Virus record (IMG/VR): IMGVR_UViG_3300017903_001334 | Coordinates: 1 to 45,980 of that record | DNA from: a virus | Taxonomy: Duplodnaviria; Caudoviricetes | Length of the DNA stretch: 45,980 nucleotides | Strand: one strand, 5' to 3' | In this document: piece by piece, positions 1 through 45,980 of the stretch | Layout: each line of letters starts with the position of its first letter | How positions within the stretch are numbered: the stretch's first letter is position 1 | Made by a program: the position numbers and the translations under genes | Notes under the pieces: generated by a model | What the model was told of the DNA's origin: nothing | What the model saw: only the letters and a program-made list of their open reading frames with translations | Database searches by the model: none

Positions 1-104
1 GGTATCATACATAGTAACTCAAATTCTTGTTGAGTTATGTGACCTTCGAGTAAACCTATTGTGTACTTTGTCACATTGACGTTAAAACGATTTGTTACTT
101 TCAT
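1..104 (-). CDS. Hypothetical protein, partial (runs off the left edge; MKVTNRFNVNVTKYTIGLLEGHITQQEFELLCMI...)
   Basis: ATG on the minus strand at 104-102, frame open to base 1, AT-rich leader, and a promoter-like motif ~34 nt upstream. Not in the ORF track because it is truncated. Confidence 0.6.
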   Translation of the reverse strand, partial: MKVTNRFNVNVTKYTIGLLEGHITQQEFELLCMI

Positions 105-137
105 ATTATTTAATTTTATTAGTTTATATTCAGTTAT

Positions 138-169
138 ATTATCCAATAGTAGTCGTACTTATTTTGTAA
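138..169 (-). promoter_or_regulatory. Putative phage early promoter, copy 1 (TTACA-N7-TACGA-N6-TTGGATAAT)
   Basis: Minus-strand sequence TTACAAAATAAGTACGACTACTATTGGATAAT. Same blocks and spacing as the copy at 436-467. Confidence 0.65.
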
Positions 170-386
170 TTAAGTACGCTCTACCGAATGTTGGTACATT
201 GTTTGAATTAGTGTAGTTACCATATTTCTGGAAACATTCCATAGTTTCAAACTTTTCTTGATTTGCAGAGTAAATTGCATCGTGGTCGTAAGTATACGTT
301 TCACCTTTTTTATTTGTGAATGTAATGATTGCGTTTTGACCGATTAGAGTTTTGCGAATGACAAATCTTTTTGTAGTTAGTTTCAT
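159..386 (-). CDS. Hypothetical early protein (75 aa)
   Basis: Clean ORF with AT-rich leader and a promoter-like motif ~50 nt upstream. Confidence 0.8.
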   Translation of the reverse strand: MKLTTKRFVIRKTLIGQNAIITFTNKKGETYTYDHDAIYSANQEKFETMECFQKYGNYTNSNNVPTFGRAYLITK

Positions 387-435
387 AATAGTTTAATTTT
401 AAAGTTTAATATTTATTTATTTTATTTACATTATT

Positions 436-467
436 ATTATCCAAGTATATTCGTAATAAATCTGTAA
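436..467 (-). promoter_or_regulatory. Putative phage early promoter, copy 2
   Basis: Minus-strand sequence TTACAGATTTATTACGAATATACTTGGATAAT. Block structure identical to 138-169. Confidence 0.65.
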
Positions 468-655
468 AACAAAAACGTAAAAATAGTTTTGAAAATGAAA
501 TAGTAGTGGAGTTGCACATACAAAAAGGCGAAAGCGAAACGTGGAAACGAAAAAAAGAAGCGGGGCTGGCAAAAAGAAAAGCGTTTTACAAAATAGCATG
601 CAGGTAAATAGGGTGGGGGCTGCACTAAAACCCTACATTTATAACAATATTTTTT
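468..655. other. Non-coding divergence region between leftward and rightward gene blocks
   Basis: Purine-rich + strand with repeated A-tracts alternating with GC patches (GGCGAAAGCGAAACG, GCGGGGCTGGC, GGGTGGGGGC). No convincing ORF. Confidence 0.55.
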
Positions 656-656
656 A

Positions 657-666
657 TGTAATAGTA
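657..666 (+). promoter_or_regulatory. Putative late promoter motif TGTAATAGTA
   Basis: Matches TGT[AG]ATNNTA seen in other intergenic gaps (1276, 28713, 40570, 43682). Lies just before the first rightward ATG. Confidence 0.45.
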
Positions 667-671
667 CCTTT

Positions 672-920
672 ATGGCTTACGTTCAGAGTAACAACCCGTT
701 TAAGAAGCAAAAACTGTCTGCAAAAGCAGCAAAAGATAAGGCTGCAAGAGATTTAGCCTATGCAAACACTAGAGACAGAGAAATAAAACGCGCTGATTCA
801 CAGAAAAAGCATCGAGAAAATCCAAAAATGAGTAATATGGACTACGATCACAAGGATAATAAATTCAAAACACCTAAAGCTAATCGTGGTAATGACGGAA
901 ATGGCACAAAAAAAGAGTAG
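672..920 (+). CDS. Small basic protein with MAYVQSNNPFKK leader and degenerate HNH-like motif
   Basis: Leader shared with the ORFs at 44077 and 44400. C-terminal DYDHKD...KANRG resembles minimal phage HNH proteins. Confidence 0.75.
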   Translation: MAYVQSNNPFKKQKLSAKAAKDKAARDLAYANTRDREIKRADSQKKHRENPKMSNMDYDHKDNKFKTPKANRGNDGNGTKKE

Positions 921-922
921 AA

Positions 923-1267
923 ATGACTAAAAGACGTATAATGCACGGCAAAAGACGCAGAAGGTCACCTTTAAAAAACATAGCAGCGAAAACAGGTATG
1001 ATGGCAGCGCTTTCAAACGGCGCTATAGGTGGTAAAAATGACAATACTGCAGATAAAAATAAAGAAAAGCCATTAGCAAATCAAGGAGGAGACTATTTAA
1101 CAAGAGATGAAGCTAACAAAATGATGGAAACGCGCATTTTAAAAGGTACATCTCAAAAGCCTAAAGAAAACAAACTTTCGGAAGGTGGTAGCGAAGCAGC
1201 TGAAATGCAAAGTAAACTTAAATTACCATCACAAGGAGGAGCTAGGCTACTTTTTGGTAAAAGATAG
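923..1267 (+). CDS. Small basic protein with N-terminal RRRR-SPLK motif
   Basis: ORF packed directly after the previous gene. Begins MTKRRIMHGKRRRRSPLK. Confidence 0.7.
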   Translation: MTKRRIMHGKRRRRSPLKNIAAKTGMMAALSNGAIGGKNDNTADKNKEKPLANQGGDYLTRDEANKMMETRILKGTSQKPKENKLSEGGSEAAEMQSKLKLPSQGGARLLFGKR

Positions 1268-1275
1268 TTAAATAA

Positions 1276-1285
1276 AGTAATAATA
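1276..1285 (+). promoter_or_regulatory. Putative late promoter motif AGTAATAATA
   Basis: Intergenic GTAATAATATATA, also present at 43683. Confidence 0.45.
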
Positions 1286-1323
1286 TATACATCGATAAAT
1301 AGATTAATCTAAAAAAAAAGAAA

Positions 1324-2376
1324 ATGGCATTTAAAATGAAAAACCCATCTATGGCCAAAATGGTTAAAGCAGCAGGCGACAACCGCGCAGCCATGAAGAT
1401 GAAGATGGAAGAAACTGCAGCTAAAATGAAAAAAGAGTCTGCAATGAAGCTTGATCCAGCAAAATCTAAAAGATCTAGTCTTGACAGAGAGTCTATGGCT
1501 AAGTTAAAAGAGAAAGCTTCAGCTATGAAAAAAGAAGGAGAAAGTCCTAGGCTTAAGAAAGCAATAAAAAATTCAGAAAGATTAGCGAAAAAAGCTGAGA
1601 GCCTTGGGAAAAAGTCTACCATGAAAGCAAACCGCGAAAACTTAAAATCTTCTAAAGGCGCTGGTACAACGACTCAATACACTAAAAATCCAGCTTACAT
1701 AGAGTATGAAAAGAAAAGAAAATCTCACAGAGATAGAGGCGGAGATGATGCGTCATTTACTATGGAACAACCTCCAAAGTACATTAAGGTTTCTGAAAGA
1801 AAAATTGGAGACAAGAAATCTCCTAGCAAGATGAAAAAGTCTGCTATGAAGATGAAAAAAGATAGCGCTGCAAAATTCAATGCTAAATTAAAAGCTGCAT
1901 CGAAAGCTGGTAAGCTTAGCGGTAAATTTAAAGAAGCTGTTGACGCTGCTCCTGCTAAGATGAAGAAGTCTGCTATGAAGAAAAAGTCTCATGAAGAGAA
2001 GATGGATAAAATTGCTAGTAGAAATCAAAAGAAGATTGATCGTATCACTGGTAAAGCTAAAGAAGATAGAATGGCTGCTAGAGCAGAGAAAAAAGCTAAG
2101 AAAGAGCAAGAGAAAATCACAAGACGCGACGAAAGAGAGACGCGTAAATATAATAACATGCTTGATCGAGATGAGAGAGCACGAGCTAGAGAAGCTGGTA
2201 GAGCTGCCGCTTCTGAATCTAGAGCAACTAGAAGAATAGATAGAAAATCAACTAAACTTCAAGGTAAAGAAGATAAAGCTATTGCTAGAGCTGACAAGAA
2301 AATTGCTAAGCAAAAAGCAAAGAAGCAAAAAGCAATGAATAAGAACTACAAGAAGATGAACAAGCTTGTAGGATAA
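1324..2376 (+). CDS. Lys/Arg/Ala/Met-rich, histone-like modular protein (350 aa); putative internal head or DNA-condensing polyprotein
   Basis: MAFKMK leader, four SAMK motifs plus AAMK/STMK/SPSK/SAAK/APAK variants, and a charged helical C-terminus. Confidence 0.8.
   Translation: MAFKMKNPSMAKMVKAAGDNRAAMKMKMEETAAKMKKESAMKLDPAKSKRSSLDRESMAKLKEKASAMKKEGESPRLKKAIKNSERLAKKAESLGKKSTMKANRENLKSSKGAGTTTQYTKNPAYIEYEKKRKSHRDRGGDDASFTMEQPPKYIKVSERKIGDKKSPSKMKKSAMKMKKDSAAKFNAKLKAASKAGKLSGKFKEAVDAAPAKMKKSAMKKKSHEEKMDKIASRNQKKIDRITGKAKEDRMAARAEKKAKKEQEKITRRDERETRKYNNMLDRDERARAREAGRAAASESRATRRIDRKSTKLQGKEDKAIARADKKIAKQKAKKQKAMNKNYKKMNKLVG
1819..1986 (+). repeat. Imperfect in-frame direct repeat encoding [SA]P[SA]KMKKSAMK
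   Basis: TCTCCTAGCAAGATGAAAAAGTCTGCTATGAAG at 1819 versus GCTCCTGCTAAGATGAAGAAGTCTGCTATGAAG at 1948. Confidence 0.8.
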
Positions 2377-2411
2377 TACTAATTACTAACCAATAAATAA
2401 AACCAATTAAA

Positions 2412-2708
2412 ATGACGTATTTGTATTACAAAACTAGTACGTGGACCGGTAATCCACAAGTAAACGAAAAAACCAAAGAGCAATGGAAGCATTTAGCCAA
2501 TAAACAAAACTGGCGGATAGTTCAATTGCCAAATGGTTATTACCAAACAGAAGTATCTCACCCTGACAAAGAAGACCAATGGTCAGATGTCACGCGTAGA
2601 GAAACCATAGAAGGAGCTGAGCAAGCAATTGATGGTAGCATCGATCACTTCAGCAAAAAACTAGAAGCCACCAAAGGCCCAAAAGTAGTAAAAACCTTCA
2701 ACGAATAA
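2412..2708 (+). CDS. Hypothetical protein (98 aa)
   Basis: Clean ORF with AT-rich leader, immediately upstream of groEL. Confidence 0.8.
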   Translation: MTYLYYKTSTWTGNPQVNEKTKEQWKHLANKQNWRIVQLPNGYYQTEVSHPDKEDQWSDVTRRETIEGAEQAIDGSIDHFSKKLEATKGPKVVKTFNE

Positions 2709-2739
2709 ACTCAAAACTAATTTAATTAAATCTAATCTA

Positions 2740-4305
2740 ATGGAGTACAACAATCCTAGTCTCCTCATCAAAGAATTAAACTTTGGTGAGGACGCTAAAA
2801 CCAAAATTACAGCTGGAGTTACTAAACTAGCCAGTGCAGTAAAATCAACACTAGGCGCCTCTGGAAAGTGCGTTATATACGAAGACGCAAGAGGGATGCC
2901 TGTGATTACTAAAGACGGAGTTACAGTAGCAGAATCTGTAGTGTTATTCGACCCTGTAGAAAACATGGGCGCTACGCTGATAAAAGAGTCTGCTAAGAAT
3001 ACAGTCAAAGAAGCTGGTGACGGTACTACTACCGCTACAGTTCTTGCCGAGTCCTTACTAAAAACTATAAACTTACCTGAATACGAGGACTACGCCACTC
3101 GCGTTCTGCGAGCTGGTGTCAATAGTGGTTTGAAAAAAGTAAATAAATATCTAGACTCTATAAAAATAGACGTTGACGATAACATGCTAAACCACGTAGC
3201 TACAATTAGTTGTAATAACGATAAAGAACTTGGCGCTATTATAGCTGAAGCTTACAAGTCTGTAGGTAAAGACGGAGTAGTACTTATGGAAACTTCAGAC
3301 ACTGAAGACACTTACGTAGACATCGTGGACGGTGTTCAGTTCGACTGCGGCCTTACTTCCCCTCATTTTGTCACTAATACGGAAAAGCATAAGTGTGAGC
3401 TAGAAAGCCCGCTTATACTTATATGTGGATCTGAGATACCCAACATACGAAAAATACAGAATATACTTGAGTATGTTATAAAAAACAACAGGGCACTGTT
3501 AATTATAGCTCCAGTGTCACAGCAAGTTAAATCAGCTCTTTTAATGAACAAAGTAAAAGGCAATATAAAAGTCAACATAATCGACTTGCCCGGTTTTGGT
3601 CCTACTAAAAAAGACGCTTGCGAAGACTTAGCTATATTAACAGGCGCTACGTTGTTTAACGAAGAGTTAGGCGATGACTTAGATTCTATATCTCCAGATG
3701 ATTTAGGCGAAGCTGACTTTGCTACAACAGATGATGAGAACACTATATTGACTGTAGACGCAGATAATAAAGAGGTTGAAGAGCGAATAGATAATTTAAC
3801 AAAACAAATAGCAGATGAAAAAAATGGTTTCATTAAGAAAAAGCTGGAGCAAAGACTGTCTATGTTATCTGGTAGTGTTGGAATTATCCGCGTTGGGGCA
3901 GACTCTAAGGTTGAGCTTAAAGAAAAGAAAGATAGAGTCGAGGATGCGATTTATGCTACAAAAGCTGCGCTCAAGGAAGGTATAGTACCTGGCGGTGGTG
4001 TAGCTCTGTTAAATGCCTCTGAAAAAGTAAAAGCAGAGACTATAGGTGAAAAAATATTAATGAGTGCTATTAGAGCTCCGTTTGACACTATATTAGAAAA
4101 CGCTGGCTTAGACATTGACATGGACATGAAAGAAGGTAATGGTGTCGACGTTGTATCAGAAGAAACTGTCAACATGATTGACGCTGGTATTATTGACCCT
4201 GTGCTTGTAACAAAGTCCGCGCTTAAAAATGCAGTAAGCGTAGTTATGACTATAGTATCTGCAGATTGTGTAATATCAAATATTAGAGTAGATGAAGGCA
4301 GTTAA
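2740..4305 (+). CDS. groEL: Phage-encoded chaperonin GroEL (Cpn60)
   Basis: Motifs ITKDGVTVAE, AGDGTTTATVLA, EKKDRVEDA, GIVPGGGVAL and IIDPVLVTKSAL. No GGM tail. Confidence 0.97.
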   Translation: MEYNNPSLLIKELNFGEDAKTKITAGVTKLASAVKSTLGASGKCVIYEDARGMPVITKDGVTVAESVVLFDPVENMGATLIKESAKNTVKEAGDGTTTATVLAESLLKTINLPEYEDYATRVLRAGVNSGLKKVNKYLDSIKIDVDDNMLNHVATISCNNDKELGAIIAEAYKSVGKDGVVLMETSDTEDTYVDIVDGVQFDCGLTSPHFVTNTEKHKCELESPLILICGSEIPNIRKIQNILEYVIKNNRALLIIAPVSQQVKSALLMNKVKGNIKVNIIDLPGFGPTKKDACEDLAILTGATLFNEELGDDLDSISPDDLGEADFATTDDENTILTVDADNKEVEERIDNLTKQIADEKNGFIKKKLEQRLSMLSGSVGIIRVGADSKVELKEKKDRVEDAIYATKAALKEGIVPGGGVALLNASEKVKAETIGEKILMSAIRAPFDTILENAGLDIDMDMKEGNGVDVVSEETVNMIDAGIIDPVLVTKSALKNAVSVVMTIVSADCVISNIRVDEGS

Positions 4306-4546
4306 TCACTATGTAGTTGTAGAAAAACTAAAAGAAGAAAAGAAAGTTGGTGGATTGATACTTACAGATGATTTAAACGAAGATAACAGATATTTGAAAG
4401 GTAGAGTTATTTCTGTAGGTAATCTAGTTGAGGCTGTAGAAGAGGAAGATATTGTTTATTACGATAAAATTGCAGGTCACGGAATACAGTTTGATAAAAA
4501 ACTTTATTTTGTTATTAAGTCAAGTGATATTGTATTAGTAGATTAA
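4292..4546 (+). CDS. groES: Co-chaperonin GroES (Cpn10)
   Basis: 84 aa with KKVGGLIL mobile loop, GRVISVG, and a DIV C-terminal strand. Overlaps the end of groEL. Confidence 0.9.
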   Translation: MKAVNHYVVVEKLKEEKKVGGLILTDDLNEDNRYLKGRVISVGNLVEAVEEEDIVYYDKIAGHGIQFDKKLYFVIKSSDIVLVD

Positions 4547-4622
4547 ACATAAACCACAAACTTTAATCCTCAAACACAAAATCTAAAACAAATTATTTAT
4601 TAATCATTAAAACATTTAAAAA

Positions 4623-4967
4623 ATGGCTTATTTATTTTTTGCAGAAGGCGCAGGCCTTGACGCAACTGGGGATGCTGCGGTATACCCACACGAAAACTTT
4701 TTAGGAATTGATCCTATTTCAGCTACAACTGCTGAGATCTCTTTTAAAGCAAGAAACGGTAGCGCGGTAGATGATACTGTATTAGTTACTTATGCTACTA
4801 CTGCTAACGGTGGTGGTTATAAGAAATTTGCAGCAGCTTTTGCAAAGCTTCTTAGTCAGTTAAACAATACTCAATCAAAAGAAATGGTTGTTGTTGCTGA
4901 TGAAGACAATAGTGTTTATTTCGATCCTATTATCTCGGGTACTGTTACTATTACAACTGTAGCGTAA
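4623..4967 (+). CDS. Hypothetical protein, probably virion structural (114 aa)
   Basis: Ala/Thr/Gly-rich composition and a long A/C/T-only leader suggesting high expression. Confidence 0.7.
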   Translation: MAYLFFAEGAGLDATGDAAVYPHENFLGIDPISATTAEISFKARNGSAVDDTVLVTYATTANGGGYKKFAAAFAKLLSQLNNTQSKEMVVVADEDNSVYFDPIISGTVTITTVA

Positions 4968-4968
4968 T

Positions 4969-5409
4969 TTGAGATTAACTAGTCACGATTTACGTGAATT
5001 ACAAATCCTAAAGTACTACAGGCTCACTAGAAAGTGGGCTTGTAGAACTTACGGGTTGACAGACGCAGATCTTGAGTTATTGATTTACTTAGACTGCAAA
5101 AAAAGATTTACACGCAAAGAGTTTGAAAATGGTGAATATACTCTTAGTTGGGATAAACACCGTTGGGAAAAGCTAAGAAGAGAAGGCTGGATTGAAGTAT
5201 GGCGTCATCGAAATCGAACTACGATTAAGTACAGCGTCTTTAAAACTTCTTTTAAATGCAGCCATTTAATTAGCAGAATATACAGAATATTATTAGGCGA
5301 AGAAGACGTGCCTACTACTGAGAGAAACGTCTTTTACAAAAATGAAACATATACAGATAAAGTGTTTAACAAAGCTTTAGACGATATGATAAAAGACCCA
5401 GAAAGATAA
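4969..5409 (+). CDS. Putative winged-helix (MarR-like) DNA-binding protein
   Basis: TTG start. GLTDADLELLIYL...KLRREGWIEV pattern is typical of winged HTH proteins. Confidence 0.6.
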   Translation: MRLTSHDLRELQILKYYRLTRKWACRTYGLTDADLELLIYLDCKKRFTRKEFENGEYTLSWDKHRWEKLRREGWIEVWRHRNRTTIKYSVFKTSFKCSHLISRIYRILLGEEDVPTTERNVFYKNETYTDKVFNKALDDMIKDPER

Positions 5410-5768
5410 TGGCGTTTAAACTAGGTAGCGAAAGTAGAAAAATAAGAACCTCGAAGAACACACCTATATTTAGAAAAAAGCTAGACAAAGGCATTGTGGC
5501 TGAGGCTAACTTAGATGGGTCTATATACATAAATAAAAATGTAAAGCCTGGTAGCGCTTTGGAAAAGAGAGCTATTAAGCATGAGCAGAAACATATCGAC
5601 GATATGCGTGATCCTAAAATAGCATTATCTTACGGAGATGACTACGTTAGATACAAAGGGAAAACATATCCTAGAAAAAATGGTAAAATTAAGTATAACG
5701 GCAAATGGTCCGAAGAAGGTAGCATGGACTTTCCTTGGGAGCAAAGAGCAAAAAAAGCAGAAAAGTAA
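5409..5768 (+). CDS. Small zincin-like metallopeptidase (HExxH) with MAFK N-terminus
   Basis: GSIYIN strand, AIKHEQKH at 5580-5594, and a downstream PWEQRA supplying a candidate third Zn ligand. Confidence 0.75.
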   Translation: MAFKLGSESRKIRTSKNTPIFRKKLDKGIVAEANLDGSIYINKNVKPGSALEKRAIKHEQKHIDDMRDPKIALSYGDDYVRYKGKTYPRKNGKIKYNGKWSEEGSMDFPWEQRAKKAEK

Positions 5769-6202
5769 TGGCATTTAAAATGAGAAGTAACTCAATGGCT
5801 AAAATGGCCAAAGAGGCTGGAGCTGGAAGACCTTCAGCTATGAAGAAAATTGTTGTAGCAGGAAGCAAAGCAGCTAAGAAAGCTGAAAGAGAAGCTAGAA
5901 AAGAAGCAAAAAAAGCAGCTAGACAAGAAAGAAAAGACTTAAAGGCTGTCGGAGGAGATCAAGCTAAGCTAGATAAGAAAAGAGAAATGGCTGCAGCTCG
6001 AGAAAAAAGAAGAGAGCAATACAAAATCGACAACGCGGAAGCTTTAGCTAGACAAGGTAAAGGTTATATGACTAGAGGTGAAAGCGGCGGTACAGATTAT
6101 GTTAGAGCTACAAGAGGCGGTACTGAAAATGTTGAGAGAGGAGCAGTTTCAAGAGAAGCAGGTATGGCTAGAAATCCTATGAATCTAAAGAAAAAGAAAT
6201 GA
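5768..6202 (+). CDS. Basic protein with MAFKMR...PSAMKK leader (start corrected from 5735)
   Basis: ATG overlaps the previous stop (TAATG). The first ~26 aa are paralogous to the leader of 1324..2376. Confidence 0.8.
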   Translation: MAFKMRSNSMAKMAKEAGAGRPSAMKKIVVAGSKAAKKAEREARKEAKKAARQERKDLKAVGGDQAKLDKKREMAAAREKRREQYKIDNAEALARQGKGYMTRGESGGTDYVRATRGGTENVERGAVSREAGMARNPMNLKKKK

Positions 6203-6615
6203 TAAACAACTTGCTTAGTGGAATATTAGGTAAAGTGGTAGATAACGCTGAAGGCATACTTGACAAAGTTATTACTACTGATAAAGAGAGAGATGAAGCT
6301 AAGTTTGCTATTAAAAAGCTACTTCTTGATGCAGAGCGTGAAGCTTTTGCAAAAGAAGTTGAAGATCGTAAATCTGCACGTGATCTATATAAAGACGATG
6401 CTATAATTCAAAAGCTTTTAGCTACTTTGTTTACTGTTGCTTATTTTGGCATTACGTTTGTAATGTTTCAATACTTTGTAACAAAGACTATAGATTTAGG
6501 TGAGTTTGAAATTAGCTTTATATCGACAATATTTGGCGCTATGAGTGCTAAAGTAAATACAATAATAGACTTCTTCTTCGGTGGAAGTTCAAATAAAAAC
6601 GTTAAAGAAAAATAA
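6199..6615 (+). CDS. Holin-like membrane protein
   Basis: N-terminal amphipathic segment, DRKSARD motif, two hydrophobic helices, and a DFFFGGS ending as in 3TM-holin-like phage proteins. Confidence 0.6.
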   Translation: MINNLLSGILGKVVDNAEGILDKVITTDKERDEAKFAIKKLLLDAEREAFAKEVEDRKSARDLYKDDAIIQKLLATLFTVAYFGITFVMFQYFVTKTIDLGEFEISFISTIFGAMSAKVNTIIDFFFGGSSNKNVKEK

Positions 6616-6616
6616 A

Positions 6617-7195
6617 ATGGGAATTAACTCAACACACACAAGTTACGCATTTGGTCAACTAGGCTCTGCTCACTGCAAAACAGCTTCATCTGTATTTCCA
6701 CCTAGAGGTATGGTTATATGCGCTGTTCAGTTTTTAGCAGCTAACACACCAACTATAATGAGAACAGAAACTAGTTCAGCTTTAGCACAAGATCACTTTG
6801 CTTGCTTATCCACTGAACATGCCGCTCATAACAATGGAGACACGCAGCAAGGTTTAACAGACGCCGCGCTAAACACGGCTCACACTTTGTCAGCTGCTAA
6901 CTCTAACATTGAAGTTGGCATGCAAGTTATCTCTAACACTGAATATACAGGTGTTGATAAAACAAACGACAAGCCAGCCGTAGTTGTTACTAGAGTTGAT
7001 GGTACTACTATTGAGTTTAATAGACCTATTACAGCCGCATCTACTACGTTGACGTTCTCAAAAGAAACTGGTGACGGAGGTGAAGACGCGTCTGGCATTA
7101 CTTATCCAACAGGTATCATTATTTATGGTCGATGGACAGAAGTTAGGCCTAGTGCTGACGCTGACGGTGGAATAATCTGTTATTTCGGGTACTAA
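6617..7195 (+). CDS. Putative virion structural protein (start corrected to MGINSTH)
   Basis: ATG immediately after the previous stop. Beta-rich, with an internal IEVGMQVIS...TIEFNRPI small beta module. Confidence 0.65.
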   Translation: MGINSTHTSYAFGQLGSAHCKTASSVFPPRGMVICAVQFLAANTPTIMRTETSSALAQDHFACLSTEHAAHNNGDTQQGLTDAALNTAHTLSAANSNIEVGMQVISNTEYTGVDKTNDKPAVVVTRVDGTTIEFNRPITAASTTLTFSKETGDGGEDASGITYPTGIIIYGRWTEVRPSADADGGIICYFGY

Positions 7196-8196
7196 TGGGA
7201 TTTGTAGCTGGACTAGGACATCCGGGTTTGCACTGCGGTATACCATCTTACTATATAGATACTGGTGCTGGTAATACTTGGGACGCTAATACTTATGCTA
7301 CTGTTTATTTCGATAATAGCGGTAGTATGGGAAGTATAATCACTCCTTTAACTAATGCTATGGGTGGTGATTATTTTTCTAGTGGATCAGCCGCTGGTGG
7401 TGATGGAGTTAAAAATACAGACTCTCTTAGATCTACACTTCAAGACTTATATGCAACTGGTGGTATTGAAGGCGCTCCGGATTACAATACTGATAACGCT
7501 ACAAACGGTAAAGATGAATTTGAAAAGCACGTTCAATTTGTAGAGCTCTCTAATGAAAGATCAGCTCTTTGGTTATCAACGCCTTATAAATATAATAGTG
7601 GAGCAACTTGGCCAAACTCTCCAACTCAGTCAACTTACAATGATGCTGGATTTGTAACCCCTAGTAATTTTGTTGGTGTAGTTGTCTGTAATGAGTCGCA
7701 ATCTAATTACCACGATAGTCTTAACGGAGCTGGGTGGAGTAACACAGAGATAACAAGTCTTTGGAAAGGCGATGTAAATGCTCTTAGAAGTGCTATAAAA
7801 GCAGGTGGAGCTATGGACAGTCACCCAGCTAACACAGACCCTTCGTTTACAGCGGTTATATTAGATCCAGGAGGTGGCGGTTCCCACGTCTCCGAGTCGG
7901 ATCACGATGGACCTGTGCGTAACGGCATACAAACAACTGCTTCTCAAGCACTTTGGGCTTTTGGAGCTAAAGAAGGTCAAGGATCTTACGCTGCCGATGC
8001 AGTAGATGCTGGTGAAACGTACAGTTTAGTTGACCTTTCAATACCTGCCGGAACTGGGCTAATGGCTTGGAACGACACGACAAACGCTTTAATCTTGCAG
8101 CAGCTAGAAAATAAGTCAGCTGAAACTAGCGTTTCTTATTGGAAACAACAACTATTAAATGCTTTTCAGGTAAATCTTATAATACCTGGGGCTTAA
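7195..8196 (+). CDS. VWA-domain (MIDAS) protein, probably virion-associated
   Basis: TVYFDNSGSM (DxSxS at 7312-7326) after a beta strand, and a later VVVCNES strand. Gly/Ser/Thr/Asn-rich. Confidence 0.6.
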   Translation: MGFVAGLGHPGLHCGIPSYYIDTGAGNTWDANTYATVYFDNSGSMGSIITPLTNAMGGDYFSSGSAAGGDGVKNTDSLRSTLQDLYATGGIEGAPDYNTDNATNGKDEFEKHVQFVELSNERSALWLSTPYKYNSGATWPNSPTQSTYNDAGFVTPSNFVGVVVCNESQSNYHDSLNGAGWSNTEITSLWKGDVNALRSAIKAGGAMDSHPANTDPSFTAVILDPGGGGSHVSESDHDGPVRNGIQTTASQALWAFGAKEGQGSYAADAVDAGETYSLVDLSIPAGTGLMAWNDTTNALILQQLENKSAETSVSYWKQQLLNAFQVNLIIPGA

Positions 8197-8223
8197 CAAT
8201 TTAATTATATATTATTTATTATT

Positions 8224-8505
8224 ATGGCAAAAAGAAAAACTCCGAAGGTGAAAGACCTTCGACCAGAAAAAATTAGCGAAGAGCAACTAAAAAAGTTGCA
8301 AAACTTAGTCAAAGCTGTTAATGAAGGAAATCAACAGCTAGGTCATATAGAAGTTCAAAAGCACAACTTGCTTCACGACATCATGCAAATTCAAGCTATG
8401 ATGTCTCAAATTCAAAACGAATTTAAGAAACAGTACGGCGATATAGATATTGATATATCTGACGGGACAATTAAATATAATGAAAATGGAAAAGCTGATT
8501 CGTAA
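8224..8505 (+). CDS. Hypothetical coiled-coil protein (93 aa)
   Basis: Heptad-like Gln/Leu-rich helix ending YGDIDIDISDG. Confidence 0.75.
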   Translation: MAKRKTPKVKDLRPEKISEEQLKKLQNLVKAVNEGNQQLGHIEVQKHNLLHDIMQIQAMMSQIQNEFKKQYGDIDIDISDGTIKYNENGKADS

Positions 8506-8707
8506 AATAACAATAGGCAAAGACTACAAAATTGACGCTATGCACTACTCCGTAGGTCAAGAAGTTTACGGCGGTCATACAATATGCGATATAGTTGAAG
8601 AAGAAAACAAATACAGCATTTACATTAGAAAAGAAAAAGATGTAATGCCTTGGAAAGACTTCAATAAAAATATGGCTATATCAGTTGAGTATAACTTAGA
8701 GTATTGA
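8486..8707 (+). CDS. Hypothetical protein (start at 8480 or 8486)
   Basis: MEKLIRKITIGKDYK..., overlapping both neighbours. Confidence 0.7.
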   Translation: MEKLIRKITIGKDYKIDAMHYSVGQEVYGGHTICDIVEEENKYSIYIRKEKDVMPWKDFNKNMAISVEYNLEY

Positions 8708-9075
8708 TGTCTGATTATAATAAAATGCTAGAAGACATAGGCGTGTCTGAAAAGCAAGTTCAAGATATTACTAATCAATGCAAAGTAATAGAGTTTGATA
8801 GTAATGTTTATTACAAATCAAAGTCTAGAATACACGGCGAAGGTGTTTTTGCTAGCAAAGATATTGATCGAGAAAGTATAATTGGATTAGCAACTATAGA
8901 CAACTTTATAAAAACTACTCTTGGTAGATTTGTAAACCACTCTAATAAAAAAAATGCTAGATTTTATTCATTAAAAAATAAAGATTTAGTTTTAGTTGCA
9001 GAAACAAAAATACTAAAAGATCAAGAGATATTAGTAGATTATAGAGATCATGTTTTATATCAAAAGTTTTTATGA
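8707..9075 (+). CDS. SET-domain protein-lysine methyltransferase
   Basis: The SET signatures occur in order: SRIHGEGVFA (GxG), GRFVNHS..N (NHS) and QEILVDY (E[LI]xxDY). Confidence 0.88.
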   Translation: MSDYNKMLEDIGVSEKQVQDITNQCKVIEFDSNVYYKSKSRIHGEGVFASKDIDRESIIGLATIDNFIKTTLGRFVNHSNKKNARFYSLKNKDLVLVAETKILKDQEILVDYRDHVLYQKFL

Positions 9076-9686
9076 GAAGTTTATATAATTTTGTTGTCGA
9101 ACCTATTGGCCAAAGATACAATAACGTTAAGTCTATTGACAATAAAGAGTTAATAGTAAACTCTGAAAATTTTAATCATGAGTTTGTTAATAGAAAAGCT
9201 AAAGTAATATCTCTACCTAAAATTGGTGAGTATGATATAAAGATTGGCGATACAGTGATAGTACATCACAACGTGTTTAGAAGATGGTTAGACGTTAAAG
9301 GTAAAGAGAGAAACAGTAGATCTTTCTTTAAAGAGAATATATACATAGTAAGCGCCGATCAAATATTTTTATACAAAGCAGAAACTAATTGGACTAGATT
9401 TAAAGATCCTGTGTGGAAAGCTATGGACGGTTACTGCTTTGTGCAACCTTTAAAAGCTGTCGACAGTTTTAATATTGAGCAAGAAAGACCTTTGATAGGC
9501 ATTGTAGAGTATACAGACGGTAAGTTTAAAGAAAAAGATTTAGTTGGTTTTAGACCAAGCTCTGAGTATGAGTTTATCATCGAAGGTAAACGATTGTATA
9601 GAGTAATGAATAATTTTATTACAATTAAATATGAATATCAAGGAAACGAAGAAGCATATAATCCAAGCTGGGCACAAAGCGGTTAA
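9072..9686 (+). CDS. GroES-like protein with two tandem Cpn10-like domains
   Basis: FVVEP...KAKVISLP...IKIGDTVIVHH followed by CFVQP...GIVEY...KEKDLVGF...EGKRLYRV, i.e. two GroES-fold-like repeats. Confidence 0.6.
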   Translation: MRSLYNFVVEPIGQRYNNVKSIDNKELIVNSENFNHEFVNRKAKVISLPKIGEYDIKIGDTVIVHHNVFRRWLDVKGKERNSRSFFKENIYIVSADQIFLYKAETNWTRFKDPVWKAMDGYCFVQPLKAVDSFNIEQERPLIGIVEYTDGKFKEKDLVGFRPSSEYEFIIEGKRLYRVMNNFITIKYEYQGNEEAYNPSWAQSG

Positions 9687-9909
9687 AGAGTTAATAAAAG
9701 TTGCTGAAGAGCAAATTATAACTAATACTGAAGATGACGTATCTGCCGATCGTCTTAAAAATGCTGCAGCTACTAAAAAGTTAGCTATATTTGATGCGTT
9801 CGAAATACTTAACCGTATACAAGAAGAAGAGAATATTTTGGAAGGAAAGACACCTGAAGAAAAAAAAGAACGAGTATTTAAAGGCTTCGCGGAAGGCAGA
9901 TCGAAATGA
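9631..9909 (+). CDS. Putative terminase small subunit
   Basis: Helical 92-aa protein directly upstream of, and overlapping, terL. Positional call. Confidence 0.5.
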   Translation: MNIKETKKHIIQAGHKAVKELIKVAEEQIITNTEDDVSADRLKNAAATKKLAIFDAFEILNRIQEEENILEGKTPEEKKERVFKGFAEGRSK

Positions 9910-12125
9910 GTTATAAGCAAACTTTATATAAAATAATTGAGCCTATAAAGCTAACAACAATTAATAGATTAAATAAATCAAAGAAGTGGAAGTACGGCTA
10001 TAGTAAAGAACATGATATTGTTGTAATATCAAGAACAGGGCAAATAGGTGATATATACGAAATACAAAACTTAAAAATAGCTCTACCAAAACAACCAAAA
10101 GATGTATACAGCAATAAAGACAAAAAATGGAAAAAGTTCGATTATCCAAAAGAACTATCGAAACTTAAGAACATATTTGACTGGAGAGATTACCCGGAAG
10201 AATCAAAGGAAAAGTGGTATGACTATATCGACGCAGAGTTCGAACGTAGAGAAGCAGGATTTTGGTTCGATAATAACGGGACACCTACATATATAACAGG
10301 TACACACTATATGTATCTGCAATGGAGCAAGATCGACGTTGGAGCTCCTGATTTTAGAGAAGCTAATAGATTATTCTATATATTTTGGGAAGCTTGCAAA
10401 GCAGACACTAGATGCTATGGTATGTGTTATCTTAAAAATAGACGTAGTGGGTTTTCGTTTATGAGCTCAGCTGAGACCGTTAACTTAGCTACAATATCAA
10501 GTGATGCTAGATATGGAATATTATCAAAAAGTGGAGCTGATGCTAAAAAAATGTTCACTGACAAAGTTGTACCAATATCTATCAATTATCCGTTCTTTTT
10601 CAAGCCGATACAAGACGGTATGGACAGACCTAAAAGTGAACTTGCTTATCGCGTTCCTGCTAGTAAGTTTACGCGTAGAAAAATTACTGCAAACGAATCG
10701 CAAGAAGAGCTGGTTGGACTTGATACTACTATTGACTGGAAAAATACAGGTGATAACAGCTACGATGGAGAAAAACTTAATTTGTTAGTACACGATGAAA
10801 GTGGTAAGTGGGAAAGACCTGATAATATTCTTAACAACTGGAGAGTAACTAAAACTTGTCTAAGGCTAGGTGCTCGTATAGTTGGTAAATGCATGATGGG
10901 TTCAACGAGCAATGCTCTTGATAAAGGCGGTGATAATTTTAAAAAGCTGTACAATGATTCAGACGTTACAAAGCGAAATCGCAATGGACAAACAAAGTCT
11001 GGTTTATATTCTTTGTTTATCCCAATGGAATGGAACTATGAAGGATTTATTGACCAATACGGACAGCCTGTATTTAATAACCCAGATCATGATGTATACG
11101 GACCCAACGGTGAATTAATAGACTACGGAGTTGTAGACCATTGGCAAAATGAGGCTGAAGGATTAAAATCTGACCAAGACGCGCTTAACGAGTTCTATAG
11201 ACAGTTTCCAAGAACTGAAGAGCATGCGTTTAGAGATGAAACAAAAAATAGTATATTTAACTTAGTAAAAATATACGAACAAATAGATTATAATGAAGGT
11301 ATTGGTAGTTCTTCTGTTTGCAACACAGGAAACTTTCAATGGGTTAACGGAATAAAAGACACTCAAGTAATATTTTATCCAGATCCAAAAGGTAGATTTA
11401 AAATATCTTGGACACCCCAACAACACCTTCAAAATAAAATAATAGTAAAAAATGGAATTAAATTTCCTGGAAACGAGCACATGGGCGCTTTTGGCTGCGA
11501 CAGCTATGATATTAGCGGCACTGTTGATGGAAGAGGATCTAACGGATCTCTTCATGGGTTGACTAAGTTTTCAATGGAAAGCGCACCAGCTAATACGTTT
11601 TTTTTAGAATATATAGCTAGACCACAAACCGCTGAAATATTTTTTGAAGATGTATTAATGGCATGTGTATTTTATGGTATGCCACTGCTTGCTGAAAATA
11701 ACAAACCAAGATTATTATACTATTTTAGAAGAAGAGGTTATAGAGGATTTAGTATGAACAGACCTGATAAAACCTGGAATAAACTTAGCGTAGCTGAAAA
11801 AGAGATTGGTGGTATACCAAACTCAAGCGAAGATATAAAACAAGCGCACGCTGCGGCTATAGAGATGTATATACAAAACCATGTTGGTCACCTACGTGAT
11901 GGTACTTATGGTACTATGTATTTTAATGAAACGTTGAATGATTGGGCTAAGTTTGATATAAACAAAAGAACTAAGTTTGATGCTTCAATAAGTAGTGGAT
12001 TAGCAATCATGGCTTGCAATAGACATTTGTACGCGCCGAGCGCTAAGATAGAGAGACAAAAATTAAATATAAACATTGCTAGGTTTAATAACAGTAGCAC
12101 TGTTTCAAAAATAATTAAACAGTAG
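9906..12125 (+). CDS. terL: Terminase large subunit
   Basis: Walker A variant LKNRRSGFS, Walker B LLVHDESGKW, MGST coupling motif, and RNase H-like nuclease FGCDSYD...FDASISSG. 739 aa, crAss-like type. Confidence 0.93.
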   Translation: MSYKQTLYKIIEPIKLTTINRLNKSKKWKYGYSKEHDIVVISRTGQIGDIYEIQNLKIALPKQPKDVYSNKDKKWKKFDYPKELSKLKNIFDWRDYPEESKEKWYDYIDAEFERREAGFWFDNNGTPTYITGTHYMYLQWSKIDVGAPDFREANRLFYIFWEACKADTRCYGMCYLKNRRSGFSFMSSAETVNLATISSDARYGILSKSGADAKKMFTDKVVPISINYPFFFKPIQDGMDRPKSELAYRVPASKFTRRKITANESQEELVGLDTTIDWKNTGDNSYDGEKLNLLVHDESGKWERPDNILNNWRVTKTCLRLGARIVGKCMMGSTSNALDKGGDNFKKLYNDSDVTKRNRNGQTKSGLYSLFIPMEWNYEGFIDQYGQPVFNNPDHDVYGPNGELIDYGVVDHWQNEAEGLKSDQDALNEFYRQFPRTEEHAFRDETKNSIFNLVKIYEQIDYNEGIGSSSVCNTGNFQWVNGIKDTQVIFYPDPKGRFKISWTPQQHLQNKIIVKNGIKFPGNEHMGAFGCDSYDISGTVDGRGSNGSLHGLTKFSMESAPANTFFLEYIARPQTAEIFFEDVLMACVFYGMPLLAENNKPRLLYYFRRRGYRGFSMNRPDKTWNKLSVAEKEIGGIPNSSEDIKQAHAAAIEMYIQNHVGHLRDGTYGTMYFNETLNDWAKFDINKRTKFDASISSGLAIMACNRHLYAPSAKIERQKLNINIARFNNSSTVSKIIKQ

Positions 12126-12127
12126 GT

Positions 12128-14548
12128 ATGGCGAATTACGCAAATAATTATTTTCCAAGTCAAGTCGTTAGCGATTTAGAGAAAATGTCGATGGAGTATG
12201 GGTTGAAAGTAGCTCAAGCTATCGAGCGTGAGTGGTTTAACGAAACATACTCAACTAATAGATATTATACCAACAAACAAGAGTTTCACAAGCTAAGACT
12301 TTACGCTAGAGGAGAGCAGTCTATACAAAAATACAAAGATGAATTATCAATAAATGGTGATTTGTCTTATCTAAACCTAGACTGGAAGCCTGTTCCAATT
12401 ATTCCTAAATTTGTAGACATACTAGTTAATGGTATGTCAGATAGATCATACAAAATAAAAGCCACCTCTCAAGATCCTTATGGTATGTATAAAAGAACTT
12501 CATATATGGAGTCTATATTAGAGGATATGAGAACAAAAGATCTAGCTAAGTTTAGCAAAGAAAGATTTAAAGTAGACATATTTAACACTCCAGAAGATAA
12601 GCTTCCAGAAAGTCAAGAAGAGCTAGACCTTCACATGCAGCTAACATATAAGCAGTCTGTAGAGCTTGCAAACGAACAAGCTATTAATGTTTTACTTGAA
12701 GGTAATAAATACGAGTTAATAAAGAGAAGATTTTATTATGATTTAGCTGTATTAGGTATGGCTTGCGTAAAAACTTCTTTTAATACTTCTGAAGGTGTTA
12801 AAGTAGAATATGTTGATCCAGCAGATATAGTATATTCTTATACAGACTCACCTTATTTTGAAGACATATACTACGTGGGAGAAGTTAAGACCTTACCTAT
12901 AAATGAAGTTGCTAAAGAGTTTCCTAACTTAACAGAGTCTGATTTAAAAGAAATATCAAAACAATACAACGTTTCTACTGGTAAATATAGCGCTTATCAA
13001 AGTAGAGGCGAAAAGTATCAAGATGAAAACAAAGTAAAGCTTTTGTATTTTAACTATAAGACTTTTATGAACGATGTTTATAAGATAAAGTCTTTGCCAA
13101 GCGGCGGCGAAAAAGCAATACAAAAAAACGATCAGTTTAACCCGCCGGAAGAAAAGCAAGTTAATTTCTCTAGAATTAGTAAAAAAGTTGAAACTTTATT
13201 TGAAGGCGTTTTAGTATTAGGCACTGATAAAATATTAAAATGGCAGCAAGCTAAGAATATGATTAGACCTAAGTCTGATTATAACAAAGTTCAAATGAAC
13301 TACAGTATTGTAGCGCCCCGTATGTATAATGGTAAAATTGATTCGTTAGTAAAACGTATAACAGGTTTTGCTGATATGATACAGTTGACGCATCTAAAGC
13401 TACAACAGGTTATGTCACGTATGATACCAGATGGTATATACTTAGACGCTGATGGCTTAGCTGAAATAGACTTGGGCAACGGTACAAACTACAATCCACA
13501 AGAAGCTTTAAATATGTTCTTCCAAACAGGTAGTGTTATTGGCAGATCAATGAACGAGCTAGGAGAGCCTAATCAAGGTAGAGTACCTATACAAGAAATA
13601 GCTTCTAGCTCTGGTGGTCAGAAGATGCAAAGTTTAATACAAACTTACAATTACTATTTACAAATGATACGCGACGTCACAGGTCTTAACGAAGCTAAAG
13701 ACGCTTCAGTTCCTGATAGAAACGCGTTAGTAGGAATACAAAAATTAGCGGCCGCTAATAGTAATACAGCCACAAGACACATATTGCAAGCTGGTTTATT
13801 TTTAAGTCAAAATGTAGCTGAGCAGCTATCTCTTAGAATATCTGACTTACTTGAGTTCTCTCCAACTAGAGACGCGTTCATACAAGCTATAGGTGTTCAT
13901 AATGTTGGGACTTTAGAAGATGTTAAAAGTTTGCACCTTTACGACTTTGGAATATCTCTAGAGCTTGCGCCAGATGACGAAGAAAAACAATTGTTAGAAA
14001 ACAACATACAGCAATCACTTCAGCAGCAAGCTATAGATTTGGAAGATGCTATTGATCTTAGAGAAATTAAAAATATTAAACTTGCTAACAAGCTGCTTAA
14101 AATACGTAGAAAAAAGAAAGTAGAGCGCGATCAACGCATGCAGCAAGAAAACATAAAAGCTCAAGCTCAAGCAAACGCTCAAGCTCAGCAAGTCGCCGCT
14201 CAAGCTGAAGTTCAAAAAAGTCAAGCTTTAGTTGAAACTCAGATACAATTAGAGCAAGCTAAAACTCAAATGAAAGCTGAAATATTAGCTCAAGAAGCTA
14301 ATGTTAAGAAAGAATTAATGAATTATGAGTTCCAAATAAACATGCAGTTAAAGCAGATGGAGCTTAGCATAAACAAGCAAAGAGAAGACAACAAAGAAGA
14401 TCGAAAAGACGAAAGAACTAAAATACAAGCTTCTCAACAAAGTGAACTTATAGACCAGAGAAAAACAGGTAAACCACCTAAAAAGTTTGAATCATCAGGT
14501 AATGATACGTTAGGTGGCTTTGGCTTAAACAATTTTGAACCTAGATAA
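12128..14548 (+). CDS. Portal protein
   Basis: 806 aa, follows terL. WKPVPIIPKFVDI motif and a long Gln-rich C-terminal coiled coil (barrel). Confidence 0.9.
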   Translation: MANYANNYFPSQVVSDLEKMSMEYGLKVAQAIEREWFNETYSTNRYYTNKQEFHKLRLYARGEQSIQKYKDELSINGDLSYLNLDWKPVPIIPKFVDILVNGMSDRSYKIKATSQDPYGMYKRTSYMESILEDMRTKDLAKFSKERFKVDIFNTPEDKLPESQEELDLHMQLTYKQSVELANEQAINVLLEGNKYELIKRRFYYDLAVLGMACVKTSFNTSEGVKVEYVDPADIVYSYTDSPYFEDIYYVGEVKTLPINEVAKEFPNLTESDLKEISKQYNVSTGKYSAYQSRGEKYQDENKVKLLYFNYKTFMNDVYKIKSLPSGGEKAIQKNDQFNPPEEKQVNFSRISKKVETLFEGVLVLGTDKILKWQQAKNMIRPKSDYNKVQMNYSIVAPRMYNGKIDSLVKRITGFADMIQLTHLKLQQVMSRMIPDGIYLDADGLAEIDLGNGTNYNPQEALNMFFQTGSVIGRSMNELGEPNQGRVPIQEIASSSGGQKMQSLIQTYNYYLQMIRDVTGLNEAKDASVPDRNALVGIQKLAAANSNTATRHILQAGLFLSQNVAEQLSLRISDLLEFSPTRDAFIQAIGVHNVGTLEDVKSLHLYDFGISLELAPDDEEKQLLENNIQQSLQQQAIDLEDAIDLREIKNIKLANKLLKIRRKKKVERDQRMQQENIKAQAQANAQAQQVAAQAEVQKSQALVETQIQLEQAKTQMKAEILAQEANVKKELMNYEFQINMQLKQMELSINKQREDNKEDRKDERTKIQASQQSELIDQRKTGKPPKKFESSGNDTLGGFGLNNFEPR

Positions 14549-14570
14549 CTATTAACTTATATTTTATATT

Positions 14571-15731
14571 ATGGAAGAAAACGAAAACATTGAAGAAGTA
14601 CAAAACGAAGAGACTGTACAAGAAGAGCAAGTAGAAGAGCAAGAATCGCCTGTGTCTTACAAAGATGATGGCACTATTGTTCTAGATATGAACAAAATAA
14701 ACGAATTAGAAAATGCCGTTCAGGAGCAAAACACAGATGAGGTATCTGTTCGCGACGAATCCGAAACTAGCGAAGAAGTACGCGGAGAAAACGTCCAAGC
14801 AGCAGATGAGCAAGTTACCGAACAAAGCGAAGAGCCGACAGAAGAATTAAAAGAATTAGTTCAAGAAGCTAACGACGCTATTCAACAATCTGAAAAAACA
14901 GGTGATCCTTTACCTGAGAATATAGAAAAATTAATCGGTTTTATGAACGAAACCGGTGGTAGCGTTGAAGATTACGTAAGATTAAATCAAGACTATAGCG
15001 ATATGGACAATCTTACAGCCTTGAACGAATATTATAAAATAACTAAGCCGCATTTATCGGCTGAGGAAAGAGACTTTATGATGGACGATCAATTTTCTTT
15101 TGACGAAGAGGTTGACGACGATCGTGAAATTAGAAGAAAAAAGTTAGCTTTAAAAGAGCAGGTTGCCGAAGCTAAGGCCTATTTAGACGGGCAAAAGTCT
15201 AAGTATTACGACGAGATTAAAGCAAAGCCAATTGTTAGCGATGAATATCAAAAGGCAATGGATTTCTTTAATCGCTATAACCAAGAGGTTGAAGATAATC
15301 AACGAGTTGCAGAAGAGCGATCTAATGTATTTGTAGAAAAAACTAACAATCTATTTAACAACGATTTCAAAGGTTTTGAATATAAAGTTGGAGATAAAAG
15401 TTTTTATTACAACGTTAAAGAGCCTAATAAAGTAAAAGAAACTCAAAGCGATATTAACAACTTCATTAGCAAATATATTGATAGTGAAGGAAAGATTACT
15501 AACGCTGGAGAGTATCATAGAGCTTTATATGCAGCTATGAATGCTGACGCTTTAGCACAGCACTTTTACGAGCAAGGCAAGGCCGATGCTTTGAAAGAGA
15601 ACGTTGCTAAAGCAAAAAATATCGATATGTCTCCTAGAGCTTCATATGGTGAAGTTGAGTCGAACGGTATTAAAGTTAGAGCACTTGATTTAGATACAAC
15701 CCCTTCGTTCAAATTTAAAAAACGAAATTAA
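14571..15731 (+). CDS. Putative capsid scaffolding protein
   Basis: Very acidic disordered N-terminus and helical C-terminus (HFYEQGKADA). Lies between portal and capsid. Confidence 0.75.
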   Translation: MEENENIEEVQNEETVQEEQVEEQESPVSYKDDGTIVLDMNKINELENAVQEQNTDEVSVRDESETSEEVRGENVQAADEQVTEQSEEPTEELKELVQEANDAIQQSEKTGDPLPENIEKLIGFMNETGGSVEDYVRLNQDYSDMDNLTALNEYYKITKPHLSAEERDFMMDDQFSFDEEVDDDREIRRKKLALKEQVAEAKAYLDGQKSKYYDEIKAKPIVSDEYQKAMDFFNRYNQEVEDNQRVAEERSNVFVEKTNNLFNNDFKGFEYKVGDKSFYYNVKEPNKVKETQSDINNFISKYIDSEGKITNAGEYHRALYAAMNADALAQHFYEQGKADALKENVAKAKNIDMSPRASYGEVESNGIKVRALDLDTTPSFKFKKRN

Positions 15732-15755
15732 TTAACAATTTAAAAACTATTTATT

Positions 15756-17279
15756 ATGGCAATTACTAATGGTGGATTATTAAATAGTGTACCTGCTCCA
15801 CAAAAGCAGACGCTAGAAACAAATTACCTAGATTTTACAAGCGGCGCCAATGATTGGGCGCAGCAATACTTACCAGATCTAATGGAGAAAGAAGCTGAAG
15901 TTTTCGGACCGAGAACTATCTCAGGTTTCTTATCAAAAATTGGAGCTGAAGAAGCTATGACTTCTGACCAAGTTGTATGGTCTGAGCAAGGTAGATTACA
16001 TTTATCTTATACTGGTAACGTTACAGACAACACTGGTGCTAACGCTGGTCAAGGCGCCACTGACACGATTACTATTGAAGGTGATATTGATGGTACTGAA
16101 ACAAACGCTTCTAATGCGTTTAATCCTAACAACCATGGTATTAGAGTTAACGATACTATTATCGTAGCTAACTCTGACGGTGTTAGAAAATGTTTAGTTA
16201 CAGCGGTTGTTGCTGGTGGTGCTACTATAGAAGTATCTCCTTACGATGGCGCAAACTTAACAGTTAACACTACTGCTAAAGGAACTACTATTTTAGTATA
16301 TGGTTCTGAGTTTAGCAAAGGTGTTAAGTATATGACTGGTGGCGCTGCTACTACTCAAGAAGATAGTAGAGGTGCTAACGAACCTGCTTTCAAAAGCTTT
16401 ACTAACAAGCCGATCATCTTAAAAGATTATTACGAAGTATCAGGATCTGATACATCTCGTATCGGCTGGGTTGAAGTTACTGGCGAAGAAGGACAGTCGG
16501 GTTACTTATGGTACTTAAAAGCTGAAGCTGATACTCGTGCTCGTTTCAACGATTATTTAGAGATGGCTATGCTTGAATCTGAGCTTAACGTTGCTGGTTC
16601 ACTTATAGACGGATCTAACGTTATGCCTGGATCAGCTGCAGGTGTTAATGAAGTAGGTACTGAAGGTTTATTTGCGGCTATTGAGTCAAGAGGTAATATT
16701 ACTACAGGTATCAACGGTGTTACCGCTGCTACTGATTTAGCTGAGTTTGATTTAATTTTAGCTGAGTTTGATAAGCAAGGTGCTATCGAAGAGAACATGT
16801 TATTTGTTAACAGAGCTGTCTCTTTATCCATAGATGATATGTTAGCTTCTATGAACTCTTACGGCGCTGGTGGTACATCTTACGGTGTTTTTGAAAACGA
16901 CGAAGACATGGCTCTTAATTTAGGTTTCTCTGGATTTAGAAGAGGTTCTTATGACTTCTACAAGTCTGACTTCCGTTACTTGAATGACAAAGCTACTAGA
17001 GGTGGTATCAATGACGCTGCTGGAGCTGAGGCTATCCGTGGAGTTATTATCCCTGCAGGTACTTCAACTGTTTACGATCAGCAATTAGGACAAAATCTTA
17101 GACGTCCTTTCTTGCACGTTCGTTTTAGAGCTTCTCAAACTGACAATAGAAGAATGAAAACTTGGACCACTGGTTCAGTTGGAGCTGCTACATCTGCTTT
17201 AGATGCGATGCAAATCCACTTCCTATCTGAAAGATGTTTGGTAACTCAAGGCGCAAACAACTTCATGTTATTGAAGTAA
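15756..17279 (+). CDS. Major capsid protein
   Basis: 507 aa after the scaffold, with strongly biased codons. Motifs WSEQGRLH, GTEGLFAAIESRG and LGFSGFRRGSYDFYK. Followed by a strong terminator. Confidence 0.88.
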   Translation: MAITNGGLLNSVPAPQKQTLETNYLDFTSGANDWAQQYLPDLMEKEAEVFGPRTISGFLSKIGAEEAMTSDQVVWSEQGRLHLSYTGNVTDNTGANAGQGATDTITIEGDIDGTETNASNAFNPNNHGIRVNDTIIVANSDGVRKCLVTAVVAGGATIEVSPYDGANLTVNTTAKGTTILVYGSEFSKGVKYMTGGAATTQEDSRGANEPAFKSFTNKPIILKDYYEVSGSDTSRIGWVEVTGEEGQSGYLWYLKAEADTRARFNDYLEMAMLESELNVAGSLIDGSNVMPGSAAGVNEVGTEGLFAAIESRGNITTGINGVTAATDLAEFDLILAEFDKQGAIEENMLFVNRAVSLSIDDMLASMNSYGAGGTSYGVFENDEDMALNLGFSGFRRGSYDFYKSDFRYLNDKATRGGINDAAGAEAIRGVIIPAGTSTVYDQQLGQNLRRPFLHVRFRASQTDNRRMKTWTTGSVGAATSALDAMQIHFLSERCLVTQGANNFMLLK

Positions 17280-17288
17280 ATTAATTAC

Positions 17289-17319
17289 GGTCGGGGCTTC
17301 GGCCCCGATCTTTTTTTTT
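17289..17319 (+). terminator. Rho-independent terminator
   Basis: GGTCGGGGC-TTCG-GCCCCGATC stem with a cUUCGg loop, followed by T9. Confidence 0.95.
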
Positions 17320-17339
17320 AATTTTTATTATATTATATT

Positions 17340-18215
17340 ATGACAAAGAAAAAAGTAACAAAGAAGGTTGCTGTAGAACAACCTGAAACAAGTTCTATAA
17401 ACGAAACGATTGAGAAAATTGTTTATACAGAACACAAAACTAAAGATGAAATAGTTGATGTAGCTATTAAAAAGCCTCAGCAAAAAAAGCCTGAGTGGGA
17501 AATAAAAGACAGAGTTTATTATTTAAAAAGTAGAAAAAAGCCTTTGTCTTACGTTTTAAGAACAAATGGTGTTTTTTATTTTGACCAAGAAAAAGGTTAT
17601 GAAAGAGAGCTTAAATACTGCGAAAACCAGCAAACGTGCTTTGTTGACGAAATGAAAGGCGATCAAAGACTTTCTCACGTTATATTTAGAAGCGGCGCTT
17701 TGTATGTGCCTAAAGAAAAAACAGTTTTACAAAAACTGCTATCTATGTATCACCCGCAAAAAGATAAAGTATTCTACGAGCACATGCCGGCTAAAATTGC
17801 TGAAAACGAATTAGACTGGTTAGAGTTCGAAGTTGAAGCTTTGACTGTGGCAAGATCTATGGATATTGATTTAGCTGAGGCTATAATGAGAGTAGAAATA
17901 GGATCTAAAGTAAATGAGTTGAGTTCTAAGGAACTTAAAAGAGATTTACTACTGTTTGCTAAAAGAAATCCTAAACTGTTCTTAGAATTGACTACAGATG
18001 ATAATGTTCAGCTTAGAAACTTTGGTATAAAAGCTGTCGAAGCTAGAATAATTAAATTATCTAACGATCAGCGTTATTTTACATGGGCCTCAAATGATAG
18101 AAAAATCATGACAGTCCCGTTTGATGAACACCCATATTCTGCTTTAGCCGCTTGGTTTAAAACAGATGAGGGCATGGAGATTTACTCTAATATTGAAAAG
18201 CGATTAAACGCGTAA
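17340..18215 (+). CDS. Conserved head-region protein of unknown function (291 aa)
   Basis: Long ORF directly downstream of the major capsid gene. Confidence 0.8.
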   Translation: MTKKKVTKKVAVEQPETSSINETIEKIVYTEHKTKDEIVDVAIKKPQQKKPEWEIKDRVYYLKSRKKPLSYVLRTNGVFYFDQEKGYERELKYCENQQTCFVDEMKGDQRLSHVIFRSGALYVPKEKTVLQKLLSMYHPQKDKVFYEHMPAKIAENELDWLEFEVEALTVARSMDIDLAEAIMRVEIGSKVNELSSKELKRDLLLFAKRNPKLFLELTTDDNVQLRNFGIKAVEARIIKLSNDQRYFTWASNDRKIMTVPFDEHPYSALAAWFKTDEGMEIYSNIEKRLNA

Positions 18216-18229
18216 TCACTATATAGAAG

Positions 18230-18255
18230 AGCAGCCACTCTTCGGGGTGGTTGCT
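18230..18255 (+). other. Stable RNA hairpin with cUUCGg loop and no U-tract
   Basis: AGCAGCCACTC-TTCG-GGGTGGTTGCT with G-U pairs, which fits a + strand RNA structure. Confidence 0.75.
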
Positions 18256-18275
18256 TAACTATAAAAACATAATCA

Positions 18276-19445
18276 ATGGCAGTAAATATAAACACTGTAT
18301 ATCAAAGAGTGTTAGCGCTCGCTAACAAAGAGCAAAGAGGATATATAACACCTCTTGAATTTAATTTACTAGCTAATCAAGCTCAGATGGAAATATTTGA
18401 GCAGTACTTCTATGATATAAATCTTTATAATAGAGCGCCGGGCAACTCAACAGAGTACGCTGACATGCTGCACATATTAGAAGAAAAAATATCTTTTTTT
18501 AAAAAGAACGATCAACCATTAACAGCCGCTACTTTAAGTTTTGAAGATGACTTTGAATTAGACACTGTTACGTCTGGTGATTGGACTGAAGCAGTTCCAG
18601 CTAACGGTATTATTAGCCACGTACCACCTTCTTCTGCTAATAGTTTTAACGGTGGTTTGAAAATTGAATCTAGTGGCGGTGCTCATACTGCTGAAAGCGC
18701 CATAAGTTTTAATTTAGTAGCAGGCGAGAAGTATATCGTAGATTACTCTGTTATAGATCATAACTCACCAAGCTTCTATCAAGTACAAATAGATTCATTA
18801 GGTACTCACGCGTTAAATCTAACTGTTTTAGATATTGAAAATGGTGAATTTAGTTACACTTTTGAAGCTCAGTCAAATGGTGCTCACAACGTGCTGTTAA
18901 AAAATGGAGACGCTACTATTGGCAAGTATATTACTTTTGGTTACGTAGAAGTTAGACAAGTTGACAATACTACTATTGGTAACGGAGGTGTAAATCCTGT
19001 TTATAGATTAGGTGAGGTTATGTGGCAGAGATCTGGTCAAACTTATGCGACACAAGTACCTTTAGTAAACGCTAATGAAATTACAAAATACAACGTATCA
19101 CCTTTAGCTAGGCCAACCTCTTCAAATCCAGTGTATGTTAGAACTAGCGATACATCTATAAAGCTATACCCAACAGCGACATCAACAGATACGATAACGC
19201 ATAATTTTATTACAAGACCAGTCGAAGTTTATTGGGGATATACAGTTGTGCCAAACTCAAGTGGTGGTAATGAATATCCAATGTACAATGCTTCCACCTC
19301 TCAAAACTTTGAATTACACGAGTCAGAGGAAATGCCGCTTGTATATAAAATATTAGAGCTATCTGGTATAATTATAAATAAACCAGGCTTAGTTCAAGCA
19401 GCTTCATTAGAACAACAAGAAAATTTACAACAAGAAAAACAATAA
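18276..19445 (+). CDS. Neck/ring (head-tail adaptor) protein with inserted carbohydrate-binding-like domain
   Basis: N-terminal LANKEQRGYITPLEFNLLANQAQ and C-terminal FELHESE adaptor-like segments flank a beta-sandwich-like insert. Confidence 0.65.
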   Translation: MAVNINTVYQRVLALANKEQRGYITPLEFNLLANQAQMEIFEQYFYDINLYNRAPGNSTEYADMLHILEEKISFFKKNDQPLTAATLSFEDDFELDTVTSGDWTEAVPANGIISHVPPSSANSFNGGLKIESSGGAHTAESAISFNLVAGEKYIVDYSVIDHNSPSFYQVQIDSLGTHALNLTVLDIENGEFSYTFEAQSNGAHNVLLKNGDATIGKYITFGYVEVRQVDNTTIGNGGVNPVYRLGEVMWQRSGQTYATQVPLVNANEITKYNVSPLARPTSSNPVYVRTSDTSIKLYPTATSTDTITHNFITRPVEVYWGYTVVPNSSGGNEYPMYNASTSQNFELHESEEMPLVYKILELSGIIINKPGLVQAASLEQQENLQQEKQ

Positions 19446-19448
19446 TAT

Positions 19449-20354
19449 ATGCCGTTATTTCAAGGAACAACAGGTGACTATTACGAAGGGCCAGATAATG
19501 GTTTTAATAGTGGAGATGAGAATTACGGTAATTATCAATTTACATCTTTACAAACTGTAATAGATCAGTTTTTATTAGCCTACGTTGGTGAAGATAAAAT
19601 TATATCTAAAATAAAAAGACTTGACGTAGTGTACCATGCTCAAAGAGCTTTGCAAGAGCTTAGCTTTGATACTTTTAAATCTACCAAAGCTCAAGAAGTT
19701 GAAGTTCCAGCAACACTGCAAATACCTTTGCCTCATGACTATGTTAACTATGTCAAAATAACATACACTGACTCTAGCGGTATAGAACATCTCATACATC
19801 CAGCTAGAATAAGTAGTAATCCAGAAAAAATAACACAAAACGCTGATGGTAGCTACACACTTGCTAATGATGAAATACAAACTTCAGATTCTGAAACTTG
19901 GAATAGATTTCAAGGAGAAAGCGATCTATCAAGCATAGACGATGATTATATCAGAGATTATGACACCTCTATATATAACTCTAATCAAGGCCAGAGATTT
20001 GGTATTGATCCTCAGTTCGCCCAAGTTAATGGAACTTTTTATATAGACGAGCTAAAAGGAAAAATACATTTCTCATCAAATATGGCTGGAAACCCTGTTA
20101 CTATAAAATACATAAGTGATAGTTTAGGAACTGAAGCTGAGATGCAAGTTCATAAATTTGCTGAAGAAGCAATGTATAAGTATATAGCTCACGCTGTTTT
20201 AGCTACAAGAGCTAACACTCCAGAATATTTAGTTGACAGATATAAAAGAGAAGCTAGAGCCGCTAAGAGACAAGCAAAGCTTAGATTATCAAATATTAAG
20301 TTAGAAGAAATAACTCAAGTATTAAGAGGTAAGTCTAAACATATTAAACACTAG
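19449..20354 (+). CDS. Neck/ring tail protein
   Basis: LPHDYVNYVKI and HKFAEEAMYKYI motifs. Lies just before the nozzle gene. Confidence 0.65.
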   Translation: MPLFQGTTGDYYEGPDNGFNSGDENYGNYQFTSLQTVIDQFLLAYVGEDKIISKIKRLDVVYHAQRALQELSFDTFKSTKAQEVEVPATLQIPLPHDYVNYVKITYTDSSGIEHLIHPARISSNPEKITQNADGSYTLANDEIQTSDSETWNRFQGESDLSSIDDDYIRDYDTSIYNSNQGQRFGIDPQFAQVNGTFYIDELKGKIHFSSNMAGNPVTIKYISDSLGTEAEMQVHKFAEEAMYKYIAHAVLATRANTPEYLVDRYKREARAAKRQAKLRLSNIKLEEITQVLRGKSKHIKH

Positions 20355-20357
20355 TAG

Positions 20358-23300
20358 ATGCCAGAGTTGAAAAGAAATTTTATGCAAGGTCGAATGAACA
20401 AAGACCTTGACGAAAGATTAGTATCAAACGGAGAGTATAGAGATGCTATGAACATACAAGTGTCTACAGCGGAAGGATCTGATGTTGGTACTGCTAGAAA
20501 TATATTGTCTAATAAATCTTTAGATTTAGTTTCTTTTCATAAGCCTTATGCTAAAAGAAGAAATGTAAACATACTACATCCTGCGGCTACGAACAATTTA
20601 ACAGTTTTAAACACTCCTTTAGTTGTAGGTGGGGAAGGCAGAAAAGAAGACAATATAATAGCCACAACCGCTACTACAAATATAATATCTTCTTCTGCTG
20701 AAGTTGTTGGAGTTGTAACAGATGAAAGAGAAAACGCTATATATTCTTTCATAGCGAACGCTTTTGATTATGAAACAAGACCCGCTAAAACTAACTCTGC
20801 CGTTGGCACCGTGTCCGCAACTTCAACAACTACTATTGTCAACGATACGGTTACAATAAATGCTGATATAGCGGCTAGCGTTGCTGTTGGTGATTTTGTT
20901 TTTAGTAATGCTACTACAGGTATACTAAAAGGAACTAAAGTAGTTTCTGTTACTGATTTAGGAGCTGTTACGCGGATAGTCATGGACAAAGCTTTTCAAA
21001 GTCCAAATCCAGTCGGTGAAGAATATAGATTTCATAAGCCTGTTTCTTTAGGTAGAAAAGCAGATTTAATAACTAAAATAACGCCTGACACTACCAACTC
21101 TAAAATGCAGCCTATATTTGTAGATGTATACGAAGTTAGAGCTGACTGGGGTTTTCAAGCTGCCGCTAGTAACGAGTTTAATTTTACTACAGCACACAGC
21201 GGCGGCTTTGTTACATACGAAGATGCAACTCATCACCATACTGGAGAGTTAACTTTTACAGACTGCGTTAATGGAATTGTACCGGGAATGTCAGTGCAGG
21301 CTATCGATTTAAACGGCAACAACATTTGGGCTAATGTGTACGAAGGCGTTTATGTTATGGACGTTACAGTGACTGGTGCTAGTGTTTTTCCTAACCCTGA
21401 AATAACTAGCACTGTACTAACTTTAAGATTGAGTAAAGATGTTTTATTAAGTCAAGCAGATGCTGAGGCTGGTGTAGTTTTAAAGTTTTCAAATGAAAGA
21501 ATATTAAACTTTAGAACAGGTACAGTTCATAGTTATACTGACGCAACATTGTCAGGAAACACTGTATCAAGTGCTACTCCTGAAAACACGAAAATAACAG
21601 CCATAGATGTTGTTGATGATTTGTTGTATTTTACAACAGACTATGATGAGCCTAAAAAAATAAACATTACAAAAGGCTTAGAAGGTTCTAAATTAAACCT
21701 AATTGGTCAGCTAGGTGATACGCCTAATCTATACAATACTACAAGATATTACTACGAAGCTGACGACGAGCAAGGGGTTAGCATTGCCACAATGCACGAA
21801 GTAATGACTAAAGATGATATTACTGTGGCTAGACTTGGGCCAATATCTGCGCCTGAGCTTTGGATGAGAGACACTAAAAGACTTGGTCCTGGTGGTAGAG
21901 AAGCTATATGTAACAACGTTGGTCTTGGTGGCGAAATAAGCACTGTGATAACATCAGGAAACACTCACGAAGTAGCTTCTGACATTGGTTTTTTTGGAGA
22001 TGATAACACTATACAATTTGGAACAGTAGATGATGACGGCGACACTGTTAACGCTGACCAAGTGTTTGAGCTTTTTGTAGATCCATCAAGAGGTAGTGAA
22101 AACGCACAAGAAACTACTTACAACGATGTTAATGTTCAAAGATTTCCTTACGAGGGCGCTTGGCAAGTTGGAGATATTCTTGACCTGTATAACGGTAGGC
22201 ATGGGTATAGAGTTACTGTTGAAATTACAGAAGTTACAATTGAGCCTATAACTCATCATTTTCAATACGACGAAAACAAAATAACAAGTATAAAAGTCGT
22301 GATTTTAGATGCTAACCAAGGTTATATAGACTCTGCTGCTGGTGATATTAACAGCACTACGACGCCTACAGAGTGTAAGTGGGTTGCTTTTTTAAGAGAA
22401 GAATCAGGCGTAATGTACGAAGATAAGTTTGTTAGATTTGCATATAGATGGAGATATAATGATGGAGAAGTCTCTCCAATATCACCATTTTCACAGCCAG
22501 CCTTTATGCCAAAGAGCACTTATTTGTACAACGCAGAAGAAGGTCAAAATGAAGCTATATCAAATAATCTTAAATGGCTAGCTATAACTAATTTTTTAGG
22601 CGGTGGTAAAATAACAAAAATCAACTCTCCGAGCTTTGCTAAAAGAAGAAATAGCTTAAGGCCTATAGACATAGAGTCTGTAGATATACTTTATAAAGAA
22701 GATGGCAACACGAATGTTTATCTACTTAAAAATATAAAAAGAGAAGGATCTGTTAGTTCTTTAAGCGACATTGGTGATATATCTACATATCAGCCAATTA
22801 GTAATTGGAACCACGCTGGACTTCAAGGTGGAGACAAGCATATTCCTTTAGGCAACTTTGCTAATCCTTTAATAACAGGCGGTCAATGGGGCGGTAATCC
22901 TCTAGGCGGTGGACAATATCCACTACTTGAAGATAGCCATCAAGGAGGTGAAGGAGGTACTTTAGTGCCTGCTTTAAATCACAACCATTTGTTTGACTAC
23001 AGAAACGGTAACGCTTCTGACATGAGAGGATTTTTTATAGTGCCACCTGGCGCCGTAGGAAGTGTAATACCAGAGATGCAAGTATTTAGACCTTTCGACG
23101 CTGTTCCAGTATCTGCGAAAGGCCAGTGTATATCTTCTAGTAGAATAATATATGGTAATTATCAAGCTGATTACGACTTGATAGATTCTAATTCAAAAAA
23201 AATAAGCTTTAACTTTTCAGAAAGATCTTCTTCTAGCATCAATACTGAGTATGGTTTTGGTCTTAATCAAGGTTTAGGTATTTTTGATGTGAACGGCTTT

Positions 23301-26300
23301 ACTCCTAGTGGCTTTATTTTTCCTACAATTAAAAGAGGTAGAACATATACTATAGGTGTAGTTTTTAAAGATAGATATGGTAGAGAATCTTCTGTAATTT
23401 TAGGGAAAGATTCAGCTTTAAGCATTGATAAAAAGCAACATAGAAGCGGTGTTTCAGCTTTAAAAATTGCAATATGTCCAAAAGGCACAATACCTTATTG
23501 GGCTGAATTTTACAAATATTTTATTAAAGAAAACTCTAACGAGTATTATAACTTGGCTATGCACGCAGCTTATCCAGCTAAAATATCTGGCGAAGCTGCT
23601 TCAGAATATTGGATTGCATTTAACTCTTCTGAAAGAAATAAAATACAAGAAGATGATATTTTAATGGTTTCTAAACCACAAGATCATTTTACAGGCACTA
23701 GAAATAAAACTAAATATAAAGTATTAGCTATATCTAACGAAGCTCCAAATCCTAAATTTCTTCCTGACGAATCCGAGCATCCTAACCCAGAGCTTCCTGA
23801 AGGTGTTACTATACCAGACGAAGACAAGAAAGGTAAATTTTTTGTTAAAATAAAAGCTAATGCTGAGCTTAGAAGAAACTTTAGAAATGCCACTACTCAA
23901 ATTGTATCGACAAGATCTAATCCAGTTGTTTTTGAAACAATGCCTGACTCAGGTCCAGATTTAGATATATACTATGAAATAGGTAACGCAAACCCTGTAT
24001 ATCTTTGGAATCAAAACATACAAAATTTTATAGAGCCTGGCGATCAATGTTTAGTTAGAGGTATTTTTGCAGATGGATCTGTTAAAACTATTGGTCACGG
24101 ATCGGCTCAAAATGAAGGTGAAAATGGCACAGACACTGGCTCGTTTTATGATAGAATGCATAACTCAATACAGAGTGTTTACGGTTCACCTGTTAAAGGA
24201 TTAAATAAAAGCATAGTAAAGCTTAGAACTGCTTCGGTAGCTAATGCTGCAACTTGGGACAGCCTGCAAAGAGCTTGGATTCAAGTGTATAAAAAAGATA
24301 AAAGCTGCGTTAGTGTAGAAATAGATTTAGATGCTAGCGACGCGGCCGCTGCGATTCAAGCCGAAGGATCTAACTTTAAAACTTTTTTAGATGGAACTAG
24401 AAAAGTAAAATACGACACGGATAACTGCGTGTATTACATAAAATCTTACACTTGGGGATTACCAGCGCTACTTAGATTTCACAACGCTTTTTCTTACGGA
24501 AATGGTGTGGAGACAAATAGAATTTTAGATAAATTTAACGCTCCTAAGATCGACAATGGCGTAAAAGTATCTACAGTTTCTTCTAATTACAAAAGAAAAC
24601 ATTTTAAACACGGTTTAATATTTTCTGGAATATACAACTCTAAAAACAGTGTCAATAACTTAAATCAGTTTATAACAGCTGAAGGTATAACAAAAGACTT
24701 AAATCCTGAATACGGTAGTATACAAAAGTTATTTTCGAGAAACACGGATATTGTAGCTTTTTGTGAAGACAAAATATTAAAAATATTATCTAGCAAAGAC
24801 GCTTTGTTTAACGCTGACGGCAACACTAATTTAACAGCTTCAAACAGAGTTCTTGGGCAAGCTATACCTTTCGCTGGCGACCATGGTATATCGAGAAATC
24901 CAGAATCTTTTGCTGAAAACGAATATAGAGTTTATTTTACAGATAGAGCAAGAGGCGCTGTTTTAAGACTTTCTAAAGACGGCCTTACTAAAATATCAGA
25001 GATAGGCATGAAAGATTATTTCGCTGACACTCTAAATAAAGCTGCCGCTATAATAGGTTCGTTTAACTCTAAAAAAGACGAGTACGATGTTACTATTCAC
25101 TCCAACATAGACTCAACTAATCTCACTAAAGAAGTAAATACTTTATCGTTTAATGAAAGCACGAACGGTTGGGTTAGTTTCAGAGGATATGCTTTAGAGC
25201 AAGGTGTTTCATTAAATAATATTTATTACACGTTTAAAGATGGTCAAACTTGGCAACATGGATTAAACCCTGGAAATGCTGCTAGAAATAATTTTTATGG
25301 CGTTCAATATTACTCTAGCATAACACCAGTCGTTAATGATATGCCTTCTTCTATAAAAAGCTTTAACACTTTAAACTACGAAGGTAGTCAAGCTAGGATT
25401 ATTCAAGTAGCTGATGATTCTCCAAATGACGGAGTTGCACCAGGCCATCAAGAGTACTATAACAACATAGCTAGAGAAGGCTGGTATGTAGAATCCATAA
25501 TTACTGACCAACAAGAAGGCTCTGTAGTAGAGTTTAAAGAAAAAGAAGGTAAATGGTTTAATAATATAAAAGGAACTGAAACAACATGGTCTAATACTCT
25601 AGGCGGAGGCGATGGTAGTGGATCTGGTAATTTAGATCCTCAAGAGTTTTCGTTTCAAGGTATAGATACTTTAGGAGCTTCTATTGGTGGCGACAACTCT
25701 GGAGTTGTTCATACTATAACAGCTACAATGAGCACCAACTCTGCCGACGCTCCAACTATAGTAGGCGATTCAGACTCTATACTAAACGGAACTAATGCAG
25801 ACACAATAACTAGTACTGTAACTCTTACTGCTGCAAGCGGCTTTGTTCTTGGTGATATAGACTTAGACGCCGATGCTTTAGACGCGGTGAGTAGTGTTAC
25901 GCCAACAATATCTTACGAAGGAGTTTCTTACGATGTTAACACAGATATACCTACTAGTGGTGAGTCTAGCGTTACGCTTACTATAACTTATAGTGCTACG
26001 GCAGTTACCTCTAATTTAGATTTCGACCTAGGCTTTTCAATGACAAGTATTGCTTTAGTAAATCACGACTTAGCTCTATGCTTTGAGTTTTTCGCAAATG
26101 GTACTGAAGGAATTTCTTTATCAGACAATAATCAACCGTACACTATAGAAGCTGAAGCTGTATCTAGCGATTATACTTTGACTTCTGCAGGTTCAGAAAT
26201 AACAACTCTAACAGACACTTTTTTGCCTCCTCACGGCAACATACATCAAGCTGTGTTTCAGCTAAGCGGCGTTGATATAAATCCAACAAACGGATCTACT

Positions 26301-28331
26301 CATGTGGCTTCGTATACTATAACCTGCGATGACGGTTTTAATTTAGACTTTGTATCTAACTTGCTTGAGGTTAACAACATTCAAACAGATGTTTCTAACA
26401 ATAACAAGCTACAAAGCACAAACGCAACTATTCAGCACAGCGGAGGTGATAACAACTTGTTTACTTCTAACGAGTTTGCTACGTTACTACAAAAAAACTT
26501 ATTTAATTTTTACGCAGATGCTGCAGATGGTAATGCGGCTACGCTTAGCAGCGCTAACGGCCGATACAACCTCGCATTTGAACCAGGCTTTAATATTCAA
26601 GGTCAGCAAACAAGCTTGACTGTTAAAATATTCTACAACCCAACTACTGGTGGAACTGACGGTCAAGTTAATGTAGACTTTTTTAGAGTCCCAGCTATAT
26701 CTTTTATACAAGAAGATATAGAATTACCTTTCACTCCAACTACAAGTACGGAGCATTTTAGTGGTGGTGGAAATATTACAGTTATATTCGAAGATGTAGA
26801 TATGGCCGCTAATAATCCATACTCAATAGCTGGAGCTCCTAATTCTGGAGTTAACGCGGATATAGGTCAGCAATTGACAAGCGTTTTTACAAATCAAGAC
26901 TTTGAACAATTTAGCAGCGGAGTAAATACAACGCCAGATCCAGACACAGAGTTTGTTGCAGAAACTTATAAGATCAACTTTAAGTATGGCGTAAATAATG
27001 ATATATACAATTATTTTGTTTTTGGCTTTGATGTTCCAAGTGACGATCAAATCAATGAAAATGCTTTAAGCGATAATGCTAGCGAGTACTTAAATAATAT
27101 ATGGCAATGCGTTTTAGTTCCAAACTTGAATCAGATATGTACGGTTGCTAACATAACGTCTTGGAATGGTGTACCTGCTTCTGATGGATATATAAACGCC
27201 GTTACAGGCAACTTACACTTTAAGAATTCAAACTTCTTCAACGCTGCTAACTTGAATCCCGGCGAGACTGTAGTTGACTTTCCACAAACTTTGTACGATG
27301 ATCCTGGAACATTTCTTTCGGCCGATCACGACTCTAATAATCAGTTAAATATTTTTTCTCAAGTAAAAGAAGTTATATTTAAAAATAGACCTCAAGTAAA
27401 CGAAGACGGGACTATAGAGCCCGTAGACAGCGGATCTAACACGGTCTTAATGGAGGTGCATTGGAGTGGACTACCTATGGTTTATCATGATAATATTATT
27501 GGCAATGGAAATCCTAATGAAATATCTGCTGAATATTTTACTAGTTTATCTCCTGCCCGTTTACATATAACAATACCAACACCTATAATGAGTTCTAGCA
27601 CTACTGTCGAGGTGATTAATCATAAATATTCTTTATGGGTGAACGAAATAATATTTATAAAACCATATCCAGGAAGCTCTACCCAACACATGGGAGGATA
27701 TACTCTTGAAGGGTTAGATTTAACACAGACAGAAGCTAGTGATTACGACGCTTATAACTGGGACGGAACTACTGGTACAAGCGCAGACGCTACATTGTCT
27801 ACTATCAGTCACGCACAACTACATGCTGGTACTGGTGGGTCTAACCCTAGCGGATCTACAAACTGGAGCGGTCAGTGGTTTGCAGGTCCAAGCGGAACAT
27901 TCTATAGATTAAACGTGCACGGCACTTATGCTAGTGGAAAAACGTTGACGCACCAGGTTACTTATACCGCTGGGCTTGTTGATAGTCAGCAGACTGAGTT
28001 TGTAGCTCTTGATTTAAACACAGCAGAAGCTTTTCCTTTGACAGATCAAGCTACCATAGAAGGATTTTTTCCAGACGATGGTAATTTTATTAAGCCTTTT
28101 AGTCTTAACTCATTTACAACGCAAAAAGGCTTTTACACATATAGAATTGATGGAACTTTTGTGTCTAACACTTGTAGAACAATAACTTTTGACGTGATAT
28201 ACCAAACAGATGGTAGCGGAGTAGATATTGACGCTGATTTTCCTCAAGATCCTTTAATATTGTCACCTAGTGGTGAAGGTAGAATTGGAGCTAGTAGAGA
28301 TTTAGTAATAGCTAGAAGAGTAATACCTTAA
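20358..28331 (+). CDS. Tail nozzle/stabilisation protein (P22 gp10-like or crAss muzzle-like) with large insertions and a C-terminal extension (2657 aa)
   Basis: N-terminal GRMNKDLDERLV..GEYRDAMNI, RFAYRWRY.DGE.SPISPFS, GDHGISRNPESFA...YFTDRARGAVLRLS.DGLT.IS and EKEGKWF. Confidence 0.8.
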   Translation: MPELKRNFMQGRMNKDLDERLVSNGEYRDAMNIQVSTAEGSDVGTARNILSNKSLDLVSFHKPYAKRRNVNILHPAATNNLTVLNTPLVVGGEGRKEDNIIATTATTNIISSSAEVVGVVTDERENAIYSFIANAFDYETRPAKTNSAVGTVSATSTTTIVNDTVTINADIAASVAVGDFVFSNATTGILKGTKVVSVTDLGAVTRIVMDKAFQSPNPVGEEYRFHKPVSLGRKADLITKITPDTTNSKMQPIFVDVYEVRADWGFQAAASNEFNFTTAHSGGFVTYEDATHHHTGELTFTDCVNGIVPGMSVQAIDLNGNNIWANVYEGVYVMDVTVTGASVFPNPEITSTVLTLRLSKDVLLSQADAEAGVVLKFSNERILNFRTGTVHSYTDATLSGNTVSSATPENTKITAIDVVDDLLYFTTDYDEPKKINITKGLEGSKLNLIGQLGDTPNLYNTTRYYYEADDEQGVSIATMHEVMTKDDITVARLGPISAPELWMRDTKRLGPGGREAICNNVGLGGEISTVITSGNTHEVASDIGFFGDDNTIQFGTVDDDGDTVNADQVFELFVDPSRGSENAQETTYNDVNVQRFPYEGAWQVGDILDLYNGRHGYRVTVEITEVTIEPITHHFQYDENKITSIKVVILDANQGYIDSAAGDINSTTTPTECKWVAFLREESGVMYEDKFVRFAYRWRYNDGEVSPISPFSQPAFMPKSTYLYNAEEGQNEAISNNLKWLAITNFLGGGKITKINSPSFAKRRNSLRPIDIESVDILYKEDGNTNVYLLKNIKREGSVSSLSDIGDISTYQPISNWNHAGLQGGDKHIPLGNFANPLITGGQWGGNPLGGGQYPLLEDSHQGGEGGTLVPALNHNHLFDYRNGNASDMRGFFIVPPGAVGSVIPEMQVFRPFDAVPVSAKGQCISSSRIIYGNYQADYDLIDSNSKKISFNFSERSSSSINTEYGFGLNQGLGIFDVNGFTPSGFIFPTIKRGRTYTIGVVFKDRYGRESSVILGKDSALSIDKKQHRSGVSALKIAICPKGTIPYWAEFYKYFIKENSNEYYNLAMHAAYPAKISGEAASEYWIAFNSSERNKIQEDDILMVSKPQDHFTGTRNKTKYKVLAISNEAPNPKFLPDESEHPNPELPEGVTIPDEDKKGKFFVKIKANAELRRNFRNATTQIVSTRSNPVVFETMPDSGPDLDIYYEIGNANPVYLWNQNIQNFIEPGDQCLVRGIFADGSVKTIGHGSAQNEGENGTDTGSFYDRMHNSIQSVYGSPVKGLNKSIVKLRTASVANAATWDSLQRAWIQVYKKDKSCVSVEIDLDASDAAAAIQAEGSNFKTFLDGTRKVKYDTDNCVYYIKSYTWGLPALLRFHNAFSYGNGVETNRILDKFNAPKIDNGVKVSTVSSNYKRKHFKHGLIFSGIYNSKNSVNNLNQFITAEGITKDLNPEYGSIQKLFSRNTDIVAFCEDKILKILSSKDALFNADGNTNLTASNRVLGQAIPFAGDHGISRNPESFAENEYRVYFTDRARGAVLRLSKDGLTKISEIGMKDYFADTLNKAAAIIGSFNSKKDEYDVTIHSNIDSTNLTKEVNTLSFNESTNGWVSFRGYALEQGVSLNNIYYTFKDGQTWQHGLNPGNAARNNFYGVQYYSSITPVVNDMPSSIKSFNTLNYEGSQARIIQVADDSPNDGVAPGHQEYYNNIAREGWYVESIITDQQEGSVVEFKEKEGKWFNNIKGTETTWSNTLGGGDGSGSGNLDPQEFSFQGIDTLGASIGGDNSGVVHTITATMSTNSADAPTIVGDSDSILNGTNADTITSTVTLTAASGFVLGDIDLDADALDAVSSVTPTISYEGVSYDVNTDIPTSGESSVTLTITYSATAVTSNLDFDLGFSMTSIALVNHDLALCFEFFANGTEGISLSDNNQPYTIEAEAVSSDYTLTSAGSEITTLTDTFLPPHGNIHQAVFQLSGVDINPTNGSTHVASYTITCDDGFNLDFVSNLLEVNNIQTDVSNNNKLQSTNATIQHSGGDNNLFTSNEFATLLQKNLFNFYADAADGNAATLSSANGRYNLAFEPGFNIQGQQTSLTVKIFYNPTTGGTDGQVNVDFFRVPAISFIQEDIELPFTPTTSTEHFSGGGNITVIFEDVDMAANNPYSIAGAPNSGVNADIGQQLTSVFTNQDFEQFSSGVNTTPDPDTEFVAETYKINFKYGVNNDIYNYFVFGFDVPSDDQINENALSDNASEYLNNIWQCVLVPNLNQICTVANITSWNGVPASDGYINAVTGNLHFKNSNFFNAANLNPGETVVDFPQTLYDDPGTFLSADHDSNNQLNIFSQVKEVIFKNRPQVNEDGTIEPVDSGSNTVLMEVHWSGLPMVYHDNIIGNGNPNEISAEYFTSLSPARLHITIPTPIMSSSTTVEVINHKYSLWVNEIIFIKPYPGSSTQHMGGYTLEGLDLTQTEASDYDAYNWDGTTGTSADATLSTISHAQLHAGTGGSNPSGSTNWSGQWFAGPSGTFYRLNVHGTYASGKTLTHQVTYTAGLVDSQQTEFVALDLNTAEAFPLTDQATIEGFFPDDGNFIKPFSLNSFTTQKGFYTYRIDGTFVSNTCRTITFDVIYQTDGSGVDIDADFPQDPLILSPSGEGRIGASRDLVIARRVIP

Positions 28332-28347
28332 ACTTAAAAATAAAAAC

Positions 28348-28701
28348 ATGCCTGACGTTACATTAAAATTTAACAAAGATATAAATTGCTCTGTTCAAGT
28401 TGGAGACAACATATATTATGTGCCTTCAGCTACTTCTAACAACGTTTCTACAGCTACGGGTTACACCAATATAATAAAATCTGGAGACGTGCTCTACGTT
28501 AGCAAAAGATACATAGTGGTTAATCACAACGCTAATGTTCCTGTCCCTAGCAATGGTGATTTTATAATGTTTAGCAAAGACAATATGGCTAATTTATCTA
28601 GCTTGTTGGGTTATTTTGCAGATATTAAGTTTGTAAATGCTTCTAGTGAAAAAGCTGAGATATTTTCAATAGGCTGTGAGGTATTTGAAAGCAGTAAATA
28701 A
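28348..28701 (+). CDS. Tail-associated protein resembling the C-terminus of nozzle proteins
   Basis: SVQVGDNIYY...SLLGYFADIKFVN.S.EKAEIFSIG.EVFESSK. Confidence 0.65.
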   Translation: MPDVTLKFNKDINCSVQVGDNIYYVPSATSNNVSTATGYTNIIKSGDVLYVSKRYIVVNHNANVPVPSNGDFIMFSKDNMANLSSLLGYFADIKFVNASSEKAEIFSIGCEVFESSK

Positions 28702-28712
28702 AAGGTGCTAAG

Positions 28713-28722
28713 TGTGATTATA
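28713..28722 (+). promoter_or_regulatory. Putative late promoter motif TGTGATTATA
   Basis: CTAAGTGTGATTATA in the intergenic gap. Compare CTAAGTGTGTAATATTA at 40563. Confidence 0.45.
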
Positions 28723-28745
28723 TAACAGTAATTTAATGCAATATA

Positions 28746-29204
28746 ATGTCTAACACAAAATTAGCGCGAAGAAAAGAGATAGAAATCTTTGAAAAAACAT
28801 TGATAGCTTCAGCTGACGGTGATTTGATTGAAGGTGATGGTAAAAATATAGTTCATAGCCAGAAGTTTCCTATGAAACACACTTTCGCAGATGGTATTTA
28901 TGTAAGAGAAATGTTTATGAAAAAAGACTCTGCGGTAGTTGGAGCAATACATAAACACTTGCATGTCTGGTTTTTGATGAGCGGTCATTTGGTTATAGCC
29001 AAAGAAGAGTCAAAAGAAGAATATTTAGCGCCGTGTTACGTTTTAGCTGAGCCTGGTTCAAAAAGAATAATATACGCTGTTGAAGATTCTGTTTTTGTTA
29101 ATATACACAAAAATCCCACTAACACGCAGGATATTTTAGAACTAGAAAAAAACATTGTAGCTTTAAATAGAGAAGACTACGAGGAATATTTAAAAAACAA
29201 ATAA
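28746..29204 (+). CDS. Cupin-fold protein
   Basis: HTFADGIYVREM...GAIHKHLH.WFLMSG...APC...PGSKR...VNIH, a double-stranded beta-helix pattern with His ligands. Confidence 0.7.
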   Translation: MSNTKLARRKEIEIFEKTLIASADGDLIEGDGKNIVHSQKFPMKHTFADGIYVREMFMKKDSAVVGAIHKHLHVWFLMSGHLVIAKEESKEEYLAPCYVLAEPGSKRIIYAVEDSVFVNIHKNPTNTQDILELEKNIVALNREDYEEYLKNK

Positions 29205-29205
29205 T

Positions 29206-29910
29206 ATGTCATTTACAGTAGCAACAATAGCAGCAGTAGGTTTAGGCGCAGCTAAAGGTATATCTGGCTTTATAAAGAATAGAAAAGCAAAAAAAGAACA
29301 AGAAAAAGCTAACGCAGAGCTCAAAGAGCGAATGAAGGCTTATGAAAACTTAGACACTTCTAATCCTTACGCTGGTCTTAAAAACGAAATGGAAGGTATG
29401 GAAAATACCTTTGAAGACTTAACAGTTAATACACAGCAAGCTGAATTTGAAAGAGATGCTTTTCAACAGCAGCAAGCAAATATCATGGGTAGTATGGAAG
29501 CTGGCGGATCATTTAGCGCTGGTAATATACAAGCTTTAGCAGGTGCAGCGGCACAGCAGTCTAGGCAGGCTTCAGCTAGTATAGGTGCTCAAGAAGCTGC
29601 TAACCAACAAGCAGCAGCTCAAGGCGCTGCCGATGTTCAATCACAAACGCTTCAAGGTAGACAGCAAGTTGGTATGATGAAAGCTCAAGGAGAAGCTATG
29701 TCTAGACAAATGGAAGCTGATAAACAAGCTACACTTTTAGGCATGGCACAAGAAGGTAAAGCTCAGGCAGATGCTAACAAAGGCGCTGCAGAGCAGCAGA
29801 TGATAGGTGGTATTACAGATATGGTTGGAGCTTTTTTTATGAAAGATCCAAAAATGAAATCATCTGTTAGCAAACCTAAGCGTAAGAAAAAAGCTAAATC
29901 TAAAAAATAA
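29206..29910 (+). CDS. Putative ejection (internal virion) protein 1
   Basis: Hydrophobic Gly/Ala N-terminus, Gln/Ala-rich coiled coil and basic C-tail. First of three genes of increasing size. Confidence 0.7.
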   Translation: MSFTVATIAAVGLGAAKGISGFIKNRKAKKEQEKANAELKERMKAYENLDTSNPYAGLKNEMEGMENTFEDLTVNTQQAEFERDAFQQQQANIMGSMEAGGSFSAGNIQALAGAAAQQSRQASASIGAQEAANQQAAAQGAADVQSQTLQGRQQVGMMKAQGEAMSRQMEADKQATLLGMAQEGKAQADANKGAAEQQMIGGITDMVGAFFMKDPKMKSSVSKPKRKKKAKSKK

Positions 29911-29916
29911 GTAGTC

Positions 29917-31677
29917 ATGGCACAAGATCCGAATTACACAAGTTACTATGACCAATACATGGCTAATAGAGCAGCTAGAGATCAAGAAAGAATTAAGCTA
30001 GCTAGCGCTGGCGTGCCTGTTGAGAACATGGGTATAACAGGATTATCTAGCGCTTTTGATAGTCTTCAGGCTATGATACGTGATTATAAAAACTCTGACG
30101 AGTACAAAGCCAAAGTAGCTGCAAAGCGAGAAGAAAGAGCAGCTAAAGAAAAAAATAAAGAAGCGGTTGATAAGCAAATTGAAGGACGTGATCCTAACAA
30201 AAAAAATACAACGAAGGAGGAAACTGCTGAAGCTCTAAGAACTAACACAACTCCTAAAGATCCTGAAGTAAAAATAAATCCTTCTCAAAATGTTACTAAT
30301 TACGCTAGCTTTATGCCATCGGCAAATAAAATGAAAAGCCCTATGAAATACGGTAGAGCAGACGCAACTTTAATAGCTGGCGTTAGACGTATGAATCAAG
30401 CTAGAAACTCTGTTAACGTTTTTCAACCTATTGATGATTTAGTCGATAGAGTTAGATTAATGAAACAAGAGGTTAGAAACAAAGCTAATAAAGAGCTAGA
30501 GCAATATAGCTTAGAAAAAACTAATGACGCTTTTAGTACGTTTAAAAATGGCACTAACGCGGCTACTCAGTATTTATCTGAGCAAAAAAAGCTAATGTCA
30601 GATTTAAAAGCGCGAGCTGAATTAGTTGGAGTTAATAGCCCTGAATACCCTAAGTTAAAAGAGCAAATCATTGCTATAGAAGATAAGTGGAAAGCACTGA
30701 ACACTCAAATGGTAAACATACAAACAGCAAAAGATACTTGGGCTAATATGCATGGTAGAGGTGAGGGTGAAGGAAATAACGATGGTAGATTTAGATATTC
30801 TAATGCCATGCTTGATCTGCCAGAGTATGATTACTTAAACCAAATACACAGCGGTCAAGCTGACATGCTTATAAACAACGAGGGTCAAATTGAGTTTGTA
30901 GTAGCTAATATGAACGCTACTGGCGAAACTATGGTTGTCAGCTTAGATGATTTAGAAAATAGCATATACAAAAGAGATGACGCTGGTCTTGAAGCTTACG
31001 CTAAATATAGAAGTCAAGTTGAAGCTACTCAAAAAAATAATTTACCTTTCAACCAAGGTAAAGCAGAGAGTTTAGTTAACCAATTGTTTGGAACAAGACA
31101 AGATCCTAATAAAAAAAATATGGTATCTTGGATGTATGATGATTTAGACGGTGATGGTAAAACATGGATCGATGACTTTTCTTTAGAGAACTCTGACTTT
31201 GACGTAAATTTGTTTAGTCCTAACGCAGACTGGAACCAGATGTACAATGAAGATCAAACTGTAGGCGAGTGGTTAAGAGATGAGCTAAAAGCTTACTATG
31301 TTGAAAGGCTTAGAGGTTTTCACAACAACTTAGTTAAAGCTAATGGCAAGTCTACAATAAGTGAATATGGAACTGGTGATTATGACGAAAATTACAATAA
31401 CAAAAGCAATAAGCCTTTGTCCGCGGCTGAAAGATTAAGACAGCAAAAAATAAAAGATCAAGAGCTACAAATTAAAAATTACCAAGAATCGTTTACCCCA
31501 AATACACAAATTATTGATATTCCAGGTAGATCTAAAGCTCAATTTAGAATGACTGCAGACGGTAATTATCATTACTATGTTAATGGTAAATTACAGACTC
31601 GACCGGTTGAAGGACAAGGTGACCAACCGATGGTATTTACTTATGAGCAAGCTCGCAACTATAAACCTTTATTTTAA
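29917..31677 (+). CDS. Putative ejection protein 2 (586 aa)
   Basis: Helical protein between ejection protein 1 and the giant protein. Internal KSPMK at aa 140-144. Confidence 0.65.
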   Translation: MAQDPNYTSYYDQYMANRAARDQERIKLASAGVPVENMGITGLSSAFDSLQAMIRDYKNSDEYKAKVAAKREERAAKEKNKEAVDKQIEGRDPNKKNTTKEETAEALRTNTTPKDPEVKINPSQNVTNYASFMPSANKMKSPMKYGRADATLIAGVRRMNQARNSVNVFQPIDDLVDRVRLMKQEVRNKANKELEQYSLEKTNDAFSTFKNGTNAATQYLSEQKKLMSDLKARAELVGVNSPEYPKLKEQIIAIEDKWKALNTQMVNIQTAKDTWANMHGRGEGEGNNDGRFRYSNAMLDLPEYDYLNQIHSGQADMLINNEGQIEFVVANMNATGETMVVSLDDLENSIYKRDDAGLEAYAKYRSQVEATQKNNLPFNQGKAESLVNQLFGTRQDPNKKNMVSWMYDDLDGDGKTWIDDFSLENSDFDVNLFSPNADWNQMYNEDQTVGEWLRDELKAYYVERLRGFHNNLVKANGKSTISEYGTGDYDENYNNKSNKPLSAAERLRQQKIKDQELQIKNYQESFTPNTQIIDIPGRSKAQFRMTADGNYHYYVNGKLQTRPVEGQGDQPMVFTYEQARNYKPLF

Positions 31678-31683
31678 TACAAT

Positions 31684-34600
31684 ATGTACAAAGATCAAGA
31701 TGGAAACACATACGACGAGCAGTCGTTATCTGTATTAGCTAAGCAGTCAGGCTTAGACTTAGCAATGTATACAAGCATGAATGGCCTGGAAAAGTCAACG
31801 AGCCCTCAGATCGAGGATGCAACTGCAGGGCCCGCAAGTACGGCATCCAACTTGGGAGTTTATTCTTTGGGCTCTTTATCGACAAGACTAGCTGTTGCAA
31901 AACTGATAGGTAAAGATACACAAAGCTCTAGCCCTATGAAGTTTAATGTTCCTATGGGGCCTGAGCCTAGCGAAGATGAAAGCGAAGCTCGAACTATAGA
32001 AGAGATAGACAAGGTTAAAGAAGACGCTGATAAGTTAGCTTCTGAATTTGAAGCGGCAGAGCAAGCCGCGAAAAAGCAAGAAGAACAAAAAAGACTCAAT
32101 GCTAAAGTTGCGGCTATGTCTAATCAACAATATAGAGATTATTCTGCTCAATTAGAAAAATTGCCGCCAATGAGTTACGAAGCCGTTAACATTCAAGAGT
32201 TAATGGATAACATTGTTCAGCTTGAATACGAAAGGCTTTATGATCCTACGTTTCAAGCTAAGTCGGACTATGATTACAACAAAGCTCAAATAGAATCGAT
32301 GAACATACCAAAAACTGCTGAAAAAACAATAGTCATGTACGACGCAGATGGTAATGTTACTGAAGATAAAACTCAAGCTGTAAAGTATGACGAAGCTATT
32401 AAATTTACTGAAAACACAGAAAATTTGTCCCTCTCCGACCAAGAGGCTATTCGCCAAAACAACATGTACAATAGGATTTTAGATGTGTACACTAGCAATG
32501 AGGGGCTGGGGCCTAAGACAACTTTTTTTGGTTTTGATTTATTTAAGCAAGAAATACCTGAAGCAGAGCAGCAAGTGTTAGATGAAGAAGTTAAAAGAGA
32601 GATGATCGGCTTGTTGTCGCGAGGCGCCGGTATGGATAGAGCTAAACAAAAAATACTTGGAAACAAAGGAGATATATCAGACATTACTTTAGAAGAAAGA
32701 AAACAGTTAATGTCAGAAGCAACGAGTATTGTTTTAAATAAAAGAAATTCTTTAATAGCAGACTCTTTTGGTGAATTAATAGACAGGCAAGATATAGTAG
32801 AGTCTAATCAAGATATATTAAACAAAGACGTAGAACAAACTATTGCTGTATATTCTAGTAAGTTTGAAGATTTACAAAAAAAGTTTGATTTGTTAGGAGA
32901 TGTTGATGAAAACTCTGACTATCAAGTCATAGAAGCGTACAATAATTTAGTTTCTGAATATCAAGATTTAGATGCTAAATACAAAGATTACTTAGAACAA
33001 ACAAGGCAAAGACAAAACTCTTTAAGCAGCGAATTTAACAGCGTTAAAGGTTTAGTTGAAACGCTACAAGAAGATTATGAAAATAACTTTGTAGAGTTAG
33101 ATATAAACGCTTTAACAGGTCAACTTAACTCTCCGCTTGAAGAGACTACAAAAGCTTACTCTGAGTATAAAGAAAGATTTTATGAAAAAGCTAACAACTC
33201 AGACAATATAGCAAGCTCTATGGTCTATAAGTTGACAGACTCCGCTCTTAAGCTTTTAGACGCCTCTGACGTGTTTGCGTACTTAAACCCATTATATTCA
33301 ACCGTAGGATTAACTGGAATAGCTTACGACGCGTTTGGAGTAGACTCTTTCCTTTCAGGTGGTGAAAAAAAATACACCGCTACTGATTATATTTTAGAAA
33401 GTCTTTTTCAAAATCCTATAAGTATACCTACTTCAGAAGGCGAGACCGCGGTAACAAAAGATTTTGATCAACTTGGTGAAGCTACGGTTGAACTATTTAC
33501 TAGTGGTTTTGATAATAAATCAAGACAGCTGTTTAAACAAGCTACAGGCAACTTTTTTGGAGAAGATATAACCGGCATGAAAACACTTAACGCAGTGTTA
33601 ACAGGTCTTCCTTACATGATTGGTATTATGAAAGGAAAAACGTTTACTAAAGTAAAAGATGTTCCTAAGTTTTTTAAAAACAGCCATAAAAAAGTATTTA
33701 AAAAGAAATCAGCTAACAATGTTTTAAGAGATGTTAATATGATAACGGCTTCTTATAAGATGACTGTTTTCGATGCTTATCATGAAGGTATTGATCGAGG
33801 GCTTGATAAAGACAAGGCTTTACTGTATGCTAACGTTTCATCTGTAATAACAGGTTTAACTCAAATGATTATGCCTGACGAGTTCTTTGTAAAAGGTGGC
33901 GCTGGATCTCTTGCGCTTAAAACTTTTGCTGGAAATTTAAAAAGAGCTACAAGTCAAGCCGCAGCTAAGAAAGCTGTTACAACTTTTTTTACAAACATAG
34001 CGAAAGAAATTGGGGAAGAAGAGTTAGACTTTGTAATGCAAGAAGTACTAAAAAGTATATCTATAAGCGGTCATGAAACAGCTGCTCTTAATATATCTTC
34101 TCACTTAGAGCTCTTATTTAATACAGTTGCTTTAAGTGGTACTGTTGGTGCTGTTGGTGCTAGAAATAGATATAAAACAGAAAGAAAAACTCTCAACAAG
34201 GCAATTATTAGAGAAACTTACGATATTAACGAAAGTTTAAACGACAGATTATCTGTAATACAAAGAAAAAAAGAGATAATTGAGAAGTTAACAACGTTAA
34301 GTCAAGAGCAAAAAGATCGTAGAATAGAAGAGCTTGATAAACAAATACAAAGTATTTATAAAGCGCAAACTTACAATAACAATATAAAAAACGCTGCAGC
34401 TGTAGCACCTGAATTTATTAACTACGATCAACTAGACATATTAAGACAAAGACAAGAGCTAGAAAACGAATTAAAAACAGCCAAAGGAGAAAAGAAAAAA
34501 GAAATACAAGATAAAATAGGTGAGCTAGAAGTAGAGTTTGAAAACGCTAAAGTAAACCAACAGGCCGATGTTATACTAGATAGAACAATAGAGAGTATTC

Positions 34601-37600
34601 AAAAATTTTCTGGCGACAGCTTTATAGTTGGTGAAGACGTTGAAGATACTCAGCAAAAGCTAACAGCTATCAACGAAGCTTATAAAGAAATAAACGAACA
34701 AGAAGGAAAAGAAGTATATAAAATACTTACAGATCAAGAGATTGAAGATGCGGCGAGGCAAGAAGGATTTAACTTTGGAGATGTTAAAGTTATAAACAAG
34801 CAAGTATCAAGAGCTACCGGCAACACAAATGTAGCTGCGCATGAGTTTTTACATGACATATTAAAACAAACACTAAATACTAATAAGCAAGCAGCTTTAA
34901 AAATAGCAGACGCTTTTGGTAATTTATTGATAAGTTTAGATCCAGAGCAGTTTAATAATAGTACATTTAGAAAAAAGTTAGAGCTATATCAAACAACACA
35001 GGCTGACGTAAACAGAATAATTGAAGAAAATCCTAACGCTACGAGTCGAGAGTTAGATGAGTTAATAAACAAGCAAATAGACGAAGATATTCACAAGCAA
35101 GCTATAGAAGTTATAACACTAGCATCGGATGCTTTTGCTACTGGTGATCTAAGCTTTGATGTTTTACAAAAAAGAGGTCTTACAGATAGAATACGAAGAG
35201 TAAGACAGAACTTACAAGGAACTTTTCTAGACAGATTTGCAATGGAGATAGAGTTTAACACTGGTGCTGATGTGTTTAACTTTGTAAAAGACTACAATAC
35301 TAGTGTAAAGAAAAGTAAATTAACTAAAGCTCAAAGAGCGTTGTTAGACGGTAAGATACAGGGTAGGCTTACAGAAGGTGAGCAAACGCAAGATGTAGGC
35401 CCTCAAGAATCTAGAGTTTATCAAAGAGTTGAAGAAAGAAAAGATCAAATAACCTCTACAGACGAAAGCACAAAAAGAGAAGGTGTTTTCATGGCCGCAA
35501 TGGAGCTTGAAAACGAAATAGATAGAAGATTACCTACAATAGAAGGTATGACTGCTGAAGAAAGAGCTGACGTAGTTAGAAATTTTATGTTTAATGAAAC
35601 AAGAGGTTTGGTTGGCCTATTAAATAAATACAATCCTGACATAAACGATAGCGTTATGGGTTACTTAAACGCTAAGCAAAGAGGTATAAGCTTACTAGAC
35701 GCTAGACTTCAAGAGTTTTATCAGAACGATCCTAGATTTGGAAACATTATACAATCAACTAGCGAAGAAGCTGTTGGTACAAAGGTTGAAAGAAGAACAG
35801 CTGAAGACGCTGAACCATCAGCTAAGCCAAAGCAACCTAAAACAAAAGGTGTTATAGTAGCTAAAAGATTTAATGCTGTTAAAGACGCTCAAGCATTAGC
35901 TAACAAAGAGTTTGAAAATATAAAAGATGATATAACTTCTTTGGCTGATACGCCTAGAATAATGACTAAGCTAGTTAGCGAGATAACAGGTATACCAGTT
36001 AAAAAGCTACAAGAGTTTATTATCGATGAAAACGGTAAGAAGGTTAAGAATCCAAGCTATTTAGCTAATTTATCTGATAGTGAGCTAGCTTCTGCTCAAA
36101 GAGCCGTCAAGAAATATGATAGCGTAATACTAGAGATACTACCAAAGCAGCACACTGTAAAGCTAGTTAAGGTTAAAGGTGCAGACGGTGTAACTAGAGA
36201 GGTTGAAAGACCTGACAAAGCAACTAAAATATCTGGAAAAGTTAAAAAAGCTTTATACGTTAAAGGCAAAAGAAAAGATAACTTAACTCCATTTAATAAA
36301 AAGCCTGGGCTAAAAGAAAAAGATGTTAGAGAGCTTGCTGGTATAGTAGACGGCGTGCCTGATAGATCAGACAGAAACACTTCCGCAAGTGTGCTTGGTA
36401 TATGGACTACTGTAGATAAAGTTTGGAGTAATCAAGAAATTAGGTTAGAAGCTGCGCGAAGAGGATTACCTATGCAATGGATGTCTGGAATACGTAATGG
36501 CAATGACGCTATATTATTCTCTAAGTCTGGTGTTCAAGAGGTTGGATCTTTTGCTAGATCAATACCTGTAGAAAGCCGAGGCTTTTTCTTCGATCGTATA
36601 CCTGAGTTTGCGAACGAGCCTGTTCTTGGAAACGATTACAAGAGCGTTGAAAACGCTGTGCAAAGAGTTTGGGGTGATTTACCGTTTGTTGACGTTCCTA
36701 CAATCGCTAGAGGTATACATAAAGCTTTCCAATACATTACGCCTAAGATAGCGAAAGACCCTGTTAAACTAGCAGAGAAGCTGCTTACGGTTGATAATGA
36801 TATGCTATCTAAAGTTAGGCAGTTTGCTGGTAGTAGTATAGAAGCTTCTAAAGCTTTTCAAGATCCTGAAAGAGTTAAAAAAATGGTTGCTACTCAATCG
36901 GCTATTGCAAACGAAATATGGGACGCTAGTAATCCTGAATTGTCATTGCTAAAAATAATGATGATGAAAGGTCATTTAGCTAGCATGAGCAAAAACAAAT
37001 ATTTGCAAAGAACACAGCCTTTTCCTCCTGGACAAGCTTTTATTGATAACACGTTACTTACAATACCAGATATTAAAAAAGTAAATACTAAGACTGATGC
37101 AAGGGGCGGTATAAGCGTTGCATCTATAGTTTTGACTAACGGAAAAGTTGTTAAGCCAAAAATTAAAGTTAAAGGTAAAGAAGTCAATGTAACTTCTAGC
37201 CAAGGAGTTAACACAGCTATCAAAGAGCTAAAGAGCGGAGATTTAACTAAAAGAAGAAGAGATGAAAAAATAGCTCAAGAGCTTCTTAATGATATTATAG
37301 AAATAACATCTAGATATTTAAAAGAAGGTACTATAGATAATGTTGACTTAATGATGAACATGGCCTCTTTATTAAGCGGTATGAATAGCGTGTTAGCTAG
37401 AGCTGGTAAGCTAAAGTATATGACGCCAAGAGCTAGAGATGGTAAAGGGCCTTTCCGCTACGAACACATGATACCTAGAGTAGTAGTTTTAATGAACATG
37501 TTTGACGCTCACATAAACGGTAACGGTATAGAAAATGTTGCTGAGTTCTTGCAAAACTACGAGGTTGCTGTTACGTCTGTAGACATGGACGATGTATTTA

Positions 37601-40566
37601 AAGACGCGGGCTACAACTCTTCGTTACCAGTAGGTGTTACAATGCAAGATCCTTCTTGGTTTAGATACTACAACGATGAGACATTGCAAGCTAGCGACAA
37701 TAGACTAGAGCCTTTAATAGACGAAAAAGGTAATGTGCTTAAAATATCTGACGCTTACTCTAAGGTTAGTAACATGCTCACGTCTAGAGCTAATACAAAC
37801 ATGGGTATCATGATGAGTAAAGCGTCGTTTAGCGCTAGATCAACTAACGCAGATACACCTTCGAGAGGCGCTTCAGTTTTTGATTTTGATGAAACACTTA
37901 TTATAGATGGTGAAAACTTTATAATTGCTACAGATCCAAAGACTGGTGATAGAACTAAAATAAGTAGCGGTGATTGGCCTTTAAAAGGACCAAGCTTTGC
38001 TGAAAGAGGTTTTACTTTTGACTTTACAGACTTTGTAAATGTTAGAGGTGGTGTTGAAGGACCATTGCTAAATAAGCTTAGAAACAGAATAGCTAAGTAC
38101 GGCCCTAGTAATAACTTTGTGCTTACAGCTAGACCAGCGGAGTCTGCCACAGCGATACATGAGTGGCTTAAAACTAAAGGTATAAACATACCACTAGAAA
38201 ACATCACTGGCCTAGGTAATAGCACTGGCGACGCGAAAGCTGCTTGGTTTTTAGAAAAATATTCAGAAGGATATAATGATATGTACTTTGTGGATGATGC
38301 TTTGCCTAATGTTGAAGCTGTAGCTCACGTGTTTAATCAGTTAGACATGAAAGGCAAATCTGTTCAAGCAAAAATACAGTTTAGCAAGAGCTTAAACAAT
38401 GGATTTAACAACATGCTTGAAAGAACTAAAGGTGTTGGTGCTGAAAAAATATTTTCTAGGGTTGAGGCTAAGAAGAGAGGTAAAAACAAAGGTGGATTTA
38501 CGTTGTTTGTCCCACCTTCAGCTGAAGACTTTACAGGGTTATTACGATACTTTGTTGGTCGTGGAGCGCAAGGTGATGCTGATATAAAGTTTTTTGAAGA
38601 AGCTTTAATAAAGCCTTTTGCTAGAGCTGATCGCGAGATGAGCGAGATTAAACAACGTATGAGAGATGAATACAAAGCTCTTCGTAAAGCTTTTCCTGAT
38701 GTTAAAAAGAGGTTAGGTAAAGAGACAGATATAAAAGGATATACACTAGATTCAGCGATAAGAGTTTATTTGTTTAATAAAGCTGGGTATGAAGTACCAG
38801 GTTTAGCAGAGTCAACTAAAAGAAAGCTAATAAAGATAGTAGAATCAGATGCGGAGGTGAAAGCTTTTGCTGATGGCTTGTCTATGATAACAAGAGAATC
38901 AAACGGTTATACCAAGCCTGATGAAAATTGGGACGTTGGTAATATAGCTATGGACTTAGACAACGCTGTTAACAAGGTTAGTAGATCAGAATTTTTAGCT
39001 GAATGGATACAAAACAAAGACGAAATATTCTCACAAAAAAACTTAAATAAAATAGAAGCCGTGTACGGTAGTGACTTTAGATCTGCTTTAGAAGACATAC
39101 TGTATCGTATGGAAACTGGACAAAATAGACCTAAAGGTAAAACAGCTTTTGAAAATAAATGGAACAACTGGATCAACAGCTCTGTTGGAGCGATTATGTT
39201 CTTTAACGCTAGATCAGCTGTACTACAGACGTTATCTACAGTTAACTTTATCAATTTTGAAGAAAACAATATATTTGCTGCTTCTAGAGCTTTTGCAAAT
39301 CAAAAACAATATTGGTCTGACTTTGTTTTCTTGTTTAACTCAGACTTCTTAAAAAACAGAAGAGCTGGTTTAGCGACTAATGTGAATGAAGCAGAGCTAG
39401 CTAGTGCTGTTGCTAGCGCTAGAAATAAAGCTATGGCCGCTCTTAGATATTTACTTAAAATAGGTTTTACGCCTACACAAGTTGCTGATAGTTTCGCTAT
39501 CGCGTCTGGTGGCGCTACATTTTATAGAAATAGAGTTAAAAAGTATTTAAAAGAAGGTAAATCACAGCAAGAAGCTGAGGATCAAGCAATGTTAGACTTT
39601 AGAGAGATAGCAGAAGAAACACAGCAGTCTGCTAGACCAGATCGTATATCGCAGCAACAAGCTTCTAATTTAGGTCGTATTATATTAGCGTTTGCTAATA
39701 CGCCAATGCAATACAATAGACTTATTAAAAAAGCGGCTGGTGACTTAATAAACCGTAGAGGTGATTGGAGATCAAATGTCTCTCGTATATTGTATTATGG
39801 TGCTGCACAAAACTTTATATTTGCGTCACTACAAAATGCTTTATTTGCTATGGCTTTCAGTGATGATGAAGATGAAGATAAAGAGGAAATAAAAGAGCAA
39901 AGAATACTAAACAGTATGCTAGACTCTCTATTAAGAGGCTCTGGTATATACGGCGCCGCTTTAGCTACTGTTAAAAACACCATACTTGAATACATGGAAC
40001 AAGACGAAAAAGGTTTTAGAGCAGACTGGGGTCAAGTTGTGGTTGAAGGCTTGCAAGTATCCCCACCTATAGGATCTAAAGCTAGAAAACTTTATAGCGC
40101 ATTAAACACTAGAAAGTTTAATAAAGACGTAATGAAGCGCATGTCTATGTTTGATTACAATAATCCTGCTTGGATCGCTATAGGTAATGTTGTTGAAGCT
40201 ACTACAAACGTGCCAATGGCTAGAGCTATACGTAAAATAGACAACTTACGCGAAGCGATGAATCAAGATAACACTAACTTACAAAGGTTATTTTTAACTT
40301 TAGGTTGGAGCTCTTGGGATTTAAACGTTGGTAAGAAAGTTGTGCGTAATGAAGGCAAAAGTAACGAGTATACAGTATTCTTAGATGAAAGAAGACAAGC
40401 TGTTGAAGAAGTTAAAACTCAAATAAAAGAAGAAAAGAAACAAAATAATAAAAAAGAAAAACAAGAAAAAGCAAAAGCTAATAGATGTGTTTCTTATACT
40501 TCTCAAGGTACAAGATGTAAAAAGACTGCAATGCCAGGCAAGAAAGTTTGTTATTTGCATGACTAA
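31684..40566 (+). CDS. Giant multidomain ejection/polyvalent protein (2960 aa) with zincin, sigma-region-2-like, EHxxP, HAD phosphatase and CCCH modules
   Basis: HEFLH at 34840, FRYEHMIP at 37453, VFDFDETL/LTAR/FVDD at 37876-38300, and a terminal C-x9-C-x10-C-x2-H. Confidence 0.8.
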   Translation: MYKDQDGNTYDEQSLSVLAKQSGLDLAMYTSMNGLEKSTSPQIEDATAGPASTASNLGVYSLGSLSTRLAVAKLIGKDTQSSSPMKFNVPMGPEPSEDESEARTIEEIDKVKEDADKLASEFEAAEQAAKKQEEQKRLNAKVAAMSNQQYRDYSAQLEKLPPMSYEAVNIQELMDNIVQLEYERLYDPTFQAKSDYDYNKAQIESMNIPKTAEKTIVMYDADGNVTEDKTQAVKYDEAIKFTENTENLSLSDQEAIRQNNMYNRILDVYTSNEGLGPKTTFFGFDLFKQEIPEAEQQVLDEEVKREMIGLLSRGAGMDRAKQKILGNKGDISDITLEERKQLMSEATSIVLNKRNSLIADSFGELIDRQDIVESNQDILNKDVEQTIAVYSSKFEDLQKKFDLLGDVDENSDYQVIEAYNNLVSEYQDLDAKYKDYLEQTRQRQNSLSSEFNSVKGLVETLQEDYENNFVELDINALTGQLNSPLEETTKAYSEYKERFYEKANNSDNIASSMVYKLTDSALKLLDASDVFAYLNPLYSTVGLTGIAYDAFGVDSFLSGGEKKYTATDYILESLFQNPISIPTSEGETAVTKDFDQLGEATVELFTSGFDNKSRQLFKQATGNFFGEDITGMKTLNAVLTGLPYMIGIMKGKTFTKVKDVPKFFKNSHKKVFKKKSANNVLRDVNMITASYKMTVFDAYHEGIDRGLDKDKALLYANVSSVITGLTQMIMPDEFFVKGGAGSLALKTFAGNLKRATSQAAAKKAVTTFFTNIAKEIGEEELDFVMQEVLKSISISGHETAALNISSHLELLFNTVALSGTVGAVGARNRYKTERKTLNKAIIRETYDINESLNDRLSVIQRKKEIIEKLTTLSQEQKDRRIEELDKQIQSIYKAQTYNNNIKNAAAVAPEFINYDQLDILRQRQELENELKTAKGEKKKEIQDKIGELEVEFENAKVNQQADVILDRTIESIQKFSGDSFIVGEDVEDTQQKLTAINEAYKEINEQEGKEVYKILTDQEIEDAARQEGFNFGDVKVINKQVSRATGNTNVAAHEFLHDILKQTLNTNKQAALKIADAFGNLLISLDPEQFNNSTFRKKLELYQTTQADVNRIIEENPNATSRELDELINKQIDEDIHKQAIEVITLASDAFATGDLSFDVLQKRGLTDRIRRVRQNLQGTFLDRFAMEIEFNTGADVFNFVKDYNTSVKKSKLTKAQRALLDGKIQGRLTEGEQTQDVGPQESRVYQRVEERKDQITSTDESTKREGVFMAAMELENEIDRRLPTIEGMTAEERADVVRNFMFNETRGLVGLLNKYNPDINDSVMGYLNAKQRGISLLDARLQEFYQNDPRFGNIIQSTSEEAVGTKVERRTAEDAEPSAKPKQPKTKGVIVAKRFNAVKDAQALANKEFENIKDDITSLADTPRIMTKLVSEITGIPVKKLQEFIIDENGKKVKNPSYLANLSDSELASAQRAVKKYDSVILEILPKQHTVKLVKVKGADGVTREVERPDKATKISGKVKKALYVKGKRKDNLTPFNKKPGLKEKDVRELAGIVDGVPDRSDRNTSASVLGIWTTVDKVWSNQEIRLEAARRGLPMQWMSGIRNGNDAILFSKSGVQEVGSFARSIPVESRGFFFDRIPEFANEPVLGNDYKSVENAVQRVWGDLPFVDVPTIARGIHKAFQYITPKIAKDPVKLAEKLLTVDNDMLSKVRQFAGSSIEASKAFQDPERVKKMVATQSAIANEIWDASNPELSLLKIMMMKGHLASMSKNKYLQRTQPFPPGQAFIDNTLLTIPDIKKVNTKTDARGGISVASIVLTNGKVVKPKIKVKGKEVNVTSSQGVNTAIKELKSGDLTKRRRDEKIAQELLNDIIEITSRYLKEGTIDNVDLMMNMASLLSGMNSVLARAGKLKYMTPRARDGKGPFRYEHMIPRVVVLMNMFDAHINGNGIENVAEFLQNYEVAVTSVDMDDVFKDAGYNSSLPVGVTMQDPSWFRYYNDETLQASDNRLEPLIDEKGNVLKISDAYSKVSNMLTSRANTNMGIMMSKASFSARSTNADTPSRGASVFDFDETLIIDGENFIIATDPKTGDRTKISSGDWPLKGPSFAERGFTFDFTDFVNVRGGVEGPLLNKLRNRIAKYGPSNNFVLTARPAESATAIHEWLKTKGINIPLENITGLGNSTGDAKAAWFLEKYSEGYNDMYFVDDALPNVEAVAHVFNQLDMKGKSVQAKIQFSKSLNNGFNNMLERTKGVGAEKIFSRVEAKKRGKNKGGFTLFVPPSAEDFTGLLRYFVGRGAQGDADIKFFEEALIKPFARADREMSEIKQRMRDEYKALRKAFPDVKKRLGKETDIKGYTLDSAIRVYLFNKAGYEVPGLAESTKRKLIKIVESDAEVKAFADGLSMITRESNGYTKPDENWDVGNIAMDLDNAVNKVSRSEFLAEWIQNKDEIFSQKNLNKIEAVYGSDFRSALEDILYRMETGQNRPKGKTAFENKWNNWINSSVGAIMFFNARSAVLQTLSTVNFINFEENNIFAASRAFANQKQYWSDFVFLFNSDFLKNRRAGLATNVNEAELASAVASARNKAMAALRYLLKIGFTPTQVADSFAIASGGATFYRNRVKKYLKEGKSQQEAEDQAMLDFREIAEETQQSARPDRISQQQASNLGRIILAFANTPMQYNRLIKKAAGDLINRRGDWRSNVSRILYYGAAQNFIFASLQNALFAMAFSDDEDEDKEEIKEQRILNSMLDSLLRGSGIYGAALATVKNTILEYMEQDEKGFRADWGQVVVEGLQVSPPIGSKARKLYSALNTRKFNKDVMKRMSMFDYNNPAWIAIGNVVEATTNVPMARAIRKIDNLREAMNQDNTNLQRLFLTLGWSSWDLNVGKKVVRNEGKSNEYTVFLDERRQAVEEVKTQIKEEKKQNNKKEKQEKAKANRCVSYTSQGTRCKKTAMPGKKVCYLHD

Positions 40567-40569
40567 GTG

Positions 40570-40579
40570 TGTAATATTA
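40570..40579 (+). promoter_or_regulatory. Putative late promoter motif TGTAATATTA
   Basis: Intergenic, ~6 nt upstream of the ATG at 40585. Same spacing as the motifs at 657 and 43682. Confidence 0.5.
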
Positions 40580-40584
40580 AAATA

Positions 40585-40821
40585 ATGAAATCAGTGGACA
40601 AAGAAATAGCGCTAATGCAACAGAGAATGGATCAAATGGACAAAAAGTTAGACAAGATGGATGAGAAGTTAGACATGCTTACTAAGCAATTGCTTGATCC
40701 TGATAAAGGTATAGCCTCCAGAGTTAATCAAAACACAACAGCTAGAAAAACTATGGCTAAAGCTATATGGGTGTTATACGCTGCTGTAGCCGCTGCTCTA
40801 GCTAAAATATTTATAGGGTAA
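40585..40821 (+). CDS. Small coiled-coil protein with C-terminal TM helix (lysis-associated?); start corrected to 40585
   Basis: MDKKLDKMDEKLD heptads and a terminal AIWVLYAAVAAALAKIFIG. Confidence 0.65.
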   Translation: MKSVDKEIALMQQRMDQMDKKLDKMDEKLDMLTKQLLDPDKGIASRVNQNTTARKTMAKAIWVLYAAVAAALAKIFIG

Positions 40822-41033
40822 TGGAAGAAGCTTTTAAACTAATAGAAAATTATGGGCTGTCTGTAGTTTTACTTATGGGTAGTTTGTACGCTTTATATAA
40901 ATTTTTCTTTTTTAGTATTAAAGAAGTTAAAGTTGGTTTTGAAAAACGCCACGAGTCTTTGCGTGAGCAAATGAACGAGGTGAAAGAAAAACTAAACATA
41001 ATACTTGAGTTTATAAAGAAAAATAGTAATTAA
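40821..41033 (+). CDS. Putative holin (BhlA-like single TM helix plus coiled coil)
   Basis: LIENYGLSVVLLMGSLYALYKFFF followed by a charged helix. Confidence 0.55.
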   Translation: MEEAFKLIENYGLSVVLLMGSLYALYKFFFFSIKEVKVGFEKRHESLREQMNEVKEKLNIILEFIKKNSN

Positions 41034-41061
41034 AATTTAACAACGAAATAATAAATTAAAA

Positions 41062-41460
41062 ATGGCAACATTAACTGCAACATTAAAGCTTACAGCCGCG
41101 GCTGGTCAAGTGTCTACAAATTCATTGTCTATAAGTGAGTCAGATACACTTACTGTAGACCCTATACCTATGCAAGGTGTTACTAGAGTAGCACTAGAAG
41201 CAAGTGGTGGATCAGATGTTACATTAGTGCCATCTAGCGCTGAAACAAAATTTGTATATATAAAAAATACAGGCCTACAGTCTGATGGAGCAACTTCAAC
41301 AACACAGGTTATTGAAGTTTCAATCGGCGGAAACAGCGTTCTTCGCATTAACGCTGGAGAATTTGCTTTCGTTCCTGTTGTAGCGTCCGCAGCTGTTACT
41401 GCGATAGGCAACGACACGCATTTAATATTAGCTGAGTTCGCGTTTTTCACTAGATCATAA
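41062..41460 (+). CDS. Putative virion structural protein (132 aa, beta-rich)
   Basis: MATLTATLKL...FVYIKNTG...LRINAGEFAFVP. Confidence 0.65.
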   Translation: MATLTATLKLTAAAGQVSTNSLSISESDTLTVDPIPMQGVTRVALEASGGSDVTLVPSSAETKFVYIKNTGLQSDGATSTTQVIEVSIGGNSVLRINAGEFAFVPVVASAAVTAIGNDTHLILAEFAFFTRS

Positions 41461-41462
41461 AC

Positions 41463-41930
41463 ATGAAATTAGAAGTAATAAGGTTTAGCTCACAAGCAGA
41501 CTGTACTCATGGCTTGCTTTTTGAGCTTACAGATGTGGGTAGAAATTTTTTGTGTTATACTTTAGAAGACGAAAGAAGAGCTTTGAAAGTGAAAGGTGAA
41601 ACTAGAATACCAGCTGGTATATATAATATTGAGTTAAGAAAAGAAGGTGGTTTTCATGGTAGATATAGTAAAAAATATCCTGACATACATATTGGTATGT
41701 TGCATATCGTTGATGTTCCTAACTTTGAGTATATTCTTATTCATACTGGAAACACTGATGAACACACTGCTGGCTGCCTTATCGTTGGAGATAGCCAAGA
41801 AAACAATGTTATACTTAAAGACGGTTTTGTTGGTAAATCTGTCAATGCGTATAAACGTATTTACCCACGCATTGCTAAAGCTATTGAGAAAAAAGACAGC
41901 GTAACAATATCTTATATAGATTATGATTAA
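41463..41930 (+). CDS. DUF5675-like protein (L,D-transpeptidase-like fold; candidate endolysin)
   Basis: CYTLED...GETRIPAGIY...VPNFEYILIHTGNT...TAGCLIVG with a His/Cys pair. Adjacent to holin-like genes. Confidence 0.75.
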   Translation: MKLEVIRFSSQADCTHGLLFELTDVGRNFLCYTLEDERRALKVKGETRIPAGIYNIELRKEGGFHGRYSKKYPDIHIGMLHIVDVPNFEYILIHTGNTDEHTAGCLIVGDSQENNVILKDGFVGKSVNAYKRIYPRIAKAIEKKDSVTISYIDYD

Positions 41931-43675
41931 TGGAAAGCACAAACTTCAATATAGTAAAAAATCGTTCTATTCTTGAAAAAGAGGTTATACTAGGTAACGT
42001 TGGATTATCTGGTAGCTTACTTGATAAGTTTTTATCTATAGACTCAAGCGGAAGAATAGTTTTTAAATCTGAAAACGACAGATCTACATTTAGCGCTGAA
42101 GTTGTTCTTACTGTTTTAAATAATCCTGACGCTGATACTGACAAGTTTTTAGTAGCAGACTCAAATGGTAAAATTGGCTTTAGAACAGGTACTAATTTAC
42201 AATCTGACTTAGGCGTCACTCCTGGAACAGATGTAGTTAATTTAGTTACAATAAAGTCAGACCTTGGAGATGGTGCGAGATCAGCTCAAACAGGACAGCC
42301 AAATTTTACTTTCTTAGGTGGAGAAGGTATAGACGTTACAAACTCAAGTGATATTTTTACGATAGCAGGCGAAGATGCTACTGACTCAAACAAAGGTATT
42401 GCTAAATTTAATTCTGCAAACTTTAGCGTAGCATCAGGAGAGGTTCGAATAAAGCCTGGAGGCATTGACTTAACAAGTGAAGTTACGGGTAATTTACCAC
42501 TAGCAAATGGTGGTACTGGCGCTTCAACAGCCGCCGATGCTAGAACTAACTTAGGTGTTGATCCAGCAGGTACAGACAACTCAACTAATGTTACTCTTAC
42601 TGGTGAAGATTATTTGACTTTATCAGGTCAAGAAATAACAGTAGGTTTACCTGGTAGAGTTCATATAAAAGTAAGAAACGACGAAGGCTCTACAATACCA
42701 GCTGGAGCGCCGCTATATTCAAGAGGTGAGATTGGTGGTAGTGATAGAATTAAAGTTGGTATAGCTGATGCTAGTGATTCATCTAAGATGCCCTGCATAG
42801 GTATTGCTGAAGCTGAAATGAACACTTCGTCTACTAAAGATAACTTTGCTATATCACAAGGTGTTTACAATACTAATATATCTGGATTTACAGGTTTATC
42901 TGATGGTGATACTTTATATGTTGATGATGCCGGATCAGCGCCTTATCTAACTCAGAATAAATCTGATATAGCAGGTAGTGGAAACGCAATACAAAACGTA
43001 GGTATAGTTTTAAAAACAAACGGCAGTACCTGTCAAGGACTTTTAGTTTCGGCTATCGGTAGAAGCAACGACGTACCAAACTTAGACGAAAATGAAATAT
43101 TTATAGGTAACGCTAGTAATCAAACGACAACGTCTTCTATTAATGACATATACTCGTATCAATACCTAACATGGGAAGTTAATACTAATAGCTTTACAGG
43201 AACTAACTATGAACTTCCAGCTGCTAATGGTGGGTTTGGATCAGACTCATATACTGTTAATTCTGGCGTAGCTAGAAATACAGCTATAGATGGAACTGTA
43301 ACTATTAGTTTAGCAGCTAACAATCAGCAACAAGGCTGGTATGTACCGCATGCTTGCGAGTTGGTTGGTGTTTCTGGCATGTTTAGAAATAATGGTGGTG
43401 AAGTAAATCCAAGAGACGTAGCTGTATTTGTTGGTACGCCTGACATTGGAAATAATGTTTCATCTACGTATAGGCAAAGAGCTTTTGCTGCTGGTGATGA
43501 TGATGGTGGTCAGTCTAATAGTAGGCCGTATACTACTAATGTAACTTTAGCTACGCCTTATAGTTTGTCTGCGGGGAACGTTGTAATGCCTGCTGTGTGT
43601 AATAGTACTGGTAGTTCGACAGTAGCAATGCAAGGTAACTTTAGTATAATTATTAGAACACCTATTTTTACGTAA
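41930..43675 (+). CDS. Fibre/spike-like structural protein (581 aa)
   Basis: Duplicated DKFL..DS.G.I.F module, LPLANGGTGASTAADARTNLGV fibre motif, a cement-like beta domain and a C-terminal beta-sandwich. Confidence 0.75.
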   Translation: MESTNFNIVKNRSILEKEVILGNVGLSGSLLDKFLSIDSSGRIVFKSENDRSTFSAEVVLTVLNNPDADTDKFLVADSNGKIGFRTGTNLQSDLGVTPGTDVVNLVTIKSDLGDGARSAQTGQPNFTFLGGEGIDVTNSSDIFTIAGEDATDSNKGIAKFNSANFSVASGEVRIKPGGIDLTSEVTGNLPLANGGTGASTAADARTNLGVDPAGTDNSTNVTLTGEDYLTLSGQEITVGLPGRVHIKVRNDEGSTIPAGAPLYSRGEIGGSDRIKVGIADASDSSKMPCIGIAEAEMNTSSTKDNFAISQGVYNTNISGFTGLSDGDTLYVDDAGSAPYLTQNKSDIAGSGNAIQNVGIVLKTNGSTCQGLLVSAIGRSNDVPNLDENEIFIGNASNQTTTSSINDIYSYQYLTWEVNTNSFTGTNYELPAANGGFGSDSYTVNSGVARNTAIDGTVTISLAANNQQQGWYVPHACELVGVSGMFRNNGGEVNPRDVAVFVGTPDIGNNVSSTYRQRAFAAGDDDGGQSNSRPYTTNVTLATPYSLSAGNVVMPAVCNSTGSSTVAMQGNFSIIIRTPIFT

Positions 43676-43681
43676 ACAACA

Positions 43682-43691
43682 TGTAATAATA
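43682..43691 (+). promoter_or_regulatory. Putative late promoter motif TGTAATAATA
   Basis: Intergenic, ~6 nt upstream of the ATG at 43697. Confidence 0.5.
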
Positions 43692-43696
43692 TATAG

Positions 43697-44077
43697 ATGG
43701 AAGTTGTAGTAAAAAAAATAGAATCAGATACTCAAACTAATTTGTTTGTAGGTAAAGGTATAAAAAATCCTAAATCTACTCAAATAAATAAGTTTACAAT
43801 AAAAAGATTAATACTTTCTGGTTTAGATACTGATGGTGAAATTACTTTGCTTTTAGAAGCAAAAGATTTTAGCACACAATCTACTAAAAGTATAACTTTG
43901 CTTAGTGGTTATAAAGTATATTCTAAAACTGCCAATGTTGTAATTGGTGAATCTATGGTTTTTACAGACTCTTATGATTTAAAGATAAATTCTGACCATA
44001 TACTAACAGCTTATTTAGAGTATGAAGTTAAAAAAGACGATAACTTTGTTAGATCTTTTAAAAATAATAACGAATAA
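43697..44077 (+). CDS. Hypothetical protein (126 aa)
   Basis: ORF translationally coupled to the next gene (TAATG). Confidence 0.7.
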   Translation: MEVVVKKIESDTQTNLFVGKGIKNPKSTQINKFTIKRLILSGLDTDGEITLLLEAKDFSTQSTKSITLLSGYKVYSKTANVVIGESMVFTDSYDLKINSDHILTAYLEYEVKKDDNFVRSFKNNNE

Positions 44078-44388
44078 TGCCTTACGTACAGAAAAATAAT
44101 CCGTTTAAAAAAGCAGAGCCACGTAGAACTATTGGCCCTGGTAAAAATTTTAACAAAGCTAAACCAACAGGCACAGGTGGTGCGGCTGGCGGTGGTATGA
44201 CACAAAAAGGTGTTGATGAATATAAAAGAAAAAACCCAGGTAGTAAACTTAAAACTGCTGTAACAACTAAACCTTCTAAGTTGAAACCCGGAAGTAAAGA
44301 CGCGAAAAGAAGAAAATCATTCTGTGCTAGATCAAAAAGCTGGACAAGCGAAAGAGGTCGAGCAGCTAGACGCAGATGGAACTGTTAA
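44077..44388 (+). CDS. Basic protein with MPYVQKNNPFKK leader and RRKSFCARS...RRRWNC module
   Basis: Leader shared with 672 and 44400. The C-terminal module resembles DUF6321-type phage proteins (from recall). Confidence 0.8.
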   Translation: MPYVQKNNPFKKAEPRRTIGPGKNFNKAKPTGTGGAAGGGMTQKGVDEYKRKNPGSKLKTAVTTKPSKLKPGSKDAKRRKSFCARSKSWTSERGRAARRRWNC

Positions 44389-44399
44389 AAAAAACAATT

Positions 44400-44852
44400 A
44401 TGGCATACGTACAAAAAAATAATCCTGTACCTAAAACAGGTTGTGGTAGAAGAAGAGTATCGGAAATGAAAAATCCTTTTAAATCTCAAGACATCATGAG
44501 CGATGAGTCTTTGTCTACTAAAGAGAGAGTTGCTAAAGCTCAAGGAAGAGAAGTAGGCGAGATGAATAGATCGTCTAGATTCCACCCTGACAATAAAGGT
44601 AGAGGAGTTAAAACTGCGTTCAAGTTTGGTCTTGAAGATAAAGGTATAGGCTCTGCAGCTAGAGGAACTGAAGGTATTGGACCTGACGGTAAGCCTTTGA
44701 AAATGAAGTCGCCTATGAAAAAAATTAGTGGACCTTGTAAAACCGCTGCTAAAAAAAAATTTAAAGTATGGCCTAGTGCTTATGCTTCTGGTTGGGGCGT
44801 AAGATGTACTAGAGCTGGCGGTCCAAGTAAAATGGGTAAAAGCAAAAAATAA
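44400..44852 (+). CDS. Basic modular protein with MAYVQKNNP leader, NPFK and SPMKK linkers, and a WPSAYASG module (start corrected from 44376)
   Basis: The ATG at 44400 gives the shared leader. KPLKMKSPMKK precedes C...KKKFKVWPSAYASG...C. Confidence 0.8.
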   Translation: MAYVQKNNPVPKTGCGRRRVSEMKNPFKSQDIMSDESLSTKERVAKAQGREVGEMNRSSRFHPDNKGRGVKTAFKFGLEDKGIGSAARGTEGIGPDGKPLKMKSPMKKISGPCKTAAKKKFKVWPSAYASGWGVRCTRAGGPSKMGKSKK

Positions 44853-45631
44853 TGTTTGAAAACTTCGACATAAAGAAGTATTTAGATAAAAAGCCGCCTA
44901 GCGATGGCTCTTTTACTACAACTCAAGAGATTAAAGAGTTGAATAAAATACCTATAAATGAAAGGTTTGTAAAAGAAAAAGACGATATTAAGGCTAGCTT
45001 TTTAAAATTAGCTAATAAAAAAAATTTGGATGTTGAAGGTAAAGCTATAGATAAGATAATAGACGAATCCTCTAAAGTAATATTAAAAATAAAAAAGCAT
45101 CACAATAGGCCAAGGCCAAAAGTTTTAGCTAAAAAAAACAATATTAAGTTTGACGATAAAGAGTTAGACTCAATGAAGACGCCATCGTACCCGTCAGGCC
45201 ACTCAGCTCAAGGTGTTTTAATAGCTAAGCTGCTAGCAGATAAATTTCCTAAACATGCTAAAGACTTTATGAAACTTGGCAAAGACATATCTTATAGTAG
45301 AAACGTAGCACATGCTCATTATAAATCTGATAGTAAGTTTGGTGAGCAACTAGGTAAAGATATGTTTGAGCACTTAAAGTCTGATAGTCCGTTTAAGAAA
45401 CGCATGGGTGATTTTAAACACTCAGATGCACCTGATGCTAAAGGCAAATTTAAAACATTATCAGCGGAAGCTTTAGCTAGTTGGATGATTAAGTCTCGTA
45501 AAGGTAATTTATCTAAGATTATAAGCAGCTTAAATCAACAAGTTGTATTTAGAAGAAATAAAGATCCTAAGTACGCAGCTAAAATGCGTAGAACTATGGA
45601 CATCGTAAGAAAAAGATTAAATAAAAAATGA
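44852..45631 (+). CDS. PAP2-superfamily (acid phosphatase / vanadium haloperoxidase-like) protein fused via SPFKK to a basic module
   Basis: Three PAP2 motifs: KKHHNRPRP, SYPSGHS and SRNVAHAHYKSD. SPFKK at 45386-45400. Confidence 0.85.
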   Translation: MFENFDIKKYLDKKPPSDGSFTTTQEIKELNKIPINERFVKEKDDIKASFLKLANKKNLDVEGKAIDKIIDESSKVILKIKKHHNRPRPKVLAKKNNIKFDDKELDSMKTPSYPSGHSAQGVLIAKLLADKFPKHAKDFMKLGKDISYSRNVAHAHYKSDSKFGEQLGKDMFEHLKSDSPFKKRMGDFKHSDAPDAKGKFKTLSAEALASWMIKSRKGNLSKIISSLNQQVVFRRNKDPKYAAKMRRTMDIVRKRLNKK

Positions 45632-45980
45632 GTAAAGCTTATAGAGGTGTATTAAAAGCTCGTATATCAAAGCTTTACGGTGGAGATGTTACAGTTGAAA
45701 AAGCTAGAAAGCTGAAAGCGAGAAAAGATGCTACGCCTAGAGATAAGCAGTTAGCAAATTGGTTTATAAATATGCAAACAAATCGACCATTAAAAAAACG
45801 TAAAGATCCTGTAGTTGGTACAGGTAAAAAACCTAAAGGCTCAGGTAGACGTCTATACACTGACGAAAACCCTAAAGATACTGTGCCTATTAAGTTTGCG
45901 ACAGTAGCTGATGCTAGAAAAACAATAGCCAAGGTTATGAATATAAACAAACCTTATGCTAGAAAAGTACAAATACTAAC
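45628..45980 (+). CDS. Basic modular protein, partial (MSKAYRGVLKARI...NWFINMQTN-RPLKK-RKDPVVGTGKKPKGSGRRLYTDENPKDTV...)
   Basis: ATGA overlap with the previous stop, frame open to the window end. Not in the ORF track. Confidence 0.8.
   Translation, partial: MSKAYRGVLKARISKLYGGDVTVEKARKLKARKDATPRDKQLANWFINMQTNRPLKKRKDPVVGTGKKPKGSGRRLYTDENPKDTVPIKFATVADARKTIAKVMNINKPYARKVQIL

Follow-up and report, generated by a model that had tools for sequence, protein, structure and literature searches.

A Ser-Pro-hydrophobic-Lys tag before swappable modules and a candidate zinc metallopeptidase suggest possible cargo processing in uncultured ocean phages

In a viral DNA stretch of 45,980 nt (IMG/VR record IMGVR_UViG_3300017903_001334; this whole stretch is called the window), a short word recurs at apparent boundaries of protein modules, which raises the question of whether it belongs to a system that loads cargo proteins into the phage head and cuts them. 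All words listed by the sequence-only reading were present in the window (single positions denote their 5' ends, and every gene given below by its start and end lies on the forward strand). A basic 82-aa protein (672..920) has a short leader ending in NPFK (693-704), followed by a module whose homologues begin at their own Met, and the next basic protein (923..1267) has an Arg-rich leader ending in SPLK (965-976). The Lys-rich, low-complexity 350-aa protein at 1324..2376 starts with a MAFKMK leader and carries nine motif-like 4-mers within residues 22-219, namely AAMK (1387), four copies of SAMK (1438, 1519, 1840, 1969), STMK (1615), SPSK (1819), APAK (1948) and SPRL. A MAFKMR leader and SAMK (5834-5845) are found in the basic protein at 5768..6202. 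Towards the other end of the window, a leader ending in NPFK (44098-44109) precedes a DUF6321 module (44077..44388), which is common to T4-like, T7-like and pelagiphage genomes. The three-part basic protein at 44400..44852 contains NPFK (44472-44483) and, directly before its 'PSAY' module, SPMK (44709-44720). A PAP2-family domain and a basic 'SDAP' module (44852..45631) are joined by SPFK (45386-45397); 22 of 23 homologue rows ended at this point, and one ran on through SPLK into a different module. RPLK (45784-45795), in a two-module basic protein that runs off the window end (45628..45980), does lie at a junction as had been claimed, but its R results from the collapse of this junction, since homologues read R-P-S-P-N-K-K.

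Within-protein shuffles of 41 window genes, a count that leaves RPLK at 45784 outside, confirmed the predicted enrichment. The loose pattern [SNTRA][PA][MLFA]K was observed 20 times with 4.7 expected, and the strict pattern [SN]P[MLF]K 8 times with 0.65 expected. Both patterns were picked after the window had been inspected, and the real test of the motif therefore lies in the relatives. The motif had also been described as absent from terminase, portal, major capsid protein and GroEL. This was true of the strict form, which was absent from the core genes of the window, but the loose form matched GroEL twice (AALK 3964, SALK 4216). It also matched the muzzle protein (23454), the giant protein (33241 and 34891) and a DUF5675 protein (41577). 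Because core genes match, the loose pattern was not used further for classification.

For the relatives, 4-mers were counted per family, as raw counts were dominated by conserved families. Among 635 families from 160 related loci, SPMK was found in 16 families (1.7 expected) and SPAK in 23 (4.35 expected). Counts by gene class in 17 genomes confined the motif to basic late proteins (56 motifs, 5.6 expected) and the first ejection protein (5 versus 0.2). No excess was seen in the core genes for terminase (1 versus 2.1), portal (1 versus 1.4), scaffold (0 versus 0.5) and capsid (0 versus 0.3) or in all remaining genes (9 versus 15.9), and the opposite strand, which carries the replication arm, had a single motif in total across 16 genomes. 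In the window, the major capsid protein (15756..17279; 40-48% identity to the best-matching phi38:1-like records), which served as a negative control, has no motif. No prohead-protease Pfam family was detected among the 75 proteins of a complete related genome, and Pfam and PHROG searches of 40 window proteins revealed no gp21- or HK97-type prohead serine protease, although a very remote one could escape such searches. Since no site lies on capsid, scaffold or portal and the searches turned up no gp21-type protease, we concluded that the motif does not serve general head maturation.

The fourth position was K in just 139 of 343 [SN]P words, and N, Q, E and D also occur there, which is loose for a protease site. 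The notion of a Lys-based code thus has to be modified: a short word at module edges was retained, but its constant part is Ser-Pro-hydrophobic and not Lys. The junction motif has the form [S/N/T]-P-hydrophobic-[K/N]. At the third position F, L, M and A are favoured 2-5 fold and K is depleted to 31/343, half of background.

Module boundaries in homologues indeed fell on the motif. With hand-set anchors, it stood 0-3 residues before the module in 96 of 128 fused contexts of the lineage (background 9%), and a hydrophobic-x-Glu word in none of the 128; before the same modules of T4-like loci, hydrophobic-x-Glu was present in 101/105 contexts and the Ser-Pro motif in 0/105, with the reservation that the junction contexts share ancestry and that the T4-like set was drawn largely from a single protein's relatives. 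The motif thus takes the place of a Glu-ending site. Junctions defined automatically by BLAST on complete subject proteins carried the motif on the N side in 197/544, 171/356 and 140/254 cases with one, two and three supporting homologues, respectively (background 14.5% for the last), and on the C side in 93/261, 50/94 and 47/81 (background 20-26%). When truncated ORFs and wrong starts were included, which diluted the counts, 237/1262 (versus 9.5%) and 163/1249 (versus 10.7%) remained on the N and C sides. Among automated junctions, the motif ended most often (47 counts) exactly where residue 2 of stand-alone homologues aligns. Many modules stand alone without leader and motif (12 contexts, and also most PAP2 genes), so neither signal is obligatory. 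As judged from these alignments, the Ser-Pro-x-Lys tag is a mark of the front edge of swappable modules in this lineage. Since the linker before the same modules differs between lineages, the comparison also shows one pool of basic modules common to T4-like, T7-like, pelagiphage and Bacteroidota phages.

The idea of one shared linker across unrelated proteins held with regard to its enrichment, but two signals are present and not one. The second is an N-terminal leader, M[AG][FY]K[ML]K, on more than 40 unrelated families (logo from 171 leaders). In the set of 160 related loci, 40 of the 635 families begin with MAFK, and FKMK was found in 46 families with 1.85 expected. Leader and junction motif grade into one another, as in S-P-F-K-M-K and S-A-M-K-M-K; targeting and cutting nevertheless seem to be divided between the leader and the junction motif. 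The acidic putative scaffold (14571..15731), assigned by its place between the portal and capsid genes, has no junction motif, and its conserved C-terminal F-K-F-K (15708-15719) resembles the cargo leader. A C-terminal strand of alternating hydrophobic residues and K was found in 44 of 51 scaffold C-termini.

The 119-aa protein encoded at 5409..5768 has a MAFKL leader, of the type that starts dozens of unrelated proteins, an HExxH sequence (5580-5594) and Glu111. H58, E59, H62 and E111 were invariant in 33 sequences, and HExxH was kept in 146 of 150 representatives. In the structural model (pLDDT 84), E111 lies within helix 109-117. The best fold match was IrrE/PprI (Z 7.0, rmsd 3.3, 83 aligned), followed by abylysin (Z 5.2) and selecase (Z 5.0); most top structure rows were zincins, but the Foldseek PDB E-value was 0.53 and all Z scores were below 8. 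No Pfam family reached its cut-off, with a weak profile match at E 0.21. The model is consistent with a candidate minimal zinc metallopeptidase that retains the putative metal-binding residues. In this model it resembles known minimal zincins (the minigluzincins selecase and abylysin, IrrE/PprI and SprT-like proteins) in its HExxH helix, a small beta-sheet, a distal Glu as putative third ligand and a size of about 110-120 aa; unlike them, it has the leader in front or forms part of a giant virion-type protein, and the matches are weak (Z 5-7). The zincin was not found in any of seven T4-like genomes bearing the same modules and had no match in 50,697 phage records.

All 34 zincin carriers above 1000 aa were homologues of the giant protein of the window, with the zincin behind a conserved C-terminal domain. 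The fusion to this protein often runs through the motif, and the zincin is often flanked by motifs on both sides. The upstream zincin junction carried the motif in 39 of 51 cases (background 17%), a count confounded by the stand-alone zincin core itself starting with T-P-V; a stricter pattern was found in 22/52 and 30/50 zincin junctions.

Three ejection-type proteins are encoded in the window. The first (29206..29910) lacks the motif in the window, but in 5 of 14 related genomes it starts with a short leader that ends in SP[LMY]K, and its family is homologous to phi38:1 gp099 (E 3e-8), an annotated virion structural protein. Neither this protein nor the PSAY module had matches in the 50,697 phage records. 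In the second (29917..31677), without relatives found in IMG/VR, SPMK (30337-30348) adjoins a stretch which by eye is like the N-terminus of same-position genes in relatives. SPMK at 31930-31941 in the third, giant protein (2960 aa; 31684..40566) could not be upheld as a motif site: it has no homologue support, and giant proteins contained 4 motifs with 3.7 expected. The C-terminal profile of the giant protein did not match four annotated relatives. As to virions, purified particles of phage S-CREM2 yielded 4 peptides (4.1% coverage) of ORF137, in which DUF6321 follows a Glu (PMC10665884, Table 3), and the authors of that work, in the part of the paper available, warn of possible co-purification.

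The window's phage group, with about 8,400 IMG/VR stretches matching its capsid patterns, is one of abundant, uncultured ocean phages with a podovirus-type morphogenesis arm. The terminase-portal-scaffold-capsid-tail order is homologous and Pervagoviridae-like (phi38:1, 'group 2'), with GroEL, and the window falls outside the cultured phages on the capsid tree. To the extent covered by the available text, crAss001 (PMC10172136) and phi38:1-like 'group 2' Flavobacteriaceae phages (PMC5332604) also have ejection-type genes behind a muzzle-type tail protein, as well as GroEL/GroES and, for phi38:1, the same gene order. Cultured phi38:1-like phages differ in having neither leader, motif excess nor zincin. 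The words protease, proteolytic and scaffold are absent from the crAss001 main text as available (PMC10172136). Motif excess by the strict pattern was found in 9 of 12 zincin-bearing genomes, the exceptions being G010 (1 versus 1.4), G012 (1 versus 1.15) and G020 (0 versus 1.85). Six relatives lacking the zincin (G014, G015, Panino, phi38:1, elemo and the Manatee Spring record) had no motif excess and no leader. G013 has motif junctions and no zincin was found, in a contig without the giant-protein region. On the capsid tree, roughly a single gain with one or two losses accounts for this co-occurrence, and the relevant forks are not strongly supported. No published description of the motif, the leader, the zincin or DUF6321 was found in a search largely limited to non-subscription literature, and the ESM Atlas returned own-family clusters only.

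Glu-ending sites before the same modules in T4-like phages make the tag likely to be a cut signal. We consider cleavage of the word probable, mostly right after its fourth residue, which would recreate the N-terminus of the stand-alone homologue. It is an even question whether the proteins enter the prohead with the leader as their address, possibly by mimicking the scaffold's C-terminal F-K-F-K strand. The Ser-Pro word would be the point where predicted virion cargo is trimmed and split, and we lean slightly towards the zincin as the phage's own cutter of this word. The released modules would be enzymes such as PAP2 and small, basic peptides associated with DNA, and would be ejected into a Flavobacteriaceae host. 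Overall, cargo polyproteins with a Ser/Asn-Pro-hydrophobic-Lys cut site read by this zinc protease seem a little more probable than the opposite.

T4 directs IPI-III and Alt by a capsid targeting sequence (CTS) and has the prohead protease gp21 (PMC7411985, PMC9958956). The proposed analogy to this system stood in part: a short leader common to unrelated proteins and a short word recurring at leader ends and module edges are similar, and T4-like cyanophages have the same modules behind Glu-ending words. Unlike in T4, the word is Ser-Pro-hydrophobic-Lys/Asn and does not end in Glu, capsid protein, scaffold and portal are site-free, no gp21-family protease was found, and the candidate cutter is a zinc metallopeptidase in a phage with a podovirus-type morphogenesis arm. 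The head proteases of SPN3US (gp245, A-X-E) and phiKZ (S/A/G-X-E) likewise trim ejection proteins, which have removable propeptides and multiple sites, with a code that varies by lineage; these enzymes differ in that capsid and portal are also among their substrates, that they cleave behind Glu, and that they are T4-related proteases from giant myophages (PMC5694885, in the sections available).

The main rival, which we regard as unlikely, is that the word is an uncut docking motif for the prohead, the scaffold or another partner, with copies adding avidity and polyproteins staying whole. The merging of leader and motif, the clustering of up to nine motif-like words in the 1324 protein, the similar strand at 44/51 scaffold C-termini and the loose fourth position fit docking, but docking needs no fixed spot at the module front, where the commonest motif end coincides with the stand-alone N-terminus. 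Moreover, T4-like phages place a word of the kind that their head protease cuts at the same spots, and the zincin is often motif-flanked on both sides. Histone H1 contains S/T-P-K-K repeats spread through its basic tail, and S-P-x-K is similar in shape to these motifs. The carriers are strongly basic and of low complexity, as expected if the words were SPKK DNA-binding turns of DNA-condensing proteins without any processing. This is improbable: the third position prefers F, L, M and A over K, the word is also found ahead of an ejection protein's hydrophobic N-terminus and beside folded enzymes, and it is tied to module edges instead of forming dispersed repeats. Gene shuffling might leave the motif as a by-product, through DNA microhomology or a leader remnant of the downstream gene; the leaders of stand-alone genes often end in the motif, so any fusion would inherit it. 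Yet 116 S-P-x-K words used 81 different 12-nt codings, with both Ser codon groups, and this synonymous variation points to selection on the protein. Microhomology was rejected as the main explanation on this ground. Fusions also repeatedly retain the motif alone with the rest of the leader lost, and the motif would still require a function inside the leader, which makes a by-product very improbable.

Cleavage could instead be carried out by a protease of the host or by a phage protein that was not recognised as one, or occur in the cell after ejection, with the zincin as mere cargo that has a host target. The zincin is handled like any module, leader-bearing and motif-joined, the folds nearest to it (IrrE/PprI, SprT-like) have cellular targets, an HExxH subdomain also occurs in the N4 virion RNA polymerase (PMC13434306, available part), and G013 has motifs where no zincin was found. 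Against this, T4-like phages, which own a head protease, share the other modules but not the zincin, and the six relatives without the motif have no zincin either; we hold this explanation to be rather unlikely. Least probable of all is that the word is a modification site, either methylated at Lys through the SET-domain gene at 8704 or phosphorylated at Ser. Phage protein methylation was reported for phi38:1 (PMC13288928, in the text available), but the SET family was present in 1 of 161 loci, the window alone, for which reason SET methylation was rejected as the main explanation, and N-P and S-A variants are common.

In the boldest reading, a T4-like system that loads and cuts virion cargo would have arisen independently in a podovirus lineage, with a scaffold-mimicking leader and a minimal Ser-Pro-x-Lys zinc protease, leaving the shell untouched, and an ocean pool of injected mini-modules would cross unrelated phage groups, its linker rewritten to each protease code. 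We put this forward tentatively, as something we would not yet bet on. If the main reading is right, a tailed phage would mature its cargo alone, and would do so with a metalloprotease; processed heads in the cited papers, as available, depend on proteases that are related to that of T4 and cleave behind Glu. The many small hypothetical genes in a very common marine phage group could then be read as virion cargo, and the rule would predict the mature ends of these small proteins.

The phage, an uncultured one, is represented in the window by its morphogenesis arm, with genes for GroEL/GroES, terminase, portal, capsid protein, and ring- and muzzle-type tail proteins. It also encodes an acidic putative scaffold (14571..15731) and three ejection-type genes (29206..29910, 29917..31677, and the giant gene 31684..40566, all on the plus strand), and small basic genes are clustered at both ends. 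The capsid protein matched 85 records, nearly all of them Flavobacterium, Cellulophaga, and Maribacter phages, with 40–48% identity among the matches listed (40 of 85). The gene order is that of phi38:1. The window agrees with the putative Flavobacteriaceae phages that PMC5332604 calls "group 2"; its host is a presumed one. Two GroES-like genes are present (4292-4546 and 9072-9686), the second of which (204 aa) adjoins the terminase gene, as it does in phi38:1. The terminase gene contains alternative-frame ORFs at 10501-10788 and 10912-11118. A SET-domain gene (8704-9075, Pfam E 5.6e-9) occurred in only 1/161 loci; PHROG 34170 matches both this gene and gene 28746-29204, which suggests that the two are fused elsewhere. 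The replication-arm end of the related complete genome G001 encodes a Histone H1-like Hc1 protein (L176:5390-5569, minus strand, Pfam E 9e-20).

All sites that the sequence-only reading had listed for a Lys-based linker were present in the window. The loose pattern [SNTRA][PA][MLFA]K occurred 20 times (4.7 expected) and the strict form [SN]P[MLF]K 8 times (0.65 expected). Since the pattern had been chosen on the window, the test was extended to 160 related loci. FKMK was found in 46/635 families (1.85 expected), AFKM in 33, SPAK in 23 (4.35 expected), and SPMK in 16 (1.7 expected), while 40 families started with MAFK. On the basis of these per-family counts, the single linker resolves into a leader at the N-terminus, M[AG][FY]K[ML]K (consensus from the logo of 171 protein starts), and, as a separate element, an internal Ser-Pro word, [S/N/T]-P-hydrophobic-[K/N]. 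The 314 cargo-type proteins contained 343 [SN]P words, with F, L, M, and A favored at the third position and K at the fourth in 139. The Ser-Pro word was coded in 81 different ways in 116 cases and is therefore kept at the protein level. A third, Arg-rich leader type (M..RRR..HG[KR]RRR) was seen at 923-970 of the window and in five further loci (L084, L096, L101, L104, L132) and G024; it terminates with either the motif or S-C-P-M-K and precedes different modules.

The Ser-Pro word is a real, lineage-wide punctuation of swappable modules. Each of these short modules, named by a conserved word (PSAY, SDAP, ENPK, CWxGY, SDAQR) or as DUF6321, begins with its own Met or has the motif immediately before it, and the combinations are numerous. 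The proposed position at module boundaries held: with hand-set anchors, the motif was located 0-3 residues upstream of the module in 96/128 fused contexts (background 9%). At junctions defined by BLAST, each with three or more complete stand-alone homologues in support, it was present in 140/254 (background 14.5%), most commonly ending exactly at residue 2 of the stand-alone form; many of the misses were wrongly called core-gene starts. The unfiltered BLAST test gave only a two-fold N-side excess. PAP2 homologues ended where the SPFK of the window starts in 22/23 rows, some of them duplicates, and the remaining one runs through SPLK into a different module. The stretch behind SPMK at 30337 resembles, by eye, how the second ejection-type gene begins in relatives; SPMK at 31930 had no comparable support from relatives as a boundary.

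Across 17 genomes, made up of 16 contigs plus 50 kb of Panino, the strict motif was counted 56 times in basic proteins (5.6 expected) and 5 times in the first ejection-type protein (0.2 expected). In every other class (terminase, portal, scaffold, capsid, ring, muzzle, giant, and the rest), counts were about what chance predicts. The statement that GroEL does not use the motif is valid for the strict form only, because the loose form matches GroEL twice. The opposite strand contained one motif in total across 16 genomes with a capsid gene. The first ejection-type protein has gained a short leader ending in SP[LMY]K directly before its usual hydrophobic start in 5/14 genomes, and phi38:1 gp099, an annotated virion protein, is homologous to this family (E 3e-8).

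DUF6321 was found in 46 phage records, among them T4-like cyanophages, T7-like phages, and pelagiphages. The modules of this lineage recur in T4-like genomes, where they form long polyproteins and are preceded by hydrophobic-x-Glu in 101/105 contexts and by the Ser-Pro word in none; these contexts are not independent, since the set mostly descends from one query. The Glu-type junction was absent from the 128 fused contexts of the lineage of the window. In HTVC028P and S-TIP28, the DUF6321 module begins at or near its own Met. The site consensus of the T4 head protease is I/L-x-E. The head proteases of T4, SPN3US, and phiKZ cleave after Glu (PMC5694885), and the CTS is removed from T4 internal proteins (PMC7411985). 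S-CREM2 ORF137 has DUF6321 behind a Glu and is listed in the virion proteome (4 peptides, 4.1% coverage; the authors flag possible co-purification; PMC10665884, Table 3). A leader of the T4 type, MxTFxxF..E, heads basic proteins that adjoin the DUF6321 polyprotein in S-CREM2 (ORF136, L308:1978-2691) and at loci L162 and L164; ORF136 is also in the S-CREM2 virion proteome, with 8 peptides.

A candidate cutter is the putative zincin, a 119-aa protein (gene 5409-5768, plus strand) with the leader, an HExxH, and a Glu111, the latter two invariant. Its model (pLDDT 84) weakly matched IrrE/PprI (Z 7.0), abylysin (Z 5.2), and selecase (Z 5.0). A profile search yielded 589 clusters; among the best 150, all 34 carriers above 1000 aa were homologues of the giant protein, with the zincin behind its conserved C-terminal domain. 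In L201 (G010:35179-39999, minus strand), S-P-L-D-K-K joins the zincin to the end of the giant protein. The giant protein of G001 (L178:9801-20000) has an AAA_33/Zeta-toxin-like P-loop domain (E 9e-11), which Pfam did not report for that of the window.

We consider cutting of predicted virion cargo by the zincin at the Ser-Pro word the best explanation and somewhat probable. The motif was present in 39/51 junction windows upstream of the zincin (background 17%), a count confounded by its own T-P-V start, and in 29/47 downstream (background 36%). The zincin was not found in seven T4-like genomes, HTVC028P, S-TIP28, Panino, or the searched phage record collection. Neither motif excess nor leader was seen in the zincin-less G014, G015, Panino, phi38:1, elemo, and Manatee Spring (the last three over 50 kb each). 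Counting against this pattern, G010, G012, and G020 carry the zincin, yet lack a strict-motif excess, and G013 has motif junctions and no zincin was found, its contig being without the giant gene. On the capsid tree, the distribution points to a single gain and one or two losses; support is modest. No member of the Pfam prohead-protease family was found in G001 (75 proteins). A motif that serves for docking and stays uncut is a less likely reading. A cutter other than the zincin appears rather improbable. That the word is an H1-like motif is very unlikely, and the remaining explanations together carry still less weight.

The scaffold C-terminus (15708-15731 in the window), a candidate coat-binding strand, reads hydrophobic-K-hydrophobic-K in 44/51 C-termini, and does so in phi38:1 but not in elemo. 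Because the leader shares this pattern, it may copy a coat-binding strand. The zincin either carries the leader or is fused to the giant ejection-type protein, which is consistent with two different ways of entering the head. No paper describing this system was found in the literature searched. The proposed T4-like code survives as an analogy: the system falls outside that of T4 CTS/gp21 in protease family, site chemistry, and substrates, but would work alike.
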